Assembly: GCA_900317715.1 (NCBI GenBank)
Contig: ONHS01000003.1
Location: forward strand, 7,954 to 71,953
DNA: 64,000 nucleotides
Direction of reading: 5' to 3'
From: an uncultured Bacteroidales bacterium
GTDB taxonomy: Bacteria > Bacteroidota > Bacteroidia > Bacteroidales > WCHB1-69
Shown here: one piece after another, positions 1 through 64,000 of the stretch
Position numbering within the stretch: the first letter of the stretch is position 1
Layout: every line of letters begins with the position of its first letter
Made by a program: the position numbers and the translations under genes
The notes under the pieces: model-generated
What the model saw: the letters and a program-made list of their open reading frames with translations, nothing else
What the model was told of the DNA's origin: nothing
The model's database searches: none

Positions 1-976
1 TATTTACGTTATCTTGATGATTTTCACCACCTTATGGTTAGGATTCTTGGGCGGAAGCGATGACTACATCAAAGTGTTCAAGAAAAACAAGGAAGGGCTT
101 TCCCCACGCAAGAAGCTGATTGGTCAGATTCTGTTGGGTTTGGTCGTGGGTATCGTCATGTACTTCCATCCCGATGCCATGATTTGTGAGAAAAGCGTGC
201 AAAAGCAACAGGTGACACAAGTGTCGGCCACCGAGCTGTTACAAGTTGAGAATCAGGAAAATGTTCATACGCCAAGACTCTTTGACGAACCGCACCACTC
301 TTCCAAAACAACCATTCCGTTCTTTAAAAACCACGAACTCGACTATGCGGCGCTGACTCGCTGGTTGGGTGATGAAACCGGCAAATGGTCATTTCTGTTC
401 TTCATCCCCATCATTGTCTTTATCATCGCGGCAGTCTCGAACGGTGCAAACCTCACCGATGGCTTGGACGGACTAGCCACCGGCACCACGGCACCCATAG
501 CGGTAGGTATCGCACTGCTTGCCTACGTGTCGGGCAACGTCATCTTCGCCTCCTACCTGAATATCATGTACATACCGAATATCGGGGAGTTAGTGATCTT
601 CATGTCCGCCGTCATTGGCGCCTGCATCGGCTTCTATTGGTGGAATTGTTATCCCGCGCAGGTGTTCATGGGCGACACCGGCAGCCTCACCCTCGGCGGC
701 ATCGTGGCCGTCTCGTGCATCATCATCCGTAAGGAATTGCTCATTCCCATTCTCTGTGGTATCTATCTGGCACAGTCCATTTCCGTCATCATGCAAGTCT
801 CCTACTTCAAATACACCAAGAAAAAATATGGTGAAGGCCGCCGTATCTTCTTGATGGCCCCCCTCCACCATCATTACCAGAAGAAAGGCCTCCACGAATC
901 GAAAATCGTACAACGGTTCATCGTCGTGAGCATGCTCCTCGCCGTACTGACATTGGTGACCTTGAAGATAAGGTAA
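1..976 (+). CDS. mraY: Phospho-N-acetylmuramoyl-pentapeptide transferase MraY, 5'-truncated by the window edge
   Basis: The frame is open from nt 2, upstream of the track's TTG at 14. Multi-TM protein with MraY-type motifs (GGSDDYIKV, NGANLTDGLDGLA, MGDTGSLTLGG, APLHHHY). Stop TAA at 974-976. Confidence 0.93.
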   Translation, partial: IYVILMIFTTLWLGFLGGSDDYIKVFKKNKEGLSPRKKLIGQILLGLVVGIVMYFHPDAMICEKSVQKQQVTQVSATELLQVENQENVHTPRLFDEPHHSSKTTIPFFKNHELDYAALTRWLGDETGKWSFLFFIPIIVFIIAAVSNGANLTDGLDGLATGTTAPIAVGIALLAYVSGNVIFASYLNIMYIPNIGELVIFMSAVIGACIGFYWWNCYPAQVFMGDTGSLTLGGIVAVSCIIIRKELLIPILCGIYLAQSISVIMQVSYFKYTKKKYGEGRRIFLMAPLHHHYQKKGLHESKIVQRFIVVSMLLAVLTLVTLKIR

Positions 977-982
977 CTTTGA

Positions 983-1108
983 ACTTAGACTTAGACTTAA
1001 ACTTAGACTTAGACTATTCCCTACTCCCTTCTCCCTATTCCCTAAACCCTAAACCTTAAACCTTAAACCATAAACCTAAAACCAAAACCAAAACCAAAAC
1101 CAAAAACC
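983..1108. repeat. Degenerate short tandem array: ACTTAG hexamers, then TATTCCC/TAAACCC/TAAACCT heptamers, then AAACCA hexamers
   Basis: Read directly from the sequence. It fills the whole mraY/murD-like spacer. TAA recurs at 7-nt spacing on the + strand. Confidence 0.9.
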
Positions 1109-1111
1109 ATT

Positions 1112-1669
1112 ATGCCTACGAAAAAAAACAACAGTTTCCGCTTATTCGAACAAGCCCGCGAAACCTCTAACCCGCGCGTGGGAACGCTTTCGGACCAGCT
1201 TATCCGACTGCGTCAGAAGAACATCGCCGAATCTCTGTCCGACTTTGAGGGCAGTGCACATAAATTGGAACATATCAAGAGTTTTTCCGGTGTGGATTTC
1301 GTGGACGACGCGCGTTCCAACACCTCCAACGCTGTCTGGTTTTCGCTGCAATCCATGACCAAACCCACCGTTTGGATCACCAATATCGACTCTCCTGAGT
1401 TACTGACCGACGATATCATGACGCAAGTGCAAGAGAAAGTGAAAGAGGTTGTACTGCAAGGCGTCTATAACATCGACGTGTACCAAAAAATTGCCGAAAA
1501 AGAGATTCCGGTTATGATGACCATGAGCATGGAAGATGCTGTCAATCACGCATTTTACGCATGCCAGAAAGGCGATTTAGTGTTATACGCACCAGGGGTC
1601 CACGGCAATGGACAGGTCACCTTCCGCGAACGCGGCGACCGTTTCAAAGCAGCTGTAGCCCAACTTTAA
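1112..1669 (+). CDS. Stand-alone MurD C-terminal-domain-like protein (185 aa); a truncated or diverged murD
   Basis: ATG at 1112. It sits in the canonical murD slot between mraY and ftsW. It aligns by eye only to the C-terminal domain of UDP-MurNAc-L-Ala:D-Glu ligase (GSAHKLEHI...VDFVDDARSNTSNA versus the usual G.PHR.E....NDSKATN, and TFRERGDRFKAAV at the C-terminus). The N-terminal and central ATP-binding domains are absent. Confidence 0.7.
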   Translation: MPTKKNNSFRLFEQARETSNPRVGTLSDQLIRLRQKNIAESLSDFEGSAHKLEHIKSFSGVDFVDDARSNTSNAVWFSLQSMTKPTVWITNIDSPELLTDDIMTQVQEKVKEVVLQGVYNIDVYQKIAEKEIPVMMTMSMEDAVNHAFYACQKGDLVLYAPGVHGNGQVTFRERGDRFKAAVAQL

Positions 1670-1681
1670 AACCGAACGATT

Positions 1682-2863
1682 ATGAGCGCTGACATCACCG
1701 TGCCGAAAGGCTCTTTTCTTCAGAAAATCAAGCTGAATTCTGACAACGTGATTCCTATCGTCGTCTTTTTCCTAACGGCGATATCCATTGTCATGGTATA
1801 TAGTATGCGCGGCAATGTGGTGCTCAATCACCTCAAGCACATACTGTTCGCATACGTCGGCATGTTCGCGATGTACCGTATCGACTATCGGAAACTGGGC
1901 GTCATTGCCCCGTTTTTGCTCATCACAGCCGCTGTTCTGCTCCTGCTCACCATGCTGTCGCAGGCAGTGCGCGGCATTACCATCTTCGGGCGCGACGTGC
2001 AGACTTTCTACGTCATCGGATTTCTCATCATCTTCTACATTTCCAACTACATGGCACGTCAGTACCATAAATTCGGAGAAATCTCAAGCTCCAATGTCAA
2101 ATACCTCTTCGGATTGCTGCTGGTCTTCTGCCTCGGTATAGCTTCCATGAACATGTCCACCTCTATCATCCTCTTTGGCACAGGATTGGCCATCTTTTTT
2201 GTTGGAGGGATGAGGACAAGGGACATTTTTGGATTAATCGGCATCGTGACCGTGGCGCTGATTTTAGTGGTGATTGTGGTGTCGCAGTTGAGCGATGAAA
2301 AAAAGAGCCGCATCGGTCGTATGTCAACTTTCATCAACCGATGGGAGTACTACATCACCAAAGAAAATGTAAACGGCTACGGTGACCAAATGATCTTGGC
2401 ACGGGCCGCCATCGCACGCTCAGGATTCAACCCCGCCGGACCGGGAAAGGGCGTCATCAAGAACAGACTTCCTGAAAAGGAAACCGACTACGCCTTTGCC
2501 TCCCTGTACGAAGAAACGGGCATCGTAGTGGGCATTATCGTGCTGTTCTCCTACCTCATCATCTTCTATCGAGCGCGAAAAATCTCCATGGAAGCCACCG
2601 GCACTTTCGGACGACTATTGGCCTTCGGCATCGGCTTCTGGTTCACATGCCAAGCGCTGGTGCATATCGGAGTGAACTGCGAACTGCTGCCCACCACGGG
2701 ACAAACCCTGCCGTTCATCAGCAGCGGCGGCGCCTCCCTGTTCGTCTCCGGCTGCGCCATCGGCATGCTCCTCAACGTCGGTAAAGTCTCCTACCTCGAA
2801 AGCCAAAAAGAAGACCCGATGACCATCCTTCGAGGAAACCCAACCCCTACCATAAACCATTAA
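1682..2863 (+). CDS. ftsW: FtsW/RodA (SEDS) family peptidoglycan polymerase / cell-division protein
   Basis: ATG start. About 10 TM segments. SEDS-type C-terminal motif (LPTTGQTLPFISSGGASL). Located in the dcw position after murD. Confidence 0.88.
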   Translation: MSADITVPKGSFLQKIKLNSDNVIPIVVFFLTAISIVMVYSMRGNVVLNHLKHILFAYVGMFAMYRIDYRKLGVIAPFLLITAAVLLLLTMLSQAVRGITIFGRDVQTFYVIGFLIIFYISNYMARQYHKFGEISSSNVKYLFGLLLVFCLGIASMNMSTSIILFGTGLAIFFVGGMRTRDIFGLIGIVTVALILVVIVVSQLSDEKKSRIGRMSTFINRWEYYITKENVNGYGDQMILARAAIARSGFNPAGPGKGVIKNRLPEKETDYAFASLYEETGIVVGIIVLFSYLIIFYRARKISMEATGTFGRLLAFGIGFWFTCQALVHIGVNCELLPTTGQTLPFISSGGASLFVSGCAIGMLLNVGKVSYLESQKEDPMTILRGNPTPTINH

Positions 2864-2865
2864 CG

Positions 2866-3010
2866 TATAACCCTCTAACCCTTTAACCTTCTAAACCATA
2901 AACCATAAACCCTAAACCATAAACCCTAAACTCTAAACCCTAAACTCTAAACCCTAAACTCTAAACTAATAACCCTTTAACCGCCTAACCGTCTAACCCC
3001 CTCTCAACCC
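2866..3010. repeat. Degenerate heptamer array (ATAAACC / CTAAACC / CTAAACT family)
   Basis: About 20 consecutive 7-nt units read directly. TAA falls in all three + frames. It fills the ftsW/ABC-F spacer. Confidence 0.92.
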
Positions 3011-3016
3011 AAAAGA

Positions 3017-4948
3017 ATGATCCAAATCAATAAACTTTCGGTGAACTTCACGGGAGATTTCCTTTTTAAGGACATCTCTTTCGTGGCAGGCGACAAAGAC
3101 CGCATCGGGCTGGTGGGTCACAACGGCGCGGGAAAATCCACGTTACTGAAAATCATCCACCGCGACCTGGAACCTGCATCCGGCACGATGGTCATCACCT
3201 CCGGCCACCGCGTGGGCTATCTGCCGCAGGAACTGGTCGGAAACTCCCCGCTATCCGTGTGGGAAGAAGCCGTCTCCGCCTTCTCGGAAATCAAAGTGAT
3301 GGAACGCAAAATGCAACAGATTTCCACAGAACTTGCTGAACGCACCGATTACGAATCCGAAGCATACGCTAAGCTGACCCAACAGCTTTCCGACCTCAAC
3401 GACCGATATAACCATCTGGGAGGCAATACGATGGATGCCGAAACCGAAAAAGTGCTGCTCGGTATGGGCTTCCTACGCGAGGAATTCCATCAGCCCATGT
3501 CCTCCTTCAGTAACGGCTGGCAGATGCGCGTCTGCCTTGCCAAAATCCTCCTGCAAAAACCCGAAATCATCCTCCTCGACGAGCCCACGAACCATCTCGA
3601 CATCGAATCTATACAATGGCTGGAAGAGTATTTAGCCAATTACGACGGCTGCGTGATTCTGGTCTCCCACGACCGCGCCTTCCTCGACCGCGTCACCAAC
3701 CGTACCGTCGAAATCACCTTAGGCACCATCCAAGACTATAAATGCAGCTACTCCAAATATGTGGAGCAGCGATTGGAACGCATTGAAAGCCAACAATCTG
3801 CATACGAAAACCAACAGAAAGAGATTGCTCAAATCGAACGTTTCATCGAACGTTTCCGCTATAAAGCCACGAAGGCACGGCAAGTGCAAAGCCGCATCAA
3901 AATGCTGGAGAAAATGGACCGTGTGGAAGTGGATGAATACGACAAAAGTTCCATTTCGTTCAAATTTCCGCCCGCGCCGCACTCCGGATTGGTCGTAGTG
4001 GAGAGTAAGAACCTCAGCTTGGGCTACGACACGAAGCCACACGTGCTCACAAATGTGGATTTCCGCTTGGAACGCGGCGAGCGCGTGGCGTTCGTTGGGC
4101 GTAACGGCGAAGGCAAATCCACCATGGTGAAAGCCATCGTGAACGCACTCACGCCCGAAAGCGGAGAGTTAGAACTTGGTTATCAGGTGGTTGTGGGTTA
4201 CTACGCCCAAAACCAAGCACAACTTTTGAATCCGGAAAAAACGGTGTTTGAAACCATCGACGATGTGGCGGTAGGCGATATCCGACCGAAAATCCGCACC
4301 ATCTTGGGCAGCTTCCTTTTCGACACGGAAGACACGGAAAAGAAGGTGAAAGTGCTGTCAGGTGGAGAAAAAGCCCGCCTCGCCTTGGCAAAACTGCTGC
4401 TCTCCCCCTTCAACCTACTCATCCTCGACGAGCCGACCAACCACCTCGACATGCCCTCCAAAGACGTGCTCAAGAACGCCCTTTTGCAATATGAAGGAAG
4501 CCTGATCCTGGTCTCCCACGACCGTGACTTCCTGCAAGGATTGACCTCCAAAGTGTATGAGTTCAAGAATCACCAGATGCACGCCTTCACAGGTGATGTC
4601 TATGACTTCTTGGCACAACGCAAAATGGAGAGTCTCAACGAGTTGCAGAGTCGGAATGTTGCCTCCAACAACGGGGCTGCTGGCGAAAAGACAACCTCCA
4701 ACAAAGAGCAATGGGAACAGCGCAAGCAGCGCGAAGCCGATGACCGCAAACGTAAAAACCGCCTCAAAAAGATTGAAGAGGAGATTGCCTCTTTGCAGCA
4801 AAAGCTCGCCGACACCGAAGCGCAATTGGCTGACCCCGAGCATCATGCCGAAGCCATCGCCTCCGGCGAACTCTACAACACCTACGAATCCCTGAAAAAC
4901 ACCATCGAAGAGAAAGAGATGGAGTGGCTGGAGTTAAGCGAAGCATAA
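3017..4948 (+). CDS. ABC-F family ATPase (two ABC cassettes, no TM domain, K/E-rich coiled-coil tail)
   Basis: Two Walker A motifs (GHNGAGKST, GRNGEGKST), two Walker B motifs (ILLDEPTNHLD, LILDEPTNHLD) and the signature LSGGEKARLAL. The charged C-terminal coil is typical of Uup/YbiT-like ABC-F proteins. Confidence 0.9.
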   Translation: MIQINKLSVNFTGDFLFKDISFVAGDKDRIGLVGHNGAGKSTLLKIIHRDLEPASGTMVITSGHRVGYLPQELVGNSPLSVWEEAVSAFSEIKVMERKMQQISTELAERTDYESEAYAKLTQQLSDLNDRYNHLGGNTMDAETEKVLLGMGFLREEFHQPMSSFSNGWQMRVCLAKILLQKPEIILLDEPTNHLDIESIQWLEEYLANYDGCVILVSHDRAFLDRVTNRTVEITLGTIQDYKCSYSKYVEQRLERIESQQSAYENQQKEIAQIERFIERFRYKATKARQVQSRIKMLEKMDRVEVDEYDKSSISFKFPPAPHSGLVVVESKNLSLGYDTKPHVLTNVDFRLERGERVAFVGRNGEGKSTMVKAIVNALTPESGELELGYQVVVGYYAQNQAQLLNPEKTVFETIDDVAVGDIRPKIRTILGSFLFDTEDTEKKVKVLSGGEKARLALAKLLLSPFNLLILDEPTNHLDMPSKDVLKNALLQYEGSLILVSHDRDFLQGLTSKVYEFKNHQMHAFTGDVYDFLAQRKMESLNELQSRNVASNNGAAGEKTTSNKEQWEQRKQREADDRKRKNRLKKIEEEIASLQQKLADTEAQLADPEHHAEAIASGELYNTYESLKNTIEEKEMEWLELSEA

Positions 4949-4961
4949 ACACAAAAATTTG

Positions 4962-4969
4962 TATCTTTG
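4962..4969 (+). promoter_or_regulatory. Bacteroidetes-type -7 promoter box TATCTTTG
   Basis: Exact TAnnTTTG match 28 nt upstream of ATG 4997, followed by the recurrent GCCGC. Confidence 0.5.
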
Positions 4970-4996
4970 CCGCTTAAATTTGAATATGCCACTGAT

Positions 4997-5977
4997 ATGA
5001 GAAATCAGAAATTATTAATCGCATTTATTGGGGTATTGGTGCTCTTTTCGGCTTGCGACCGCAACAAGAAAAAATCGGTAGAAAACAAAGAAACGACCAT
5101 AGCGCTTCCCGCTTTCAACAACGATTCTGCCTATCTTTTTGTGAAGATGCAGACCGACTTCGGACCGCGCGTGTTAGGCAGCGATGCACATGCCAACTGT
5201 CAAGTGTGGTTGCTTAAGAAGCTGCAACAATATTGCGATACCGTTTACAATCAGAACTTTACGGCTAAAACTTACGACGGCAAGCAGTGGCCCTGCGCGA
5301 ACCTCATCGGCAGTTTCGGACCTGAGAAGACCAAGCGCATCGTCTTGGCAGCACATTGGGACTCCCGTCCCTTTGCCGACCACGATCCGAATCCCAGCAA
5401 CCGCGAAACGCCCATCGACGGCGCTAACGACGGGGGCAGCGGCGTGGGCGTTCTGCTCGAAGTGGCTCGACAACTTCATGAAAATCAACCCAATGTAGGT
5501 GTCGATATCGTCTTCTTCGATGCCGAAGACTACGGCCCGAAGGAAAGCGACCACATCCCCGGCGACTGGTGGGGACTGGGCGCACAATATTGGGCAAAAA
5601 ACCCTCATATCCAAGGATATACGGCTAATTATGGCATTCTGCTCGACATGGTAGGTACGCCCAATGCACAGTTTATGCAGGAGCAGTTCTCCCTCCGCGA
5701 CGCGGAAAGCATCGTGCGCAAAGTCTGGTCCACGGCCTACCAACTCGGTCACGGACAGTACTTCCAGAACAAGCCCGGCGGCGTGATCACCGACGACCAC
5801 TACTACGTCAACAAATATGCGCCGTTCAAGATGATCGACATCATCCATTACGACGCGGCTTCCGGCACTGGCTTTGACCCCGTATGGCACACCACCAACG
5901 ACAATATCCAAAATATTGACAAAAACACGCTCGGCGTGGTGGGCACCACTTTATTGCAAGTTCTTAAAAACGAATAA
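4997..5977 (+). CDS. Glutaminyl-peptide cyclotransferase (M28-fold, type II QC-like) lipoprotein
   Basis: The track start at 4967 is TTG. The in-frame ATG at 4997 gives MRNQKLLIAFIGVLVLFSAC, a lipobox. Metal-site motifs of the M28/QC fold are present: HWDSRPFADHD, GANDGGSGVGVLLE, VFFDAEDYG. Confidence 0.78.
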   Translation: MRNQKLLIAFIGVLVLFSACDRNKKKSVENKETTIALPAFNNDSAYLFVKMQTDFGPRVLGSDAHANCQVWLLKKLQQYCDTVYNQNFTAKTYDGKQWPCANLIGSFGPEKTKRIVLAAHWDSRPFADHDPNPSNRETPIDGANDGGSGVGVLLEVARQLHENQPNVGVDIVFFDAEDYGPKESDHIPGDWWGLGAQYWAKNPHIQGYTANYGILLDMVGTPNAQFMQEQFSLRDAESIVRKVWSTAYQLGHGQYFQNKPGGVITDDHYYVNKYAPFKMIDIIHYDAASGTGFDPVWHTTNDNIQNIDKNTLGVVGTTLLQVLKNE

Positions 5978-5983
5978 TTTACG

Positions 5984-7270
5984 ATGAAAGTATTTAAATT
6001 CGGTGGGGCTTCCGTGAAAGACGCCCCCGCTATTGAGAATCTGAAAAACATCCTGCAACGCTATGATAATGAGCAGCTTGTGGTGGTCATTTCCGCCATG
6101 GGCAAAACGACAAACTTCATGGAAAAGCTGTTGGACGCTTACTATCATTCGCCAGAAAAGGTAGAAGATCTCGTAGATGAGCTTCGGGCGCAACACGAAG
6201 GCGTGGCCGCGCAACTCATGGGCGAGAACAACCCGTTCCTCCCCCACTCCGACCGACTGTTCACACTGCTCAACGAACAGCTGAGCCGCCCGATTTCCGA
6301 CAACTTCGACTATGACTACGACCGCATTGTCAGCTTCGGTGAGCTACTCTCCACCACGCTCATCGCCGTCTATCTCGACACGCAACATCTTGAAACTAAA
6401 TGGCTTGACGCACGTCAGCTGATTCGTACCGACAACACCTACCGCGAAGGTCACGTCGATTGGACCGTGACGCAAAAGCTGGTCTGCAACACCATCAATC
6501 CGTACTACCAAGACAGGACACACGGCATTGTGTTGACGCAAGGCTTTATCGCAGGAACCGCCGAAAACCAGACCACTACGTTGGGTCGCGAGGGCTCCGA
6601 CTATTCCGCCGCTATTTTGGCTTATACTCTTGATGCTGAATCGGTTACCGTATGGAAAGACGTTCCGGGCATTCTCAATGCCGACCCGAAACGCTTCTCT
6701 AACGCGGTCAAAATCGACACGCTGACTTACCATGAAACGGTGGAACTGGCCTATTACGGCGCAAGCGTCATTCACCCGAAAACGCTTAGACCGCTGCATA
6801 ACAAGCAGATACCCTTGTTCGTGAAATCCTTCTTCCATCCTGAAAACGAAGGGAGTAAGATCACGCAAGAGGCTGAAACGGTAGAAGTTCCGTCCTACAT
6901 CGTCAAAGACAACCAACTGCTGATTTCCGTCTCTCCACGCGATTTTTCCATCATAGGCGTCGAAAACTTATCCAAAATCCTGGACATCTTGTCCGAATAT
7001 CGTATCAAAATCAACCTGATACAGAATTCCGCGCTCACTTTCTCCGTCTGCACCGACAATGTTCCCCTGCGCCTGCGTCCATGCCTTGAAGCCTTGAGCA
7101 AAGAGTTTGTGGTGAAATTCAACGAAGGCATCCAACTGGTCACCATTCGTCACTATGACCAAGATTCCGAACAAAATGCACTGAAGATATTTGACAAACA
7201 AGAAGTTATTATCCGTCAAAACAACCGCCACACCATCCAACTCGTACTCAAACCCACAACTCTCCCATAA
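5984..7270 (+). CDS. lysC: Aspartate kinase
   Basis: MKVFKFGGASV N-terminus and a GREGSDYSAA motif. The C-terminal regulatory half is ACT-like. Starts 6 nt after the previous stop. Confidence 0.9.
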   Translation: MKVFKFGGASVKDAPAIENLKNILQRYDNEQLVVVISAMGKTTNFMEKLLDAYYHSPEKVEDLVDELRAQHEGVAAQLMGENNPFLPHSDRLFTLLNEQLSRPISDNFDYDYDRIVSFGELLSTTLIAVYLDTQHLETKWLDARQLIRTDNTYREGHVDWTVTQKLVCNTINPYYQDRTHGIVLTQGFIAGTAENQTTTLGREGSDYSAAILAYTLDAESVTVWKDVPGILNADPKRFSNAVKIDTLTYHETVELAYYGASVIHPKTLRPLHNKQIPLFVKSFFHPENEGSKITQEAETVEVPSYIVKDNQLLISVSPRDFSIIGVENLSKILDILSEYRIKINLIQNSALTFSVCTDNVPLRLRPCLEALSKEFVVKFNEGIQLVTIRHYDQDSEQNALKIFDKQEVIIRQNNRHTIQLVLKPTTLP

Positions 7271-7275
7271 CAACC

Positions 7276-7340
7276 GTCAAAATCAATATCATAAATCAAA
7301 AGTCATAAGTCAAACGTCAAACGTCATACGTCATACATCT
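7276..7340. repeat. Degenerate heptamer array (GTCAAAC / GTCATAC / GTCATAA family)
   Basis: Read directly. On the complementary strand it reads GTATGAC/GTTTGAC, with TGA at 7-nt spacing. Confidence 0.85.
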
Positions 7341-7358
7341 CAAAAAAATTTTTTCAAG

Positions 7359-7388
7359 TTGACTTTTTGAAACAAAAGTGTATTTTTG
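7359..7388 (+). promoter_or_regulatory. Promoter: -33 TTG (7359-7361), 19-nt spacer, -7 TATTTTTG (7381-7388)
   Basis: Matches the Bacteroides sigma-A consensus TTTG...TAnnTTTG. Lies 47 nt upstream of ATG 7435. Confidence 0.6.
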
Positions 7389-7434
7389 CAGGGTTAAAAA
7401 AAAAGATAATTTTTCACATTAATATCTTAAAATT

Positions 7435-9153
7435 ATGAAGAAAACTTTACTTGTTTTAGTTGCTGCGATGCTGACTTCCATGTTGGCATCCGCGCAAATC
7501 ACGGACACCATTGTGTCTTTAACCCCTTCCAACCGCAATGTGGTGATTGAGGAATACACCGGCATCAACTGCGGTTATTGTCCTGACGGTCACCGCAGAG
7601 CCAATGAAATCATGGCTGCGCACCCCGACAGAGTATGCGTCATTAACATTCACGAAGGCGGCTATGCAGCTAACACATACACCACCCAGTTCGGTACTGC
7701 TTTGGCCAACCAAACGGGCTTGACCGGCTATCCGGCAGGTACTGTGAACCGTCACGTCTTCGCCGGTTCCGTCACCGACTTGAACAGAGGACAGTGGGCA
7801 TCTGCCACCAACAATATGTTGGGGACAGCTTCTCCTGTGAACATCGCCGCTGACGGTACTTTGGATTGGACTACGCGCACGCTGAACATTCGCGTCCAAT
7901 TGTATTATACCGCAGCTCAAACCGTCACTTCCAATGCATTAAACGTGGCTATCTTACAAGACAATGTGTTGGGTTCCCAAAGCGGTATGTCCGCCAACCC
8001 GGATCAAGTTGTTGGAAACCAATACAATCACATGCACATGTTGCGTCACCTGATTACGGGTCAATGGGGTGAGACCATCTCCACTATCGCTCCGGGTACG
8101 CTGGTTGAGAAAAATTACGAATATGTGATTCCCGAACAACTCGGCTCCCCGAATGCTATTGATGCCGTTTTAGAGGATTTGCAATTTGTTGCTTTTGTTT
8201 GTGAAGGCCATCAAGAAATCCTTACGGGTATCCACGTTCCCGTTGAATACATCAACATGCCCGCTATTTACGGTCGTATGGTGGCTATGAAGGCTGGTTC
8301 CAACATCACTTGTGATAATCAAGGAAACGCCTATTTTGAGCTTAAGAACTTAGGAAGTGCCCCCATCACCTCAATAACCTATAACTACACCGTAAACGGC
8401 ACTCAATCCACCTCAACTTGGACAGGAAACATTGCTTCCATGTCAACCGAAGAGATTGACTTGCCTACATTTGACATCAATTTGAACACTAACAATAGCA
8501 TCTCAGCACAAGTGACGACTATTAACGGTGAAGCTGCGACTGTTGAAGCCAAGAACATGACGTTAAAAAAGAACGTCTATACCGGTGGTGGCCGTATGAT
8601 TTTCAAACTCGTGACCGACCGTTACGCTAGCGAAACCACATTCAAAATCTTTGATCCGAACGGCAACGTTGTTCTCTCCGGTGGTCCTTGGGCAAACCTT
8701 TCTGCAAACGGCACGACCATCCGTGAATTTGAATTCAATCCTTCAACAACGGGTTGTTATCGTTTGGAGGTTTATGACTCCTATGGCGATGGCATCAGTG
8801 CAGGTACCGGTAATGGATATTTCCAACTGTTTGCAGAAGATGGCTCCCAGATTTTCCGCGACAATGGCAAATTCGGCAGCCAAGCCACTTACATGATTGA
8901 CGTAGCTTATCCTGCTGGTGTTGAAGAATATACGACAGAAACGGTCATCTATCCGAACCCCGCAACGGATGTCATCAACGTCATGACTTCTGACAATGTT
9001 GAGCGCGTTGAAATCTACAACATGCAAGGTCAACTTGTGAAAATGGAAATGAATGTTGAAAATATTTCCATCCGCGACCTGTCCAATGGTGTTTACATGT
9101 TGAAGCTCACCACGGACAAAGGTTCCTCCATGCACAAGATTGTCAAGAAATAA
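7435..9153 (+). CDS. Secreted Omp28-related / thioredoxin-like protein with a T9SS C-terminal sorting domain
   Basis: Signal peptide ending ASA|Q. EEYTGINCGYCP motif. A YGDG beta-sandwich region. The last ~68 aa (VIYPNPATDVINV...GVYMLKL...KIVKK) match the type-A T9SS CTD pattern. Confidence 0.82.
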   Translation: MKKTLLVLVAAMLTSMLASAQITDTIVSLTPSNRNVVIEEYTGINCGYCPDGHRRANEIMAAHPDRVCVINIHEGGYAANTYTTQFGTALANQTGLTGYPAGTVNRHVFAGSVTDLNRGQWASATNNMLGTASPVNIAADGTLDWTTRTLNIRVQLYYTAAQTVTSNALNVAILQDNVLGSQSGMSANPDQVVGNQYNHMHMLRHLITGQWGETISTIAPGTLVEKNYEYVIPEQLGSPNAIDAVLEDLQFVAFVCEGHQEILTGIHVPVEYINMPAIYGRMVAMKAGSNITCDNQGNAYFELKNLGSAPITSITYNYTVNGTQSTSTWTGNIASMSTEEIDLPTFDINLNTNNSISAQVTTINGEAATVEAKNMTLKKNVYTGGGRMIFKLVTDRYASETTFKIFDPNGNVVLSGGPWANLSANGTTIREFEFNPSTTGCYRLEVYDSYGDGISAGTGNGYFQLFAEDGSQIFRDNGKFGSQATYMIDVAYPAGVEEYTTETVIYPNPATDVINVMTSDNVERVEIYNMQGQLVKMEMNVENISIRDLSNGVYMLKLTTDKGSSMHKIVKK

Positions 9154-9183
9154 GGTTATTTATTCCGTTTTTTGAAATAAAAA

Positions 9184-9211
9184 AGGCCGGCAGCAATGTC
9201 GGTCTTTTTTT
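9184..9211 (+). terminator. Rho-independent terminator
   Basis: 9-bp stem AGGCCGGCA/TGTCGGTCT (two G-U pairs), GCAA tetraloop and a T7 run. Lies 31 nt after the stop at 9153. Confidence 0.7.
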
Positions 9212-9234
9212 GTAATACCACCCCGAAAAAAACG

Positions 9235-9242
9235 TATTTTTG
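9235..9242 (+). promoter_or_regulatory. -7 promoter box TATTTTTG
   Basis: Exact TAnnTTTG followed by GCCGC, 43 nt upstream of ATG 9285. Confidence 0.55.
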
Positions 9243-9284
9243 CCGCTTCAAAAAATCAGACAACGGAGAAGGATTTATTTTACT

Positions 9285-10082
9285 ATGGCTAAAAAATCAA
9301 AGGCAAGAAAATTTTGGAAGATATTCGGCAAAACCGTTCTTATATTATTTATAATCAGCATTTTACTCCCAATATTATATCGTTGGGTCAATCCGCCTGT
9401 AACCACATTTCAATTGGTACAAGCCGTTCATAACCGTACCGGCATCCATAAGAAATGGGTACCCATTGAGAAAATCTCTCCCTACATGTACCGCGCCGCC
9501 ATCGCGTCGGAAGACAACTACTTCCTCGGGCACCGCGGCTTTGATGTCGTTGCGTTGAACACCGTAATGGAAGAGCGCAAAAGTGGTCGCAGACACCGTG
9601 GCGGCAGTACCATTTCACAACAAACCGCCAAAAACGTATTCTGCTGGCCGAAAAGCTCTTGGGTGCGCAAAGGGGTTGAAACCTATTTCACCTTCCTGAT
9701 CGAGACTTTCTGGTCGAAAGAACGCATCATGGAAGTTTATTTGAACGTGATTGAGATGGGACCCGGCATCTATGGTTCCGAAAAAGCAGCGCAAACCTAT
9801 TTCAACTGCCATGCCTCTCAACTCACAGCACACCAAGCGGCTTTGATTACCGCCTGTTATCCTAGTCCGCAAAAGCGCAATCCCGCCAAACCCACCTCCT
9901 ACCTGCTCGGTCGTGCCGCCAATATTGAAGCTAAAATGGCCAGATATGGAACGCCCAAATTCACAAAAGAATACTGCGACCAAGTCAGGGGACGTTACTT
10001 GGTTGCCGTGGCAAAGATGGAAATGCGAAAAGACAAATCGTCAAATTCGAAGAAAAAGACAAAAACAAAAAAACAGCGGTAG
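9285..10082 (+). CDS. mtgA: Monofunctional biosynthetic peptidoglycan transglycosylase
   Basis: The track start at 9240 is TTG. ATG 9285 gives MAKKSKARKF plus a TM segment. GT51 motifs ASEDNYFLGHRGFD and GGSTISQQTAKN are present. Lysine-rich C-terminal tail. Confidence 0.87.
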   Translation: MAKKSKARKFWKIFGKTVLILFIISILLPILYRWVNPPVTTFQLVQAVHNRTGIHKKWVPIEKISPYMYRAAIASEDNYFLGHRGFDVVALNTVMEERKSGRRHRGGSTISQQTAKNVFCWPKSSWVRKGVETYFTFLIETFWSKERIMEVYLNVIEMGPGIYGSEKAAQTYFNCHASQLTAHQAALITACYPSPQKRNPAKPTSYLLGRAANIEAKMARYGTPKFTKEYCDQVRGRYLVAVAKMEMRKDKSSNSKKKTKTKKQR

Positions 10083-10095
10083 ATGCTACCGCTGT
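10058..10095 (-). terminator. Rho-independent terminator of the lpxD-lpxC operon, embedded in the 3' end of the convergent mtgA
   Basis: On the minus strand: ACAGCGGTA-gcatc-TACCGCTGT (9-bp perfect stem) followed by TTTTTTTGTTTTTG. Lies 56 nt after the lpxC stop. Confidence 0.7.
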
Positions 10096-10150
10096 CCAAA
10101 ACCATTAACCTATGTAAGACAATGAAAATTAATTCATAATCATTTTACTC

Positions 10151-11080
10151 TTACGCAGGTTGTATCAAAAAGTTACAACTTTCCATAATTTTTTTTGCGA
10201 ATGATGTATTGGCGAAGTGTCCAGGACGATTCGCGATGATCTCCGCACGCAACGGAACCCCCAGTAAATAAAGGTCTCCGATGAGATCCAGGAGCTTGTG
10301 GCGCGCCGGTTCATTCGGGTGACGCAAGTTGGTATTATTCAAAATATGGTCGGGTGTAACGGTGATGTCTTTCTTATGGAAGAAATCAGCCAGCTGGGTT
10401 AACACCTTGTTGTCCGGCACTTTATCCACAAAAACGATGGCGTTGTCAAGGTCGCCGCCACGCACCAAATTATTCTGGATCAGGAATTGCAACTCGTCCA
10501 AAAAGACGAATGTGCGGCAGTTGAAAACATCCGGAACGAAATTTTCCAGATTGTCCAACACAGCCTGTTGTTCGGCCAGCACCTTCGTACCATAATCGAC
10601 ATTCACGGTCATTTTGAAACGTTCTGCGGGCTTGATGGTCAGCTCAATATCCTTTTCAGGCACAGAAAAAGAGATTTCCTCCGTCACAATGCCGACCTTC
10701 TTGGGCTGGTCAAGGGTTTTGAGTCCTACATCTTTCAACATCTCCACATAAATGCGGGAACTGCCGTCCAGGATGGGGGTTTCAGGACCGACCGTTTTCA
10801 CGAGCACATTGTCGATACCAAGGCCTGCCATTGCAGCCATAAGGTGCTCAATAGTATGTACTTGCGCGTCACCTTCTCTGATAGAGGTGCCGCGAGATGT
10901 GTCAAAGACCGTTAACGGAGTGGCCTTGACCACAGGGTTTCCAGGCAGGTCGGTACGCTCGAAACAGATGCCCGTATCAACGGCCGCAGGCACGAAAGTT
11001 ACCGTCACCTGTTGACCCGTATGTAAACCTCTCCCCGATACAGAAACCGGGGAGGCAATGGTGGTTTGCAATCTTGTCAT
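10151..11080 (-). CDS. lpxC: UDP-3-O-acyl-N-acetylglucosamine deacetylase, stand-alone (no FabZ domain)
   Basis: ATG start. LpxC motifs present (VSGRGLHTG, HTIEHLMAAMAGLGIDN, HKLLDLIGDLYLLG). At 309 aa it is a complete LpxC domain only. Confidence 0.9.
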   Translation of the reverse strand: MTRLQTTIASPVSVSGRGLHTGQQVTVTFVPAAVDTGICFERTDLPGNPVVKATPLTVFDTSRGTSIREGDAQVHTIEHLMAAMAGLGIDNVLVKTVGPETPILDGSSRIYVEMLKDVGLKTLDQPKKVGIVTEEISFSVPEKDIELTIKPAERFKMTVNVDYGTKVLAEQQAVLDNLENFVPDVFNCRTFVFLDELQFLIQNNLVRGGDLDNAIVFVDKVPDNKVLTQLADFFHKKDITVTPDHILNNTNLRHPNEPARHKLLDLIGDLYLLGVPLRAEIIANRPGHFANTSFAKKIMESCNFLIQPA

Positions 11081-11085
11081 GAAAA

Positions 11086-12108
11086 TTACTGATTTTTCTT
11101 TTGGTTGTTTATATATTGTTGATATAGTTCGGGTAATTTGCGGCGCAACACGATGAGTTTGCGCTCTTCAGAAGCCGGAACGGCCGGACTTCCAAGATAG
11201 ACGCCCTGCTTGAGGGAGTGCGTCACGCCAGACTGTGCTCCGATGATGGTGCCATCGTCGATGGTGATATGCCCGGAGATGCCCGCTTGGCCAGCTACAA
11301 TGCAGCGGCTGCCGAGTTTCGCGGAACCCGCCACGCCTGCCTGAGCGGCAAAAGCGGTACCCTCGCCCACCGTGACATTGTGTGCAATCTGCACCAAATT
11401 GTCGATCTTCACGTGGTCGTGGATGCGCGTAGAGCCCATCGTCGCACGGTCGATGCAGGTATTCGCACCAATCTCCACATGATTGCCGATTTCCACGTTG
11501 CCAATCTGCGGAATTTTGAGGTATTCGCCGTTCTGGGCAGCGAAGCCGAAGCCGTCGGCGCCGATAACCGCCCCAGCGTGCAGGATGCAGTCCGTACCGA
11601 TGTGGCACTCCTCATAGACCTTCACGCCCGCATAGAGCGTGGTACGCGCACCGATACGCACGCGGTCGCCGATGACCGTCTGCGGGTAGATGCTTGCGCC
11701 GTCGCCGATTTCAGCGCCGTCGCCGATGCTCACGAACTCGCCGATATAGACGTTCTGCCCGATTTTGGCAGTCGGGGAGATGCACGCCTTGTCGGAGATG
11801 CCGGTCTTGCGCGGTTTGTTCTCCTGATAGAAATTCAGCAGTTGCGCGAAGGCGAGGTAGGAATTCGCCACCTTGATGAGGGTGCAGGGCACCTCTTGTT
11901 CAGGGACAAAATCCTTGTTGACGATCGCAGCAGTGGCTTTCGTCGTGTATATATATTGTGTGTATTTCGGATTGGAAAGGAAGGTCAAGCCGCCGGGCAC
12001 GCCCTCTTCGATTTTGCATATTGTAGTGATTTCAGCGTTGGGATCTCCGATGATCTCGGCGGAAATCAATCCTGCAATTTGAGCTACGGAATACTTCATA
12101 TCTGACAT
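11086..12108 (-). CDS. lpxD: UDP-3-O-acylglucosamine N-acyltransferase
   Basis: ATG start. N-terminal LpxD domain followed by long left-handed beta-helix hexapeptide repeats. Stop is 5 nt before the lpxC start. Confidence 0.9.
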   Translation of the reverse strand: MSDMKYSVAQIAGLISAEIIGDPNAEITTICKIEEGVPGGLTFLSNPKYTQYIYTTKATAAIVNKDFVPEQEVPCTLIKVANSYLAFAQLLNFYQENKPRKTGISDKACISPTAKIGQNVYIGEFVSIGDGAEIGDGASIYPQTVIGDRVRIGARTTLYAGVKVYEECHIGTDCILHAGAVIGADGFGFAAQNGEYLKIPQIGNVEIGNHVEIGANTCIDRATMGSTRIHDHVKIDNLVQIAHNVTVGEGTAFAAQAGVAGSAKLGSRCIVAGQAGISGHITIDDGTIIGAQSGVTHSLKQGVYLGSPAVPASEERKLIVLRRKLPELYQQYINNQKKNQ

Positions 12109-12119
12109 TTTTCAGGCGG

Positions 12120-12127
12120 CAAAAGTA
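12120..12127 (-). promoter_or_regulatory. -7 promoter box TACTTTTG (minus strand) for lpxD
   Basis: Exact TAnnTTTG followed by GCCGCC. Very short leader before ATG 12108. Confidence 0.5.
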
Positions 12128-12146
12128 CACTTTTTTTCGTTATGAC

Positions 12147-12179
12147 AAGGTAGGGGCGAATAATCATTCGCCCTACCTT
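12147..12179. repeat. REP-like hairpin, GTAGGGGCGAA...TTCGCCC(C)TAC family
   Basis: AAGGTAGGGGCGAA-taatca-TTCGCCCTACCTT, a 13-bp stem with one bulge. Confidence 0.8.
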
Positions 12180-12233
12180 TAGCCAACAGCCAAAGTTTTT
12201 TTTCGAAGGTGTTGTGCATATCAAAAAAAAGTG

Positions 12234-12241
12234 TATTTTTG
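12234..12241 (+). promoter_or_regulatory. -7 promoter box TATTTTTG for tRNA-Ser
   Basis: Exact TAnnTTTG followed by GCCGCC, 25 nt upstream of the tRNA 5' end. It is an inverted near-copy of the lpxD promoter segment. Confidence 0.55.
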
Positions 12242-12266
12242 CCGCCGATTTCAGAAATGAAACCAC

Positions 12267-12353
12267 GGAGAGGTGGGTGAGTGGCTGAAACCACCAGTTT
12301 GCTAAACTGACGAAGGGGTAACTCTTCCGCGAGTTCGAATCTCGCTCTCTCCG
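12267..12353 (+). tRNA. tRNA-Ser (anticodon GCU), class II with a long variable arm; no encoded CCA
   Basis: Folded by hand. Acceptor stem GGAGAGG/TCTCTCC (one G-U pair). Anticodon loop TTGCTAA. Variable arm GAAGGGGTAACTCTTC. T-arm GCGAG-TTCGAAT-CTCGC. Discriminator G. Confidence 0.9.
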
Positions 12354-12360
12354 CGACCTT

Positions 12361-12388
12361 GTAGGGGCGAAAGATTTTTCGCCCCTAC
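12361..12388 (+). terminator. Perfect 12-bp hairpin (GTAGGGGCGAAA-gatt-TTTCGCCCCTAC) 8 nt after tRNA-Ser; probable terminator or processing hairpin, REP family
   Basis: Read directly. Same family as the hairpin at 12147-12179. Only a weak T tract follows. Confidence 0.55.
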
Positions 12389-12413
12389 GTTCGTTTAAAA
12401 CCCACCTCACCCT

Positions 12414-12448
12414 ATTCATCATTCATCATTCTACATTCTTCATTCCGC
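12414..12448. repeat. Degenerate heptamer array (ATTCATC family)
   Basis: Five units: ATTCATC ATTCATC ATTCTAC ATTCTTC ATTCCGC. Confidence 0.85.
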
Positions 12449-12462
12449 ATTGACAAATTCCG

Positions 12463-12470
12463 TATCTTTG
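12463..12470 (+). promoter_or_regulatory. -7 promoter box TATCTTTG
   Basis: Exact TAnnTTTG 20 nt upstream of ATG 12490. Confidence 0.5.
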
Positions 12471-12489
12471 CCCCCAAATTATCACTATT

Positions 12490-13209
12490 ATGGATTCCGC
12501 AATGAATACGAACCCGTACTTGTCTCCCAAAATGAAGATGGCTGATGCTATCAATCAGTACCACAGCCTGTTAACCGTGCTCCCGCGACTCGGCATTCCC
12601 CTTGGTTTTGGCGAGAAAAGCATAGAACAGCTCTGCACCGAACAGCACGTTTCGCTGCCGCTCTTCACCCTTATCAGCCGCGTCTATATCCAAACCGACT
12701 ACTACCCCTCCATCGAGGAGCTGAGACAATGTCCCATGAACGACATCCTGCAGTATCTGCAACAATCTCATCAAGACTACTTGGAGAACAAATTTCCTCA
12801 TATCGAGCAGCATTTCAACGCGTTGCTTGAGCCGATGGATAAGAAATACAGCACGCTGATCGTCAATTTCTACAAGGAATTCAAAAAGGAGGTGGTGAAG
12901 CATTTCCAATATGAGGAGAAAGTTGTATTTCCTTATATGCGGCAGATATTATCTGAAAATGAGACAGATAACGGCGAACATCACCACAAATCCGCGTTCC
13001 AACAGCAGCACGATGACATTGAGGACACCCTCAACGACCTCACCAATCTGTTGCTGAAATACATTCCTGCGGAGGTTTCTTCCTCGGAACGTGTTGATAT
13101 GTTGTTAGATATGTACGCGCTTTCCAACGACATCGGGAAGCACGCCATGATGGAAGACCGCATTTTGCTGCCCTATATCCAGTACTTAGAATCTCAGAGC
13201 CATGATTAA
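12490..13209 (+). CDS. Hemerythrin-like (HHE cation-binding, RIC/ScdA-like) domain protein
   Basis: ATG start. Repeated His/Glu/Asp helix motifs (SHQDYLENKFPHIEQH, KHFQYEEKVVFPY, HDDIEDTLNDL, KHAMMEDRILLPY) typical of di-iron hemerythrin-like four-helix bundles. The family assignment is tentative. Confidence 0.6.
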   Translation: MDSAMNTNPYLSPKMKMADAINQYHSLLTVLPRLGIPLGFGEKSIEQLCTEQHVSLPLFTLISRVYIQTDYYPSIEELRQCPMNDILQYLQQSHQDYLENKFPHIEQHFNALLEPMDKKYSTLIVNFYKEFKKEVVKHFQYEEKVVFPYMRQILSENETDNGEHHHKSAFQQQHDDIEDTLNDLTNLLLKYIPAEVSSSERVDMLLDMYALSNDIGKHAMMEDRILLPYIQYLESQSHD

Positions 13210-13792
13210 GATCGCCATTGCTGAACCTTCACAGATGCTGCGCAACGGCCTCGCCGACCTCTTGCGCGACGTGCCCGACACGGAGGTGGTCTTCTCCACG
13301 GACAACCTGAACGCATTGTTTTCCAGAATGCCGGCGTTGCATGCGGACATTCTGATTATCAACCCGTTGCTCTTCGAGTACAGCCACCGCGCCACGCTCC
13401 GCGCCGAATTCGACAACCATCCCGAACTGCGCCTCATCGCTCTCGTCACCTCTTACCTCGAATCCCAGCATCTCCGCCAGTTCTCCGGCATCATCGAACT
13501 CAACGACGACCTCCAGCGCGTGAAATCGACCATCAACCAGGTGGTCAACACCCTCCAATCCGACGGCGACGAACCTGACACCGACCCCCTCTCCGACCGC
13601 GAAAAAGAGGTCCTCATCTGCCTCTCCAAAGGTCTGAAAAACAACGAAATAGCAGATACTCTCAACATCTCCGTCCACACCGTCATCACCCACCGCAAAA
13701 ACATCGTCCGCAAAACCGGCATCAAATCCGTCGCGGCGCTGACGGTATATGCGATATTGAACAATTTGATTGAAGAAAAAGACATCATTTAG
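13202..13792 (+). CDS. LuxR/FixJ-family DNA-binding regulator with a degenerate (pseudo-)receiver domain
   Basis: ATG overlaps the upstream stop by 8 nt (ATGATTAA). C-terminal LuxR HTH (LSDREKEVLICLSKGLKNNEIADTLNISVHTVITHRKNI). The N-terminal REC-like fold lacks the acidic pocket (IAIAEPS instead of DD; ILIINP instead of the phospho-Asp motif). Confidence 0.8.
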   Translation: MIKIAIAEPSQMLRNGLADLLRDVPDTEVVFSTDNLNALFSRMPALHADILIINPLLFEYSHRATLRAEFDNHPELRLIALVTSYLESQHLRQFSGIIELNDDLQRVKSTINQVVNTLQSDGDEPDTDPLSDREKEVLICLSKGLKNNEIADTLNISVHTVITHRKNIVRKTGIKSVAALTVYAILNNLIEEKDII

Positions 13793-13985
13793 TTAGCAGT
13801 TAGCAGTTAGTAGTTAGTAGTTAGCAGTTTATGCCGAAAGAGCCACTATATATTAAACTACTTCCTTGAGCAGCCCCGCTAGGGGCAAGAGCTAGGTAGC
13901 CAGGGGTGAGCGCAGCGAAACCCCTGGGACGGATGACGACGATGACACGATGATGCGATGAATGACGATGATGAATAACGAATAC
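13793..13985 (+). repeat. Structured intergenic repeat (MITE/REP-like), copy A: TTAGCAG/TTAGTAG heptamers, a ~105-nt core with two stem-loops, then a GATGA-rich tail
   Basis: Core 13828-13932 is near-identical to 15944-16046 and, in inverse orientation, similar to 39261-39368. Stem-loops GCCCC-gcta-GGGGC and CCAGGGG-n14-CCCCTGG. Confidence 0.85.
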
Positions 13986-13994
13986 CCAGACAAT

Positions 13995-15914
13995 ATGAAT
14001 AAAATAATCACCCTAATTATCACATTATGCCTCGCGTGGTCGATGGCCACCGCGCAGGCCCCCGACCCCTACGCCGGTTACGACCGCGTGACCCTCTATG
14101 ACAGCATGACCGTGCGCATGGAGGAGAACGGTCTCAGCCACTACCTCAACCATCAGCGTTACAGAGTGTTGAGTGATGTTGGCTGCCGCGACAACAACAC
14201 GATCATCGTCGATTACGACCCGCTGTCAGCCTACTGCGAAATCCGCGACGTGGTCATCTACCGCCACGATGGCACGGAGGAGCACCCCGATTTCATGGTG
14301 TGCGACTACCCTGCCCCCGCCCACATGATCTATTGGGGCGCACGGCAGAAGATGGTCGCCCTCGGTCGCCTCGAAATTGGCGACGAGGTGGAATTCCTCA
14401 CCTACAAGAAAGGGTTTACCTACGCGCTGCTGCAGGGCGAGGACCCCGACGCGAAGTACATTCCGCCCATGCGCGGCCACTTCTACGACATCGTCCCCTT
14501 TTGGAGCAGTCAGCCCGTGAAGGAGAAAGTGTATCAAGTCAGTGTGCTGACCAACAAGAATTTGCAGTACAAGATCTACAACGGGAATCTTGCCGTGAAA
14601 ACCACGAAGGATGGCGACCGCACCCTCTTCACCTTCTCAAGCACGGACTATTTCCCGTTGAAGACCCCGCGCTACACCGTGGCCAACAACGACATTGAGC
14701 CAAAGCTCATCGTGACCACCGCGCAAAATTGGGAGGCTAAGTCGATGTGGTTTTACGGCGTAAACGAAGATTTTGGCAGTTTCGAGGCCACGCCGGAAAT
14801 CCAGGCCAAGGTCAACGAGCTGCTGAAGCCGGCCAAGACCGAAAACGACAGTTTGGACATCCTCACGCACTGGGTGGCCGACAACGTGCGCTACTCCGGC
14901 ATCTCGATGGGCGAAGGCGAGGGATTCACGCTCCACAAGTGCGAGATGACCTTCCGCGACCGCTGTGGTGTCTGCAAGGACAAGGCTGGCATGCTCATCG
15001 GCATGTTGCGGGCGGCGGGCTTCAAGGCCTACGCTGCCATGACGATGGCCGGCGAGCGCATCGAGGACATCCCCGCCGACCAATTCAACCATTGCATCAC
15101 GGTGGTACAGCGTCGCAACGGCAACTACCAACTTTTGGATCCCACGTGGGTTCCGGGCGTGCGCGGCGAACTCTGGTCCAGCGCGGAACAGCAACAGAAC
15201 TACCTGATGGGACTGCCTAAAGGCTCGAAGTTGGGACTTACCCCCGTCTCCGACCCGAAGAACCACTACGTGCGCATGACCGCCCAGACCGAAGTCACCA
15301 AAAAGGGCTCGCTCAAGGGCACCGTCACCATCACCGCCGACCGGCAGAGCGACCGCACCGTGCGCGGTGTCTTCTACGGCTTCCGCACCGAATGGCGACG
15401 CAATGTGGAAGAGATGCTCTATGCGCAGTACCCCAACGCGAAACTCAAAAGCGTGAAATACACCAGCGAGGACGACTACCTCAAACAACCGGTAAGCATC
15501 ACCTACACGTTCGAAATCCCTGACTACGCGATTGTTACGGACAACGAGGTGATCGCCACGCCCTTCCTCGCCAACGGCTTCTACACCTTCGCCATGCGTC
15601 ACCTCTTCTACGACATCAGCTTGGAGAAGCGCGACTACCCCTTCACTGACCGTTGCTCCCGCTACGTCGCCATCAACGAAACGATGAAGGTGCCATCGGG
15701 TTACACCCGCGTGAGCACGCCCCAATCGCAGCAGTTCGTCACCCCAACCATCTCGTTCAAAGGCGGTTACCAAATCGGCTACAACATGGTCACCTTCACC
15801 GAAAACATCACCCTCGGCAAGCGCGTCTATGAGGCTTCCGAATGGCCCTCTTTCCGCAAAGCCGTGCAATGCCAACGAGGGTATATGGGGAATCCGGTGG
15901 TGTTCATCAAATAG
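13995..15914 (+). CDS. Exported DUF3857-like / transglutaminase-like cysteine-peptidase-fold protein
   Basis: The track start at 13962 lies in the GATGA repeat. ATG 13995 gives a signal peptide MNKIITLIITLCLAWSMATA|QAP. Transglutaminase core Cys (GVCKDKAGMLIGMLRAAG), then His (FNHCITV) and Asp (LLDPTW). GC-rich gene. Confidence 0.78.
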   Translation: MNKIITLIITLCLAWSMATAQAPDPYAGYDRVTLYDSMTVRMEENGLSHYLNHQRYRVLSDVGCRDNNTIIVDYDPLSAYCEIRDVVIYRHDGTEEHPDFMVCDYPAPAHMIYWGARQKMVALGRLEIGDEVEFLTYKKGFTYALLQGEDPDAKYIPPMRGHFYDIVPFWSSQPVKEKVYQVSVLTNKNLQYKIYNGNLAVKTTKDGDRTLFTFSSTDYFPLKTPRYTVANNDIEPKLIVTTAQNWEAKSMWFYGVNEDFGSFEATPEIQAKVNELLKPAKTENDSLDILTHWVADNVRYSGISMGEGEGFTLHKCEMTFRDRCGVCKDKAGMLIGMLRAAGFKAYAAMTMAGERIEDIPADQFNHCITVVQRRNGNYQLLDPTWVPGVRGELWSSAEQQQNYLMGLPKGSKLGLTPVSDPKNHYVRMTAQTEVTKKGSLKGTVTITADRQSDRTVRGVFYGFRTEWRRNVEEMLYAQYPNAKLKSVKYTSEDDYLKQPVSITYTFEIPDYAIVTDNEVIATPFLANGFYTFAMRHLFYDISLEKRDYPFTDRCSRYVAINETMKVPSGYTRVSTPQSQQFVTPTISFKGGYQIGYNMVTFTENITLGKRVYEASEWPSFRKAVQCQRGYMGNPVVFIK

Positions 15915-16090
15915 TTAGCAATTAGCAGTTAGTAGTTAGCAGTTCATGCTGAAAGCTCCCACATATATTCAACTACTTCCTTGAGCAGCCCCGCTAGGGG
16001 CAAGAGCTCGGTAGCCAGGGGTGAGCGCAGCGAAACCCCTGGAACGAATGGCGATGATGAAGCGATGAATGATGCGATGAATGACGATAA
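15915..16090 (+). repeat. Structured intergenic repeat, copy B
   Basis: Begins immediately after stop TAG 15912-15914. Same architecture and orientation as copy A. Confidence 0.85.
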
Positions 16091-16165
16091 AATAATTATG
16101 CATTATGAATTACAAATTATGAATTTAATTGTGCATTATGCATTATGAATTATGAATTTATAAAG
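16091..16165. repeat. Degenerate heptamer array (ATTATGA / ATTATGC family)
   Basis: Read directly. TGA at 7-nt spacing on the + strand. Overlaps the spurious TTG/ATG-extended start of the next gene. Confidence 0.85.
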
Positions 16166-16168
16166 AAC

Positions 16169-17845
16169 ATGAGTAAACGATACATTATTACAATTTTGGC
16201 GGTATGCATGATGGCAACCGCATTCGGCAAAGCCCCCGAAAAGGACGCCGTCTATAAGCTCATTTCCAAGAGCTACACGTTGAACACGGACGGTTCCACA
16301 GAGTTCCGCAAGCGCACGGAGCTGCAGATTTTCACGCGGATGACGTTCGACCATTTCGGGGAGACATTCATCACCTACAACCCTGATTTCCAGGAGCTCA
16401 TCATCAACGAGGCGTACACCATCCGCAAGGACGGCAGTAAGGTGGAGACCCCTGCCAACGCCTTCAACCCGATGCTACCGGACGGCTGCACAAAGTGTGA
16501 GCGGCTCAACGGCATCCGCACGATGGTGGTGACCCACACGGCTTTGGAATACGATGCCCTCATCGTCCTCGACTACACCATCCGCTCCAAGAACTTCTTC
16601 TTCCAAGAGCTGTTGGAAAAGGTGGATTTGCAGGAGGAGGTGCCGGTGGAGAAGTATGTTATCCGTGTGACAATACCAAATTACAAGACCTTGTCTTTAT
16701 CTTTAAATGGTGAACATTCCAAAGTATCTGGTGACGAGAAAGACAATATGATTACCGTCGAAAACACGTTCACTAATCTGCCGGAACGTCCTACTGACGA
16801 TTACATTCAATCAAGAGATTTCTCATCTCTAACATTTTTTACACTGGATAAAGAGGATGATCTAGTCAACAAGATTATGCAGCAAAATTCCATGCAGAAA
16901 TTTGACAACCCGCAAATTATAGACTTCTTCCGCAGCCGTTTTACCGAAGATATATCTGACATGGATAAGGTGCTGTATGTCAGAGATTATATCCATGACA
17001 ATATCCATACTAACCATTTGGATGCCAAAATGTTAAATTATATGTTCGCCTCGCCGCAGCAAGTGTGGGAAAGCAACTGTGCTTTGCCGATAGAAAAGAA
17101 CATTTTATTGGCTGGAGTGCTGCAAAGTTTGGGATATGATGCAGAGCTTGCGTTCAAGAACAACACACTGCCGACCGATTTAGAAACGGTTGTGCGGTTG
17201 CATTACGAATTCAATACTTGGATGTTTACGCACTACATCTCCGCAAATGAGGCAGAAGATTTGAGTTTGGAAGCCTATTTTGCACCTGCCTCGCTTACCC
17301 TACAAAGTGGTAAACTTGAAGAGGTATATGCGCAACCTATCGACATCAATGTGGCATCCGAAATCACCTTTGAAAACGGACAATTGAACGCCCCAAAGGT
17401 GGATGTCACGAAAAAACATGTCTTTTCACCGCTTATGTGCACTTTACAAATGCAGGATGCCAATGTTTCAAAAGTGTCTGTTTCCCCACTCAGCAACAAA
17501 TACTATGAACTGACCATCGATGACGGCAACTACGGCACGCAAATCCAATCTGTAAACATTCACAACGATCGCAATTACGACATCAACACTGGCCAATCCG
17601 ATGAAAAGTACAGCTACACCATCACGCTACCTTCCAACGTCCGTTGCCTGACGAAACCTGTGCACAAAGAAATCACCGTCGAAAACGCCAAATTGCTGAT
17701 TGATGTTCAGATTGATGGTCAGACGGTGAAGATCACACGGCAGTTAAGTCTGCCTCAGGAGGGCATTTCCGCCAAGAACGTGAAGAAGTTCAAGGCGATG
17801 ATGGGAGAGTGGGACGCGCCACTGAAGGTGGTTTTTTCCCTGTAA
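16169..17845 (+). CDS. Exported DUF3857-like protein, paralogue of 13995-15914 with a diverged transglutaminase-like core
   Basis: ATG 16169 gives the signal peptide MSKRYIITILAVCMMATAFG|K. The N-terminal domain resembles the upstream paralogue by eye (Y.L...S.......G......R...ILS/IFT pattern). A possible core Cys lies in WESNCALPIEKNILLAGVLQSLG. There is a sharp GC drop near 16665. Confidence 0.72.
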   Translation: MSKRYIITILAVCMMATAFGKAPEKDAVYKLISKSYTLNTDGSTEFRKRTELQIFTRMTFDHFGETFITYNPDFQELIINEAYTIRKDGSKVETPANAFNPMLPDGCTKCERLNGIRTMVVTHTALEYDALIVLDYTIRSKNFFFQELLEKVDLQEEVPVEKYVIRVTIPNYKTLSLSLNGEHSKVSGDEKDNMITVENTFTNLPERPTDDYIQSRDFSSLTFFTLDKEDDLVNKIMQQNSMQKFDNPQIIDFFRSRFTEDISDMDKVLYVRDYIHDNIHTNHLDAKMLNYMFASPQQVWESNCALPIEKNILLAGVLQSLGYDAELAFKNNTLPTDLETVVRLHYEFNTWMFTHYISANEAEDLSLEAYFAPASLTLQSGKLEEVYAQPIDINVASEITFENGQLNAPKVDVTKKHVFSPLMCTLQMQDANVSKVSVSPLSNKYYELTIDDGNYGTQIQSVNIHNDRNYDINTGQSDEKYSYTITLPSNVRCLTKPVHKEITVENAKLLIDVQIDGQTVKITRQLSLPQEGISAKNVKKFKAMMGEWDAPLKVVFSL

Positions 17846-17855
17846 AGATGTCCAG

Positions 17856-17920
17856 TCTTCCTCTGGTCTTCCTCTGGTGTAACTCTGGTGTAACTCTGGT
17901 GTTCTCTGGTGTAACTCTGA
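17856..17920. repeat. Tandem 11-mer array (TCTTCCTCTGG x2, TGTAACTCTGG x4 degenerate)
   Basis: Read directly. Starts 10 nt after the stop. Confidence 0.9.
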
Positions 17921-17933
17921 TCAAACCATTGTA

Positions 17934-17955
17934 GAGACGTTGCGCGCAACGTCTC
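17934..17955. repeat. Perfect 22-nt palindrome GAGACGTTGCGCGCAACGTCTC (TGTAGAGACG...CGTCTC hairpin family)
   Basis: Read directly. Related hairpins occur at 18024-18047 and 20501-20530. Confidence 0.85.
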
Positions 17956-18016
17956 CACAACGGCACGAAAAGAATGTTTGGATATATTGTTTTTTATTAC
18001 CGATAGATTACATGAT

Positions 18017-18047
18017 AAAAAAAAGAGACGCGATGAATCGCGTCTCT
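18017..18047 (-). terminator. Rho-independent terminator of the DUF975 gene
   Basis: Minus strand: AGAGACGCG-attcat-CGCGTCTCT followed by T8. Lies 19 nt after the stop. Confidence 0.8.
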
Positions 18048-18065
18048 ATTACGGGGACTACCCCA

Positions 18066-18782
18066 TTATTCGGTAACATCCGCAGATGTTTCTTCTTCCT
18101 CAATAGGTGTATTTTCTTCAGCAGGTTCGCTTTCTTCCTCTTCACCCTCAAACTCCGCACGAACCTTTTCGTAGAATTTGAACACGGTCATCTCCATGTA
18201 AGGTTCTAGCCAAAGAAATCCGATGAAGAGTGTGAAAATACAAAGAATGGCCCATCCTAAGAAACTGAGGTAAAGCACAAACAGATCCCATTTGTGACCT
18301 TTCATCATCATGCGGCTCTTTTGGAGCACTTCCGTGGCGGAAAGTTCCGGATTGTCATAGAGCACGAAGGGAACGATGGCGTATGCAAAACAAAGGATGA
18401 TGCCAGGAATAACCAATAGAATAAATCCAGCTATAACGGCCAAAGCCATCAGCACAAATGTTCCTAACACATGCCCGAAACGTTTGTATCCAAGGAACAA
18501 GTCTCCGATGTCGGCGGGCAAATCCTGGCGTGAGGAATTCAAATAGGCAACATAGTAACCAAATTGCAGCGGCAAGGCCAAAATCGTCAACAAAACGCCT
18601 GACCCCGTCATTATCACGGCCAGCGTAGTGAATGAACTACCCGTGAAAATTTCGCCAAACTGTGTGGTACTGGAGGCTATACCGGCCAACAGAATGTACA
18701 AAAACGTGAGTCCCACAAATGAACCCCATTTACCTCTTAATGTGGCTAAAGCTTCTTCTTTTAAATCGTTGATTTTTCCCAT
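18066..18782 (-). CDS. DUF975-family integral membrane protein with an acidic C-terminal tail
   Basis: ATG start. N-terminus ALATLRGKWGSFVGLTFLYILLAG and 4-5 TM segments, typical of DUF975. C-terminal tail is E-rich. Confidence 0.7.
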   Translation of the reverse strand: MGKINDLKEEALATLRGKWGSFVGLTFLYILLAGIASSTTQFGEIFTGSSFTTLAVIMTGSGVLLTILALPLQFGYYVAYLNSSRQDLPADIGDLFLGYKRFGHVLGTFVLMALAVIAGFILLVIPGIILCFAYAIVPFVLYDNPELSATEVLQKSRMMMKGHKWDLFVLYLSFLGWAILCIFTLFIGFLWLEPYMEMTVFKFYEKVRAEFEGEEEESEPAEENTPIEEEETSADVTE

Positions 18783-18798
18783 AATATTTGATATTTTT

Positions 18799-18811
18799 AT
18801 TGATAATCAAT
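18799..18811. promoter_or_regulatory. 13-bp perfect palindrome ATTGAT-A-ATCAAT in the DUF975 leader
   Basis: Lies 16 nt from ATG 18782. A 12/13 copy lies at 19015-19027, 16 nt from ATG 19044. Confidence 0.4.
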
Positions 18812-18818
18812 TTTGACG

Positions 18819-18826
18819 CAAAAATA
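18819..18826 (-). promoter_or_regulatory. -7 promoter box TATTTTTG (minus strand) for the DUF975 gene
   Basis: Exact TAnnTTTG 37 nt upstream of ATG 18782. Confidence 0.5.
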
Positions 18827-18968
18827 CAAAATCTTCCAAACACATTTAAGGATGCAAAAATAGCAAAAGGTTGCAGAAAAACGAAAAAAAAATTTTCACT
18901 TTTCGTTATCAACACTTTTTGTTCAAAAAAAAATCCACTTTTTTTTGCCCGCTTTTTTAGAAAAAAAA

Positions 18969-18976
18969 TATTTTTG
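18969..18976 (+). promoter_or_regulatory. -7 promoter box TATTTTTG for the PurF-like gene
   Basis: Exact TAnnTTTG preceded by an A8 run. Lies 68 nt upstream of ATG 19044. Confidence 0.5.
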
Positions 18977-19014
18977 CAACCCGTTGGAAGCAATGATTTT
19001 CTAACACTCATCTT

Positions 19015-19027
19015 ATTAATAATCAAT
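19015..19027. promoter_or_regulatory. Near-palindrome ATTAAT-A-ATCAAT in the PurF-like leader
   Basis: 12/13 identical to 18799-18811, with identical spacing to the start codon. Confidence 0.4.
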
Positions 19028-19043
19028 TAAAAACATCAAAATT

Positions 19044-20456
19044 ATGGGTGGATTTTTCGGGGTTGTTTCAACCAAACCTTGCATATCAGATTTATTTTAC
19101 GGGGTGGACTATCACTCTCATCTCGGAACAAGACGCGGCGGAATAGTTACGTATCAACAAGATGCAAAGCTTTTCCGCCGCTCTATTCATAACATAGAAA
19201 ATACCTATTTCCGGACCAAGTTCGGCGACGAACTGGGAAAATTCCAGGGCGAATCCGGTATAGGTGTTATCAGCGACACAGACGCGCAACCTATCGTGGT
19301 GAACTCCCACCTTGGCCGCTTTGCCATCACAACGGTGGCGAAAATCAACAACGTCGCAGAATTGGAGAAGGAATGTCTGGATGCCAACCAACAATTCACC
19401 GAATTGAGCTCCGGCGCCACGAATCCCACAGAGCTCGTGGCTTTGATGATTACACGGAAACATGATTTCGTGGAAGGCATACAATATGTATATAGTAAGA
19501 TTAAGGGTTCTTGCTCCATGCTGATCCTGACGGAAGACGGCATCATTGCCGCACGCGACTACTACGGCCGCACGCCCATCGTCATCGGCAAAAACCACGT
19601 CGGTTACGCAATTGCCTCCGAAAACCACAGCTTCGCCAACCTCGACTATGAAACTGAGTATTTCGTGGGTCCCGGCGAAATCGTGAAAGTGACGGCCAAC
19701 GGTTACCAACAGATGCTCGCTCCGAACGACAAGATGCAAATCTGCTCCTTCCTGTGGATTTACTATGGCTATCCTTCAGTGAATTACGAGGATATCAACG
19801 TCGAAAGCGCTCGTTATCGCCTCGGCTACGCCATGGGCAAATCCGATGACACAGAGGTTGATTTCGTGGCCCCCATTCCCGACTCTGGTATCGGCATGGC
19901 CATCGGCTACTCCAACGGCAAGCAAATCCCCTACCAACGTGGCATCGTGAAATACACGCCCACTTGGTCACGTAGCTTTATGCCCTCCAACCAAGAGCAA
20001 CGTGAGCATGTGGCGAAGATGAAACTGCTGCCTAACAGAGACTTACTGAAAGGCAAACGCGTGGTTTTCTGCGACGACTCCATCGTGCGCGGCACGCAAT
20101 TGCGCGACAATGTGAAGATGATGTACGAATACGGCGCCAAGGAGGTGCACATCCGTATCAGCTGTCCACCCCTGCTCTACGGCTGTGAATTCCTCAACTT
20201 CTCCGCTTCCAAAAACGTGTTGGAGCTCATCACCCGCCGCGTCATCAAAGAACTCGAGGGCGACGACAACAAGAATCTGCAACGCTACATGGACAGCACC
20301 ACGAAGGAATATGCCAACATGGTGGAAATCATCCGCAAACATCTCGGCGTTGACACCTTGAAATTCAACACTTTAGACACTATCACCAACTCCATCGGAC
20401 TTCCCAAGGATCGCATCTGCACCCATTGCTTCGACGGCTCTTCCTTTGGTTTCTAA
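19044..20456 (+). CDS. Amidophosphoribosyltransferase-like protein (class II amidotransferase fold plus PRTase) lacking the N-terminal catalytic Cys
   Basis: ATG start. N-terminus is MGGFFGV where PurF has MCG. PRPP-binding motif VVFCDDSIVRGTQL present. Overall PurF-like length of 470 aa. Confidence 0.75.
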   Translation: MGGFFGVVSTKPCISDLFYGVDYHSHLGTRRGGIVTYQQDAKLFRRSIHNIENTYFRTKFGDELGKFQGESGIGVISDTDAQPIVVNSHLGRFAITTVAKINNVAELEKECLDANQQFTELSSGATNPTELVALMITRKHDFVEGIQYVYSKIKGSCSMLILTEDGIIAARDYYGRTPIVIGKNHVGYAIASENHSFANLDYETEYFVGPGEIVKVTANGYQQMLAPNDKMQICSFLWIYYGYPSVNYEDINVESARYRLGYAMGKSDDTEVDFVAPIPDSGIGMAIGYSNGKQIPYQRGIVKYTPTWSRSFMPSNQEQREHVAKMKLLPNRDLLKGKRVVFCDDSIVRGTQLRDNVKMMYEYGAKEVHIRISCPPLLYGCEFLNFSASKNVLELITRRVIKELEGDDNKNLQRYMDSTTKEYANMVEIIRKHLGVDTLKFNTLDTITNSIGLPKDRICTHCFDGSSFGF

Positions 20457-20500
20457 CAGCTACTTCCACATCGAATATCCACAAATATTATAATTTTCCT

Positions 20501-20530
20501 TGTAGAGACGGTGAGCGCACCGTCTCTACA
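20501..20530 (+). terminator. 13-bp perfect hairpin TGTAGAGACGGTG-agcg-CACCGTCTCTACA, a possible terminator without a U tract
   Basis: Lies 45 nt after the stop at 20456. Member of the TGTAGAGACG hairpin family. Confidence 0.45.
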
Positions 20531-20550
20531 ATTGTTATAAAAGACAAATT

Positions 20551-21198
20551 ATGGCCACAGATAATTTTCTCCTTCTCGGACAAAAGAAACGGATGATCGA
20601 ACAGTTGCGACAAAAGGGCATCACGGATGAAAACGTGCTCCAGGCGTTCGACAAAATGGAACGGCACCGGTTCTTGGAATCTCTGTTGTGGCCACAGGCC
20701 TACGAAGACATCGCCATCAAGCTCACCACCGACCAAACCATCTCCAAGCCTTCCACCGTGGCATTTCAATCCCAACTGCTGGAAGTCTCAAAAGGGACAA
20801 AAGTACTGGAAATCGGCACCGGCTCGGGCTTCCAAGCCGCCATTTTGTACGCCATGGGCGCGAAAGTTTATACGGTTGAGCGTCAAATCGCCTTGTTCAA
20901 GCGCACGAAACCACTGCTGGAGAAGCTCGCACCATCGGTCGTCACCTACTACGGCGACGGTTTTAAAGGCTATCCGCAATTCGCGCCTTACGACCGCGTG
21001 ATTGTGACGTGTGGCGCCCCCGACATCCCGCAGGCACTTCTCGACCAGCTTGTTATAGGTGGCATCATGGTCATCCCCGTCGGCACGGAGTCCCAAATCA
21101 TGAAGAAAATTGTAAAAATCAGCGACACAGAGTACGAAGAAACCGATTATGGGGATTTTCTCTTCGTCCCGATGCTGAAAGAGCGCGTGAGAAAATAA
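20551..21198 (+). CDS. pcm: Protein-L-isoaspartate O-methyltransferase
   Basis: SAM-binding motif VLEIGTGSGFQAAIL plus DRVIVTCGAPDIPQALLDQL..GGIMVIPVG. Confidence 0.9.
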   Translation: MATDNFLLLGQKKRMIEQLRQKGITDENVLQAFDKMERHRFLESLLWPQAYEDIAIKLTTDQTISKPSTVAFQSQLLEVSKGTKVLEIGTGSGFQAAILYAMGAKVYTVERQIALFKRTKPLLEKLAPSVVTYYGDGFKGYPQFAPYDRVIVTCGAPDIPQALLDQLVIGGIMVIPVGTESQIMKKIVKISDTEYEETDYGDFLFVPMLKERVRK

Positions 21199-21206
21199 TC
21201 GACAGA

Positions 21207-21608
21207 TTACTCGGTGTAATCGCTGACACCCGAAGCGGTAAACTTCGCGGACGCAACTGTGCGATACGAGCCATCCGCATTCACCGTGGCAATACCATAT
21301 ACAAAAAAGTCCGGGTCCTTAAGCAGCGAAGAGAGATACGGTATGTCAATTTTTGCCATTTGCTCTTGAAAATAATTTCTCGCTTGTGCGTCGTTTTCAG
21401 ATAGAGAAGCACTCTCAAATTCAACACTCTCGTTGAAACTCACATTCTCTTTGAAGTATTTTTCAATTGCCTGCCAATCAGACCCTTCCACAGAACCATA
21501 TTGGTAAGCCATACATCCGATTGTATATTTAGTGACCACCGGTTCCTGCTTGCAAGCACCCAAAACCAGCGACAAACACACGACAACTGCAAAAACGATT
21601 TTTTTCAT
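21207..21608 (-). CDS. Hypothetical lipoprotein (133 aa)
   Basis: The track ORF extends to 21731. The internal ATG at 21608 gives MKKIVFAVVVCLSLVLGAC, a lipobox, and is preceded by a -7 box. Function unknown. Confidence 0.6.
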   Translation of the reverse strand: MKKIVFAVVVCLSLVLGACKQEPVVTKYTIGCMAYQYGSVEGSDWQAIEKYFKENVSFNESVEFESASLSENDAQARNYFQEQMAKIDIPYLSSLLKDPDFFVYGIATVNADGSYRTVASAKFTASGVSDYTE

Positions 21609-21633
21609 CTTTAATATTTTACGTAACAATTTG

Positions 21634-21641
21634 CAAAAATA
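21634..21641 (-). promoter_or_regulatory. -7 promoter box TATTTTTG (minus strand)
   Basis: Exact TAnnTTTG 26 nt upstream of ATG 21608. Supports the shorter start. Confidence 0.5.
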
Positions 21642-21697
21642 GCAGTTTCCCATCAAAAAGAATGTGACTTTTGAAGATATAATTAACATCTTTTTGT

Positions 21698-21705
21698 TAC
21701 TTTTG
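21698..21705 (+). promoter_or_regulatory. -7 promoter box TACTTTTG
   Basis: Exact TAnnTTTG 21 nt upstream of ATG 21726. Confidence 0.5.
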
Positions 21706-21725
21706 CAGCTTAAAAATGAAGAGTT

Positions 21726-22439
21726 ATGCAAGTTACCGGTTTTTTATTCGCCGCAGGATTAGGCACGAGACTTTATCCCTTAACTGCCTCTAAGCCAAAG
21801 GCTTTGGTGCGCTATCAAGGTAAAACATTGTTAGACAATGCCATAGAGAAGCTTTTGGATGCCGGTGTCACAGACATCATCGTCAACATCCATCATTTCG
21901 CAGACATGATGATGGAGGCGATTCTTCATCATCCGTATGCGAACCGCATCCGCATTTCCGACGAGCGCGCCTACCTACGCGACACGGCCGGCGGGGTGAA
22001 GTTTGCCGAACCCCTTTGGGATAAAAGCGACTTGCTGCTACTCTATAATGTTGATATTCTGTCAGATATAGACTTGAAAAAACTCATTGACTATCATATT
22101 GATCAACAGGCAGAAGCCACTTTAGCCGTTCGTAATCGTTCCACGCAACGCTATTTTCTCTTCGACCCTGATCAAAACCAACTCTGCGGCTGGCAAAATG
22201 TGAAGACCGGCGAAAGAATCGATGTCCGGGAAACAGGAAATACAAAGCCTTTGGCTTTCAGCGGAATACATGTTATGAACAGAAAACTCGCCCAAAACAT
22301 CCCTTCTGTAGAAAAATCTTCCATCACACAATTCTATCTTTCCATGGCCGCAAACCACCGCATTCTGGGTTATGAACACAATGAAGACCACTGGCAGGAT
22401 GTCGGGAAATTTGAAGAGTTTCGTAACTTGTTGTCATAG
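21726..22439 (+). CDS. Sugar-1-phosphate nucleotidyltransferase (MurU-like NTP-transferase family)
   Basis: N-terminal AAGLGTRLYPLTASKPKALV glycine-rich loop of the NTP_transferase fold. About 237 aa. Confidence 0.7.
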   Translation: MQVTGFLFAAGLGTRLYPLTASKPKALVRYQGKTLLDNAIEKLLDAGVTDIIVNIHHFADMMMEAILHHPYANRIRISDERAYLRDTAGGVKFAEPLWDKSDLLLLYNVDILSDIDLKKLIDYHIDQQAEATLAVRNRSTQRYFLFDPDQNQLCGWQNVKTGERIDVRETGNTKPLAFSGIHVMNRKLAQNIPSVEKSSITQFYLSMAANHRILGYEHNEDHWQDVGKFEEFRNLLS

Positions 22440-22526
22440 CCGAATTTACGATTCGATATTTTTTCTATACTCTTTTTTTTCAAAAAATCAAGAGGCGAAA
22501 AATATTTTTTTTAACTTTTTTTTTGT

Positions 22527-22534
22527 TAATTTTG
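22527..22534 (+). promoter_or_regulatory. -7 promoter box TAATTTTG for dnaA
   Basis: Exact TAnnTTTG in an AT-rich, T-run-rich spacer. Lies 87 nt upstream of ATG 22621. Confidence 0.45.
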
Positions 22535-22620
22535 CGAGTTGAAATTTTGAGAAGATACCTTTCTCTAATAAGCTCTATTAAAGGATTATAGATTTTATAA
22601 ACAGAAGTTGAAACTGCAAA

Positions 22621-24078
22621 ATGGAAAAAGAGATACCCTCTACTATATCGGTCTGGGAAAGTTGTTTGGAAATCATCAGGGATACGGTTTCCCCTGAGGT
22701 GTTTGCCACTATTTTCGAGCCAATCAATGCTGTGTCCTTGGAGAACAAAATGCTCACGTTGGAACTGCCAAGTCTCTGGTACAAAGAGATTCTCGAGGAA
22801 CAATACGTTGATTTGCTTCGCACAGCCATCCGCAAACTGCTGGGCAACGACGCGAAGTTACGCTACAAAGTGCTCATGGAACGTGGTCAATCCCCCGCGC
22901 AAAACGCTTCCATCACCATCTCCTCCACTTCCCGCAAAGCGGTGAAGAACCCTTTGATGATGCCCCCGCTGGATGTCAACGCTATGGACCGCAAAGATAT
23001 CCCCGGACCGTTCATCGTACCCGGAATCAAGAAACAGCGCATCCCTTCCAACCTCTCCGAGACCCTCACTTTCGACAATTATGTGGTGGGCGACTGCAAC
23101 CGTCTGGCCTGCGCCGCCGGCATGTCCATCGCCAAAGCCCCCGGCCAAACGCCTTTCAACCCTCTCTTCATCTACTCCGAAGTTGGATTAGGTAAAACAC
23201 ACTTAGTCAACGCAATAGGTATCCAAACCAAGATCAACTTCCCCGATAAAATCGTCATCTACGTCAGCGCCGACACCTTCTACCAACAGTACATGGAGGC
23301 CGTCAAAAGCGATAACCTCAACGATTTCTACTGGTTCTACGAAGCGGTGGATATGTTGATCATCGACGACATCCAATTCATCTCCGGCAATAAAACAAAG
23401 ACGCAAGAAGCTTTCTTCCAGATATTTAACCATCTGCATCAGCTCAAGAAGCAGATCATCATGACCTCCGACAAATCGCCGGTGGACATCACCGGTTTTG
23501 AACCTCGTCTGCTAAACCGCTTCAAATGGGGTCTCGCTACCGACCTGCAAGTACCTGATTTAGAGACTCGTACCGCCATTATCACCAAGAAACTGGAAAA
23601 CAACGGCATCGAATTCTCGAAAGAGGTGATCGACTATCTGGCGTTGCGCATCACCGCCAACACCCGCGAACTGGAAGGCGCCATGATCGCTATATTGGCG
23701 CAAGCTTCCCTCAATCACCGCGACATCACCCTCGATCTCGCCCGCGAAATGGTGGACAAATACGTCAAATCCACCGCCAAGGAAATCTCTATCGAGTACA
23801 TCCAGAAAATCGTATGCGACTATTTCGGCTTCTCCGTGGATGCCATCAACGCCAAGACCCGCAAGCGCGAAATCGTGCAAGTACGCCAAATCAGCATGTA
23901 CTTCGCCAAAAAATACACGCATCTGCCCCTCTCCGTCATCGGAGCCTACTGCGGAAACAAGGACCACGCAACGGTTTTGCACGCCTGCCGCACCATCCGA
24001 AACCTCAGTGAGACAGACAAAAAGATGAAACAATATATTTCAGATATTGATAAAAAAATGAAAATTGGAAATATATAG
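22621..24078 (+). CDS. dnaA: Chromosomal replication initiator protein DnaA
   Basis: AAA+ Walker A (EVGLGKTHL), Walker B (LIIDDIQF) and the domain IV motif (DHATVLHACRTI). Confidence 0.95.
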   Translation: MEKEIPSTISVWESCLEIIRDTVSPEVFATIFEPINAVSLENKMLTLELPSLWYKEILEEQYVDLLRTAIRKLLGNDAKLRYKVLMERGQSPAQNASITISSTSRKAVKNPLMMPPLDVNAMDRKDIPGPFIVPGIKKQRIPSNLSETLTFDNYVVGDCNRLACAAGMSIAKAPGQTPFNPLFIYSEVGLGKTHLVNAIGIQTKINFPDKIVIYVSADTFYQQYMEAVKSDNLNDFYWFYEAVDMLIIDDIQFISGNKTKTQEAFFQIFNHLHQLKKQIIMTSDKSPVDITGFEPRLLNRFKWGLATDLQVPDLETRTAIITKKLENNGIEFSKEVIDYLALRITANTRELEGAMIAILAQASLNHRDITLDLAREMVDKYVKSTAKEISIEYIQKIVCDYFGFSVDAINAKTRKREIVQVRQISMYFAKKYTHLPLSVIGAYCGNKDHATVLHACRTIRNLSETDKKMKQYISDIDKKMKIGNI

Positions 24079-24100
24079 ATGTTTTGTAAAAAATAATACT

Positions 24101-24108
24101 TATATTTG
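24101..24108 (+). promoter_or_regulatory. -7 promoter box TATATTTG for recJ
   Basis: Exact TAnnTTTG 27 nt upstream of ATG 24135. Confidence 0.5.
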
Positions 24109-24134
24109 CAGCCTCGAATAATAGCATCATTAAG

Positions 24135-25994
24135 ATGAAGAAACATTGGGTAAAAAAAGAGCTTCCAGACGAATCCGTAGTTACGCAACTATGTGAGCAT
24201 CTGCAACTTGAGCGGCCTCTCGCCACTCTGTTGGCTCAGCGTGGCATCACCACGGTGCAGCAAGCGCGTGACTTTTTTGAACCCAATATTGAGCAATTAC
24301 ACGACCCTTTTCTGATGAAAGACATGAACATCGCGGTGGATCGGCTCTCCAAAGCCATCATCCACGATGAGAAAATCATGGTCTATGGCGACTACGACGT
24401 GGACGGCACCTCCGCCGTGGCATTGGTCTATTCGTTCCTGTGCGAAATCCGCGGCATCGACGCGCATGAGTACATCAAATTCTACATTCCCGACCGCTAT
24501 ACGGAAGGCTATGGCATCACGGAAAAGGGCATCAACTACTGCAAGGAAAACGGCATCAACTTGCTGATTTCCCTGGACTGTGGCATCAAAGCCAACGACA
24601 TGGTCGATCTGGCTAACCAATACGGCATCGATGTCATCATCACCGACCACCACCTCGAAGGCGAAACGCTGCCCAACGCGCTCGCCATCCTCGACCCCAA
24701 ACGGAAAGATTGTACCTACCCTTACAAGGAACTCTCCGGTTGCGGCGTCGGCTTCAAGCTCGTGCAGGGTTACTGTTTCAAAAACGAACTGCCTGACGAA
24801 CTATGGCTGAAACGCATGGACCTCGTGGCGGTGAGCATCGCTTGCGACATTGTGGCCATCACCGGCGAAAACCGCATCCTCGCCCACTTCGGCTTGGAAA
24901 TGATCAACAAAGTGCCCCGCATGGGCATCCGCACTATCCTCGACCAAGCGGGCATCAAGATGAGAACTTATCCGCCTTTCCGCGAAGATACCTTCTTCAC
25001 GAGAGTCATATCTATCTCCGACTTAGTGTTTTACGTCGGACCGCGTATCAACGCCGCCGGCAGAATCAAAAGCGCGAAAGAGTCCGTCCGTCTCTTCATT
25101 GTGGAAGACGAGGACAAATCAATGGAGATCAGCACCCGCATCAACAAGCAGAACAACGAACGGAAGCAGAAGGACAAAAACGCCACGGAAGAGGCGATGG
25201 ATATGATCCGCAATTCGCACGAATTCGAGAACAGAAAGAGCATCGTCATCTATAACCCGCAATGGGAAAAAGGCATCATCGGTATCGTTGCATCACGTTT
25301 GGTGGAGGAATTCTACAAACCCACCATCGTGTTAATGCGCTCAGACGACGGCCTGATCACCGGTTCCGCACGTTCCGTCAAGGAATTCAACATTTACGAC
25401 GGCATTGATTCTTGCGCCGACCTGCTGGAACACTTCGGCGGACACAAATACGCGGCAGGTCTTACCATGAAAGAGGAAAATTACGAAGAGTTCTCACAGC
25501 GTTTTGAAGAATATGTAAAGGATAATCTGGACGAATCGTCATACGAACCCGAGATTTCCGTAGATATGATGCTGAAACTCTCCGAAATCACTCCGAACTT
25601 CCTCAACCAGCTGAAGAAATTCGCTCCGTTCGGACCCGGCAACATGGAACCCGTCTTTGAAACAGACGGCGTGGTAGATGAAGGCAACGCCCGTATCGTG
25701 GGTGACAAGCATTTGAAATGCAGATTGTTAAGTCCTTACGAAAGAAGCAACTCCTTTGACGGTATCGCCTTTAACCAAAAGGCCCAGCTACCCATCATCA
25801 GCAACTCAAAACCCTTCAATGTCCTCTATCATGTGGAGGAAAACCGATGGAACAATACGGTGAGTACACAGCTCAATATCAAGGACATAGAGCCAGCTAC
25901 ACTGGAAACAGCACATAACGAGGCATCCTCATCATCACAGAACGATTACACCTACCGCACCAGCAGCGACAAAAAAGAGGATTTTTCTGCATAA
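24135..25994 (+). CDS. recJ: Single-stranded-DNA-specific exonuclease RecJ
   Basis: DHH family motifs (VYGDYDVDGTSA, ITDHH) and DHHA1 (GGHKYAAG). 619 aa. Confidence 0.92.
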   Translation: MKKHWVKKELPDESVVTQLCEHLQLERPLATLLAQRGITTVQQARDFFEPNIEQLHDPFLMKDMNIAVDRLSKAIIHDEKIMVYGDYDVDGTSAVALVYSFLCEIRGIDAHEYIKFYIPDRYTEGYGITEKGINYCKENGINLLISLDCGIKANDMVDLANQYGIDVIITDHHLEGETLPNALAILDPKRKDCTYPYKELSGCGVGFKLVQGYCFKNELPDELWLKRMDLVAVSIACDIVAITGENRILAHFGLEMINKVPRMGIRTILDQAGIKMRTYPPFREDTFFTRVISISDLVFYVGPRINAAGRIKSAKESVRLFIVEDEDKSMEISTRINKQNNERKQKDKNATEEAMDMIRNSHEFENRKSIVIYNPQWEKGIIGIVASRLVEEFYKPTIVLMRSDDGLITGSARSVKEFNIYDGIDSCADLLEHFGGHKYAAGLTMKEENYEEFSQRFEEYVKDNLDESSYEPEISVDMMLKLSEITPNFLNQLKKFAPFGPGNMEPVFETDGVVDEGNARIVGDKHLKCRLLSPYERSNSFDGIAFNQKAQLPIISNSKPFNVLYHVEENRWNNTVSTQLNIKDIEPATLETAHNEASSSSQNDYTYRTSSDKKEDFSA

Positions 25995-26018
25995 ATCGCT
26001 TAACAACAGACTATTAGC

Positions 26019-27137
26019 ATGAAAATAGCCGTCAACACACGACTGCTCCTGAAAAACAGACTTGAAGGCATCGGACATTTTTCTTACGAAAACCTTCGTC
26101 GAATCACGAAAGCACATCCCGAACATCAATTCTATTTCCTGTTTGACCGTCCATACGACGATTCTTTCGTCTTTAGCGATAATATCACCCCTATGGTAGC
26201 CTATCCCCAGGCTCGCCATCCTTATTTGTGGTATCTGTTTTTTGAGTATGGTATTCCATGGAAGCTCAAAGAGATAAAACCTGATTTATTTCTCTCTACC
26301 GATGGCTGGATCCCTACAAAGCTCGACATCCCCGTCGTGAATGTGATTCACGATTTGAATTTTGTGCACCATCCTGAATTCATCAAGCCCGTGGTGCGCC
26401 GCTATTACGATCGTTTCTTCCCGAAGTTTGCGCGCAACGCCACACGACTGGCCACCGTTTCTGAATTCAGCCGTCAAGACATTCACGATAGTTATCAGGT
26501 TCCTTTGGATCGGATTGACGTGGTCTTCAACGGAGCCAATCCCATCTATGCCCCTCTCGATGAACAGCAGCAAAGGCTTGTCAAACAAGAATATACGAAC
26601 GGGTGCGACTTCTTCCTATTCGTAGGCTTAATTCATAAGCGCAAGAACTTGGACAACATTTTCAGGGCTTTTGATGCCTTCAAGGGCCATACCGCCAGTA
26701 ACGTGAAATTGGTGGTCGTGGGCGACAAAAAGTGGTGGGCTGGAGAGATAGAGGACACCTATCTTCAAATGCAATATCGAGAGGATGTCGTGATGCTTGG
26801 CCGTCAACAATTAGACACCCTGAGCAAGCTCACCGCTTCTGCCATCGCGCTCGTATATGCCTCATTATTCGAAGGTTTCGGGATACCCATTGTGGATGCC
26901 TTTAATGCGCACACACCTGTCATCACCTCTAACGTCACCTCTATGCCGGAAATCGCCGGAGATGCCGCTTTGATCGTGGACCCATACAAACCCGAGTCCA
27001 TCGCCGAAGCCATGATCCGTATTTTCGAAGACGAAAACCTTCGAAAAACACTGATAGAGAAGGGAGATGCCCGAAAAGGTATCTTCACTTGGGAGCGTTC
27101 AGCCGAGCGGCTATGGCAGTGTATAGAGAAAGCCTAA
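26019..27137 (+). CDS. Glycosyltransferase, GT4 (GT-B fold) family
   Basis: The C-terminal half has the EGFGIP..DA motif (LFEGFGIPIVDAF) and the typical GT1/GT4 layout. Confidence 0.8.
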   Translation: MKIAVNTRLLLKNRLEGIGHFSYENLRRITKAHPEHQFYFLFDRPYDDSFVFSDNITPMVAYPQARHPYLWYLFFEYGIPWKLKEIKPDLFLSTDGWIPTKLDIPVVNVIHDLNFVHHPEFIKPVVRRYYDRFFPKFARNATRLATVSEFSRQDIHDSYQVPLDRIDVVFNGANPIYAPLDEQQQRLVKQEYTNGCDFFLFVGLIHKRKNLDNIFRAFDAFKGHTASNVKLVVVGDKKWWAGEIEDTYLQMQYREDVVMLGRQQLDTLSKLTASAIALVYASLFEGFGIPIVDAFNAHTPVITSNVTSMPEIAGDAALIVDPYKPESIAEAMIRIFEDENLRKTLIEKGDARKGIFTWERSAERLWQCIEKA

Positions 27138-27143
27138 GCGCAT

Positions 27144-27175
27144 AAAAAAAGCAGGGATAATTCCCTGCTTTTTTT
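27144..27175. terminator. Bidirectional rho-independent terminator
   Basis: A7 - GCAGGGA-taat-TCCCTGC - T7, between the convergent genes ending at 27137 (+) and 27194 (-). Confidence 0.85.
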
Positions 27176-27193
27176 ATGTATCTGGATAATCTA

Positions 27194-28138
27194 TTAGAAT
27201 TTACTCTCGTTGTCCAACAACATTTTGTTTTTCTTGTTGTATCCGAGAATCAACATCGTCTCGAAGAGCATGCAAACCACCATGATAACGATAGCGACCA
27301 CTACCATAGTAGCATGATTGGCTTTGGTGTAGAAGGCACCTTCACGGAAGAATGTGCTGTACAGGATGAAATTCATCACCCACACGCTACAAAGCAGGAA
27401 GCCCCACCAAATAGCCATATAAAGGCTGGAATTATCCACTTTATTCTCATTACGAACCACCACGTCAACATTTTCCAACGCGTAATCCGTCTCTTCCCAA
27501 ATCTCCTTGAAGAAGGAGAGGGGTTTCACGAGATTATAAATGGGAACGAACCAAGCAACGTATGACATCCAAGGTTTCATACCGCTGTTCATCCAAGGAG
27601 CGATGGCACGCAAATTCTTATTGTTTTTAGAACCCCAGAAAGCGAAAAGGAGCGTTTTAGCCAAGAAAGCAACGATAGTCAAACAGGCAATCACCCAGAA
27701 TTTCTTCTTTGCCGCATTGTTGGCTTCATTCAAATTATCCCAATTCTGCTGAGCGGGCATATATTGCGTCTCCAGTTCAGCAAGTGATTTCAAATGTTCT
27801 TCTTGAGCTTTTTGCTTATCAGCCAAAGTTTGTTTGGTGTTTTCGATGCTCTCGCTCAACGCTTTCTTCTCATCCTTATTAGTCGCCGTTTTCTGTTGCA
27901 GCGTGTCTAACTTATACTGATAGTAAGCCACTTCTGCGCTGTCTTGGCGCAAAGGGTGCTGAGCCATCGCATAATCCTCATACAACTTATTGTAATGATT
28001 GCGTTCTTGGATTACGGCTGAATTCGTTTTGTCAAATTTCATCAAAAACAGCATAGAAATGATGAAAAGGACCAAAACCACCACATTACAAAGCAGAATA
28101 ACTTTGCCCAAACCGGTGTTGTCTGTCAATTTTTTCAT
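27194..28138 (-). CDS. Membrane protein with a central coiled coil, DUF4328-like
   Basis: ATG start. TM segments flank a long Q/K/E-rich helix. The C-terminal WFVPIYNLVKP motif resembles DUF4328. The family call is tentative. Confidence 0.6.
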   Translation of the reverse strand: MKKLTDNTGLGKVILLCNVVVLVLFIISMLFLMKFDKTNSAVIQERNHYNKLYEDYAMAQHPLRQDSAEVAYYQYKLDTLQQKTATNKDEKKALSESIENTKQTLADKQKAQEEHLKSLAELETQYMPAQQNWDNLNEANNAAKKKFWVIACLTIVAFLAKTLLFAFWGSKNNKNLRAIAPWMNSGMKPWMSYVAWFVPIYNLVKPLSFFKEIWEETDYALENVDVVVRNENKVDNSSLYMAIWWGFLLCSVWVMNFILYSTFFREGAFYTKANHATMVVVAIVIMVVCMLFETMLILGYNKKNKMLLDNESKF

Positions 28139-28207
28139 ACTTGAATTTATTTTATATTACTAATTTTCAATATTTTACAGCGTAAAGATATTTTACATTA
28201 AGCGTAG

Positions 28208-28215
28208 CAAAAGTA
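28208..28215 (-). promoter_or_regulatory. -7 promoter box TACTTTTG (minus strand)
   Basis: Exact TAnnTTTG 70 nt upstream of ATG 28138. Confidence 0.4.
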
Positions 28216-28270
28216 ATAAAAAAATCTATACCTTAACGCACTGTTGAAAAAAAAGGAAAATCTATCTCTA

Positions 28271-28966
28271 TTACTTGAAAAAATGCTTTTTCTTAAACCT
28301 GAGATAGGCGCTCTCATTGAAACGATAATACTTCGGGGCGCGAGGTGATTTGGGCAATTGGGTAAGTTCTAGAATATTGGTTACCAGCCCGATAGCGACC
28401 CAATGCTTCTGGAAATTCCGACGATCGATTTTGCAATTGTAAACCGACGACCAAAGCCGTCCGAGTTCGGGAAGAGTGAACTCATCTTCCAGAAGATAGA
28501 AAAAATAGGGGGAGAGCTTGATTGAGGTGCGCAACGACTCGATAGCCTTTTGCAACACCTCAGCATGGTCAAACGCCAATTCCGGCAATTCGTAAATATT
28601 AAACCACTGGGTATCAGCAGCATCGTCACCAGCTTGCGCTTCACCGCCATGTATGAAAGAGTAATAAACGACTGAAATCACACGTCCTCGCGGGTCGCGA
28701 TTCACGCCACTGCATGAGAACAACTCTTCCGTATATCGGGGCACGATGCCCGTTTCTTCCTTCAGCTCGCGCAACGCAGCCTCCTTCAAGGTTTCATCCT
28801 CATTCAAGAAACCGCCAGGCAATGCCCACATCCCTTTGTATGGGTCATTTCCGCGTTGCACCAAAAGCACCTGCAACGACTTCCCGTCAAAACGATACAC
28901 CACGTTATCCGCCGCCACCGCCGGCCGCCAATAATCGTATTGGTATTTTTTTGTGTTACTATCCAT
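28271..28966 (-). CDS. NUDIX hydrolase with a C-terminal winged-helix domain (NrtR-like architecture)
   Basis: Nudix box GGFLNEDETLKEAALRELKEETGI. The C-terminal ~90 aa resemble the NrtR wHTH region. Confidence 0.8.
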   Translation of the reverse strand: MDSNTKKYQYDYWRPAVAADNVVYRFDGKSLQVLLVQRGNDPYKGMWALPGGFLNEDETLKEAALRELKEETGIVPRYTEELFSCSGVNRDPRGRVISVVYYSFIHGGEAQAGDDAADTQWFNIYELPELAFDHAEVLQKAIESLRTSIKLSPYFFYLLEDEFTLPELGRLWSSVYNCKIDRRNFQKHWVAIGLVTNILELTQLPKSPRAPKYYRFNESAYLRFKKKHFFK

Positions 28967-29002
28967 TGTTTTGATTTTATTCTATGAACATTCCCCAAAA
29001 GC

Positions 29003-29044
29003 CAACAGCCAAAAGCCAACAGCTAACAGCTAACAGCCAAAGAC
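29003..29044. repeat. Degenerate heptamer array (CAACAGC / TAACAGC; complement TTAGCTG family)
   Basis: Six units read directly. The last ~7 codons and the TAG stop of tex lie inside the array. Confidence 0.85.
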
Positions 29045-31161
29045 AGGCTTATCCGCTTGCGTTCCACCTCAACGCCCTCCACCTTCACCATCACTTGTTG
29101 ATTGAGATGCACGACTTCGTTGGGGTCGGAGATGCGGCGGTCGCTCAACCGACTGATGTGGATAAGACCGTCCTGATGCACACCAATATCGACGAAACAA
29201 CCGAAGTTGGTGATATTCGTAATGATGCCAGGAAGCACCATTCCAGGTGTTAAATCATTGATAGTATGTACGTTCTTGTCAAATTCAAACATCTCGAACT
29301 GAGAGCGCGGGTCACGACCCGGTTTCGCCAACTCCTTCATGATGTCCTCCAAGGTAGGAAGCCCCACTTTGTCTGTGATGTATTTCGTCAAGACGATCTG
29401 CTGTCTAAGTTCCTTGTTTTTAATCAAATCCGCAATGGAGCAGTTCAAGTCCTTCGCCATTTTCTCGACCACCTTATAGCTTTCCGGATGCACTGCGCTA
29501 CCATCCAATGGATTTTCCGCTTCGCGAATGCGCAGGAATCCAGCCGCCTGTTGAAAGGCCTTCGCGCCAAAACGCGGCACCTTCTTCAACCCTTCGCGCG
29601 AAGTAAAAGGACCGTTCTCGTTGCGATAATCGACAATGTTCTGCGCCAGGGCGGGTCCCACACCCGAAACATACGACAGCAGTTGCTTACTGGCCGTGTT
29701 CAACTCCACGCCCACATAGTTCACGCAACTCTCGACGGTCGTTTGCAGACTCTCCTGCAACATCTTTTGGTTCACATCATGCTGGTACTGCCCTACCCCG
29801 ATGGATTTCGGGTCGATTTTCACCAACTCGGCCAGCGGGTCCATCAGTCTGCGACCAATAGATACAGCACCGCGCACGGTCACATCGTAATCCGGAAACT
29901 CCTCGCGCGCCACGGGCGATGCCGAATAGACCGACGCACCGCTCTCGTTCACCATGTATGCTTTCACATCGCGCTCGAACGGAATGTAACGAACGAAATT
30001 CTCCGTCTCCCGTCCTGCGGTACCATTGCCAATAGCTATCGCATCCACTTGATACTGAAGCACTAAGCGTTTCAACTTGTCGGATGCCAACTTATATTGC
30101 CCCACCGGCGGATGCGGGTAAATCGTCTCGTTGTAGAGCAGTTTTCCTTGCGGATTGAGGATGACGACTTTGCAACCCGTGCGGAATCCCGGGTCGATGG
30201 CCAACGTGGTCACCTGTCCCAACGGAGCGGCCAACAGCAGTTGTCGTGCGTTTTTCGTAAACACTGAAATAGCCTCTTTATCAGCCTTTTCCTTGTAGAA
30301 TTTGCGCATTTCCGTCTCCATTTGCGGTTGCAGCAGTCGTTTGTAGCTATCCGTGACAGCCATCCACACCTGCTGCGCCCCGTTGCTGTTGTTCTTGATG
30401 AGACGGTGTTTCAAGTCTGCGAGCGTACGTTCCTCGTCGGGCGCGATATGCAAGCGCAGGATGCCTTCCTCCTCGCCACGAAACATGGCTAAAATGCGGT
30501 GTGACGGGGCCTTGGCGAGCAATTCCTCCGCATTGTAATAGATGCGGTACTTCTCTCCTTCGTCGATTTTGTCCGGAATCTTGCGTGTGGAGATACGGCT
30601 GTAACGCAGAAAGGTGCTGCGCAAACGGGCGCGAACGCCGGTATTCTCGCTGACCAACTCCGCGATGATGTCGCGCGCACCGGCCAGCGCCTCCTCTTCA
30701 GAAGCCACGCCTTTCTCCTCACTGACATACTTGGCCGCCTCGCGTTGCAGATCAATCGGACGTTGCTGCCACAACAGTTTTGCCAACGGCTGCAAACCTT
30801 TCTCGACAGCCACGGTGGCGCGCGTCTTACGTTTGGGCCGATATGGCAGATAGATATCCTCCAGCACACTTATCGTGTCGGCCTGCTCGATTTTCTCGCG
30901 CAGCTCGGGGGTTAATTTCCCTTGTTCTGTAAGAGAATCCAAAATGGCTGCCCTACGCTTGTCCAACTCTAACCATTTGGCATACAGATCTTTAATATCG
31001 CCAATCTGCACCTCGTCCAACGAACCAGTCGCCTCCTTGCGATAACGGGAAATAAAGGGGATGGTGGCACCCGTCTCCAAAAGATTCAAAGTGTTCTGCA
31101 CCTGCTCCTCCGTGAGATTCAAGGCCTGCGCAATCCGTAAAGCGTAATTCTGCTCTGCCAT
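29023..31161 (-). CDS. tex: Tex-like transcription accessory protein (YqgF/HHH/S1 domains)
   Basis: ATG start, 712 aa. N-terminal Tex domain (IPFISRYRKEATG), a YqgF-like core and a C-terminal S1 domain (GMVLPGIITNITNFGCFVDIG). Confidence 0.92.
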   Translation of the reverse strand: MAEQNYALRIAQALNLTEEQVQNTLNLLETGATIPFISRYRKEATGSLDEVQIGDIKDLYAKWLELDKRRAAILDSLTEQGKLTPELREKIEQADTISVLEDIYLPYRPKRKTRATVAVEKGLQPLAKLLWQQRPIDLQREAAKYVSEEKGVASEEEALAGARDIIAELVSENTGVRARLRSTFLRYSRISTRKIPDKIDEGEKYRIYYNAEELLAKAPSHRILAMFRGEEEGILRLHIAPDEERTLADLKHRLIKNNSNGAQQVWMAVTDSYKRLLQPQMETEMRKFYKEKADKEAISVFTKNARQLLLAAPLGQVTTLAIDPGFRTGCKVVILNPQGKLLYNETIYPHPPVGQYKLASDKLKRLVLQYQVDAIAIGNGTAGRETENFVRYIPFERDVKAYMVNESGASVYSASPVAREEFPDYDVTVRGAVSIGRRLMDPLAELVKIDPKSIGVGQYQHDVNQKMLQESLQTTVESCVNYVGVELNTASKQLLSYVSGVGPALAQNIVDYRNENGPFTSREGLKKVPRFGAKAFQQAAGFLRIREAENPLDGSAVHPESYKVVEKMAKDLNCSIADLIKNKELRQQIVLTKYITDKVGLPTLEDIMKELAKPGRDPRSQFEMFEFDKNVHTINDLTPGMVLPGIITNITNFGCFVDIGVHQDGLIHISRLSDRRISDPNEVVHLNQQVMVKVEGVEVERKRISLSLAVSC

Positions 31162-31176
31162 CTTGATTGTTTTTTT

Positions 31177-31325
31177 GACTTATGACGTTGGACGTATGAT
31201 TTTGATTTATGATTTATGACGTTGAAAATATAACTATTTACTCGTAATCTTATCTCAAGTCACACGTCACACGTCACACGTCACACGTCACACGTCATAA
31301 AACACACGTCACACGTCAACGTCTC
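31177..31325. repeat. Two opposed heptamer arrays: GACTTAT/GACGTAT/ATTTATG (31177-31233) and GTCACAC/GTCATAA (31259-31325)
   Basis: Read directly. The GACGTAT family is the reverse complement (by rotation) of the GTCATAC family, giving an imperfect long inverted repeat. Confidence 0.88.
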
Positions 31326-32189
31326 TTACTCTTTCACAATCTCTAACAATTCAATATCGAATTCCAGCGGGGTGTAGGGCGGAATTCCGCGAGTGCCTTC
31401 GCCGTATGCCAAACTGGAGGGGATGAGCACCGTCACCTTGTCGCCAACACGCATGTCTGCCACCGTAGCATCCCAACCAGGAATCACCTGACCGGCACCT
31501 ACCATGAAGACGAACGGTTCACCGCGATCCACAGAGCTGTCAAACTTCGTTCCATCTGTAAAACGACCTGTATAGTGCACTTTCACCGTCTGCATGGGTT
31601 CCACTTTATCGCCATTACCCTTCTTGACCGTCTTCACATAAACACCTGACTTTGATTGCACCATGCCCTTATGACTCTGAAGATATGCGTCAATTTCCTC
31701 TACTTCCTTCACTTTGCGCTCATCCAATTGGGCTTCATATTCAGCTTTGGCTCTCTCAAAATCAACTTTTTTCATCAAGCCATACAATTTCACATCCAAA
31801 TAGAGCGGATCTTCGCCAAATTCGTATTCTTGTCCAGGATTCATCATCTTCTCGAAGAACTGTTTCCCGTCCAAAATGAAAGTGGCGCTGTCACCTACGT
31901 GCATCATGCGCAATGCTTCAAACATATCTCCTTGATAGAGAGAGTCCATCACCATTTCATTGGGCATCATCGGGAAGAGGAGTGAATCGCCGGCGCGAAG
32001 GGACATCAAAAGACCCACCAAGTCGCCCGTATGAGGCTGAGCAGCGGTATCGTGAATATCGCCGTGGAATTGGTAGTAGATACCTGATTTGTCTTTTTTG
32101 AATCCTTTGTATTTGCTACAAGCGCCAAAGGCCAAAACAGTGATTAAAGCCAAGCCTAACAAGGCTAAAGTTCTTACGTTTCTTTTCAT
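31326..32189 (-). CDS. FKBP-type peptidyl-prolyl cis-trans isomerase lipoprotein
   Basis: The track start at 32198 is TTG. ATG 32189 gives MKRNVRTLALLGLALITVLAFGAC. C-terminal FKBP domain (VKVHYTGRFTDGTKFDSS...GQVIPGWD...LEFDIELL). Confidence 0.88.
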   Translation of the reverse strand: MKRNVRTLALLGLALITVLAFGACSKYKGFKKDKSGIYYQFHGDIHDTAAQPHTGDLVGLLMSLRAGDSLLFPMMPNEMVMDSLYQGDMFEALRMMHVGDSATFILDGKQFFEKMMNPGQEYEFGEDPLYLDVKLYGLMKKVDFERAKAEYEAQLDERKVKEVEEIDAYLQSHKGMVQSKSGVYVKTVKKGNGDKVEPMQTVKVHYTGRFTDGTKFDSSVDRGEPFVFMVGAGQVIPGWDATVADMRVGDKVTVLIPSSLAYGEGTRGIPPYTPLEFDIELLEIVKE

Positions 32190-32228
32190 TTTCTTCAATT
32201 TTATACGATTAACAATAATTTTATCTCT

Positions 32229-33089
32229 TTATTCTTCAATATTAAGCAATTCCAATTCATAAACGACAGGTGTGTAGGGAGGAATGTTGAATTCCTCGCT
32301 GCCTCTCTCCCCATACGCCAATGAAGACGGCACCGCCATCGTGATACGATCTCCCACGCTCATAATGGGCAATATCGCATCCCATGCTATGGCCGCTTGC
32401 CCCTTTCCCAACTCAAAGGTTAACGGCGAAGCAGGATCCATGCATGAGACAAACACACTGTTATCCAATCGCAAACCACGATACAAGACCTGAACTTTCT
32501 GATCTTTAACGGGTTTAGTGCCTTCTTCCACTTTCGTATTATAGTAATAATAAATGCCGTGATAGGTAGAATAATCCAAAAAATATCGATCGACGTACTC
32601 CCAAATCAAGGAATCTTCTTTTTGACGGATTCGCTCCATTTGTTCATTATACATTTCCTCTGCCCTATCTAAATTCTGCTTCAATGTGATTTTCAGCAAC
32701 TTAACATCCGCATAGATGGGAGCCTTCCCGTAGGGATAGTCCCCCATGCACAGGAATTCTTCGTAAAACTTACGGCCGTCAAAGATAAAAGTCGCACTGT
32801 CTCCCAAATGCATACTACGAAGTGCGCTGAAGATATCCCCACGATAAAGATTGTCAATTACCATGTTATTGTGGGTCATCGGTGTGATAACCGCATCGTC
32901 GGTGCGCAGACACATGTTCACCACCACGAAATCGCCCATGTCCGGTTTCGGGTTTTGCTCATTTATCTGATGGAACTGATAGTAAAAACCTGACGAATCG
33001 CGTTTGAATCCGCTGTATTTCCGACAAGAAACCGTCGAAATGCACAACACTGACACCAATATCCATATAAGACGATTGTGTTTCATCAT
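32229..33089 (-). CDS. FKBP-type PPIase-like lipoprotein (diverged)
   Basis: Lipobox ISTVSC. Same two-domain layout as 31326-32189. Diverged FKBP C-terminal domain. Confidence 0.8.
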   Translation of the reverse strand: MMKHNRLIWILVSVLCISTVSCRKYSGFKRDSSGFYYQFHQINEQNPKPDMGDFVVVNMCLRTDDAVITPMTHNNMVIDNLYRGDIFSALRSMHLGDSATFIFDGRKFYEEFLCMGDYPYGKAPIYADVKLLKITLKQNLDRAEEMYNEQMERIRQKEDSLIWEYVDRYFLDYSTYHGIYYYYNTKVEEGTKPVKDQKVQVLYRGLRLDNSVFVSCMDPASPLTFELGKGQAAIAWDAILPIMSVGDRITMAVPSSLAYGERGSEEFNIPPYTPVVYELELLNIEE

Positions 33090-33091
33090 GA

Positions 33092-33676
33092 TTAATAGTT
33101 ATAAGGGTTTGCAAGAAATTTTTCTTGTGATGGTTTTTGATTTTCGGTAAGATGGATTTCCATCATAATCGGCTGAAGACCTTGGATACGGTCGCCATCG
33201 CCGGCCACGCCGTAAGCCAGATACGACGGAATCACAAGCCGTGCTTTGGCATCGGGCCGCAACATCTGCACCGCTTCGTGCAATGCGTCAATTCCTTCAG
33301 AACGATTTACAACGAAATGCTGAGGTCCAAGACTGTCAGAGCAATATATCATCTCACCCGTAAGTAAAAAAGTGCGGTACTCCAGATTCACCGGATCACC
33401 TTCTTTATACAAATCGCCTTTGCCGGGGTCGAGAATTTCAATATAAAGTCCTGATGGCGTACGTTGCATTTGCCAGCCATAACGCTGGATGAACATCTGC
33501 ATCTCCTCGTTCTCACGCCGCATAATGTTCTTGTTGCCTTCCACGTAAGGAGCATCTTTGTCGTCCTTTGTCCCTTCGGAAGAAGAAACAACACTGCCCG
33601 TGGTCTTCTGGTCACAGCTTACCATCAGACCACACGCTGATACAAGCAACATTATGATAATGAAATACTTACGCAT
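33092..33676 (-). CDS. FKBP-type PPIase-like lipoprotein (short, diverged)
   Basis: Lipobox LLVSAC. FKBP-like C-terminus (VNLEYRTFLL.G...LVIPSYLAYG). Confidence 0.75.
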   Translation of the reverse strand: MRKYFIIIMLLVSACGLMVSCDQKTTGSVVSSSEGTKDDKDAPYVEGNKNIMRRENEEMQMFIQRYGWQMQRTPSGLYIEILDPGKGDLYKEGDPVNLEYRTFLLTGEMIYCSDSLGPQHFVVNRSEGIDALHEAVQMLRPDAKARLVIPSYLAYGVAGDGDRIQGLQPIMMEIHLTENQKPSQEKFLANPYNY

Positions 33677-33678
33677 AC

Positions 33679-34695
33679 TTATTTTTCCAGCTGCGCATTC
33701 TCACGAATGGCTTTCTCGAAATGGGCGATGGCCTCCTCCATTGTGCCGTGGTAGAAAGCACCCGCCGCGTTGGCATGTCCGCCGCCCTCGAAATACTTGC
33801 GGGCGAACAGGTTCACATCCACGATGCCTTTGGAACGGAATGAGACACGGATGCGGTTGTCGCGTTCGGTGAAAAAAGCGGTGTAATGCACGGATCCCAA
33901 TGATAGGCCGTAATTCACAAAACCTTCTGTATCACCGATTTGGAAGCCATTATCCGTCAAATCCTTCTTGGTCAAGTACATATACGAAACGCCAAGTTCC
34001 GGAATCACCTTCAGCCGCTGTGACAGGGCAAGTCCCAGCAATTTCATGCGGCTTTCGGTGTAGTTATCATAGACTTTGCGATGGACGTCCTCGCCGTTCA
34101 CACCCGCCTCGATCAGCTTGCGCAACACCGTATAGGAATCAGGAAAGTCGCAAGTGTAGGACATTGAGCCCGTATCGGTGATGATGCCCACGTAAAGGCA
34201 CTCGGCTATCTCCTTCGAAGGCGTTTTATCGGGAGCGAGGTACTTGTAGAGAAAGTTATATACCAGCTCGGAAGCGGAAGTCGTCAAATGGGTGGAGTAC
34301 ATCACGTCGCACTTGATGTCGGGCTGCACGTGGTGGTCGATGAGCACCTTAAAACCCGGGAACTTGCTGATGGCGTTCTGCAAGTCCTGGCCGGCGCGAT
34401 GCGGCGCGTTCATATCGACGACATACAGCATGTCCGCCTCTTTGATACGCTTTCGCGCCTCGGTGAGATTCTCCTGCGCCACAAGGATATTCTCCGCTCC
34501 AGACATCCATTGTAGGAAATTGGGGAACGGGTTCGGGGATATCACCGAAACGGTGTATCCGTCGTCCTTGAAATAGTGGTACAACGCCAGCGCACTGCCC
34601 AAAGCATCCCCGTCGGGATTGAAGTGGAAAACAATGGCGATTGTCTTCGTATCTTTCAGTGCCACACGCACTTTCTGTATATCCTGCTCTTCCAA
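33679..34695 (-). CDS. nrnA: DHH/DHHA1 phosphoesterase NrnA-like (oligoribonuclease / pAp phosphatase); proposed TTG start
   Basis: Motifs HFNPDGDALGS, VVDMN, IDHH, GGGHANAAGA. The track ORF runs to 34851 through hairpin repeats. A -7 box at 34716-34723 and the in-frame TTG at 34695 give a typical 338-aa protein. Confidence 0.8.
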   Translation of the reverse strand: MEEQDIQKVRVALKDTKTIAIVFHFNPDGDALGSALALYHYFKDDGYTVSVISPNPFPNFLQWMSGAENILVAQENLTEARKRIKEADMLYVVDMNAPHRAGQDLQNAISKFPGFKVLIDHHVQPDIKCDVMYSTHLTTSASELVYNFLYKYLAPDKTPSKEIAECLYVGIITDTGSMSYTCDFPDSYTVLRKLIEAGVNGEDVHRKVYDNYTESRMKLLGLALSQRLKVIPELGVSYMYLTKKDLTDNGFQIGDTEGFVNYGLSLGSVHYTAFFTERDNRIRVSFRSKGIVDVNLFARKYFEGGGHANAAGAFYHGTMEEAIAHFEKAIRENAQLEK

Positions 34696-34715
34696 AGTAT
34701 CAGATTTTGAAAGCG

Positions 34716-34723
34716 CAAAAATA
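34716..34723 (-). promoter_or_regulatory. -7 promoter box TATTTTTG (minus strand) for the nrnA-FKBP operon
   Basis: Exact TAnnTTTG 21 nt upstream of TTG 34695. It lies inside the track's extended ORF. Confidence 0.5.
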
Positions 34724-34777
34724 CGAAAAAAATGGTTTGCCTCTTCATTCTTATTCTTATTTGTATTTGGCGTAGGG

Positions 34778-34854
34778 GACGACGCTTCCAAGCGTCGCAA
34801 AAAAATATCATTCGCTTCCAAGCGTCGCAGGAAAAATTTGCTTCCAAGCATCGC
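34778..34854. repeat. Three tandem ~30-nt units, each carrying a GCGACGCTTGGAAGCG(TC) hairpin (third unit degenerate)
   Basis: Read directly: GACGACGCTTCCAAGCGTCGC / TTCGCTTCCAAGCGTCGC / TTGCTTCCAAGCATCGC at about 30-nt spacing. Confidence 0.85.
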
Positions 34855-34862
34855 AAAACCGC

Positions 34863-34891
34863 GTCAACGGTCCAACGTTGGAAACGTTGAC
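34863..34891 (-). terminator. Hairpin GTCAACG-n15-CGTTGAC 3 nt after the stop of 34894-36645; a possible terminator
   Basis: 7-bp stem with an internal CCAACGTTGG palindrome. No clear U tract. Confidence 0.4.
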
Positions 34892-34893
34892 TC

Positions 34894-36645
34894 CTACTTT
34901 ACCAGCACCACCCATTCGTAATAATTCATTTCCCAAACGCTATCGGAGGCCATCCGTTTCAATTCCAACTTGTTGAAACAGACCAACAAACTGTCGGTGC
35001 GATAAATCAGCAACTCGTCCTCATGATCCTTTATCCAAGACCTCGAAGGCGACACGTCCGGACAACCAATCCTTTGTAACTGCTCCCGGAAAATCTGATT
35101 TGCCGAAATAGTCCGGCCGTTTCCAATCGACAGTTGTTCATCCGCATTGGCTGGGTTTGGTGTCCCGTACATCTGGCGGTAGCCACTCACATCCACAGGC
35201 CCGTAAGTCTTGCGCGATAAATAAACACTTGGGACTATTTCCTCGATTACAACTTCTTCCTCTAACTGTTCGCGGGCTAATTCTTCCGACCATGCAGAAG
35301 CATATTTGGAGGTTTTTTCCGACAACGATGCCAGATAGTCAGACTTCCGGGCGATACCGAACTCGCTCTTCAAGAGCACCGTGTCGTTCCTGTTGTCCAA
35401 ATAGTTGAGCGACTGATATAGTTTCCGATGTTCCACCATACGCAAGGTGTCGGCAGGATCAGGGGTAGGCAACCGCAAGGTGCCGTCGTCGTTCAGGCGG
35501 TCGAGTTGCTCGGCCATGGTGCGCACGCGCTGGATTTGTGCCCGTTGCGCGATCTTCTCGCCACGGAGACTCGGCACCAGCACCGTCAGCAACACGACGG
35601 CCAACGATCCCGCTGCCAACGCGAAATAGCCACGGCGGTTGCGGAACAGGAACACCAGCACGCACGCCGTCATCAACGCTCCGACCAACAGCAAATAATA
35701 GCGCGACTCGGTCAGACCGTAGTCCGCCAAACGACGGGCAACCCCTGTCCAGAAGAGTGCCAGCAGCGGCAAGACGAACAGACTGAAATGGTCATAGAAC
35801 CACTTGAAGGGTCGCGGTTCCGTCAGTATCTGCAACATCTTGGCCAACAAGAAAATCACGAAGAAAACCGTCACCATGATAGCGACCCCGCCCTTCGGCA
35901 AGTTCCAGGTGAAAAGGATTTTGGCGGCATAGACATAGAGTACCACCGTGTAAATCAGCAATGCCGGTGTCAGCACCCAATTCAGCAGAACGGCCCAGAA
36001 ACGGCGGATCTCGATGGTTTCGGGACGGTCCTCCATCGCGAAGAAGAGCACGGGTGCTAATCCGCAGAACAACAGCAACGCCGTTTGTTCGTACCAGCCA
36101 TCCCAGACTTTGTGAGGAATTTCGAAAAGCGACTTGATCGTATAAGCGATGGCGGCATACAGCAGATAGAGGATTCCCGCGACGAGCAACGCCCGCACCG
36201 CCGACCAGACCATTTGCACGTTACGCTGCACAAACGGTTCGTTTTCGGTGAGCCGATGCCGCACGCACAACCACAGCGGAAGCGCCGCCAGCACGGCAAT
36301 CCAATAGGCGATTTCCTCCACCCAGTCGAGGAGGAACGGCATGGCGAACCCGGCCACCATCCCCGCGAGCGGCAGCATGTAGAGCAGCAGACACCCGATG
36401 CCGCGTTTGCGCAACGGTTGCAGCGAATAGGCCGCCACCACCATAAACGGCGCCAGTGACATCGGTCGGAACCACCACGGCGCAGGTTCGTTTTTCACAT
36501 CAAATATGTCCGGATGGGAACTTCCATAACATCCAGCCACGCAGACATATAGCAGGATGACAATCTCCACGGGATGCGCCTTCACGGCATCCCACACAGC
36601 CGCCAGTCCCCGTTGGATTTTCTCTTTTAACGTTATCTTTTCCAT
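34894..36645 (-). CDS. Large polytopic membrane protein with a C-terminal soluble domain (possibly DUF4153 family)
   Basis: ATG start. About 10-12 TM segments over 380 aa, then a ~200-aa hydrophilic domain. GC-rich. The family assignment is from memory only. Confidence 0.65.
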   Translation of the reverse strand: MEKITLKEKIQRGLAAVWDAVKAHPVEIVILLYVCVAGCYGSSHPDIFDVKNEPAPWWFRPMSLAPFMVVAAYSLQPLRKRGIGCLLLYMLPLAGMVAGFAMPFLLDWVEEIAYWIAVLAALPLWLCVRHRLTENEPFVQRNVQMVWSAVRALLVAGILYLLYAAIAYTIKSLFEIPHKVWDGWYEQTALLLFCGLAPVLFFAMEDRPETIEIRRFWAVLLNWVLTPALLIYTVVLYVYAAKILFTWNLPKGGVAIMVTVFFVIFLLAKMLQILTEPRPFKWFYDHFSLFVLPLLALFWTGVARRLADYGLTESRYYLLLVGALMTACVLVFLFRNRRGYFALAAGSLAVVLLTVLVPSLRGEKIAQRAQIQRVRTMAEQLDRLNDDGTLRLPTPDPADTLRMVEHRKLYQSLNYLDNRNDTVLLKSEFGIARKSDYLASLSEKTSKYASAWSEELAREQLEEEVVIEEIVPSVYLSRKTYGPVDVSGYRQMYGTPNPANADEQLSIGNGRTISANQIFREQLQRIGCPDVSPSRSWIKDHEDELLIYRTDSLLVCFNKLELKRMASDSVWEMNYYEWVVLVK

Positions 36646-36671
36646 ATTTAATTGATTTTCATTTCTTTCTG

Positions 36672-36679
36672 CAAAAATA
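36672..36679 (-). promoter_or_regulatory. -7 promoter box TATTTTTG (minus strand)
   Basis: Exact TAnnTTTG 27 nt upstream of ATG 36645. Confidence 0.45.
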
Positions 36680-36690
36680 AGAATTATCCG

Positions 36691-37515
36691 CTACCACGGC
36701 TTGTGCCGTTTCAAAAAATCCTCTTTCTCCTCTTGGCTGAACGTCTGCGGCCCGATAGCACCACCGCCATATTGGAAAGTGCAATGGTCGTTATAGGGAA
36801 TCAGATCCAGATTCTCCATAGCAGTGGATTTCTCCTCGTCCGTCATAGATCGACTGTTGATAATATAATCATACCTTCCCATTCCCACTCGGCGAAACCA
36901 GATTTTCACCAAATCGGGGGTGGTTTGAGAATATTCTATGCCGACACAACCCATCTTCTTAAGTCGCTGGCGGATGCCGTCGTATTCCTCCTGGGTCAGC
37001 CCCACCACGCACATCAACGAATCCCTTTTTTCACGCGCCTCTTCGTTCCAAAAGTTTGAATAGTGGTGTTCGTTGCCCTCTCCTGCGCACACATGGAACA
37101 TCTCCAGCCTATTCCCCTTGAATTCCAAGGTGACAGCACAACTGTCGGCAACAGCACTTTGAAGATAGCGGTGCAACTCTTCCATTTCGGTATGGTGCTT
37201 CTCATAATGCTTGGTCATGATGTCGGGATTGCATCGCCGCTCGGGTGCCACTGCAAGGACATAAACGATCACCAACAGCACATTAAGTCCTCCCCATATC
37301 ACCGCAAGCCGTTGCCAAATATTTCGCCAACGCAACCCCATAATGAAAAACACTATCGACAAGCCAATCGCCAGCGGCGGGATCCAACTGAAGATTAAAG
37401 AAATTACAAAGCCGAGAAAGTCATCCACCCGAAACAGCACGATGACTGCGGTGACGACGGCGAACGGAATCAGCTTCAATATCCCGAAAATGGTTGCTTC
37501 TGTTTGCTCTTTCAT
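36691..37515 (-). CDS. Hypothetical membrane protein (3 N-terminal TM segments plus a ~170-aa cytoplasmic domain)
   Basis: The track start at 37536 is GTG. ATG 37515 gives MKEQTEATIFGILKL... No recognisable domain. Confidence 0.6.
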   Translation of the reverse strand: MKEQTEATIFGILKLIPFAVVTAVIVLFRVDDFLGFVISLIFSWIPPLAIGLSIVFFIMGLRWRNIWQRLAVIWGGLNVLLVIVYVLAVAPERRCNPDIMTKHYEKHHTEMEELHRYLQSAVADSCAVTLEFKGNRLEMFHVCAGEGNEHHYSNFWNEEAREKRDSLMCVVGLTQEEYDGIRQRLKKMGCVGIEYSQTTPDLVKIWFRRVGMGRYDYIINSRSMTDEEKSTAMENLDLIPYNDHCTFQYGGGAIGPQTFSQEEKEDFLKRHKPW

Positions 37516-37529
37516 AATACTGTATATTA

Positions 37530-37706
37530 CTACCACCCACTAATTTGCATACTTATATTTACCCATTCCAAAATGATTATTACGCAAATCGCCATCGTCA
37601 ACACCAACAATAACGCAATCTTCCATCTTTTCTGTGCAATCGCGAACACACTCACTACCGGCGCCACCCACCAATATTTCAACATCAAATTGGATATCTC
37701 GTTCAT
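37530..37706 (-). CDS. Candidate small membrane protein (58 aa, two hydrophobic segments)
   Basis: Hand-translated: MNEISNLMLKYWWVAPVVSVFAIAQKRWKIALLLVLTMAICVIIILEWVNISMQISGW. ATG at 37706, TAG at 37530-37532. It is below the track's size cutoff. Confidence 0.3.
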   Translation of the reverse strand: MNEISNLMLKYWWVAPVVSVFAIAQKRWKIALLLVLTMAICVIIILEWVNISMQISGW

Positions 37707-37785
37707 TTCTGTTGTTATTATTTTGATTTTTGGTGATAAACCATTTCAGTAGGCGGCGTTTCCTGTGTCGCTAAACATTTTTTTT

Positions 37786-37804
37786 GCAACGTTGGAAACG
37801 TCGC
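37786..37804. repeat. REP-like hairpin GCAACGTT-GGAA-ACGTCGC, related to the GCGACG...CGTCGC family
   Basis: Read directly. Flanked by T8 on the + strand. Lies 32 nt after the creD stop. Confidence 0.6.
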
Positions 37805-37835
37805 CTACTACCTACATTAACCAACAGTCGAACAC

Positions 37836-39197
37836 TCACTCCTTGTACCATTTCACCTTCAGCGACACGAACATCAGCACCGCCAAAATCACAAAGATGC
37901 CGAGGCTGCCGAAGAGCAGGGCGTAGGTCTCCATCTGGAGCAACACATACATGAAGACGTAGAGCAGAAGAAGCAGGGCACCCACCATCAGCGCGGTTTT
38001 GCGGATTTTCAGGATGCCCGCCAAGTAGCCCGTGATCAGCACGATGGTCATCAGCATGGCGATGAGATACGACCAAAGGAAGGGGATGTGCTCGCTGAAC
38101 GAGAGCAACAGCGTGTAGAACACCAGCAACGCGGCACCGATGAGCAGATACTGTACCGGGTGGATGGGCGTCTGCCGACGGTACTCCACGAAAAAGACCG
38201 TGGCGAAGGTGAGGAAAATGAACAGGTAGGCGTACTTCACCGTGCGCGTGGTCTGCTGGTACTGTAACACCGGTACCCTCATCATCACCCCGAACTCGTT
38301 CTTCTTCATGCTTACGCTGTGCGAGCCCCCGTCGCCGTACACCCATTGGGTCACCGACTGCCCGAAGTCGCGGTTGAGGGCCAGCACCTTCCACGTCGAG
38401 GTGAACCCACTGTCCGACACGGTCCGCTCGTTCGGCAGGAAGTTGCCCTGGAAGCTCGGCGTGGCACAGTTGGAGGTCAGTTGCACGGAGGTGCTGTTGC
38501 CCACCGGCAGGAACATCAGCGACTCCGAGCCCTTCAGCGACAACTGCACAGAGTAGGTCGCAGATACCGAATCTTGCATCTCTCTCACAGGCACACGGCA
38601 GCACAACACTGACCCCAACTCCTCGTCTTTGTCGGATCTCATCGTATATTCATTTCCGTTCAGCCGCAACACCACATTCTCCGACAGCCCCCGGAAGTCG
38701 CTCAACGAAATCAGCACCTCCGCCTTCGAGATGTCATAGACGGAATCCACATATTCCGACAGATTTGGCAGTTGTAGACTGCCGTCCAATGTCAGATCCG
38801 CGGTATAGACGGTCACATCGAAGTTGCCGCGATGCCGTTTCTCCGTCTTCACATCGCCCTTCACCTGCAAGGATTCAGGCAGAAGATATACATCCTTATG
38901 GTAGTTTTTACTGGGGATACGCACCACCGGTCCGATTACCCGCTGCGGCGCACTCCACATCTGCTCCACATCTTTCTCGGCCTCCACCTGGGTCGCGTTC
39001 CGCTCATTCACCACGTGCAGGATGATTTGCTGCGGAATAAGCAGAATAAGGCTGATAAGCCCGATGAGGAGGAGCTTCAGCAGCATACGGTCGCTGCGCT
39101 TCATTCTTGATTTTTCCTGCGTGGCAGGTCTTGTTTGTTCTGCTTGCGGTGTCGTCACCGCGGTTGTCGTTTCTGTTGTTTTTGTTTCTGTTGTCAT
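37836..39197 (-). CDS. creD: CreD-like cell-envelope integrity inner-membrane protein
   Basis: ATG start. T/E-rich N-terminal extension, one TM, a large periplasmic domain, then 5 C-terminal TM segments, which is the CreD family layout. Motifs LLKLLLIGLISLILLIP and SFSEHIPF. Confidence 0.78.
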   Translation of the reverse strand: MTTETKTTETTTAVTTPQAEQTRPATQEKSRMKRSDRMLLKLLLIGLISLILLIPQQIILHVVNERNATQVEAEKDVEQMWSAPQRVIGPVVRIPSKNYHKDVYLLPESLQVKGDVKTEKRHRGNFDVTVYTADLTLDGSLQLPNLSEYVDSVYDISKAEVLISLSDFRGLSENVVLRLNGNEYTMRSDKDEELGSVLCCRVPVREMQDSVSATYSVQLSLKGSESLMFLPVGNSTSVQLTSNCATPSFQGNFLPNERTVSDSGFTSTWKVLALNRDFGQSVTQWVYGDGGSHSVSMKKNEFGVMMRVPVLQYQQTTRTVKYAYLFIFLTFATVFFVEYRRQTPIHPVQYLLIGAALLVFYTLLLSFSEHIPFLWSYLIAMLMTIVLITGYLAGILKIRKTALMVGALLLLLYVFMYVLLQMETYALLFGSLGIFVILAVLMFVSLKVKWYKE

Positions 39198-39240
39198 ATT
39201 TTTGGATTTTTGGTGAATAATATCGAATGTACGTTCATTG

Positions 39241-39400
39241 TATCATCATATCCTCGTCATTCGACCCAGGGTTGCGGCCAGAGGCCTTACCCTGGGCTAC
39301 CGAGCTCTTGCCCCTACGGGGCTACTCAAGGAAGTAGTTTAATATATGTGGGAGCTTTTCGGCATAAACTGCTAACTTCTAACTACTAACTGCCAACTAT
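39241..39400 (-). repeat. Structured intergenic repeat, copy C (inverse orientation, co-oriented with creD)
   Basis: The reverse complement aligns with copies A and B. Stem-loops GCCCC-gta-GGGGC and CCCAGGG-n18-CCCTGGG, the latter shifted and compensated relative to A/B. Confidence 0.8.
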
Positions 39401-39409
39401 CAAAAAGTA

Positions 39410-39424
39410 CTTTGCGCTACAAAG
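39410..39424. promoter_or_regulatory. Operator-like motif CTTTGCGCTACAAAG, within the conserved 22-mer AAAAGTACTTTGCGCnnCAAAG
   Basis: Second copy of the motif at 40517-40531. Lies just after the regulator stop and upstream of copy C and creD. Confidence 0.45.
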
Positions 39425-39442
39425 TTTTATACCAAAAAAATT

Positions 39443-39745
39443 TTACTCTCCCCGGCACCCCTGCAAAAAACGCTCCAGCGCGGCGATGTGCGCGGCGAAG
39501 GCTTCCCTGCCCGACTCTGTAATCACGTACGTCGTGTTCGGCTTGCGACCGATGAACGACTTCTCACAGCGGATGTAGCCCGCTTCCTCAAGATGACGGG
39601 TATGGCTGGCCAAGTTGCCGTCGGTGAGCTCCAACAGCGACTTCAGCGTGGCAAAATCCGCCGAACCATTCGCCGCCAACACCGACATGATGCCCAACCG
39701 GATCTTGTTCTCGAAAGCCTTATTCAAACCATCAATAATCGCCAT
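39443..39745 (-). CDS. Small winged-helix transcriptional regulator (ArsR/MarR-like, 100 aa)
   Basis: ATG start. HTH region FATLKSLLELTDGNLASHTRHLEEAGYI, then a wing RKPNTTYVITESG. Confidence 0.8.
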   Translation of the reverse strand: MAIIDGLNKAFENKIRLGIMSVLAANGSADFATLKSLLELTDGNLASHTRHLEEAGYIRCEKSFIGRKPNTTYVITESGREAFAAHIAALERFLQGCRGE

Positions 39746-39812
39746 ATCATTATTTATTTACATTGTACCATTACACAACAGTCTTACTAACTTATCCTTA
39801 TCACTCCTGATT

Positions 39813-39862
39813 CACAAGTTTCAGATTTCAAGTTTCAGGTTTCAAGTCACAAGTCACAAGTC
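39813..39862. repeat. Degenerate heptamer array (CACAAGT / TTCAAGT / TTCAGGT)
   Basis: Read directly. The minus strand has TGA at 7-nt spacing immediately after the stop at 39863. Confidence 0.88.
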
Positions 39863-40504
39863 TTACTTCTTCCGTTCAAACATCAAAACATAGGCAATCC
39901 CAAACACAACATGCATCACACTAAACCCCAAGAACCAGAACAGCAAAGCATGTGACATGGTAAAGCAGTCGATGATGCCAATGAGGAGCTCCGCATAGCC
40001 GAGGTAGCGCAAGATAGGATAAGTATAGTGACTGCAATTAACGAGCGCAAGACCGTAAAACAAAAGCATAATGGAAGAGGTTAATCCGTAATGTCCTTGC
40101 ATCACTAATGCCATGCTTAACAACCCACCAGCGGCCAATGGAATAAAGAAATCTAGAAGCATCTGCATCATACGCTTATCAAAAACAAAACGCAAATGGT
40201 GACGCCTGGACTTCGCAATGGCAAAAACGAACATGGTGAGCAGACAAATCGCAAACAATGCGATAGCAATGAGAGCGGCAATGCGAATCTTGCTCGGCGT
40301 GTCTAAAACGGCATATCGTTGCAGGTTTTCGAAGCATGGGAGCGCATCCGATACACCGATTACCGCCGCCGCCATCCAGGAAGCCACGCCTGCAAGCAAC
40401 CCGATAATAACGATTGACCAACCGCTAATCGCCTGAAAACGAGACGACTTACTCATCATCTCACGAATATCATCCAATGTCTGTTTAACCTCTTTTTCTT
40501 CCAT
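39863..40504 (-). CDS. Hypothetical polytopic membrane protein (213 aa)
   Basis: ATG start and about 6 TM segments. First gene of the putative membrane-protein/wHTH/creD transcription unit. Confidence 0.65.
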   Translation of the reverse strand: MEEKEVKQTLDDIREMMSKSSRFQAISGWSIVIIGLLAGVASWMAAAVIGVSDALPCFENLQRYAVLDTPSKIRIAALIAIALFAICLLTMFVFAIAKSRRHHLRFVFDKRMMQMLLDFFIPLAAGGLLSMALVMQGHYGLTSSIMLLFYGLALVNCSHYTYPILRYLGYAELLIGIIDCFTMSHALLFWFLGFSVMHVVFGIAYVLMFERKK

Positions 40505-40516
40505 ATCTTAAAAGTA

Positions 40517-40531
40517 CTTTGCGCCGCAAAG
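40517..40531. promoter_or_regulatory. Perfect 15-bp palindrome CTTTGCG-C-CGCAAAG overlapping the -7 box; a candidate operator
   Basis: Read directly. Lies between the -7 box (40527-40534) and ATG 40504. Confidence 0.5.
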
Positions 40532-40534
40532 ATA
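40527..40534 (-). promoter_or_regulatory. -7 promoter box TATCTTTG (minus strand)
   Basis: Exact TAnnTTTG preceded by an A8/T8 run. Lies 23 nt upstream of ATG 40504. Confidence 0.55.
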
Positions 40535-40575
40535 TACTTTTTTTTGATACATACAAGTCGTTGATGTTTTTTTTT

Positions 40576-40675
40576 GCTGTTGGCCATTAGCTATTAGCTG
40601 TTAGCTGTTAGCTGTTAGCTGTTGGCTGTTGGCTGTAAGCTTCAACTACTAACTACTAACTACTAACTGCTAACT
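40576..40675. repeat. Opposed heptamer arrays: GCTGTTA/GCTATTA x9, then CTACTAA x4-5
   Basis: Read directly. CTACTAA is the reverse complement of TTAGTAG, so the two halves form an imperfect inverted repeat. Confidence 0.9.
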
Positions 40676-40707
40676 AAAAAAAAGCGACCGATTCGAAAAC
40701 CGGTCGC
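40676..40707 (-). terminator. Rho-independent terminator ending the rpoBC-DUF3467 transcription unit
   Basis: Minus strand: GCGACCG-gttttcgaat-CGGTCGC followed by T8. Lies 33 nt after the stop at 40740. Confidence 0.8.
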
Positions 40708-40739
40708 CACAAAATTTATAAAAAAGTTGAACGTAGTCG

Positions 40740-41045
40740 TTATGCGAGACCGCCGCCGCTCATGAACGGAGGCATCTGGTTCGGACGATCTTGGATAGCA
40801 CCGAACTGCTCCTCATACTTGGAAACGTTGTCCTGCAACGCGCGAAGCAAACGTTTGGCATTCACAGGGGTCATGATCACGCGGGAGCGCACCACAGCCT
40901 TCGGGATGCCCGGGGAGAGCGAAGCGAAATCCACAAAGAACTCATTCTCAGAATGGGAAAGGATTGCCAAGTTGGAATATACACCCTTCGCAACTTCCTC
41001 ACTGATCGTCAAATCCATTTTTTGTTCTTTCTTATCTTCAGCCAT
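40740..41045 (-). CDS. DUF3467 domain protein
   Basis: ATG start, 101 aa. Motif YSNLAILSHSENEFFVDF. Located in the conserved Bacteroidota position downstream of rpoC. Confidence 0.8.
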   Translation of the reverse strand: MAEDKKEQKMDLTISEEVAKGVYSNLAILSHSENEFFVDFASLSPGIPKAVVRSRVIMTPVNAKRLLRALQDNVSKYEEQFGAIQDRPNQMPPFMSGGGLA

Positions 41046-41104
41046 TTTCTATATCCTCTTTAATAAGTTATTACTTTAGATAATTGTTATTGTTTAGGAT
41101 TCGA

Positions 41105-41176
41105 GACGTATGACGTATGACTTATGACGTTGGGTTATTCAATACATCATACGTCCTACGTCACACGTCTTACGAC
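41105..41176. repeat. Opposed heptamer arrays: GACGTAT/GACTTAT, then CATACGT/CCTACGT/CACACGT
   Basis: Read directly. The two arms are reverse complements with periodic mismatches. The array abuts the rpoC stop. Confidence 0.88.
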
Positions 41177-44100
41177 TTAATCTTCCTCTTTAGATGCCAT
41201 CAAAGATTCATACTCTTCCTTCGAACCAACCTCGATATTCTGATAAGCGCGGATACCCGTACCTGCCGGAATCTTCTGACCGACAATGACGTTCTCCTTC
41301 ATACCGATCAGGCTGTCGGACTTGGCGTTGATAGCAGCCTCGGTCAGCACCTTCGTCGTCTCCTGGAAGGATGCAGCGGAAATGAAGCTGTGGGTCTGTA
41401 GAGAAGCGCGGGTGATACCTTGCAGAATCGGCTTACCAGTAGCAGGACGTGCGTCGCGGGTCACCACCAAGCGCATATCTTTACGCTTCAGCAATGAGTT
41501 GACATCACGCAGCTTCTTGGCAGAGATGATCTGACCTTTGCGAATCGTGTCGGAATCGCCGGCATCTTCGACCACCTTCTTATCCCAAATCTGGTCGTTC
41601 TCCTCTTGGAAGTCGATCTTATTGATGAGCTCGCCTTGCAAGAACTTGGTGTCGCCCGGATCCTCGATTTCCATCTTGCGCATCATCTGACGCACAATGA
41701 CTTCGAAGTGCTTGTCGTTGATCTTCACACCTTGCAGACGGTACACCTCCTGAATCTCATTGATGATGTACTCCTGCACTTTCTGTGCACCCTTGATGTT
41801 CAAGATGTCCACAGGGGTGAGAGAACCTTCAGACAGCGGCGTACCAGCCTTCACGAAGTCGTTCTCTTGAGCCAAAATCTGCTTGGAAGTCGGGATGAGA
41901 TAGGTCTTCGCACCCTCGCCAGAATCCACACGCGGGGTAATCTTCACGACACGGTTACCACGTTTCAGCTTCTTCTCGAAGGAAACGACACCGTCGATTT
42001 CAGACACCACAGCGGGATCGGAAGGATTACGAGCCTCGAACAACTCAGTCACACGCGGCAGACCGCCCGTGATATCGCCGGACTTACCGAAGGAACGCAG
42101 AATCTTAACCAAGATCTCACCAGAATCGATGACTTGACCCTCTTCCACTGCTAAACGGGCACCCACAGGAACGTCGAAGCTCTTGATGATGTCACCATCT
42201 TCGTCAACGATGTTGATACTCGGGTTCTTCGTCTTCAGACGGCTCTCGATGATCACCTTATCGTGGATGTTGGTCTGCTCATCGGTCTCCACGCGGTAGG
42301 TCACGCCTTCAATAATATCGTTGAACTGAACCTTACCGGCCACGTCAGACAGAATCACTGCATTGAACGGATCCCAATCAGCGATCAGGTCGCCCTTCTT
42401 GATGCTGTCACCGTGTTTGAAGTAGAGGTTAGAACCGTAAGGCACGTTCGCAGAGGAGAGTGCCACACCGGTTTTCACATCGATGATCTTGATTTCTGCC
42501 GTACGGCCGATCACCTTGTAGTAGAACTTGCCAGTGTCGTCGGTCTTCTCCAAAGCACGCAACTCGTCGATGCTCAACACACCGTCGTAAGAAGCCATGA
42601 TGCTACTGTTGGCAGCCACGTTACCTGCGACACCACCGACGTGGAACGTACGCAGAGTCAGCTGTGTACCAGGCTCACCGATAGATTGTGCGGCAATCAC
42701 ACCGACAGCCTCACCAATCTGCACCATCTTGCCAGTAGCCAAGTTACGACCGTAACACTTCTGGCAGATACCGTGCTTGGATTCGCAGGTCGGGACGGAA
42801 CGGATTTCCACCTCCTCAATAGGAGAATCTTCAATGATCTGACAATATTTCTCGGTTAACTCCTCACCGGCGCGAATGATCAACTCGCCAGTCTGAGGAT
42901 GATAAACGTCATGCAATGTCACACGACCTAACAGACGGTCGTACAACGTCTCCACCACTTCCTCGTTGTTCTTCAACGCGCTCACGGTCATACCGCGCAG
43001 CGTGCCGCAGTCTTCCTCATTGATGATCACATCGTGGGAGACATCGACCAAACGACGGGTCAGATAACCTGCGTCAGCGGTCTTCAATGCGGTATCAGCC
43101 AAACCCTTACGAGCACCGTGCGTAGAGATAAAGTACTCTTGCACTGAAAGGCCTTCCTTGAAGTTAGACAAAATGGGGTTCTCAATAATCTCGCCGCCGG
43201 AAGAGCCAGCCTTACTGGGCTTTGCCATCAAACCACGCATACCGGACAGCTGACGAATCTGTTCCGCAGAACCACGGGCACCAGAGTCGCGCATCATGTG
43301 CACGGGGTTGAAGCCCTGGCGGTCCTCCTCGATTTCCTTCATTAAAATCTTGGACAGACGCGCGTTGCACTGTGACCACACGTCGATGACCTGGTTGTAA
43401 CGCTCGGTGTTGGTAATGAAACCCATGTTATAGTTCATGGTGATTTCATCAACCTGAGCATTAGCCTCAGCAATCAACTTCGGTTTCTCAGCAGGCACAA
43501 TCACGTCACCGAGGTTAAACGACATACCGCCTTCGTATGCCATACGGTAACCGAGGGTCATGATGTCGTCAAGGAACTGGGTACAGGATTTGTTACCGCA
43601 CTTAATCAGCACGTCACCGATGATATCGCGCAACGCCTTCTTAGTGAGCAACATATTGATATAGCCATATTCTTTAGGCACCACTTGGTTGAACATCACG
43701 CGACCCACGGTGGTGTCAACAATCTTTTGGGTACCCTGCCCGTCGATATCGACACGGCATTTGATTTTGGCGTTCAGATGAACTTTCTTTTCGTTATAGG
43801 CAATCATCACCTCTTGCGGGCCGTAGAAGATACCACCTTCGCCGGGAACCTTATGGTCTGGAGTAGAAGGCAGTTCCTTCGTGATGTAGTACAGACCCAA
43901 GACCATGTCCTGAGAAGGCACGGTCACAGGTGCACCGTTAGCCGGGTTGAGAATGTTGTGGGATGCCATCATCAGCATCTGAGCCTCCATGATAGCGGCA
44001 TTGCCCAGCGGGACGTGCACAGCCATCTGGTCACCGTCGAAGTCGGCGTTGAATGCCGTACAGCACAACGGGTGCAAACGGATAGCCTTACCCTCGACCA

Positions 44101-45463
44101 AACGCGGCTGGAAGGCCTGGATACCCAAACGGTGCAACGTAGGAGCACGGTTCAACAATACTGGGTGACCCTTCAGGATGTTTTCGAGGATTTCCCACAC
44201 GACAGGATCCTTACGATCCACAATCTTCTTCGCAGACTTCACCGTCTTCACAATACCTCTTTCGAGGATTTTACGGATAACGAACGGTTTGAACAACTCG
44301 GCAGCCATATCCTTCGGCAGACCGCACTCATTCAAGTGCAAGTCGGGACCAACGACGATAACCGAACGACCAGAGTAGTCAACACGTTTACCGAGCAGGT
44401 TCTGACGGAAACGTCCTTGTTTACCTTTCAAGCTGTCAGAGAGAGATTTCAACGCGCGGTTGGATTCCGTTCTCACAGCACTGGATTTCTTGGAATTATC
44501 GAACAAGGAATCAACAGCTTCCTGCAACATACGTTTTTCATTACGCATAATCACATCGGGAGCCTTAATTTCCATGAGGCGTTTCAGACGGTTGTTACGA
44601 ATGATGACGCGACGATAGAGGTCGTTCAAATCGGAAGTGGCGAAACGACCGCCATCCAACGGCACCAAAGGACGCAACTCCGGCGGAATCACCGGCACCG
44701 TCTTCACAATCATACGCTCCGGACGGTTGTCGGCGCGCTTGCGGCTGTCGCGGAAAGCCTCAAACACATGCAGACGTTTCAGCAAGTCTTTCTTACGCTG
44801 TTGTGAGGTCTCACGATTGGCGCGATCACGCAACTCGTAGGATTCAGCATCCAAATCCACCATGCAAAGCAGATCATACAATGCTTCGGCACCCATCTTG
44901 GCGATGAACTTGTTAGGATCAGTATCATCAAGCAGACGGTTATCAGCAGGCAACTTCTCGTACAAGTCGAAATACTCCTCTTCAGTAAGCAGTTTGCCCT
45001 TCTTGATCTCATCGCTTTCCATGATACCGCCTTGGATCACGATATATTTCTCGTAATACACTACAGCTTCCACCTCTTTGGTGGCCAAACCCAAAAGAGC
45101 ACCAATCTTGTTCGGCAATGACTTGAAGAACCAGATATGCGCCACGGGCACAACCAATTGGATGTGACCCATACGCTCACGGCGGACTTTACGCTCGGTA
45201 ACTTCCACACCGCAACGGTCGCAGATGACCCCTTTGTAACGGATTCTCTTGTACTTACCGCAATGGCATTCCCAGTCTTTCATGGGACCGAAAATCTTCT
45301 CGCAGAACAAACCGTCACGCTCAGGCTTCAGCGTTCTGTAGTTGATGGTTTCCGGTTTCAGAACCTCACCGTGAGACTGTTCCAGAATAGTCTCCGGGGA
45401 AGCCAGACTGATGGTTATTTTATGAAACTCTTTACGGGTATTATTATCTTTTCTGAGAGCCAT
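41177..45463 (-). CDS. rpoC: DNA-directed RNA polymerase subunit beta'
   Basis: 1428 aa. Zinc-finger CHCGKY...CDRCGVEV and the catalytic [12 protein letters not shown] motif. Confidence 0.98.
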
Positions 45464-45485
45464 TTTCTTTCAGATGTTTTATTTC

Positions 45486-49289
<3,804 letters not shown>

Positions 49290-49360
49290 GGCTGTTAATT
49301 TTTTAATTGACGAAAATACTGATTATTAACAGAATACCAATCAGCAGGTATTATAAAACA

Positions 49361-49408
49361 GCAATAAGAACAAGGCTTCCACACGTGGTGGAAGCGTTGT
49401 TCTATTGC
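49361..49408 (-). terminator. Long hairpin in the rplL-rpoB spacer; a probable attenuator or partial terminator
   Basis: Core GCTTCCAC-acgtg-GTGGAAGC, extended by AACAAG/GTTGTT and GCAATAAGAAC/GTTCTATTGC. A T-rich stretch follows on the minus strand. Confidence 0.6.
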
Positions 49409-49426
49409 TTAAGGTATGAGTTGAAA

Positions 49427-49804
49427 CTATTTAATTTCAACCTCTGCACCAGCTTCTTCGAGAGACTTCTTCAAAGATTCAGCTTCGTCTTTGGAGATGC
49501 CTTCCTTGACAGCCTTAGGTGCGCCGTCAACTAACTCCTTAGCTTCCTTGAGGCCGAGGCTGGTGAGTTCCTTCACCAACTTCACAACCTGCAGCTTGTT
49601 GCCACCGGCTGCCTTCAAGATTACGTCGAACTCGGTCTTCTCTTCAGCTGCGGCTGCGCCACCTGCTGCGGGACCTGCTGCTACTGCAACTGCTGCTGCA
49701 GCGGGTTCGATACCGTATTCTTCTTTCAAAATTTGAGCTAACTCGTTAACTTCTTTAACGGTCAAGTTCACTAATTGTTCTGCAAATGCTTTCAAATCTG
49801 CCAT
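49427..49804 (-). CDS. rplL: 50S ribosomal protein L7/L12
   Basis: 125 aa. Ala-rich hinge and a conserved C-terminal domain ([13 protein letters not shown]). Confidence 0.97.
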
Positions 49805-49856
49805 AATTGTTATTTTTTTTATTGTTTTTACTAAATTGAATTATTTGTTTTTTGTT

Positions 49857-50375
49857 TTATGCTCTCTCAGAAAGAGTTTTAACGATACCGGCCAACTTGC
49901 CGCCACCTGACTGCAAAGCAGAAACAACTTGTTTTGCAGGTGATTGCAGTAATGCCACGATGTCGCCGATCAATTCCTCGCGAGACTTGATGCTGCAAAG
50001 CATCTCCAGTTGGTCATCGCCAATATAGACAGCCTCTTCAATGAAGGCAGCCTTGATGAGGGGCTTTGCATTTTTCGCCCGGAAGTCCTTTATCAACTTC
50101 GCAGGCACGTTACCCGTGTTGCACAACATCACAGCCGTCGGGCCATTCAAAGTTTCATACAACTCTGAATAATCCTTCTCTGACTGCTCCATGGCGCGTT
50201 TCAAAAGGGTATTCTTCACCACTTTCAACTTCACGTCCTTGCTGAAGCACAACTTGCGTAACTGGTTGACTGTGCTAACCGTAAATCCGGAAATATCCGT
50301 TACATACACGTGAGAATAGTTAGCCAAGTCCTGAGCAATTTCTTCAATAATTTGACCTTTTTGTTCTTTTTTCAT
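49857..50375 (-). CDS. rplJ: 50S ribosomal protein L10
   Basis: 172 aa. Position and sequence are typical of L10. Confidence 0.95.
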   Translation of the reverse strand: MKKEQKGQIIEEIAQDLANYSHVYVTDISGFTVSTVNQLRKLCFSKDVKLKVVKNTLLKRAMEQSEKDYSELYETLNGPTAVMLCNTGNVPAKLIKDFRAKNAKPLIKAAFIEEAVYIGDDQLEMLCSIKSREELIGDIVALLQSPAKQVVSALQSGGGKLAGIVKTLSERA

Positions 50376-50389
50376 ACTAACTAATCTTT

Positions 50390-51085
50390 TTAGATGGTAA
50401 CTGATTTCGGATCAACTTGCACGCCAGGGCTCATCGTCGTGGAAAGATAGATACTCTTGATGTAGGTACCCTTTGCGCTTGTCGGTTTCAACTTGATCAC
50501 CGTTGACAACATTTCACGAGCATTGTCGGTCAATTGATCAACGCTGAAACGGTTTTTACCGATAGACGTGTGGATAATACCGTATTTGTCAACCTTGAAG
50601 TCGATCTTACCGGCTTTCACCTCAGATACGGCTTTTCCGATTTCCATCGTCACGGTACCGGATTTCGGGTTCGGCATCAAGCCACGCGGACCGAGGATTC
50701 TACCCAGCGCACCGATCTTCGGCATCACGCTCGGCATGGTGATGATGACATCAACATCCGTCCATCCTTGCTTGATTTTATCTACATATTCCTCTAAGCC
50801 CACGAAATCAGCGCCCGCAGCCTTTGCTTCTTCCTCCTTATCGGGAGTACAGAGCACGAGAACACGCACTTCCTTACCTGTGCCATGAGGCAGAGTCACG
50901 ATACCACGCACCATTTGGTTGGCCTTTCTCGGGTCAACGCCCAGACGGACGTCGATGTCGAAAGAAGCATCAAACTTGGTGTACGTGAGATCTTTCACCA
51001 CCTGGATAGCTTCCGGCAAAGCGTATATCTTGCTCTTATCAAATTTAGCAAAAGCCTCTTTGCGTTTTTTTGATATCTTAGCCAT
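50390..51085 (-). CDS. rplA: 50S ribosomal protein L1
   Basis: 231 aa. Motifs LPHGTGK and [10 protein letters not shown]. Confidence 0.97.
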
Positions 51086-51107
51086 TTGTTTTGATTTTAC
51101 TTGTTAA

Positions 51108-51557
51108 TTAATTTTGCTCAAAAGGATTCTGGCCACCTTTCACATTGACACCCATGCTGCGTGCAGTACCTGCAACCATAGACATAGCAGACTCGATCGT
51201 AAAGCAGTTCAAGTCTTTCATCTTGATTTCAGCGATGGCGCGCACTTGGTCCCAAGTGATCGTCCCCACTTTCGTGCGGTTCGGCTCTCCTGATCCCTTC
51301 TGAAGTTTGGCAGCCTCCATAACCTGGACAGCAACCGGCGGCGTTTTGGTAACAAAGTCAAAGGATTTATCCTTATAGACCGTGATGATCACAGGAATGA
51401 CTTTGCCAGCTAAATCCTGCGTACGAGAATTGAACTGTTTGCAAAATTCCATGATATTCACGCCCTTGGAACCTAAAGCAGGACCTACCGGCGGTGACGG
51501 ATTGGCGGCACCTCCCTTAATCTGTAACTTAATTAAGCCAGCAACTTCTTTTGCCAT
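51108..51557 (-). CDS. rplK: 50S ribosomal protein L11
   Basis: 149 aa. Motif PPVGPALG. Confidence 0.97.
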
Positions 51558-51596
51558 TGTTTTTAATTTAAAATGTTTGTAACTGATGCACAGACG

Positions 51597-52151
51597 TTAT
51601 ATTTTTTCAACTTGCATAAAACCGAGCTCAAGCGGGGTCTTACGTCCGAAGATTTTCACCGTAATCTTCAGCTTCTTTTTCTCAGTGTCAATCTCTTCGA
51701 TGATACCGTTAAAAGTGTTGAAAGGTCCGTCGATAACTTTCACCTCCTCACCTACTAGATAAGGCTGTAACAAGAACTCATCCTGTGTGGAGAGCTCGTC
51801 TACTTTACCCAACAGACGAGAAACTTCATCTTTGCGCAACGGAATAGGAGGATCGCTTTTACGTTTGCATCCGACAAATCCCAACACGCCAGGAATTTCA
51901 AGCAGCTTGGCACAAACCTCCTGAGTCATGATTGCCTCGACAAAAATGTAACTCGGGAAATAATTGCGCTCCTTCACCACTTTCTTTCCGTTTTTCGTGC
52001 TGTGAAAAACTTTCTCCGTAGGGATCAGAACCTCAAAGACAGAATCCTTGAGACTGGAAAGTGCAACTTCACTGTCAATGTTCTGTTTAACCTTCTTCTC
52101 CGTTCCCGTCACGGATTTAATCACATACCATTTACGCTCTAATTCAGCCAT
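51597..52151 (-). CDS. nusG: Transcription termination/antitermination factor NusG
   Basis: The track start at 52157 is TTG. ATG 52151 gives MAELERKWYV. Contains an NGN domain plus a KOW motif (GEEVKVIDGPF). Confidence 0.93.
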   Translation of the reverse strand: MAELERKWYVIKSVTGTEKKVKQNIDSEVALSSLKDSVFEVLIPTEKVFHSTKNGKKVVKERNYFPSYIFVEAIMTQEVCAKLLEIPGVLGFVGCKRKSDPPIPLRKDEVSRLLGKVDELSTQDEFLLQPYLVGEEVKVIDGPFNTFNGIIEEIDTEKKKLKITVKIFGRKTPLELGFMQVEKI

Positions 52152-52191
52152 GTTCAAGTTACTTTAGGATATAATGCCTGTTATAAAGAAA

Positions 52192-52380
52192 CTAAACAGT
52201 TGGGAACATCAAGTTCATTCCCAAATTGAAGAGGCTATCCATCAAAAACACGATAAACGCGATTATAAGGGAAGCAATGGATACCACTACAACACTATTT
52301 CCAAGTTCTTGCATGGTCGGCCAGGTCGTTTTATGAACCAGCTCATCATACGTCTCTTTAAAATAATTGACTATCTTCAT
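52192..52380 (-). CDS. secE: Preprotein translocase subunit SecE
   Basis: 62 aa with a single C-terminal TM. Motif ELVHKTTWPT. Lies immediately upstream of nusG. Confidence 0.88.
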   Translation of the reverse strand: MKIVNYFKETYDELVHKTTWPTMQELGNSVVVVSIASLIIAFIVFLMDSLFNLGMNLMFPTV

Positions 52381-52562
52381 TTCTTTATATTTTTTCTATT
52401 TTTCAAATTTTCGCTCAAATTTCCGCGTTTTCAACACCTCTACCCTACTCCAAATTGAATAGATTTGCGTTTACAACGCCACTCAACACAATCTATATCA
52501 AGCAGTTAAAAATCAACCCACACATTCTTTCCATTCCAAATAACGATTTTTAAACAAGCTGG

Positions 52563-52570
52563 CAAATATA
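52563..52570 (-). promoter_or_regulatory. -7 promoter box TATATTTG (minus strand), candidate secE-nusG promoter
   Basis: Exact TAnnTTTG preceded by an A8 run. Implies a leader of roughly 175 nt. Confidence 0.4.
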
Positions 52571-52690
52571 GCATTTTTTTTAATCAAACCCCCACTGTTG
52601 AAAAAAAAATTTCACTATGGCACGCTTTTTGTAGTAAAAATCGTTAACCATCTGAGAATCAAAACCTAATCTCTTAATCCTCCCACAGAT

Positions 52691-52778
52691 CTTCCATCTT
52701 ACTTCTTCCATCATCCATCTTCCAACATTCATCATTCATCATTCTTCATTATGCATTATGAATTATGAATTATGAATT
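52691..52778. repeat. Opposed heptamer arrays: CTTCCAT/CATTCAT, then CATTATG/AATTATG
   Basis: Read directly. ATGAATT is close to the reverse complement of CATTCAT, giving an imperfect inverted repeat. Confidence 0.88.
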
Positions 52779-52806
52779 AAAAAAGGGACTCCCTTCCGGA
52801 AGTCCC
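52779..52806 (-). terminator. Rho-independent terminator of the OmpA-family gene
   Basis: Minus strand: GGGACTTCC-gg-AAGGGAGTCCC imperfect hairpin followed by T6. Lies 25 nt after the stop at 52831. Confidence 0.7.
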
Positions 52807-52830
52807 TTCTTCTAACGAGAATAGTAATAA

Positions 52831-54348
52831 TTATCTTTTGACGATTCTAAAGATAGCAGCACGATGCTCTTCGCGGCTAGGATCCGTGATGTTTTGTCTG
52901 TTTTGAGGATCGTTCACCGTATAAGAGGCAGTTTCAATTTGATCGGGAGACACGCCCTTCTGGATGAAGAGATTTCTAACGTTGTTAGCTCTTCTTTGAG
53001 CGAGGTCACGATTATGTTGTTCTGAACCTAAATCGCAAGTATAACCTTCAACGATGAGCTTCAAAGAAGGATTAGCCTTCAAGATAGCTACGGTTCTGTT
53101 GATATTGTCGTTATAATCAGCAATCTTAGGAATATCTTTATCTAAGTCAAAGAGAATCTTGGTCTTGGACAAAACGTCGCTCAACTCATTGATAGCGGCT
53201 TTGTCTTCAGGAGTCAGATAATCGTCATCATCATTCAACTGATCGCAAACAGGAACAATGTAGATGTACTGAGGATCTTGTTTGATAATGATAGGCTCAT
53301 TAGCCTTCTTCTTGAGTTCTTCCAGAATTTCTTTTTCGATATCCTTCTTGGATTTCTCTTCAGGAGTAGCACAACACTTGAAGTGGAAACCAGCCTTTAC
53401 ACCAACTTGGAGAAGATTCCATTTCGTTTGGTTTTTCTTAATCTCGTTGTTTTGATAAGCCACGTTGAGCATATCAGAACCGAGCGTACCATTGAATTGG
53501 ATGTCACCATTGTTAGCAAGACCTAACAGAGGAGTTTTTTCTTTAGGAAGAATATCCAAGAAACCATACTTACAGTAAGCACCAACGTAGAAATCAGTCT
53601 TTTTGCTGATAGCGAAAACACCACCGAAATCGGCGACGATGTCAGCAGAAACTCTCATTTTCACATTGCGGCCTTTGCCAGTATAAGAAGCTTCACCAAA
53701 GTGGTTGTTCATCTTAATTTGACCATTTTCTTCATGAACGATATACCATTGGTTATAAAGGTCTTCATAACCACAGGTAGTAATGGTACCTTCACCTACG
53801 TATTTGTTGTACGCTTTGATAGGAATATAAGCCTGAACACCGAGAGCTGCATAGATACCATTACGGCCATCAAAACGCCAGTCGAAATGAGCTTTCAAAG
53901 GAACTTCAACTGCCCAAACAACTTCTTTTTCTTTCAAACCGTTAGCATCATAATACAGATCATAAACAGGATTGTAATTCACTGGTTGAGCAAAAGCAGG
54001 ATCGTTAGGATCGCTGTAACCCGGGATTACACCACTCTTGGAGAAGGAAGCCTTAGCACCAATGCGGTTCAAACCAGTACCGATGCTCAAGCCCCAATGT
54101 TCGTTGAAGAAGTAAGCATAGTCAATATCTAACATCGTGCTATGAGAATAGTATTGGTTAATACCAGCTCTTCTGTAGATATTGTTAGTCCAAGCCTCAC
54201 CCGCATGAATGTTAACGTGATGAGGGCAGAAGGTAGAAGTCTCATAATTGTCCGAATTAACTCCGGCATTATTTTCAGTTTGTACCTCTTGACCAAAAGC
54301 GGTACACATCGCGAAAATAAGACTGACTAATAATAAATTCTTTTTCAT
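52831..54348 (-). CDS. OmpA-family outer-membrane protein (N-terminal beta-barrel plus C-terminal OmpA-like peptidoglycan-binding domain)
   Basis: Signal peptide ending AFG|Q. Aromatic-rich beta-strand region. C-terminal IVEGYTCDLGSEQHNRDLAQRRANNV motif. Confidence 0.88.
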   Translation of the reverse strand: MKKNLLLVSLIFAMCTAFGQEVQTENNAGVNSDNYETSTFCPHHVNIHAGEAWTNNIYRRAGINQYYSHSTMLDIDYAYFFNEHWGLSIGTGLNRIGAKASFSKSGVIPGYSDPNDPAFAQPVNYNPVYDLYYDANGLKEKEVVWAVEVPLKAHFDWRFDGRNGIYAALGVQAYIPIKAYNKYVGEGTITTCGYEDLYNQWYIVHEENGQIKMNNHFGEASYTGKGRNVKMRVSADIVADFGGVFAISKKTDFYVGAYCKYGFLDILPKEKTPLLGLANNGDIQFNGTLGSDMLNVAYQNNEIKKNQTKWNLLQVGVKAGFHFKCCATPEEKSKKDIEKEILEELKKKANEPIIIKQDPQYIYIVPVCDQLNDDDDYLTPEDKAAINELSDVLSKTKILFDLDKDIPKIADYNDNINRTVAILKANPSLKLIVEGYTCDLGSEQHNRDLAQRRANNVRNLFIQKGVSPDQIETASYTVNDPQNRQNITDPSREEHRAAIFRIVKR

Positions 54349-54387
54349 AATATCTTTTACTTTTTTTATTCTGAGATGATTGTGAAA

Positions 54388-54420
54388 CCGGGGCTTAGCG
54401 GCCGGAGCCGCTAAGCTCGG
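54388..54420 (-). terminator. Strong hairpin between the giant T9SS gene and the OmpA-family gene
   Basis: CCGGGGCTTAGCGGC-cgga-GCCGCTAAGCTCGG, a 14-bp stem with one mismatch. Only a weak U tract. May be a terminator, attenuator or processing site. Confidence 0.5.
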
Positions 54421-54431
54421 TATTCAACATA

Positions 54432-54677
54432 CTATTTTACGATAACGAATTTAACAGTCTTGATTTCATTTGTACCCGTCAAGATACGACCGAAGTAAGT
54501 ACCTTGTGCCTTGAATCCTTCAATCTTAGTGATCGGAGTCAAATCAGTCACGTGGTTGATAAGAGCACCAGTCACGCTGTAGATGTCGAGGACTGCACCT
54601 TCGAGTTCTTCAGCTGTCAAATCAAGTTCGATAGTGATTTCTTGACGAACATTTGCAGGAACAGGATAAACCTTGAC
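54432..54677 (-). other. T9SS C-terminal sorting domain (CTD) of the giant protein
   Basis: The last 81 aa are VKVYPVPANVRQEITIELDL...LDIYSVTGALI...GTYFGRILTGTNEIKTVKFVIVK. This is the same pattern as the CTD of 7435-9153. Confidence 0.8.
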
Positions 54678-57600
54678 AGTAGAAACTGCATTGAAGTACA
54701 TTTCACAAGTCTTATAGGTAATCATGTTGCCGTTAGCATCTTGTTCAATCAATTCAACTGAATAGAATCCGTTCAGACCACCGATCTCTTGATAGTTAGA
54801 ATAGATAGCGCCAGGAATTGCAACACCATTTCTGTACCACTGGAAGCCCACGAAGGTGTGACCACCGTTGGTTGCAGGATTGTTGTTCACAACCACAACG
54901 TCGTTCCATCTTTGATCCATGATCGGGAGAGAACCACCGAATGCGTAATCACCAGCAAGTACACGTACTACGATGTCGTATGAACAACCATCCACTGTGA
55001 AGACTGCAGTGTAGTCACCAGGAGCAGAAGGAGCTGCGAATGTAGCAGAGTTGTTGCTGATCGTGCCAGCATCTTGTAAACCGTTGTTATAAACCACGGT
55101 GAATGCAGCTTGAGGATTACCGGAAATCATGTTGAAGTGGATGGTCACTTGACCATTGTCATTACAACCTGATTCGAAGAAGTTCTCAGAGAATTCAATT
55201 TCGTTGACGAAGACAGTAGCAATAGCATCTGCAGTGAATGAAGTGTTCTCGCAGTAAGCGTCAGCAACCAAATTAATTCTGTAAGTGGTTTGTTCGCTCG
55301 GAGCGACGAAGATGCTAGCCGTGTTAGCCATTGTAGTAGCAGCAGCAACAACATTACCATTGCCATCAACAACCTCATATTGGAACGGAGCAACACCGGT
55401 GAATGCGATAACGAGTTCAACAGATGCACTAGGATCGTTAGAACAGATTGATGCGCCATCACCACTGGTGAAGGTAGCCGTAGGCAGTTCGTGGATGGTA
55501 ATTGCAGCAGCAACAGCACCAGTATTGGTCAATTGACAACCGCTACCAATGTTACCAACGAAGGTCGGAGTATAGGTGTAAGTACCAGCTTGAGTAGGCA
55601 GATCGTATGAATTGCCACCGAGACCGCCAGACACGTCAGTCGTGTTGCCGTTTTCATCAGTAACAGTCCATTGGATATGACCACCAGTGTAGTAAGCATA
55701 ATCGAATGCACCACCTTGGATAGCAGCCTGCAAGGTAACGAGGTCGCCGATACAACCGTCTAACAGATGTGAGCTGTAAACGTGAACCTCGGTCCAAGAA
55801 GGATTACCAACAACATTCACAACCTCGACGTTAGAGGATTGAGGTTGACAGTTGTAACCAGAAGTTGAAACGACAACCTGATAGCTGTAGTTGCCAACAG
55901 TGTTCAGAGTCTCAGTAATCTGGTTCATAGCAGTGGTGACAGGAGTATTAGAGTGTGCAATGACACCGTTAGAGAGCCAATTGAAGGTCATATTACCGTA
56001 GATGTTGCTGTTCGTCACACCATTGACAGTATTGTTGTAGTTGGTAACAACACCAGTGAGAGTAACAGAACCGCCTTCGCAGATAGCAAGACCATCAGCA
56101 GAGTTCAAAGCCACAACAGGTTGTTCAGCAACTTGGACAGTCACAGGAGCAGACCAAGTAGAAGCGCAACCGAGGTTGTTGTTTTGAGCAACTCTCAAGG
56201 TGTAGGTGTAAGAACCAGCTGCATTGAGAGGTTGTACGAAGGTATTAGCAACAGCGCCTTCAACTTCAATACCGTTGATAGCCCATTGATAGGTGATATC
56301 GCCAGGAATGTTGCTGTTAGCGGTAACGTTTGCAGTCAAAGTGGTGGTACCACCAACACACATTTCAGTGTGGTCAGCAGCGATAGTCACTGTAGGAGCA
56401 GCAACAACTTGAACAGGAGCAGCGATAGTAGCTGTAGCAGAACAAGAAGCGCTTGCATTGGCAGCAGAGACGATAACGCTTGCACTGATTGTACCAACGT
56501 TTGCAATAGAAGCGGTAACAGTGTTAGCATTCACAGCTTGTTGTGTACCGTTGACCGTCCAAACATAGTTGTAAGAACCAACAGGAGCAACGTGAGCGGT
56601 GAAGGTCACTTGACCGTTTGCACATACATAGTTATTATCAGCAGTGATGGTAACTGAAGGAGCAGCCAAGACATTCACTTCGTGAGCCTCAGAAGTTGCG
56701 GTACATCCAGTATTGTCGGCACGAGAGATCGTGACGGTGAAGTAATAAGGAGTAGCAGCATCGTTAGCAGCAACAGAAGGAACGAAGGTAGGAACAGCAG
56801 TGGTCTCAGTACCTTGAGCAGCACCAGTCCAATTCCATACGTAGGTGTAAGCAGCACCTTCAACACCACCAGTGACGAATGCATTCAAGGTGAGGTCACC
56901 GCCTTCACAAACCGTATTAGCACCGTTGATTGTCACAGAAGGACGTGCAACAACATTTGCAGGAACAGTGTTGGAGACAGTTGAACAACCATTGATAGCG
57001 CTGGTCACAACCACATAGTAATCGTAAGAATCACCGAGGAGGAGATCTGAAGTGGAGTATTGTGCAGCATTTGCACCTTGGATAGCAACTGCATTGTCAC
57101 CATTCACAATTCTGTACCATTGATAGCTCAAAACATCACCAGTGATAACATTGTTCACAGTAGCAGTGAGAGTAAGGTTACCACCTTCGCAGACATTGCC
57201 GAAACCAGCGATGTCAACAGTGTAAGAAGGATTGATGCTAACCAGCGTATTGATATTTGCAGAAGCATTGTTAGCGCAACCAATACCGGTTTGAGCGATC
57301 TCAACAGTGTAAACATCATTGTCACCATAGTTGAGAACAGGGATGTTCAGAGTTTGGTTGGTCTCACCATTCATAATAGTACCATTCTTGTACCATTGAT
57401 AAGTGATGTCACCATAACCGCCAGTCACATTAGCCTTGATAGCCGTAGAACCACCGTTACAAACAGTAGTAGCATAACCGTTCACGACAGAGATCGTCAC
57501 GACAGGATCAGCAACAATGCTGTAGTTGACAGGATCAGAAGTGGATTGACAACCATAGTTAGAGGTGACAGTCACCCAGTATGAGTAGTTGCCAGCAGCA

Positions 57601-60600
57601 TCCTCAGAAGAAGTGGTGAATGAAGGAGTATTAGCAACAAACTCAGTAGTAGTATTCGTATTTCTATACCATTCGTAAGTGTAACCATTCAGACCGTTCA
57701 CACCTGCAACACCACCGTCAACAACTGCGGTGAGAGTAGCGGTACCGCCAACACAAGTGATGTCATTGCTAATAGTAGCAGTAACAACAGGATCAGCAAC
57801 AACCGTGATAGCAGGAGCAGCAGCAGTCACGTTACAACCAGGATTAGCAGTAACAACCACAGTGAAGTTGTAAGCAGTTTCGCGAGCAACCTCAGCAACA
57901 GTGTAATCAGCGCTGTTAGCACCGAGGATCACAGCATTGTCCTTATACCATTGATAGCTATAAGCAGCGAGAGGAGTAACATTTGCATGTAAGGTGGTAG
58001 AACCGCCATCGCAAATGGTAGTATTACCCTCAACAGTAACAGCCACAACAGGAGTAGGAACAACCGTCACGATTGCATCAGCAGAAGCAGATGAAGTACA
58101 ACCAGACATCGGCACGATTGCAGTTGCAGTGTAAACGTAGATGGTAGCGTCACCATCAACCGTGACAGGAGACTCGGTCAGAGTAGCCTGATGAGCGTCA
58201 GAGATGACAACACCATTTCTAGTCCATTCGTAAGAAGCACCCGCAACAGCGTTAGAGACAGCCAAAGTAACTTGACCACCGTCGCAAATCGTAGCGTTAT
58301 CAACGGTTACGACAGGAGTAGCAGGAACTGCATTCACAGTGATATTGATAGTATCCGTAGCAACACAACCAGAGGTGCTTTGAGAAGCCGTCACGATGAA
58401 GGTCTCAACACCAGCGGTGGTAGCATTGAAGGTATAAGCAGAACCTTGGAAACCATTGTTCCAGTTGTAGTTCACATCGCTATTGTTCCAACCGGTAACT
58501 TCAGCAGTGATAACGGTAGTACCGCCAACACAGATTTCAGTCTCGGTAGCAGTGAGCTGCATTTGAGGAGCCTCAGCAACAGTTACGTCGTAAGACATAG
58601 ACTCAGTTGAACAAATACCAGAAACCGTAGCAACAACCTTATAAGAACCAGCTGCGGTAACAGTGATATGATCAGCAGTAGGAACATTGTTCATAGCAAC
58701 ACCATCCTTGTACCAAGCGTAGGTGATGGCAGAAGCAGGAGCGGTTGCCGTAACATTTGCATACAGAGTGGTGTTACCACCGTCGCAGAAGTTATTGACA
58801 CCAGAGATGACAACAGACTCAGGAGCGGAGATACCAACATAGTAAGCATAAACGATACGACCATTGTACATAGCGTACGGTAATGCACGTTCAGATACAC
58901 AACCTTCTTCGCTGGTAACAGTAGCAGAGAGATAGTGAAGACCTTCTTCTGCATTGAAGATGATTTGAGCAGTATTCATACCAGGAAGTTCGAAACCATC
59001 CATGTACCAAGTCACTTGCATGTTATCAGTGCCCTGAGCAATGATAGCTGCAATTTGAGAACCAGTACAGATAGAATCAGCAGAAACAACCACGATAGGA
59101 GTAGCAGGACGAGGATTGACGTTGATCGTAATCTCACCAACAGCTTGACATGTGCCAGCAGCGTTAGTAACAGTTGCAGTCACAGTGTAAGTGGTGGTGG
59201 TATCAGGTTGTACGTCGATCGTAGTAGCGTGGCTACCAGTTGACCATACGAATTCAACATTGCCAACCCAACCATTTTGCTCAACAGAGAGAGTGGTATG
59301 TTCACCTTCACAGATGTTAGTAGCAGTAGCGCTCACGAGAACTTGAGTACCGAATGCTTCAACCGTGAAGTTATCAGAAGTCATAGAGCAACCTTCTGCA
59401 GTTTCGAGGGTCACGTTGTAAACGCCAGCCTCAACCACATGGGTAGCACCGACAGTACCGTCGTTCCAAGTGAAGGTACCTTCAACATCAGAATGAGCGG
59501 TCAAAACAGTAGAATCATTTTGACAAATGACATTGTTACCTGTGATAGTCACAGTGGTAGGAGCAGGAGTGACAACCACAGCAGGAGCAGCAACAGCATC
59601 TGCAGAGACGCATTGTTCATTGCTGATAGCCTTGACAGAGTAGTTGTAAACACCAGCCTCATTGAAGTTAACCGTAAGAACTGCTTGGTTCTCACCAGCG
59701 ATCACATGACCGTTGTTGTACCAAATGTAAGCAGTAGCGGTTGAATCAGCCGTAGCGGTGAAGGTCACCTGCTGACCTTGGCAGATAACAGTATCAGAAA
59801 CTGTCACAGCAGTAATAACAGGCAGCGGGTTAACAACGATGGTAACCTGACCCTCAGCGGTACAAGAACCGTTGTTGTTGGTAACAGTAGCAGTCACATG
59901 ATAAGTGGTGGTAGCAGCAGGAGTGACATCAACCGTAGAAGCGGTGCTGTTGCCAGCCTGAGCATCCCATTGATAAGTCACATTGCCTTGCCAACCTTCT
60001 TGGTCAACAAACAGAGTGGTATGTTCGCCCTGACAAATAGCGGTAGCAGAAGCGCTCACCAAGATGTCAGTACCGAAGGACTCAACAGTGAAAGGTTCAG
60101 AAGTCATTTCACAAGCCTCTTCCTCAGTGGTGCTAACCGTTACAGTGTAAACGCCAGCAGGAACCTTGATAGAAGACTCGTGAGAACCGTTAGACCAAGT
60201 AATGATACCCTCAACATCAGAGGAAACGGTCAAAACAGTGCTGTCACCCTCGCAAATCACATTGTTACCAGTGATAGTAACTGATGTAGGAGCAGGATTG
60301 ATCGTAACCATAGCTTCAGGAGACATCGCAGAAACACAACCTGAACCCGGGAAGGTAACGATAGCGCTATAATAATTGGTCGTCACATGATTGTCAGTGG
60401 TGAAGACATTCTCAGTGAAGATAGGCAGATGTGCACCTTCGATTTCGAAGCCATTTCTGTACCAAGTGTAGACACCTGCTTCGTCATTGTCTTGGTCAGT
60501 AGAAGCAGCCACGATAACTTGAGCGCCGTTACAAACAACGTCGTCAACTGCGATAACTTCAGTAATCACAGGAACAGGAGCAACATTGATGATAATCTCG

Positions 60601-63600
60601 TCATTAGCGGAACAAGTAGAGTGGGTTTGGAATACATCAACACCGATGATGGTAGTATCAGTAAGTGTAGTAGTATAAGTAGGTGAAGTAGCACCAGGGA
60701 TGTAGTAACGATATTGAACAACGCTAGTGTCATACAAGAAGTGTTCATAATCGTTATAAGCAGGATCATAATCGTAAGCGCTGATAACTTGTTGTTCGCG
60801 GATTTCATACCAATGATAGGTAAGGTTCTCAGCATTGTAATCATCCAAGTTAGCAGTCAAAGTAACTTCACCATTAGTACAGATGTTGGTTTCAGTAGCT
60901 GTGATGTTCACAACAGGTTGAGTGAAGACATAAACGAGGTATTCCTCAGAATGTGCTTGACAACCGTCTGCGATATCGTCACGCCATACGTCAACAGTGA
61001 ATCTGTAAGGTTCGTCGCGAGGATACAGATACTCAGCGAAGAAGTTGTTATCGCCAAGGTTGTAACCCATATTATCTCTGATTTGGCCAGATTCGTACCA
61101 AGTGTAGTGCAGATGACCCACATTGTAACCAACAGTGTCAACATTTGCAATCAAGAATACAGAATCGGTTTCGCAGACGAATTGATCGCCAGTGATTTGA
61201 GGTCTAGGATTCGGGTAAACGATAACAGGAGTCGTGGTAGAAACAGGAAGTGAAGTACAACCAGCTTCAGGGAAGGTCACCATAGCGGTGTAGTTGTATT
61301 GTTGAACATTATTGTCGATGATAGCAGGAGTATCGAAGATAGTACTTGCAACAGCACCTTCTAACACATGACCATTTCTGAACCAAGTGAAAATACCGTC
61401 GGTACGATCGCTGTTAACAGTAGCGGTAACGGTGATTTGTGAACCGTAACAAATATTCTGAGCAGAAGTGGTAACTGAAGTGATAACAGGGATAGCGTTA
61501 ACAACAACAGGAAGTTCGTTAGAAGTAGCAATACAACCAGAGGTGAGTTGTTCAACAACCAAAGTGTAGTTGTGAGTACGAACACCTTGAGGAACGTAAG
61601 TGTAGCTCATACGAGTTGCACCAGGAATAGCAACATTGTTGTCATACCATTGGAAGGTGAGCATATCTTCATTCCAATCAGCGAGAGCAGCAGTAAGAGT
61701 AATCTCACCACCTTCGCAGATGTTGTTCTCAGTAACATTGATTGTCACAACAGGATTAGCGTTGACATAAACGAGAGCTTCGCTGGTAGCGCTGCAACCA
61801 TATTCGTTCTCGATAGAAACGCTGAAGCTGTAAGGATAATCTCTATAAGGTCTGCTAATAGAAATGGTATCATTAGTAGTTTGAGCAAACATATCATTGT
61901 TTTCGAACCACTTATACTGAACACCCGTAGGAACAGAAGGATAGAGATTAGCTACAAGAGTAATGTTGTTAATAGTATCAACACAAACGATAGGATCGGT
62001 AACGAGTTCAACAACAGGATTCGGGTTAACCGTGAATCTATTCATCAACTTCACGTCAGACTCACAACCAGGCTCGTCTTGTGCAACAGAAACAGCGTAA
62101 ACATATTGAGTAGGTTCATTGTTGAGAGCGGAAACAACCTCAGTAAAGGTAGGAGCGGTTGCACCCTCGATGACAGCACCATTACGATACCAAGTGTAAA
62201 CAGGATTGTTGTTCACACCACCAGTAACGTTAGCAGTCAACACAACTTGATAACCGTCACAAACAACATTTTCAGTAGGAATGTTGTTAGAAATTGAAGT
62301 AACAACAGGATCAGCAACGACATTTACATTCAAAGTGTCAGAAGTACCAACACAACCAGAGGTGAGTTGATTAACAACGAATGTATAATTGTGGTTACCT
62401 TCTGCAGGAGCATAAGTGTAGCTCAAAGTAGTTGCATTAGAAATAGCAACACCATTGTCAAACCATTGATAGGTGAGTTCATCTGCATTCCAATCAGCGA
62501 GAGCAGCAGTCAAAGTGATTTCACCACCGTTACAGAGGAGGGTATCAGTAACTGCAATGTTCACGACAGGAGCAGCATTCACATAAACCAAAGCATCAAC
62601 ATGTGAAACGCAACCGTATTCGTTTACGAGTTCAACTGCGAAGCTGTAAGGATAATCTCTGTAAGGTTTCGTGAAGTAATAAACGCTATCCATCGTTTGC
62701 GCAACGAGAGCATTGTCTTCAAACCACTTGTAAGAAATAGCAGTAGCAGGCATCGGATCAACATTTGCATAAAGAGCAATATTGTTAGTATCCTCAACAC
62801 AGACAATAGGATCAGTAACAAGTGCGATAGAAGGATTCGGGTAAACAACAACTGCATGGTCGAAGGTGAAGACTTCAGATTCGCAACCAGAAGCGGATTG
62901 TTGAACCTTAACAGCATATACATAGCTTGTAGGCTCATTGTCAATAGCGACAGGAGCATCAACTAAGATATATTCGTTGGAGTTTTCGATAACTTCACCG
63001 TTGCGGTACCAAGTGTAAACCTCGCCACCATCAACACCGCCGCTGATAATATCAGCAACCATGGTAACAGTTCTGCCTTCGCAGATGGTATCATTACCAC
63101 CTAAGTCGTTAACAGCGGTAACAACAGGAATATCGTTGACAACAACGCGGAAAGTATCGTAAGCAACACAGTATTCAGTGTTGACATCCATCAGGTGAGA
63201 AACCATCACGATATAGTCGGTGGTGCGAGCGGGCTCGAAGGTCTCAATCTCATGAGTAGCACCGAGGATACGGTTTTGGTTGGTAGCACTGTTCTTGAAC
63301 CATTGATAAGTTAACATCGGATCATTGTAGTTCTCCAAGTTTGCACGAAGAGTAACTTCACCACCTTGACAAATCTCGTTGGCATCGCCAGTGATATGAG
63401 TGTAAGGTCTGGTATAGACATTAACTTCGAAAGGAGCAGAAATGGTAGTACAACCATCGCCATTGGTAACTTCAACCGTGTAGATATAAGGATTCAAATA
63501 AGTAGGAACCATCTTCTCTGCATAGTTGTTATCCCAACCTGCGATATTGTCTCTGCGTTGGCCGCTCTCATACCAAGTATAAGTAGCGTCAGGATCAGCA

Positions 63601-64000
63601 ATACCGTCAACCCAAGCGGTGAGGACGACATTGACGTCTTGAGGTCCGAAGTAGCAAACATTCGGGTTACCATCGATTGTGACGATCGGGTTACGACGCA
63701 CGTGGATAGTATCAGAATTAACCTCAACAAGCTCACAACCAGGAATGTCATAAACCATATAAGCGCTGTAAACGTAGTCAACAGGATCACTGTCATAAAT
63801 ACCAGCTTGAGCGCTGAATTCAGGACCATGGATATCATTCAAATCGATACCATTGAGTCTCCAAACATATTCATGATCGTAATCAACGATGTAATTACCA
63901 GTAGGATTACCATTTGCATCAAGTGAATCAACCAATGCTTGGATATTCAATTGAGCACCCTCACAAACGTTGGTGGTCGGAAATGCAGGATTAGCATTGA
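54432..64000 (-). CDS. Giant cell-surface repeat protein (more than 3188 aa, N-terminus outside the window): roughly three dozen Ig-like ~80-90-aa modules plus a type-A T9SS C-terminal sorting domain
   Basis: The track start at 63950 is TTG, and the frame stays open to nt 64000 (..TNVCEGAQ-LNIQ..). Module signature C.GG..TL.A ... Y.W(Y/F).NG ... C is repeated throughout. Rich in T/V/N/A/G. Confidence 0.93.
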   Translation of the reverse strand, partial: NANPAFPTTNVCEGAQLNIQALVDSLDANGNPTGNYIVDYDHEYVWRLNGIDLNDIHGPEFSAQAGIYDSDPVDYVYSAYMVYDIPGCELVEVNSDTIHVRRNPIVTIDGNPNVCYFGPQDVNVVLTAWVDGIADPDATYTWYESGQRRDNIAGWDNNYAEKMVPTYLNPYIYTVEVTNGDGCTTISAPFEVNVYTRPYTHITGDANEICQGGEVTLRANLENYNDPMLTYQWFKNSATNQNRILGATHEIETFEPARTTDYIVMVSHLMDVNTEYCVAYDTFRVVVNDIPVVTAVNDLGGNDTICEGRTVTMVADIISGGVDGGEVYTWYRNGEVIENSNEYILVDAPVAIDNEPTSYVYAVKVQQSASGCESEVFTFDHAVVVYPNPSIALVTDPIVCVEDTNNIALYANVDPMPATAISYKWFEDNALVAQTMDSVYYFTKPYRDYPYSFAVELVNEYGCVSHVDALVYVNAAPVVNIAVTDTLLCNGGEITLTAALADWNADELTYQWFDNGVAISNATTLSYTYAPAEGNHNYTFVVNQLTSGCVGTSDTLNVNVVADPVVTSISNNIPTENVVCDGYQVVLTANVTGGVNNNPVYTWYRNGAVIEGATAPTFTEVVSALNNEPTQYVYAVSVAQDEPGCESDVKLMNRFTVNPNPVVELVTDPIVCVDTINNITLVANLYPSVPTGVQYKWFENNDMFAQTTNDTISISRPYRDYPYSFSVSIENEYGCSATSEALVYVNANPVVTINVTENNICEGGEITLTAALADWNEDMLTFQWYDNNVAIPGATRMSYTYVPQGVRTHNYTLVVEQLTSGCIATSNELPVVVNAIPVITSVTTSAQNICYGSQITVTATVNSDRTDGIFTWFRNGHVLEGAVASTIFDTPAIIDNNVQQYNYTAMVTFPEAGCTSLPVSTTTPVIVYPNPRPQITGDQFVCETDSVFLIANVDTVGYNVGHLHYTWYESGQIRDNMGYNLGDNNFFAEYLYPRDEPYRFTVDVWRDDIADGCQAHSEEYLVYVFTQPVVNITATETNICTNGEVTLTANLDDYNAENLTYHWYEIREQQVISAYDYDPAYNDYEHFLYDTSVVQYRYYIPGATSPTYTTTLTDTTIIGVDVFQTHSTCSANDEIIINVAPVPVITEVIAVDDVVCNGAQVIVAASTDQDNDEAGVYTWYRNGFEIEGAHLPIFTENVFTTDNHVTTNYYSAIVTFPGSGCVSAMSPEAMVTINPAPTSVTITGNNVICEGDSTVLTVSSDVEGIITWSNGSHESSIKVPAGVYTVTVSTTEEEACEMTSEPFTVESFGTDILVSASATAICQGEHTTLFVDQEGWQGNVTYQWDAQAGNSTASTVDVTPAATTTYHVTATVTNNNGSCTAEGQVTIVVNPLPVITAVTVSDTVICQGQQVTFTATADSTATAYIWYNNGHVIAGENQAVLTVNFNEAGVYNYSVKAISNEQCVSADAVAAPAVVVTPAPTTVTITGNNVICQNDSTVLTAHSDVEGTFTWNDGTVGATHVVEAGVYNVTLETAEGCSMTSDNFTVEAFGTQVLVSATATNICEGEHTTLSVEQNGWVGNVEFVWSTGSHATTIDVQPDTTTTYTVTATVTNAAGTCQAVGEITINVNPRPATPIVVVSADSICTGSQIAAIIAQGTDNMQVTWYMDGFELPGMNTAQIIFNAEEGLHYLSATVTSEEGCVSERALPYAMYNGRIVYAYYVGISAPESVVISGVNNFCDGGNTTLYANVTATAPASAITYAWYKDGVAMNNVPTADHITVTAAGSYKVVATVSGICSTESMSYDVTVAEAPQMQLTATETEICVGGTTVITAEVTGWNNSDVNYNWNNGFQGSAYTFNATTAGVETFIVTASQSTSGCVATDTINITVNAVPATPVVTVDNATICDGGQVTLAVSNAVAGASYEWTRNGVVISDAHQATLTESPVTVDGDATIYVYTATAIVPMSGCTSSASADAIVTVVPTPVVAVTVEGNTTICDGGSTTLHANVTPLAAYSYQWYKDNAVILGANSADYTVAEVARETAYNFTVVVTANPGCNVTAAAPAITVVADPVVTATISNDITCVGGTATLTAVVDGGVAGVNGLNGYTYEWYRNTNTTTEFVANTPSFTTSSEDAAGNYSYWVTVTSNYGCQSTSDPVNYSIVADPVVTISVVNGYATTVCNGGSTAIKANVTGGYGDITYQWYKNGTIMNGETNQTLNIPVLNYGDNDVYTVEIAQTGIGCANNASANINTLVSINPSYTVDIAGFGNVCEGGNLTLTATVNNVITGDVLSYQWYRIVNGDNAVAIQGANAAQYSTSDLLLGDSYDYYVVVTSAINGCSTVSNTVPANVVARPSVTINGANTVCEGGDLTLNAFVTGGVEGAAYTYVWNWTGAAQGTETTAVPTFVPSVAANDAATPYYFTVTISRADNTGCTATSEAHEVNVLAAPSVTITADNNYVCANGQVTFTAHVAPVGSYNYVWTVNGTQQAVNANTVTASIANVGTISASVIVSAANASASCSATATIAAPVQVVAAPTVTIAADHTEMCVGGTTTLTANVTANSNIPGDITYQWAINGIEVEGAVANTFVQPLNAAGSYTYTLRVAQNNNLGCASTWSAPVTVQVAEQPVVALNSADGLAICEGGSVTLTGVVTNYNNTVNGVTNSNIYGNMTFNWLSNGVIAHSNTPVTTAMNQITETLNTVGNYSYQVVVSTSGYNCQPQSSNVEVVNVVGNPSWTEVHVYSSHLLDGCIGDLVTLQAAIQGGAFDYAYYTGGHIQWTVTDENGNTTDVSGGLGGNSYDLPTQAGTYTYTPTFVGNIGSGCQLTNTGAVAAAITIHELPTATFTSGDGASICSNDPSASVELVIAFTGVAPFQYEVVDGNGNVVAAATTMANTASIFVAPSEQTTYRINLVADAYCENTSFTADAIATVFVNEIEFSENFFESGCNDNGQVTIHFNMISGNPQAAFTVVYNNGLQDAGTISNNSATFAAPSAPGDYTAVFTVDGCSYDIVVRVLAGDYAFGGSLPIMDQRWNDVVVVNNNPATNGGHTFVGFQWYRNGVAIPGAIYSNYQEIGGLNGFYSVELIEQDANGNMITYKTCEMYFNAVSTVKVYPVPANVRQEITIELDLTAEELEGAVLDIYSVTGALINHVTDLTPITKIEGFKAQGTYFGRILTGTNEIKTVKFVIVK
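58845..60299 (-). repeat. Two tandem ~729-nt (243-aa, three-module) super-repeats inside the giant gene
   Basis: NPAPTSVTITGNNVICEGDSTVLT at residue ~1218 recurs as TPAPTTVTITGNNVICQNDSTVLT at ~1461. The nucleotide string CATTGTTACC.GTGATAGT occurs at 59531 and 60260. Confidence 0.8.
60680..63143 (-). repeat. Three tandem ~815-nt (~272-aa, three-module) super-repeats inside the giant gene
   Basis: Residues ~270-545, ~545-817 and ~817-1090 repeat the same three module types. The identical 25-mer CATTCCAATCAGCGAGAGCAGCAGT occurs at 61671 and 62486, exactly 815 nt apart. Confidence 0.85.

Follow-up and report, generated by a model that had tools for sequence, protein, structure and literature searches.

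Results

Organization of the locus

The stretch of DNA analyzed here (the window; 64,000 nucleotides) originates from an uncultured rumen Bacteroidales bacterium whose genome is 100% complete, and it contains the end of the dcw cluster (Table 1). The gene order on the contig is mraZ-rsmH-ftsI-murE-mraY-(murD-C)-ftsW, where murD-C designates a gene of 185 codons whose stop codon precedes the ftsW start by 12 nt; the start of mraY, at G000:C96:7667, is located upstream of the window. Because the next gene after ftsW encodes an ABC-F ATPase, the cluster ends past ftsW. A preliminary description of this DNA had placed a 135-nt repeat array followed by an intact 185-aa ORF in the gap between mraY and ftsW, and this is the layout that we find. 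No sigma-70 promoter or terminator scored above the shuffled expectation between positions 700 and 3200, in a scan that does not model Bacteroidota promoters.

Table 1. Features at the dcw end of the window, with positions counted from its first nucleotide.
Feature	Position	Strand	Evidence or remarks
mraY (3' 324 codons)	2..976	+	TIGR00445 266.9 bits (above cut-off), PF00953; 420-aa ORF on the contig
Spacer, short-period tandem arrays	977..1111	.	TRF rows 983-1110
murD-C, 185 aa	1112..1669 (stop codon included)	+	Intact ATG-started ORF; TIGR01087 positions 285-440
murD-C residues 1-49, helical N-terminal segment	1112..1258	+	Alignment with full-length MurD
murD-C hinge motif H50-K51-L52-E53	1259..1270	+	E. 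coli MurD H301-R302-F303-E304
murD-C DDARSNT, residues 65-71	1304..1324	+	Degenerate NDSKATN (E. coli N316-N322)
murD-C residues 89-99, ITNIDSPELLT	1376..1408	+	In place of the GGxDKGNDY loop; alignment, column counts
murD-C residues 162-175, GVHGNGQVTFRERG	1595..1636	+	Decayed SPACAS(F/L)D D-Glu loop; alignment, column counts
ftsW, 393 aa	1682..2863	+	TIGR02614 E 6.3e-54, PF01098
Second intergenic heptamer array (CTAAACC x 10.9 + others)	2864..3016	.	TRF
ABC-F ATPase gene	3017-4948		Next gene after the second array

The array upstream of murD-C includes the units (ACTTAG)5.5, (CTACTCC)4.4 and (CCCTAAA)/(AAACCA)n. Tandem arrays are abundant throughout this genome (1,346, or 429 per Mb), with a period of 7, 14 or 21 in 65% of them. 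ORFs of at least 110 codons cover about 89% of the genome, yet 74% of the arrays fall outside ORFs. In relatives, the spacer between mraY and the short gene differs in both unit and length in each case, ranging from 1 to 249 nt. The array is ordinary intergenic filler of the host genome, neither a part of the gene nor a conserved element. The possibility that it is the scar of a deletion is ruled out by the number of like arrays in the genome and by the variation of the spacers among relatives. The same observations speak against the earlier suggestion that the array replaced the 5' part of murD, the truncation being older than the host family.

Identity of murD-C

MurD and its third domain are textbook knowledge. 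The MurD family model TIGR01087 matches murD-C only at positions 285-440 of 441 (E 9.3e-22; 77.7 bits, below the cut-off of 211.95), and a search of the PDB yields a match to residues 299-439 of Thermotoga maritima MurD (4buc; E 7.5e-8). The Pfam model of the Mur ligase C-terminal domain, PF02875, gives 14.6 bits (E 0.059) and thus misses the gathering score of 28.4, a threshold that short forms of other lineages, having diverged less, do pass (e.g. P0132, 59.2 bits). An AlphaFold2 model built from 43 homologues has a pLDDT of about 90 for residues 50-185 and a low-confidence pLDDT of 44-53 for residues 1-49. When this model was compared to the PDB with Foldseek, the top 33 matches were all MurD C-domains (probability 1.0; TM scores of 0.55-0.66 over about 145 columns) with the Rossmann-like alpha/beta fold of Mur domain 3. 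In outgroups, the corresponding slot of the murE-mraY-X-ftsW array is occupied by a 445-aa MurD whose C-domain is 28-39% identical to murD-C. We consider it virtually certain that murD-C is a derivative of the MurD C-domain. The preliminary description had likened the ORF to this domain alone and proposed an alignment with MurD C-domains as a check; the homology is significant and is indeed confined to that domain.

The ORF begins approximately at the position of E. coli MurD residue 261, and the columns of the P-loop, the catalytic D182/H183 and the carbamylated K198 are absent from the alignment. The N-terminal and central domains are missing, as previously stated, and 135 nt is all that separates the ATG of murD-C from the end of mraY. 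Because it has neither the UDP-MurNAc-L-Ala site, which is missing together with domains 1 and 2, nor the ATPase domain, murD-C is not a ligase.

Conservation and selection

Of the 24 sampled genomes of the genus, 23 have murD-C in the mraY-ftsW interval, at 48-86% identity. Across the host family, represented by 120 sampled genomes from 22 genera, the short gene is kept in 118, with ORFs of 181-212 codons nearly everywhere; a single genus of the family, g36, has a 445-aa MurD in the dcw slot. The genomes compared are mostly MAGs. More than 100 independent assemblies, including single-contig and closed genomes, carry the short gene in the mraY-ftsW slot, and this agreement excludes the assembly collapse that had been named as a potential source of error.

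The median dN/dS, estimated pairwise by the Nei-Gojobori method from pairs with dS between 0.05 and 1.5 and therefore approximate because these pairs are near saturation, is 0.066 for murD-C, compared with 0.073 for mraY, 0.084 for murE, 0.114 for ftsW and 0.040 for the ABC-F gene. Purifying selection on murD-C is as strong as that on mraY and murE. The estimate of dN/dS and the survey of relatives had both been suggested as checks in the preliminary description, which left the choice between a decaying remnant and a stand-alone domain that had been retained for a new role. The former is contradicted by the low dN/dS and by the constant length of the gene in 22 genera of the host family and in at least 21 families, and the latter fits the data. 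Accordingly, we are highly confident that murD-C is a maintained, functional gene.

A probable alternative route of glutamate incorporation

The expectation that a functional MurD must be encoded elsewhere is supported by a whole-genome search with TIGR01087, which identified one full-length MurD (G000:C50:7214-8590; 458 aa, 329.5 bits, positions 1-439 of the model). This protein, hereinafter C50 MurD, shows 22% identity to murD-C and 28-31% identity to the dcw-type MurDs of Bacteroidota. It is one of seven full-length paralogues related to TIGR01087, the others being MurC, Mpl, MurE, MurF, MurF-Alr and FolC. We also considered a split gene, with the N-terminal and central MurD domains encoded alone, and found none: all TIGR01087-related loci in the genome are full length.

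Relative to E. coli MurD, C50 MurD has Glu at the position of D182 (QEH), Arg at K348 (DR), Ile at K319 and Tyr at L416. In Xanthomonas, MurD2 adds L-Glu and MurL, which is active alone in vitro, epimerises the product with ATP; the E197D/R358K double mutation restores the D-Glu specificity of MurD2 (PMC8788868). From the two determinant residues, we infer that C50 MurD is a MurD2-like L-Glu ligase.

Neither the glutamate racemase model TIGR00067 nor the Asp/Glu racemase family PF01177 has a match in the complete genome, and the D-amino-acid transaminase is absent as well, the best score for TIGR01121 in the host genome being only 32 bits. Likewise, MurI above the cut-off was found in none of the 121 host-family genomes. 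A homologue of MurL (NF041275) is present, in two pieces at the ends of contigs C39 and C86, which overlap, and carries the PP-loop-like motif GGGKDS, in IVPIGGGKDSVV, and the Cys cluster CGHCPKC. The C86 piece scores 217.9 bits, and a complete 434-aa orthologue from a congener, for which NF041275 is the sole NCBIfam family matched, scores 244.7 bits; both values lie below the curated cut-off of 700 bits, which is tuned to Xanthomonadales. At E 1e-20, NF041275 has no match in any of 14 control genomes. Scores below a cut-off tuned to another order are the basis on which the homologue is predicted to be an epimerase.

Distribution across Bacteroidales

Among 201 Bacteroidales genomes, MurL was detected in 74, a set that coincides with the genomes encoding a type-B MurD plus G192, and MurI above the cut-off in 120. 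Both were found only in G264, an assembly of 460 contigs, and neither in 8 genomes. Hence the MurD2/MurL pair and MurI are nearly mutually exclusive across Bacteroidales. In most families of the order, murL is directly adjacent to the type-B murD; in the host family, the two genes are unlinked and, in the host genome, lie on different contigs. The length of two open frames, 949 and 885 codons, suggests fused genes, and genus g27 has a fusion of the type-B MurD with MurB in which the short gene is not involved.

The 74 MurL-positive genomes differ in what the dcw slot contains. A short form of 176-192 aa (222 aa in one case) was identified in at least 28 of them, from 21 families, and a full-length MurD with every catalytic residue intact in 31, all without MurI; the slot has no match in three genomes, and its state is not resolved in 12. 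No short form was found among the MurI-positive genomes examined. Altogether, genes of 176-192 aa occupy the mraY-ftsW slot in at least 21 Bacteroidales families.

Origin of the short forms

In these 21 families, the short genes are compact, start with ATG and lie 1-108 nt after mraY, and no residual 5' murD sequence was detected in the spacers between mraY and the short gene. The short forms of other families start exactly at a conserved internal Met of the full-length Bacteroidales MurD, MTLEELALQGKHN, and that of the host family starts a few columns downstream of this Met, with a replaced N-terminus.

Five families hold both short and full-length forms. In a tree of the C-domain (173 columns), the short form of family f45 pairs with the full-length form of the same family (SH-aLRT 94), and the short and full-length forms of f51 fall in one small group; otherwise, the tree is poorly resolved. 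The log-likelihood drops by 54.7 units when all short forms are forced into a single clade (AU p 0.042), so that a single origin is rejected only marginally, by a test in which the short-form group was defined after the tree had been seen. The short form probably arose more than once. Because of the poor resolution, the marginal test and the post hoc grouping, independent truncations to one and the same internal start are likely but fall short of proof.

Several candidate fusions did not withstand scrutiny. In G151 and G147, the long frames at the slot result from reading through mraY out of frame. Among database proteins, the longer ones that match MurD-C are products of partial genes or of unrelated neighbours.

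Residues kept and lost

The comparison was made over the 185-aa span, where an alignment of 41 full-length Bacteroidales MurDs has 75 columns with a conservation of 90% or more. The host family keeps 26 of these, shifts 9 and relaxes 40 (E. coli numbering is used below). The kept positions include H301 and E304 of the hinge, D317, R425-G426, the buried Trp/Leu core and the KVK strand; the shifted positions include R302, which is replaced by Lys. The hinge motif H-x-L-E is retained in nearly all short forms. In murD-C, the kept residues H-K-L-E, D317 and R425-G426 make up the surface that lies against the central domain when MurD is closed.

The relaxed positions comprise K319, T321, the GGxDKGNDY loop with K348, S415, D417 and F419. 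In the NDSKATN-type motif, which reads DDARSNT as the preliminary description had it, D317 is kept, and K319, T321 and N322 are replaced by R, N and T, respectively. At the D-Glu pocket positions T321, K348, S415 and F422, murD-C has N70, P95, G165 and F171; within GVHGNGQVTFRERG, both S415 and D417 are replaced by Gly, and F422-x-x-R425-G426 is kept as F171-R172-E173-R174-G175. In the host family as a whole, the position of K348 varies (Val, Pro and other residues), that of S415 is occupied by Gly or Ser, and that of D417 by Gly or Ala. Given that these columns are relaxed, the canonical D-Glu pocket is gone in the host family.

The 27 short forms from other families show a different pattern. 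They retain D317 in all 27, K319, T321 and S415 in 24 each, D417 in 23 and R425 in 25; H267 is lost, and of the central-domain residues, N268 is found in only 13 and N271 in 10. The pocket may have been needed soon after the truncation and lost later, or it may be needed in other lineages and not in that of the host. Outside the host family, the almost perfect retention of residues that face ATP or contact D-Glu fits ligand binding better than a pure scaffold.

Upstream of the hinge, residues 1-49 of murD-C derive from the helices at the end of the central domain of MurD. They are conserved in the family, with an invariant R34 and the stretch L42-S43-D44-F45, but are modelled with low confidence, which weighs against reading the protein confidently as an adaptor.

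Discussion

The explanation that we favor, and hold to be somewhat more probable than not when taken as a whole, combines a change of pathway, a truncation and the survival of a non-catalytic binding module. The lineage would have switched the route by which D-glutamate enters peptidoglycan, with MurD2/MurL carrying the flux. With a predicted MurD2-like paralogue and MurL in place and no racemase, the dcw copy of MurD could lose its catalytic domains. It would then have shed the UDP-binding and ATPase domains and would now be translated from near the conserved internal Met, leaving the last central-domain helices, the hinge and the whole C-terminal domain. The resulting protein is predicted to be a non-catalytic binding module with a presumed partner, and would hold the place once filled by full-length MurD in a precursor and divisome assembly of Mur ligases, MraY and FtsW. 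That the takeover by MurD2/MurL is the cause of the shrinkage of the dcw murD appears very probable to us. Nevertheless, the 31 MurL-positive genomes that keep an intact canonical MurD without MurI indicate that the takeover alone does not force truncation.

The reading of murD-C as a non-catalytic binding module follows from the decay of the D-Glu pocket combined with the preservation of the fold and the hinge face, and because the gene is under constraint as strong as that on its essential neighbours, a second, non-catalytic role is probable. More specifically, murD-C could act as a protein-protein adaptor or scaffold, a proposal that we advance tentatively and at somewhat less than even confidence. 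It is suggested by the conserved fold, hinge face and N-terminal helices, and by the unchanged operon position immediately before ftsW. It is also consistent with the reported affinity of MurD for MurE-MurF (KD about 0.8 uM) and with the occurrence of natural MurD-FtsW chimeras (PMC10214165). In these chimeras, the proteins are joined via the C-terminal end of MurD, so that the neighbours are the same as in murD-C/ftsW. However, the Mur chimeras and complexes described there are full-length active enzymes, whereas murD-C is the tail domain only, and we found no fusion. A further precedent is the Mur-ligase-like structural subunit of the plastid RNA polymerase (8qma_O, 8ras_Q; Foldseek E 2.2e-4), which is likewise Mur-derived and structural. 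This MurE-like subunit differs in belonging to a eukaryotic organelle, to another Mur paralogue and to an unrelated complex, and the match is weak (TM 0.43), making it a precedent for exaptation only.

Alternatively, murD-C might be a ligand-binding factor that captures a product and hands it off between MurL and MurE, or senses precursor supply. The restriction of the short forms to MurL-positive, MurI-negative genomes is in accord with such a role, as is the retention of the pocket and of the ATP-facing residues in the 27 short forms elsewhere while N268 and N271 decay. In the host family, however, the pocket is gone and the GGxDKG loop is replaced, yet dN/dS is as low as that of the essential neighbours; furthermore, the Xanthomonas MurL suffices alone in vitro (PMC8788868), and the retention of the pocket elsewhere could simply reflect recent truncation. 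On balance, we regard this possibility as unlikely. To a similar degree doubtful are the broader propositions that the C-domain of MurD performs a ligase-independent job in the precursor and divisome machinery, which would be laid bare by the Bacteroidales that adopted MurD2/MurL and time and again cut murD back to this very domain, or that MurD-C is a third component of the MurD2/MurL system, serving as a chirality checkpoint or in the hand-off to MurE.

A more remote alternative is that the protein works in trans as a C-domain, docking on domains 1 and 2 of another Mur ligase, such as the MurD2-like enzyme with its own C-domain in the open position, and providing a D-Glu-specific site for the salvage of external D-Glu. 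In Mur ligases, the C-domain swings about the hinge as a rigid body, and Arg302 of MurD is its 'handle' (PMC4816537). The hinge is kept, and outside the host family so are R302, D317 and K319, residues that are meaningful only beside bound ATP; in addition, the many MurL-positive genomes that hold a full canonical MurD without MurI suggest that D-Glu salvage is useful. Against this, the genome has no gene for a Mur ligase with the N-terminal and central domains only, all seven paralogues being full length, the D-Glu residues are lost in the host family, and the literature searched yielded no precedent for a split Mur ligase. We therefore consider such a mechanism quite improbable.

It is less plausible still that the 3' part of murD has been retained only in cis, for promoter or translational-coupling signals of ftsW, with the protein being dispensable. 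The proximity of ftsW, which starts equally close to the stop codon in relatives, and the invariant slot and orientation would be expected under this scenario. Retention of this kind would not, however, hold dN/dS at 0.066 over all 185 codons at a dS of about 1.2, would not conserve, in 21 families, a frame of 176-192 codons with an ATG start, and would not keep the well-packed fold that is predicted by the model. Finally, degenerate motifs such as DDARSNT and an upstream array that could mislead an assembler might point to a decaying pseudogene or an assembly collapse, but this is scarcely credible in the face of an intact frame of constant length in more than 100 independent assemblies, closed ones included, strong purifying selection, spacers devoid of residual 5' murD sequence and the full set of other Mur ligases elsewhere in the genome.

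Apart from the domains that it lacks, murD-C remains recognizably a MurD. It shares with the canonical enzyme the fold and ancestry, the mraY-ftsW slot, the hinge H-x-L-E, D317, R425-G426 and the hydrophobic core; unlike murD-C, the canonical MurD has domains 1 and 2, the P-loop, the carbamylated Lys and an intact D-Glu pocket. The closest counterpart of the putative route in the host is the MurD2/MurL system of Xanthomonas oryzae (Feng et al. 2017, in PMC8788868), which similarly combines the lack of MurI with a Glu/Arg MurD paralogue and a MurL homologue. In Xanthomonas, murD2 and murL are adjacent, as in most Bacteroidales families, whereas they are unlinked in the host family, and the stand-alone MurD-C is a feature of the host that is no part of the described Xanthomonas system. 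The review that covers the MurD2/MurL route lists it for Proteobacteria and Actinobacteria only (PMC8788868). In the literature searched, we found no report of a stand-alone MurD C-domain or of MurD2/MurL in Bacteroidales. The new elements of the present analysis are the order-level counts of MurL/MurI exclusivity, the start at the internal Met, the coexistence of short and full-length forms within families, the contrast between retention and decay of the pocket, and the occurrence of the repeats throughout the genome.

Mur ligases are targets for antibiotics, and it has long been asked whether these enzymes form a physical complex. The short forms look like a natural dissection of one of them: where the chemistry of MurD appears to have become redundant, many Bacteroidales would have dropped two of the three domains and kept the third in its operon slot. 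The retention of this domain under strong selection points to a function beyond catalysis, and murD-C is a small, tractable protein with which partners could be sought. Bacteroidales from gut, rumen and environmental sources commonly carry the putative MurD2/MurL route, which is predicted for about one third of the genomes sampled, and this breadth bears on its use as a narrow-spectrum drug target. It bears on genome annotation as well, because the JGI annotation labels such 185-aa proteins MurD ligase.

D-Glu supply and the MurL homologue

A full-length MurD that retains every catalytic and every D-Glu residue is encoded in the dcw cluster of 31 MurL-positive, MurI-negative genomes among the 201 sampled Bacteroidales (for example, loci L162 on G181:C30, L164 on G322:C143 and L105 on G060:C6), where it coexists with MurD2 and the putative epimerase MurL in the absence of glutamate racemase. 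It is possible that these organisms obtain D-Glu by salvage from the environment or by recycling. A further case is G038, a family f15 genome (2.1 Mb, 10 contigs, 98% complete) in which MurI, MurL and full-length MurD were not found at the thresholds used; its slot (L160) holds only a very divergent MurD-C-like ORF of 190 aa, with a branch length of 4.5 in the tree.

In the source genome, G000, the assembly splits the gene for the MurL homologue between contigs C39 and C86. Their ends share 32 codons, encoding VIVPIGGGKDSVVTLEDLRRTRKVVPFIINPR; the two contigs are therefore adjacent and the gene is probably intact, with a predicted product of about 437 aa.

Fusions of Mur enzymes

In genus g27, which belongs to the same family as the window, the MurD2-like ligase and MurB form one protein of 747 aa. 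In G231:C329 and G224:C23, the matches to MurL and type-B MurD fall in one long open frame (949 and 885 aa, respectively). From coordinates alone, this suggests that two further families of Bacteroidales have MurL-MurD2 fusion proteins. G000 encodes a MurF-like ligase fused to alanine racemase and, in addition, a separate MurF of 417 aa on C114.

Coordinates of the features discussed
Feature	Location	Strand	Remarks
MurL homologue, piece	G000:C39:16961-17520		gene broken by assembly
MurL homologue, piece	G000:C86:1289-2140		gene broken by assembly
MurD2-like-MurB fusion	L103 1721-3964 (G116:C233)	-	also in g27 genomes G096, G107, G070, G123, G084, G051
MurF-like ligase-alanine racemase fusion	G000:C62:8601-11057	-	818 aa; Mur_ligase_M plus Ala_racemase_N/C
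Example tandem arrays	window 983-1110, 2868-3002, 7271-7336, 13790-13829, 16093-16160, 28995-29041, 31259-31323, 40576-40676, 52689-52779

The murD-C gene and its surroundings

The JGI name of the 185-aa proteins (P0002, P0003, P0012, P0030 and others), 'UDP-N-acetylmuramoylalanine--D-glutamate ligase', cannot be right because two of the three MurD domains are absent. An additional MurD-C-domain-like ORF of 169 codons (L064, 1348-1857) is present in an uncultured Flavobacteriaceae MAG (CAZRUA010000009.1), between full-length murD and the immediately following ftsW; it has the look of a partial copy duplicated in tandem, not of a truncated gene.

Directly upstream of the murD-C start codon, AAACCATTATG (window 1101-1114) is kept at the same site across congeners (L031-L045) and may represent a translation-initiation context; the remainder of the spacer from mraY is not conserved among them.

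On G000:C96, the contig that carries the window, ftsW is the last gene of the dcw cluster and is followed (window 2864-4948) by a spacer and an ABC-F ATPase (643 aa), a junction common to closer congeners only (L030-L045, L056, L057). The murG-murC-ftsQAZ genes are located away from this cluster, with MurC on contig C41.

Tandem arrays in intergenic DNA

Throughout the window and the whole genome, the intergenic DNA of G000 is packed with short tandem arrays, heptamers predominating. TRF detected 1,346 arrays in the genome (429 per Mb), with a period of 7, 14 or 21 in 65%; 74% lie outside ORFs, and the most frequent units are AACTGCT (78) and AATTATG (66). At one and the same site, both the unit and the length of the array vary among congeners.

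Follow-up and report, generated by a model that had tools for sequence, protein, structure and literature searches.

In the 64,000-nt stretch of bacterial DNA analysed here (the window), many intergenic spacers contain tracts of imperfect tandem units, mostly of 7 nt, which raises the question of what these tracts are, how they arise and whether they serve the neighboring genes. The source species is an uncultured, anaerobic rumen Bacteroidales represented by metagenome assemblies only. Lag match rates in the 4,847 intergenic bases of the window were compared with those of 200 dinucleotide-preserving shuffles, and arrays were called with Tandem Repeats Finder (TRF). The match rate at lag 7 was 0.372 in intergenic DNA and 0.282 ± 0.006 in the shuffles (z = 14.0), with a further excess at lag 14 (z = 9.9). 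Coding DNA of the window showed period 3 only, with a lag-7 match rate of 0.240. The check for period-7 enrichment suggested in a preliminary description of this DNA thus came out positive, and TRF returned an array at every tract listed there; the Bacteroidota origin supposed there was also right.

The arrays do not fill most spacers, as had been claimed. They occur in 13 of the 31 spacers of ≥20 nt within window positions 1–51,085 (spacer 52,152–52,830, counted separately, is also array-bearing) and total 937 nt by TRF clusters or ~1,190 nt by the merged list, that is, 19–25% of intergenic bases. The recurrence of the same unit families at unlinked loci was borne out: 30 pairs of units from different spacers are at most one mismatch apart in any rotation or strand, compared with 6–7 for composition-matched random heptamers, whose maximum in 2,000 trials was 18. 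There are no spacers between units, in agreement with the statement that the arrays are not CRISPR. The TRF arrays, and the three cores of a composite element defined by alignment of its copies and a consensus fold, are as follows.

983..1110, + strand: chain of 6- and 7-mers (ACTTAG ×5.5, CTACTCC ×4.4, CCCTAAA ×7.3, AAACCA ×6.5) occupying the entire mraY–orf185 spacer and stopping 3 nt short of the ATG; 9 length alleles among 10 strains; predicted RNA MFE −1.6 kcal/mol over 135 nt.
2868..3002, + strand: TAACCCTC ×3.4, CTAAACC/ATAAACC ×10.9 and TAACCGCC ×3.1 occupying the ftsW–ABC-F spacer, the final ftsW codons and stop being array-like; 111–167 nt across strains, mostly in 7-nt steps and in the central units only.
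7271..7336, + strand: GTCAAAA/GTCATAA/GTCAAAC/GTCATAC array immediately 3' of the aspartokinase stop and upstream of the promoter-like motif TATTTTTG; −14 nt allele in two strains; missing from L005 and L007, which have a GTAG hairpin instead.
12414..12451, + strand: ATTCATC ×4.6 array flanked on one side by tRNA-Ser and its GTAG hairpin and on the other by the promoter-like TATCTTTG of a hemerythrin-domain gene; −7 nt allele in L047.
13790..13829, + strand: TTAGCAG/TTAGTAG ×5.6 array, 5' flank of composite element copy 1, starting inside the TAG stop codon of a LuxR-type gene; alleles 0, −7 and −14 nt.
13828..13935, + strand: composite element core, copy 1, with hairpin A (GAGCAGCCCCGCTAGGGGCAAGAGCT), GGTAG and hairpin B (CCAGGGG...CCCCTGG).
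13932..13981, + strand: GATGA-type array with units of 8–13 nt, 3' flank of copy 1.
15913..15944, + strand: TTAGCAG-type ×4.6 array, 5' flank of copy 2, starting at the TAG with which the first DUF3857 gene ends; −14 nt allele in L050.
15943..16050, + strand: composite element core, copy 2.
16051..16160, + strand: 12-mer GCGATGAATGAA ×2.9, then AATTATG ×9.6, reaching the start of the second DUF3857 gene; alleles −12 and +46 nt.
17861..17919, + strand: 11-mer array CTCTGGTGTTA ×5.5, then a GTAG-tagged palindrome; +11 nt allele, and a +12 nt allele made of the +11 plus one A in a homopolymer run.
28995..29041, − strand: CTGTTGG/CTTTTGG array (sense strand) ×6.6 overlapping the last codons and stop of the Tex-like gene; alleles −14, −7 and +7 nt.
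31177..31323, − strand: inverted array pair (TRF arrays 31195–31219 and 31259–31323) between an FKBP gene and Tex, reading GACGTGT units, a 35-nt centre and GTCATAA/ATACGTC units on the sense strand; predicted hairpin −54 kcal/mol, z = −5.2; alleles −14 and −13 nt.
39258..39368, − strand: composite element core, copy 3, with changed but still paired stem bases in hairpin B (CCCAGGG...CCCTGGG).
39367..39399, − strand: TTGGCAG/TTAGTAG/TTAGAAG/TTAGCAG array (sense strand), 5' flank of copy 3; adjacent units never identical; same length in 4 strains.
39815..39862, − strand: TGACTTG ×2.9, then AAACTTG/AAACCTG ×4.7 (sense strand), immediately 3' of the orf213 stop; alleles +7 and +14 nt, common to independent studies.
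40576..40676, − strand: AGTTAGC/AGTTAGT ×4.7, then TAACAGC/CAACAGC ×9.4 (sense strand), between an intrinsic terminator and a TATCTTTG promoter-like motif; alleles −16, −22 and −49 nt; both arrays swapped for AATTATG/AATGAAG arrays in L060; partial hairpin potential, predicted fold z = −3.4.
41105..41174, − strand: inverted pair GACGTAT / ATACGTC immediately 3' of the rpoC stop; predicted hairpin −36 kcal/mol, z = −6.1; same length in 8 strains.
52689..52779, − strand: ATCATCC, CATCATT and ATTATGA arrays (+ strand reading) immediately downstream of the terminator hairpin of an OmpA-like gene; fold z = −2.3.

Several tracts are composite. Those at 31177–31325 and 41105–41176 are the inverted array pairs, the tract 16046–16165 is the 12-mer array followed by a 7-mer array, and the tracts at 13793, 15915 and 39369 are flanks of one repeated ~200-nt element with a conserved non-repetitive hairpin core. 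The arrays lie almost entirely outside genes. Their description as non-coding has to be qualified, since several genes (ftsW, Tex, the LuxR-type gene and the first DUF3857 gene) end within an array, from which their final codons and stop codon come.

To compare strains, we used ~30 independent assemblies of the source species from several studies, which are 95.5–100% identical to the window outside the arrays. Array lengths, read from these short-read metagenome assemblies, are polymorphic between strains in unit-size steps in 11 of the 13 array spacers, while each of the 14 spacers that lack arrays and have strain data differs by only 0–4 nt. Between conspecific strains, arrays change almost only in their pure centre, where whole units are gained or lost singly or in blocks; the degenerate edge units and non-repeat flanks are fixed, and the two length-invariant arrays have runs of identical neighboring units never longer than two. 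Orthologous spacers, whose comparison had been proposed earlier, therefore show arrays that expand, contract and turn over, and the earlier remark that these are not classical microsatellites is misleading, since gain and loss of whole units is typical VNTR or minisatellite behavior. A single array can be absent (L005, L007), replaced by another unit family (L060) or reach into the 3' part of a neighboring gene, as in L009, where it has replaced 24 codons of the ftsW C-terminus. Identical alleles recur in assemblies of different studies, so that the arrays are real, VNTR-like loci and not the assembly or consensus artefacts once feared.

The proposal of a genome-wide process holds at the level of the lineage, since arrays were also found in the source species outside the window and in related species. 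In a clade sample of 1.5 Mb we found ~1 array per 5 kb, a genome-wide density that, like orientation relative to replication, is extrapolated from clade contigs rather than a complete genome; of the 561 arrays that TRF called in 1.53 Mb of clade sequence, 303 have period 7 or 14. The lag-7 excess is 0.10 in the source species and in a relative whose FtsW is 93% identical and whose DNA shows ~91% nucleotide identity to the window, 0.04 in relatives at 76–79% FtsW identity and ~0 in further lineages in which the gene order is the same. The trait is thus lineage-specific and missing from sister lineages that share the gene order. The same operon spacers bear arrays across species, and in the dcw spacers the unit sequence changes. 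Among sister species the ftsW–ABC-F spacer ranges from 2–6 nt up to 314 nt. In the mraY–orf185 spacer the number of AAACC copies rises by degrees, from two imperfect ones in relatives that lack the array up to 11.

The reading we prefer, and hold to be rather probable, is that the tracts are hypermutable heptanucleotide minisatellites of the bacterial long simple sequence repeat class, generated by slippage or unequal recombination and limited by selection at gene ends. Judging from the allele patterns, arrays would arise in place when slipped-strand mispairing or unequal recombination acts on short A/T-rich motifs that gene boundaries already contain. One such seed may be the G-poor ...AAACCATT-ATG leader of Shine-Dalgarno-less genes, and another a TAG-containing motif at stop codons. 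Growth would end where selection protects the last codon that the upstream gene needs, or the promoter and initiation region of the downstream gene. Selection probably also filters the surviving units, leaving stops in three frames, few AUGs and unstructured, A-rich sense strands, and the filtered arrays would be harmless or mildly useful spacers; we do not think that each array has a function of its own. This reading is supported by the restriction of the period-7 excess to intergenic DNA, the unit-step polymorphism beside stable array-free spacers, the turnover and the graded AAACC series at mraY–orf185. Purely neutral slippage would not predict the sense-strand bias, stop and start positions and stop triplets described below, or persistence at the same operon spacers; the dominance of 7 nt over 6 or 8 is not accounted for by any of the present results.

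These biases bear on the alternative that the arrays are selected RNA-level punctuation of Shine-Dalgarno-less polycistronic mRNAs, with copy number tuning expression, which we regard as unlikely though worth serious attention. Stop-proximal arrays would terminate translation in three frames, start-proximal arrays free of G and AUG would form an unstructured A-rich leader, and the reader might be a single-strand-binding protein with a ~7-nt footprint, e.g., S1 or a cold-shock protein. Consistently, 83 of 126 co-directional spacers have arrays with more A than T on the sense strand (83:43; P = 5e-4), 17 of 17 TTAGCAG arrays begin at the stop codon of the gene upstream, and AAACC-type arrays lie a median of 7 nt upstream of the start codon. 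A sense-strand stop triplet occurs in 17 of 22 units versus 8 expected, an excess weaker than it appears as the units are not independent. The dcw spacers keep arrays across species despite the change of unit. Bacteroidetes initiation needs low mRNA structure, A at −3 and no nearby AUG (PMC6847099), and CspB binds heptamer repeats with one protein per heptamer (reviewed in PMC4679880). Strong hairpins are predicted for the inverted pairs only, and direct arrays are predicted to be unstructured; however, shuffled arrays are equally unstructured, so this is a composition effect. Against punctuation, single arrays are dispensable, being absent or family-swapped in conspecific strains or represented by spacers of 2–6 nt in sister species, and copy number differs in nearly every strain, essential operons included. 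Some arrays follow an intrinsic terminator and precede the next promoter (40505–40739), and so may not be transcribed with either gene. The C>G sense-strand bias expected for Rho loading sites was not found (65:65). Any function of the arrays, including the roles in insulation, termination or RNA 3'-end structure suggested earlier, is putative.

Could all arrays instead be parts or scars of a mobile, non-autonomous REPIN- or MITE-like element, the core-less ones being remnants after core loss? The composite, in which the hairpin core has a TTAGCAG array on its 5' side and a GATGA-type array on its 3' side, is present in three copies in the window. In rumen metagenomes the core, which has no match in Rfam, was found in at least 106 distinct contexts, and it shares the orientation of both flanking genes 62:6. 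YGGTAG follows the hairpin in 95 of 102 copies and is itself often followed by a palindrome, as in GTAG-tagged REPs (PMC3733652). Two copies in L024 are near-identical over ~165 nt, arrays included, having been duplicated as a block. Of 112 core copies with full flanks, 76 have a 6–8 nt array within 120 nt upstream, which leaves about one third without. Moreover, 10 of the 13 array-bearing window spacers lack the core, the AAACC-type arrays show a graded in-place origin from a native leader, neither terminal inverted repeats nor target-site duplications were observed, and there is no transposase within the window. An origin of all arrays from such an element therefore seems improbable. In the preferred minisatellite reading, a subset (TTAGCAG 5', GATGA-type 3') would in addition have been dispersed genome-wide as flanks of a transcription-oriented mosaic element; that element would comprise the conserved hairpin, GGTAG and a second, variable palindrome, and by its arrangement may be likened to REP/BIME.

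Even more doubtful are contingency loci, in which repeat number would switch neighboring genes by phase variation: strains show hypervariable repeat numbers, and several arrays are situated upstream of promoter-like motifs, but the arrays fall outside promoter cores and reading frames, many immediately follow stop codons, and the genes beside them are not surface or restriction genes but housekeeping ones (dcw cluster, rpoC, Tex). Although the CCCTAAA/CTAAACC unit equals the plant-type telomere repeat and many contigs of the source species break at arrays, assembly error or contamination is effectively refuted by the occurrence of arrays between bacterial genes, with shared alleles and near-identical flanks, in ~30 independent assemblies from several studies.

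Returning to the minisatellite reading, the statement that no function or mechanism had been described for such arrays in Bacteroidota missed published work, which covers intergenic heptamer arrays in five Bacteroidetes, cyanobacteria, Beggiatoaceae and Xanthomonas and a polymerase-slippage hypothesis for the heptamer excess (PMC4679880, PMC4692102). As relayed in these papers, Mrazek et al. 2007 described long simple sequence repeats with units of 5–11 nt, most commonly 7 nt, and the examples given there include arrays of GGGAATC in Xanthomonas and of GGGGA(C/T)T in Nostoc. In many bacteria no other class of long simple sequence repeat is as over-represented as heptamers, and their length varies between close relatives (PMC4692102, PMC4679880). 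The arrays here likewise are imperfect tandem heptamers, mostly intergenic, at many loci per genome in scattered lineages, with length and sequence variation between close relatives, occasional stem-loop-capable inverted pairs and slippage as the proposed origin. They differ in their units, which are A/T-rich (35–39% GC) and unable to form G-quadruplexes, in having several unit families instead of a dominating one, in their stop and start codon preferences and in flanking, in part, a conserved hairpin element.

TAACTGA direct repeats occur in Beggiatoaceae, cyanobacteria and five Bacteroidetes (MacGregor 2015, PMC4679880), with "larger assemblages of heptamer repeats" in Gramella, Aequorivita and Elizabethkingia (PMC4679880). 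They too are intergenic, near start or stop codons, orientation-biased and missing from the same spacer in close relatives, and the commonest unit here, read on the opposite strand as TAACTGC, is one base away. Neither the window nor any of the 181 loci contains an exact TAACTGA tandem. In sense orientation, TTAGCAG lies beside stop codons here, whereas in "Maribeggiatoa" it is mostly TAACTGA just upstream of starts (PMC4679880). The present host also differs from those of TAACTGA repeats, being an anaerobic rumen Bacteroidales.

Mazel and colleagues reportedly described in 1990 the cyanobacterial STRR (short tandemly repeated repetitive) heptanucleotides, several families of which are said to be dispersed in the intergenic DNA of one lineage. 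The spread of several heptamer families through one lineage's intergenic DNA is common to both; unit sequences and phylum differ, and strain-level dynamics and hairpin association are described here and not, in the literature covered, for STRR. Calothrix heptanucleotides are mentioned in PMC4692102.

The composite element may be compared with REPs, BIMEs and GTAG-tagged palindromes (PMC3733652, PMC2817692). It has a hairpin core, GGTAG and then a variable palindrome, its modules combine as a mosaic, and its copies lie 3' of genes, mostly between co-directional or convergent genes, a placement also described for REPs. Unlike in BIMEs, the mosaic partners are heptamer arrays rather than alternating REPs, the element's two hairpins are dissimilar and have the same orientation, and no RAYT gene associated with it was identified. 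A 2013 survey placed GTAG repeats in Proteobacteria, Cyanobacteria, Chloroflexi and the PVC group, not in Bacteroidetes. Within Bacteroidales, a minisatellite inside a MITE is reported for Porphyromonas gingivalis (PMC4596501), likewise a tandem array carried in a dispersed non-coding element; that is one element family, defined as a MITE, whereas most arrays here stand alone, without inverted-repeat ends. Together, the tracts of this rumen lineage represent a known kind of bacterial repeat, here at high density beside a conserved hairpin element.

The tandem arrays are real features of the intergenic DNA of the window. Tandem Repeats Finder (TRF) returned an array at every tract that the preliminary description had listed, the 11-mer array (17861–17919) included, and in the raw sequence the units lie head-to-tail and drift by single substitutions. 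The gene map, which combines open reading frames, NCBIfam matches and a single tRNA, leaves an intergenic remainder of 4,847 bases (7.6% of the window). The period-7 autocorrelation proposed as a check gave an intergenic lag-7 match rate of 0.372, as compared with 0.282 ± 0.006 in 200 dinucleotide-preserving shuffles of the same bases (z = 14.0); lag 14 was also raised over the shuffles (z = 9.9), and the coding DNA of the window displayed period 3 only, with no lag-7 signal. That arrays fill most intergenic spacers is too strong a statement: they occur in 13 of the 31 spacers of at least 20 nt within window positions 1–51,085, with a further array-bearing spacer (52,152–52,830) beyond these, and they cover 937 to ~1,190 nt, or 19–25% of the window's intergenic bases. 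The claimed recurrence of a few unit families holds, since 30 inter-spacer unit pairs differ by at most one mismatch against 6–7 expected by chance (2,000 random sets, maximum 18). CRISPR, with 23–50-nt repeats and unique spacers of similar size, was rightly set aside, as the units are contiguous, spacer-free 6–12-mers. The initial observation is thus confirmed, and its interpretation is partly supported.

The window encodes part of the dcw cluster (mraY, a 185-aa ORF termed orf185, and ftsW), dnaA and a nusG-rplKAJL-rpoBC block. Exact-protein look-ups retrieved ~30 same-species contigs from independent metagenome assemblies, which are 95.5–100% identical to the window outside the arrays, and ERZ28614109 scaffold_52 is identical to it. 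All ~30 contigs carry the arrays, and identical alleles recur in assemblies of different studies, which excludes both the assembly or consensus error that the preliminary description had considered and contamination with plant telomeres (CCCTAAA). Nor do the CCCTAAA arrays represent telomeric repeats at the ends of linear replicons, because they are internal, located between mraY, orf185, ftsW and an ABC-F gene in contigs of up to 199 kb. A scan using one genome per species found relatives only among uncultured Bacteroidales MAGs from the rumen, omasum and abomasum of cattle, sheep, goat, yak, buffalo and deer. The FtsW of the best relative is 93% identical to that of the window, that of a group of twelve 76–79%, and that of others ~59% or less.

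With regard to gene order, the dcw cluster ends after ftsW, where an ABC-F ATPase is found instead of murG, murC and ftsQAZ (window 2864–4948), as is also the case in relatives at 76–93% FtsW identity. orf185 (window 1112–1669) matches only the C-terminal third of MurD (TIGR01087, 285–440), below the family cut-off, and has no Pfam match; full-length murD is absent at the locus. Since orf185 is kept at 42–86% identity in more than 25 related Bacteroidales loci, always between mraY and ftsW, we regard it as a real small protein and not a pseudogene. Pseudogene or rearrangement scars, an origin of the arrays brought to mind by this MurD-C-terminal-like ORF, do not account for them, as the ORF is conserved in all relatives, arrays or not. 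The window contains no transposase or reverse transcriptase gene.

To compare strains, all array-bearing and array-free spacers with strain data were extracted per strain by anchoring in the flanking genes. This comparison of orthologous spacers, suggested in the preliminary description, revealed length polymorphism in 11 of the 13 array-bearing spacers. The 7-mer arrays differ by 7, 14, 21, 28, 35, 42 or 49 nt, the 11-mer array by 11 nt and the 12-mer array by 12 or 46 nt, while offsets of ±1 nt correspond to homopolymer runs; array-free spacers vary by 0–4 nt in 14 of 14. The two dcw arrays have different alleles in 9 of 10 strains, with flanks that are 99.5–99.7% identical. In the strain alignments, change is restricted to the pure central units. 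Specifically, the 8-mer edges of the ftsW/ABC-F spacer (TAACCCTC..., TAACCGCC...) are the same in all strains and its CTAAACC/ATAAACC centre is variable, and the two length-invariant arrays never contain more than two identical neighbouring units in a run. Among individual strains, L006 carries a segmental duplication of ~46 nt (net +11 nt), and in L060 AATTATG/AATGAAG arrays replace the AGTTAGC and CAACAGC arrays, with the same terminator and promoter-like motif on either side (such TAnnTTTG motifs were read by eye against the Bacteroidetes consensus, as promoters of this phylum differ from those of the sigma-70 type). Strains L005 and L007 share a divergent, array-free allele after the aspartokinase gene, with a GTAG-tagged hairpin instead, and in L009 the array is fused into ftsW, whose last 24 codons are replaced. 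Arrays can disappear, give way to other arrays or extend into the end of a gene, and their behaviour between strains is that of standard VNTRs or minisatellites. The tracts are real, lineage-specific, hypervariable tandem arrays, which change by whole units and draw on a limited shared unit set.

The period-7 signal also extends beyond the window, a point on which the preliminary description had made its significance depend. In non-ORF DNA, the lag-7 excess (the period-7 self-match rate above expectation) tracks relatedness.

Lag-7 excess in non-ORF DNA, by group
Window: 0.10
Same species, outside the window: 0.105
Relative at 93% FtsW identity: 0.11
Twelve species at 76–79% FtsW identity: 0.037, lag 8 raised too
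Three lineages at ~59% FtsW identity: 0.028
Five other ~59% lineages with the same dcw gene order: ~0
Three more distant lineages: ~0

TRF detected no period-7 array in the related loci L023, L026 and L029–L031 (~105 kb in total). Across 1.53 Mb of clade DNA, a sample partly selected for the hairpin element described below, it found 204 arrays of period 7 and 99 of period 14, together with 10, 36, 28 and 54 arrays of periods 6, 8, 11 and 12, respectively; 223 of the 250 arrays of period 6–8 lie outside long ORFs. Arrays have been gained and lost between species in orthologous dcw spacers: the ftsW/ABC-F spacer ranges from 2–6 nt (L012, L014) to 314 nt (L037), and the mraY/orf185 spacer from 5–36 nt in lineages without arrays to as much as 249 nt (L024). 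Units common to several species include TAAACCA, CAATAAC, TAACCTCC, CGATGAAA, GCTGTTG, TAACTGC, GTTTCAA and AATCACT. On a separate matter, L029 and L031 are GTDB representative records titled Oscillospiraceae, yet they contain a Bacteroidales-type dcw cluster with 58–59% FtsW identity and the 185-aa ORF, and these bins are probably mislabelled or contaminated.

Three of the tracts, at 13793, 15915 and 39369, are the flanks of one composite element, which consists of a TTAGCAG array, a conserved core of ~108 nt, and GATGA-type arrays.

Copies of the core in the window
13828–13935: conserved two-hairpin core, copy 1
15943–16050: conserved two-hairpin core, copy 2
39258–39368, minus strand: conserved two-hairpin core, copy 3

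The core is predicted to fold into hairpin A (GAGCAGCCCCGnTAGGGGCAAGAGCT) and hairpin B (CCAGGGG...CCCCTGG, or CCCAGGG...CCCTGGG in copy 3). With curated thresholds, Rfam identified only the tRNA-Ser in the window, and a permissive search of composite copy 1 gave only chance-level snoRNA/sRNA matches; arrays and core match no described RNA family in Rfam. The hairpin A pattern was found in at least 120 stretches of metagenome contigs, which, taken together across metagenomes and species, amount to at least 106 distinct contexts; the window itself contains three copies. Among the matches listed, a 6–8-nt array lies within 120 nt upstream in 76 of 112 full-flank copies (TTAGCAG-type in 33), and a downstream array, mostly CGATGAT-type, in 39 of 112; YGGTAG follows hairpin A in 95 of 102 distinct copies, and a CCAGGGG- or CCCAGGG-type palindrome follows YGGTAG in 44 of 102. 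Some of these listed copies contain an optional third hairpin module, and the element has the same orientation as both flanking genes in 62 cases and is opposed to both in 6. The dcw cluster of L024 contains two copies 5.4 kb apart that are near-identical over ~165 nt including the flanking arrays, and thus arrays can be copied as a block.

Hairpin A is a short imperfect palindrome with an unpaired GTAG tag at one end, as in REP sequences. The element resembles REPs and BIMEs in its GTAG tag followed by a palindrome, its location downstream of genes and its modular build (PMC3733652, PMC2817692). It is not a BIME of regularly spaced REPs in alternating orientation, because hairpins A and B are unlike and share the same orientation, and the other modules are tandem heptamers. 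No RAYT (Y1 transposase) gene is present within the window, and a 2013 survey assigned to this phylum CGTC-tagged repeats only (PMC3733652). Judging from these sequence features, the two-hairpin core may constitute a GTAG-tagged REP-like family in Bacteroidales. Other GTAG palindromes are located at 12361–12388 and 20500–20529; with those at 17931–17960 and 18026–18050, they make up a set of further GC-rich palindromes, several of which lie within GTAG...CTAC (examples are GTAGGGGCGAAAGATTTTTCGCCCCTAC, just 3' of the tRNA-Ser, and GTAGAGACGGTGAGCGCACCGTCTCTAC). The hairpin that stands in place of the heptamer array in L005 and L007 is similar to these.

The arrays are not placed evenly within spacers, although the loci used for these rules were partly hairpin-selected, which introduces a sampling bias. 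In co-directional spacers, the array overlaps the upstream stop codon or starts no more than 3 nt from it in 69 of 137 cases, and it is closer to the stop in 90 and to the start in 46. In the hairpin-selected sample, all 17 TTAGCAG-type arrays are stop-adjacent (median −2 nt), with the TAG stop within the first unit, and for the AAACC-type arrays the median distance to the start codon is 7 nt, 21 of 31 being closer to the start. The leader ...AAACCATT/ATG occurs in 1–2 imperfect copies even in array-free relatives and forms a graded series to 11 copies, which suggests that the start-proximal AAACC-type arrays may have been amplified in place from the native leader.

On the sense strand, A exceeds T in 83 spacers and the reverse holds in 43 (P = 5e-4). 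A sense-strand stop triplet is present in 17 of 22 window units against 8 expected, a comparison with a small effective sample because the units fall into few families. With regard to a possible replication-strand bias, the plus strand of the arrays has C>G in the half of the window with plus-strand genes as well as in the half with minus-strand genes, and the sign differs between individual arrays. Rho loading sites could suit the C-rich, G-poor dcw arrays, but they fail as a general explanation since G>C and C>G are equally frequent on the sense strand (65:65 over 130 spacers). Direct arrays have predicted folding energies of 0 to −1.6 kcal/mol over 135–145 nt, and their shuffles are equally structureless; the lack of structure is thus due to composition alone, which speaks against selection for structure-free RNA. 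The inverted array pairs after the FKBP gene and after rpoC are predicted to form long hairpins of −54 kcal/mol (z = −5.2) and −36 kcal/mol (z = −6.1), respectively. Array-derived ATGs mislead start calls at 13962–14042 and 16145–16168 of the window: the first DUF3857 gene (ORF at 13962) is 27 codons shorter in other assemblies (623 vs 650 aa), and in the second DUF3857 ORF the first ATG falls within the AATTATG array.

Heptamer arrays have reportedly been noted in cyanobacteria since 1990, and to our knowledge neither the cause of the 7-nt unit nor a function has been established to date. As PMC4679880 and PMC4692102 relate, heptamer tandem arrays have been noted across bacteria since 2007, when Mrazek et al. 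described heptamers as the most over-represented long simple sequence repeat (long SSR) in many bacterial genomes and proposed that ~7 nt is the DNA segment held by the polymerase, favouring slippage. The GGGAATC arrays of Xanthomonas and GGGGA(C/T)T arrays of Nostoc are intergenic, differ in length between close relatives and at times form inverted pairs (PMC4692102). Arrays of TAACTGA are described for Beggiatoaceae, cyanobacteria and five Bacteroidetes, one of which, Paludibacter, belongs to the Bacteroidales; Gramella, Aequorivita and Elizabethkingia have "larger assemblages of heptamer repeats" that the same spacers of close relatives lack (PMC4679880). The window arrays have the defining features of the heptanucleotide long-SSR class: their 5–11-nt units lie head-to-tail, with 7 nt the commonest (TRF, window and 1.53 Mb), they are over-represented and mainly intergenic (lag-7 z = 14; 223 of 250 outside long ORFs), and their copy number is polymorphic between close relatives (11 of 13 array spacers). 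They are distinct from the cyanobacterial STRRs, which belong to heterocystous cyanobacteria and not to rumen Bacteroidales, and none of the TRF consensus units is known to be an STRR heptamer. They likewise fall outside the TAACTGA family (MacGregor 2015), as the window and 181 loci contain no exact TAACTGA tandem and the nearest unit, TAACTGC, has one mismatch per unit. Phase-variable contingency loci carry the repeat inside the reading frame or between the promoter elements of a surface or restriction gene, whereas the arrays here follow stop codons or precede complete promoters, at housekeeping genes. What is new here is the host clade, the density, the strain-level evidence for unit-wise turnover, the stop and start positions of the families, and the link to a GTAG-hairpin mosaic.

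Several other features were observed in the window and its strains. The dnaA gene (22621–24078) has AT-rich spacers nearby (18783–19043, 22440–22620) with long A and T runs; the cumulative GC skew does not turn at dnaA and falls to ~54 kb, so the replication origin may not adjoin dnaA. The segment 36691–37835, whose 274-aa and 58-aa ORFs match no family, is shared by the window, L054 and L055 and missing from L052, L053, L056 and L059, a pattern that identifies it as a strain-variable insertion or deletion. In L042 (1–9000) and L050 (1–5400), a mobile-element-like block (primase, amidase, small ORFs) upstream of a hemerythrin-domain gene replaces the lpxD/lpxC of the window. Two copies of the motif AAAAGTACTTTGCGC(C/T)(G/A)CAAAG, with a CTTTG...CAAAG palindrome (39403–39425 and 40509–40530), bracket orf213, an ORF upstream of the minus-strand array 39815–39862, and an HTH_34 regulator gene; the motif may be an operator or mark the ends of an inserted two-gene cassette. 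A 30-nt tandem repeat of 2.7 copies (CGCTTCCAAGCGTCGCAAAAAAATATATT; 34783–34858) spans the start of a DHH-family gene and the preceding spacer. Finally, the giant minus-strand ORF at 54432–63950 (3,172 aa, cut by the window end) contains repeated Ig-like (CHU_C-associated) and PKD domains, and has a GC skew opposite in sign to the remainder of the window.

The allele patterns, that is, whole-unit indels in pure runs and fixed degenerate edges, fit slippage as the mechanism of change. We infer from them that arrays probably arise and change length through slipped-strand mispairing and unequal recombination, with short motifs at gene boundaries as putative seeds. Selection would confine the arrays, upstream through the last needed codons and downstream through the promoter or initiation region, and a subset may have been dispersed together with the hairpin mosaic. 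That the arrays are biased in orientation, position and stop content shows that their persistence is subject to a filter, either selection or a mutation process specific to one strand. According to their predicted properties, the surviving units are harmless in mRNA, having stops in every frame and few AUGs and being A-rich and unstructured. These traits suit initiation in Bacteroidetes, where ribosomes ignore the Shine-Dalgarno sequence and rely on weak mRNA structure, an A at −3 and a lack of other AUGs close by (PMC6847099).

The main rival explanation, which we consider less probable, casts the arrays as selected "punctuation" with a protein of 7-nt footprint as its reader, and it fits the same orientation, position and stop-content biases. 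In its complete form, the intergenic DNA of this rumen clade would be an ordered system comprised of a stop-codon (TTAGCAG)n pad that halts translation in every frame, GTAG hairpins, GATGA-type arrays, and G-free (AAACC)n leaders that end at the A-3 of the next start, while the 7-nt period would come from an S1- or Csp-like single-strand binder with a 7-nt footprint or from a hairpin-linked enzyme that reads or writes the units. We consider it improbable that all these parts hold jointly; if they do, the arrays would be an evolved, tunable stand-in for Shine-Dalgarno operon punctuation, not slippage debris. Our preferred reading is slippage followed by filtering, and we do not think that the arrays carry separate functions one by one, given that conspecific strains and sister species can dispense with single arrays.

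In practical terms, short-read assemblies break at the arrays, the prediction of gene ends and start codons is shifted by them, and one unit resembles the plant telomere repeat; they would also be excellent VNTR markers for typing strains of this uncultured rumen lineage. As a case of heptamer arrays, the clade is dense and well sampled, with ~1 array per 4–5 kb, even within the dcw and rpoBC operons, and conspecific strains in hundreds of public rumen metagenomes, and this makes mutation dynamics, array birth and decay, and orientation rules measurable. Rumen metatranscriptomes could show whether the arrays play a part at the RNA level, and both the 7-nt unit and any function could be addressed with public rumen data.

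Follow-up and report, generated by a model that had tools for sequence, protein, structure and literature searches.

CdhR is a LuxR-type regulator of the oral pathogen P. gingivalis that acts on hmuYR and on the uptake of haem, and also on community development and resistance to NO. Its gene (PG1237) shares a single transcript with PG1236, and NO co-induces both (PMC11018363). Under low iron PG1236-38 are up approximately 7-fold and BT0519-20 16–20-fold, and the operons of P. gingivalis and B. thetaiotaomicron are described as identical, their P. intermedia counterpart as a fusion (PMC10434189). A cdhR mutant of P. gingivalis is sensitive to NO and a PG1236 mutant is not, and hcp and stress genes are derepressed in the latter (PMC11018363). 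Control of cdhR by the ECF sigma factor SigH/SigCH is cited in PMC10101095, which also speculates that CdhR may be a c-di-GMP effector. The RIC proteins (E. coli YtfE, S. aureus ScdA) are di-iron proteins of Fe-S cluster repair.

Here, we describe a locus of an uncultured Bacteroidales bacterium found in the window, the whole 64,000-nt stretch of DNA that was analysed (Table 1). Judged by sequence, its hem–luxR pair is an ordinary member of the PG1236-CdhR/BT0519-20 type, which has already been described, and is not new. The first-pass annotation had reported a hemerythrin-like gene overlapping a LuxR-type gene by 8 nt, and both open reading frames and the overlap (ATGATTAA) were recovered as it gave them.

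Table 1. Features of the hem–luxR locus and its surroundings, in positions of the window.
Feature	Position	Strand	Remark
-7 promoter box, Bacteroidetes-type	12463..12470	+	TATCTTTG; 20 nt 5' of first ATG
hem gene	12490..13209	+	PG1236-type hemerythrin/RIC-fold protein, 239 aa
Stop/start overlap	13202..13209	+	8 nt, ATGATTAA; translational coupling
luxR gene	13202..13792	+	CdhR-type LuxR regulator, 196 aa
Dispersed intergenic repeat, copy 1	13798..13953	+	156 nt; insertion separating regulator gene from TG1
TG1	13962..15914	+	predicted exported DUF3857 + transglutaminase-core protein
Dispersed repeat, copy 2	15913..16068	+	89% identical to copy 1
TG2	16145..17845	+	predicted exported DUF3857 + DUF3858 protein
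Palindromic hairpin	17926..17963		19+19 nt, 3' of TG2; probable end of + strand unit

The di-iron protein and its linkage to LuxR

The 239-aa product of hem matches the Pfam Hemerythrin family above the cut-off (E = 1.8e-12), and a profile of its family compared with the PDB retrieved ScdA over the full length (7.9e-10) and YtfE (4e-8). These two were also the only significant fold matches to its AF2 model (pLDDT 88.7). The N-terminal domain is ScdA_N-like, with an invariant motif (I36-x-L38-G39-F40-G41) and an invariant C49. In the four-helix di-iron domain, the ligand set on which the first-pass model depended was found intact upon alignment, with H94, H138, E142, H174, H218 and E222 all invariant in the family. 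In profile alignments to YtfE and ScdA the six positions correspond, apart from a shift by one residue at the first His (H94), and we take them to be di-iron ligands on the basis of the YtfE residues that bind iron. Sequence and fold comparisons thus show that the hem product is cytoplasmic, has the RIC fold and carries a full predicted set of di-iron ligands.

The family is nevertheless set apart from RIC itself. The RIC Cys pair is absent from the ScdA_N-like domain, which reads LGFGEKS versus DFCCGGQ in ScdA (GFG for CCG). The protein missed the RIC equivalog cut-off of NCBIfam (TIGR03652, 52.4 versus 204.7 bits), and the NCBIfam YtfE, ScdA and DnrN models scored only 19–28 bits versus cut-offs of 254–300. 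In a phylogenetic tree, the hem family, with PG1236 placed inside it, forms a clade separate from ScdA and RIC-like proteins (99% SH-aLRT).

Co-occurrence and gene order, which the first-pass annotation had proposed as a check on the pair, were conserved in all evaluable family-level loci, fused forms included. hem is followed by LuxR in all 29 loci of relatives, and a LuxR HTH is adjacent (n = 58) or fused (n = 21) to hem in 79 of 79 evaluable named loci. In a 300-genome sample of the phylum, 21 of 21 family-level matches were linked to a LuxR HTH, and no such linkage was found for the weaker RIC-like matches checked in this sample (L166–L173). In two congeners both hem and the pseudo-receiver are missing, and one genome in which hem is duplicated encodes two pseudo-receivers, one beside each hem copy. 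The stop/start junction is overlapping or no more than 3 nt apart in nearly all homologous loci, hence the overlap of hem and luxR is not due to chance; its length is −8 in close relatives, while P. gingivalis and the majority of other lineages have −4 (ATGA). No gene neighbour was common to all loci, the best neighbour cluster occurring in 19 of 80. Fusions of hem to an HTH that lack the pseudo-receiver require at least three to four independent changes on the tree and, on this sequence-based reconstruction, arose at least three times independently.

The hem protein could instead be an effector, a RIC-like repair, iron-donor or NO/O2-scavenging enzyme that LuxR co-expresses with itself, the regulator being set by its own abundance (e.g. 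through an ECF sigma factor) or by a small ligand in the pseudo-receiver. Its RIC fold and ligand set are consistent with such a role, as is the induction of homologues by NO and low iron (PMC11018363, PMC10434189), and derepression of hcp and stress genes in the PG1236 mutant could reflect lost protection, not lost signalling (PMC11018363). However, recurrent in-frame hemerythrin–HTH fusions that replace the receiver would not readily be expected of a protein with an effector role alone, and the strict linkage to an HTH, the missing Cys pair (GFG for CCG), the score far under the RIC equivalog cut-off (52 versus 204.7 bits) and the clade apart from ScdA and RIC-like proteins all argue against it. 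We consider an effector role unlikely.

The regulator and the proposed signal path

The 196-aa regulator consists of a receiver-fold domain (residues 1–117), a linker and a GerE HTH (residues 128–184 by Pfam), and Pfam Response_reg gave no match at E ≤ 1. Its AF2 model (pLDDT 87.8) contains a (beta-alpha)5 domain and the HTH, and Foldseek gave full-length matches to LiaR, VraR, RcsB and NarL (E 1e-10 to 1e-8), with VpsT also among the fold matches. The substituted acidic pocket and phospho-acceptor that had been read from the sequence were borne out by alignment to VraR, in which the acidic pair DD is replaced by E8-P9 (within E8-P9-S10) and the acceptor Asp by N54 (within N54-P55); no Asp is retained at the acceptor position, and the Lys expected after beta5 is N101. 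Among 41 family regulators, E8 is invariant and N54-P55 at least 90% conserved. These results show a NarL/FixJ-fold LuxR protein with a receiver domain that lacks the phosphorylation pocket. As previously noted, no histidine kinase is nearby: HATPase_c was not found on the window's contig, and the 14 matches in the genome are all on other contigs.

A VpsT-like role as c-di-GMP effector, with the hemerythrin protein unrelated to control of the regulator, is highly improbable. The c-di-GMP-binding motif of VpsT is W[F/L/M][T/S]R, and the window's regulator has no Trp, hence the motif is absent. Although VpsT is among its fold matches and the same idea has been speculated for CdhR (PMC10101095), this reading leaves the strict hemerythrin linkage and the fusions unexplained. 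The full-length NarL/FixJ fold and the 14 HATPase_c matches on other contigs could speak for an ordinary response regulator that receives its phosphate from an orphan histidine kinase with a gene elsewhere. This is scarcely credible, as the window's regulator and at least 90% of the 41 family members have Asn for the acceptor residue, the acidic pair is Glu-Pro and there is no Lys after beta5.

The best explanation, which we hold with moderate confidence, is a PG1236-CdhR module in which the di-iron partner signals to the pseudo-receiver, within a probable four-gene transcript. We infer from sequence features that the di-iron protein is the sensor. The input device would be its metal centre, whose state (loaded, iron-depleted, or NO/O2-modified) would be conveyed to the pseudo-receiver via protein–protein contact, and this contact would change dimerisation or DNA binding of the regulator HTH. 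In fused relatives, the hemerythrin domain would replace the pseudo-receiver and work within one chain. The sensor–regulator pair suggested in the first-pass annotation needs no kinase and fits the finding that the two genes occur, and are missing, strictly together, their conserved coupling, the fusions, the invariant di-iron ligands, the near-invariant Asn and the published low-iron and NO induction of homologues, but pairs of this type had already been described. The di-iron protein is not simply required for activation, as the PG1236 mutant is not NO-sensitive and the cdhR mutant is (PMC11018363); a PG1236-type protein may be an inhibitor or dispensable.

Downstream genes and intergenic elements

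Above the Pfam cut-offs, TG1 matched DUF3857 at 99.2 bits and Transglut_core at 31.5 bits, and TG2 matched DUF3857 (92.4 bits) and DUF3858 (40.7 bits), with no match to Transglut_core. The two had been described as paralogous signal-peptide DUF3857/transglutaminase-like genes. DUF3857 and signal-peptide-like N-termini are indeed present in both, but the two proteins are remote paralogues, aligned by BLASTP at the N-terminus alone (E 0.007). The true start of TG1 is likely at 13995 (MNKIITL...), and C338 in the sequence GVCKDK is its candidate nucleophile, at a position that aligns to Leu in TG2. TG2 has a possible alternative start at 16169. GC content falls to 0.40 within TG2 (16600–17200).

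The -7 box is the sole occurrence of TAnnTTTG on the + strand between 12241 and 18968, and the box and its spacing are kept in congeners. No terminator-like site was found on the + strand between the four genes, and the promoter probably drives a four-gene transcript of hem, luxR, TG1 and TG2, through which TG1 and TG2 would be co-produced with the regulator. If the homologues are a guide, this would take place under nitrosative stress or when iron is limiting. Among 20 congeners, 13 have the four genes in colinear order, and in two of these (G004 and G023) the genes abut or overlap. Five congeners that lack this adjacency have an unlinked TG1 orthologue elsewhere in the genome, and in the 80 loci checked from other lineages neither DUF3857 gene occurred close to the pair. 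On this gene-order evidence, the link between the pair and DUF3857 is lineage-specific. Control of both DUF3857 genes by the pair, also suggested by the first-pass annotation, is hence a weaker proposal than the pair itself: the apparent co-transcription here and in the colinear congeners supports it, whereas the unlinked TG1 orthologues, the 80 loci and the dispersed nature of the repeat before each gene do not.

This repeat had been called structured. It is present before both genes, with a TTAGCAG heptamer head, two short GC hairpins and a GATGA-rich tail; however, it is a generic dispersed element with at least 44 matching places in the genome, and its folding is no better than that of shuffles (z −1.2). 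With no Rfam match and its absence between the genes in some congeners, it was rejected as a shared operator or leader. A TTCATCA heptamer array 5' of the promoter was likewise rejected as an operator, there being 136 such places genome-wide. In Tannerella and Muribaculaceae loci, a CCC-N8-GGG palindrome 70–145 nt 5' of the pair is a candidate operator. The window contains no such palindrome, even with one mismatch, and the whole genome has one site only, below the control count, which yields no regulon prediction here.

Comparison with described systems

Taken together, the receiver without its Asp, the di-iron partner with its ligands intact, the strict linkage and the repeated fusions provide a testable hypothesis for the whole family, which takes in gut Bacteroides, where iron limitation strongly induces the pair. 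The window's copy is ordinary, and only its probable operon with the genes of two exported DUF3857 proteins is specific to the lineage. A broader reading is tentative and may well not hold as a whole: across Bacteroidota, a RIC-derived di-iron protein would have taken the role of the histidine kinase, signalling iron or NO by contact to a degenerate receiver with E-P-S and N-P as the docking surface, and the system would have collapsed repeatedly to a single hemerythrin–HTH chain. In the window's genus, the signal would be directly tied to export of two proteins with a transglutaminase fold, which may be proteases that help to free haem or iron.

The closest described system is PG1236-CdhR. 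We identified the P. gingivalis locus on metagenome contigs L121–L123 by 6–8 exact published W83 primers for PG1236/PG1237; the PG1236 forward primer had no match in genome contigs, and the PG1237 primer matched metagenome contigs. PG1236 is a full-length homologue of the 239-aa protein (BLASTP 34% identity over 226 aa, E 4e-42), and CdhR is likewise a full-length homologue of the 196-aa regulator, its N-terminal domain included (30% over 191 aa, E 5e-31), sharing E-P and M-N-P at the receiver sites. Gene order and strand are as in the window, with hem first, but the overlap there is ATGA, the sequences are divergent, and the 3' neighbours differ, with an RluA-type gene in P. gingivalis (PMC10434189) versus the two DUF3857/transglutaminase-like genes in the window's genus.

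RIC proteins have the same two domains, ScdA_N-like and four-helix bundle, and the H/H/E/H/H/E ligand pattern is common to YtfE/ScdA and the 239-aa protein. They differ in possessing the Cys pair (FCCGGQ), where the window's family has LGFGEKS, and RIC-like matches of the same phylum occur without a LuxR HTH, whereas the window's family is always linked or fused to one. Fused forms of the P. intermedia PIN17_RS10465 type (PMC10434189), protein P0109 and loci L068–L118 combine the same hemerythrin domain with the same GerE HTH in one chain of 270–367 aa, in which the pseudo-receiver is missing or reduced to its last helix; the window carries the split form. Atypical NarL/FixJ-family regulators that lack the Asp or work independently of phosphorylation, such as V. 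cholerae VpsT, also use a receiver fold without phosphorylation together with a GerE HTH, but the c-di-GMP motif of VpsT is absent from the window's regulator, for which the proposed input is a separate di-iron protein.

Fold and conserved residues of the two proteins

The hemerythrin-like gene (hem) and the LuxR-type regulator gene (luxR) share the overlap ATGATTAA, in agreement with the 8 nt reported by the first-pass annotation. Its statement that no histidine kinase lies nearby also held, as a domain search found no HATPase_c domain on the window's contig. The window's genome has no second hemerythrin-domain gene. Upstream, the interval from lpxD to the pair contains a tRNA-Ser(GCT) gene with a GC hairpin on either side, the two hairpins being nearly identical; congeners have a different sequence at this site.

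Features of the hem-luxR region (window positions)
Feature	Position	Strand	Details
GC hairpin	12147-12173		
tRNA-Ser(GCT) gene	12267-12354		
GC hairpin	12365-12391		
TTCATCA-like heptamer array	12413-12450		
hem	12490-13209	+	239 aa; ORF list and sequence
luxR	13202-13792	+	196 aa; ORF list and sequence
156-nt repeat	13798-13953		copy before TG1
TG1	13962-15914		DUF3857 + Transglut_core; signal-peptide-like N-terminus
156-nt repeat	15913-16068		copy before TG2
TG2	16145-17845		DUF3857 + DUF3858; signal-peptide-like N-terminus

The 239-aa protein matches the Pfam Hemerythrin domain (E 1.8e-12); it matches the RIC, ScdA, DnrN and YtfE NCBIfam models weakly and below threshold (52 bits vs a cut-off of 204.7). 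Its predicted model (pLDDT 88.7, pTM 0.85) is a long four-helix bundle with a small helical N-terminal domain. Significant fold matches are limited to YtfE and ScdA, both RIC (di-iron Fe-S repair) proteins, and the family profile aligns with ScdA (residues 3 to 221, E 7.9e-10) and YtfE (E 4e-8). On proper alignment, the His/Glu/Asp ligand set presumed by the first-pass annotation appears to be in place: H94, H138, E142, H174, H218 and E222 show no variation across 36 diverse members and pair with the corresponding His/Glu positions in YtfE and ScdA, apart from a one-residue offset at the first His. We take the YtfE residues to be iron-binding. The most conserved stretch of the family, LPRLGIPLGFGEKS, replaces the GIDFCCGG motif of RIC proteins, hence their Cys pair is missing; C49 is the single invariant Cys among split forms. 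Furthermore, a branch with 99% SH-aLRT support sets ScdA and RIC-like proteins apart from the family in a tree of 127 hemerythrin domains.

The 196-aa regulator carries a GerE/LuxR HTH (residues 128-184) and has no Pfam Response_reg match at E≤1. It aligns end to end (phmmer) with entry 5hev, labelled VraR in one search and LiaR of Enterococcus faecium in another. Its AF2 model, built on 41 family members (pLDDT 87.8), runs from a five-stranded (beta-alpha)5 domain through a disordered linker (residues 120-126) to the HTH, and full-length NarL/FixJ-type regulators (LiaR, VraR, RcsB, ChrA, DesR, NarL) top its Foldseek list. In the alignment E8-P9 replaces the DD pair of 5hev and N54 its acceptor Asp, bearing out the proposed receiver-like domain with a substituted pocket and no functional Asp. 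E8 is invariant in the 41-sequence alignment, with S10, P48-D49 and N54-P55 conserved at ≥90%, which indicates that pocket loss is an old, conserved family property, with new conserved motifs in its place.

Linkage and fusion across Bacteroidota

Gene order and co-occurrence, the check suggested beforehand, were strongly conserved. All 29 loci compared in relatives, which include ten other families of the order, have luxR directly after hem, and the two genes overlap or lie a few bases apart. Two congeners without hem (98% and 90% complete) are also without the pseudo-receiver, and a genome with two hem copies has two pseudo-receivers, one adjoining each copy. A scan of species-representative genomes found a relative in at least 589 species. 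The best 80 loci, from organisms including Tannerella (with T. forsythia ATCC 43037), Muribaculaceae, Odoribacter, Rikenella and Prevotellaceae, comprise split pairs, mostly with an ATGA overlap (n = 58), in-frame hemerythrin-HTH fusions of 270-290 aa (n = 21) and one locus cut by a contig end. Among 300 genomes sampled evenly across the phylum, a LuxR HTH was linked or fused in all 21 family-level hits, some from outside the order and class, and in none of the weaker RIC-like hits checked. The distribution of the fused form on the tree of 127 domains requires four changes, and well-supported branches make at least three of these unavoidable.

At one locus only (L148, G167:C1:281208-284885; this genome has two matches) luxR precedes hem. 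In one Bacteroidales clade (L068-L118 type loci, e.g. L111:6858-8216) the gene directly after the fused one codes for a 453-aa protein containing several 4Fe-4S domains; genes for a YitT-family membrane protein and for an aldo/keto reductase that also has a 4Fe-4S domain come next (15-19 loci).

Downstream genes, repeats and operator searches

Two genes for exported proteins, TG1 and TG2, follow the pair. Their description as paralogous DUF3857/transglutaminase genes with signal peptides fits the domains and N-termini, but the two have only the DUF3857 domain in common (BLASTP E 0.007), and the TG1 nucleophile position is Leu in TG2. Between 12241 and 18968 the sole plus-strand TAnnTTTG box lies 20 nt before the first ATG, that of hem, and no terminator-like site was found between the four genes on this strand. 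Their order is kept in 13 of 20 congeners (8 kb of downstream sequence compared), and in congeners G004 and G023 the intergenic repeat is missing and the genes abut or overlap. Together these observations support a four-gene operon into which a dispersed repeat would have inserted in some species. In five congeners that lack the adjacent arrangement, however, the TG1 orthologue (62-88% identity) is found 7.7 kb to 86 kb away or on another contig. In the 80 loci from other lineages, the 6 kb around the pair contain neither DUF3857 gene, and the neighbours differ, with MlaE/ABC genes at some loci and a 4Fe-4S membrane protein following the fused form. With the Leu in TG2, this indicates that the proposed control of secreted cysteine-peptidase-fold proteins would be lineage-specific co-transcription and no family property.

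In both TG1 and TG2 the start of the longest ORF is probably placed too far upstream. Alignments to homologues begin at residue 7-29, and the signal peptides run from M12 in TG1 (13995, MNKIITL...) and M9 in TG2 (16169, MSKRYII...). GC falls to 0.40 at 16600-17200 inside TG2, against 0.58-0.63 in TG1, and congener identity is much lower for TG2 (37-75%) than TG1 (64-95%). In one congener (G003:C7:65493-76365) about 7.6 kb separates luxR from the TG1 orthologue on the same strand, suggesting an insertion into the four-gene string.

A 156-nt repeat does precede both TG genes, but the label "structured" did not hold, its folding energy being not unusual. Rfam gave no match, and at least 44 full or partial copies of the repeat occur in the window's genome. 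It is dispersed and intergenic with a TTAGCAG heptamer head, and many genomic matches cover only the first 32 nt, the heptamer array. At one and the same intergenic site some congeners have it and others lack it, which looks like insertion. The TTCATCA-like array lies just upstream of the promoter, and TTCATCA dimers occur at 136 places in the genome vs 0 for the reversed control. Tandem heptamer arrays stand just upstream of promoters in the window and genome-wide, and in congeners the corresponding position, ahead of the same -7 box, is taken by other heptamers (GCCTAAT, GCCTTTT, CCATAAA). At 70-145 nt upstream of hem, loci of Tannerella and Muribaculaceae (L040-L047, L085, L094, L071, L110, L066) carry a 14-bp palindrome of type CCCTATTAATAGGG, in which CCC and GGG enclose eight bases, mostly A/T. 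It often occurs twice, with a spacing of about 32 bp, and is a candidate operator through which CdhR-type regulators of these lineages may control their own genes. A sequence search found it absent from the window, with a single site in the genome; after searches of repeat, array and palindrome, no operator could be named for the window pair.

Proposed signalling and relation to PG1236-CdhR

In P. gingivalis the hemerythrin-like 27.5-kDa protein PG1236 adjoins PG1237/CdhR; NO induces both genes, one transcript carries both, and the cdhR mutant is NO-sensitive whereas the PG1236 mutant is not and shows raised hcp and stress genes (PMC11018363). Low iron raises PG1236-38 about 7-fold and B. thetaiotaomicron BT0519-20 16-20-fold, the operon being termed identical in these species and fused in P. 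intermedia (PMC10434189).

From the observed folds, ligand set, missing phosphorylation residues, stop/start overlap, strict linkage and fusions we infer that the HTH has the di-iron protein as its input module. The interpretation put forward earlier is partly supported: a kinase-free sensor-regulator pair agrees with linkage, fusions, ligand set and lost pocket, and its sensing role is putative. The hemerythrin domain would take the receiver's place in fused forms, and in split forms the conserved pseudo-receiver would be the likely docking partner of the di-iron protein. The likely signal would be the state of the di-iron centre, because low iron and NO both induce homologous operons. The P. 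gingivalis mutant data argue against PG1236 as a simple "required activator"; it may instead inhibit or modulate. The main alternative, a RIC-like effector merely co-expressed with the regulator, is weakened by the hemerythrin-HTH fusions, the missing RIC Cys pair and the separate clade. The regulator lacks a Lys after beta5 and contains no Trp at all, and tests on sequence supported neither its phosphorylation by an orphan kinase nor VpsT-like c-di-GMP binding.

The P. gingivalis locus was recovered via published primers in three metagenome contigs (L121-L123), where 6-8 primers match exactly and in the order expected. The hemerythrin-like protein is 34% identical to PG1236 (226 aa, E 4e-42) and the regulator 30% identical to CdhR (191 aa, E 5e-31). 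This kind of pair is already known. CdhR has the same E-P and N-P substitutions, and the P. gingivalis genes overlap in ATGA where the window genes overlap in their own 8 nt; homology, substitutions and overlap indicate that the window pair is a member of the PG1236-CdhR family.
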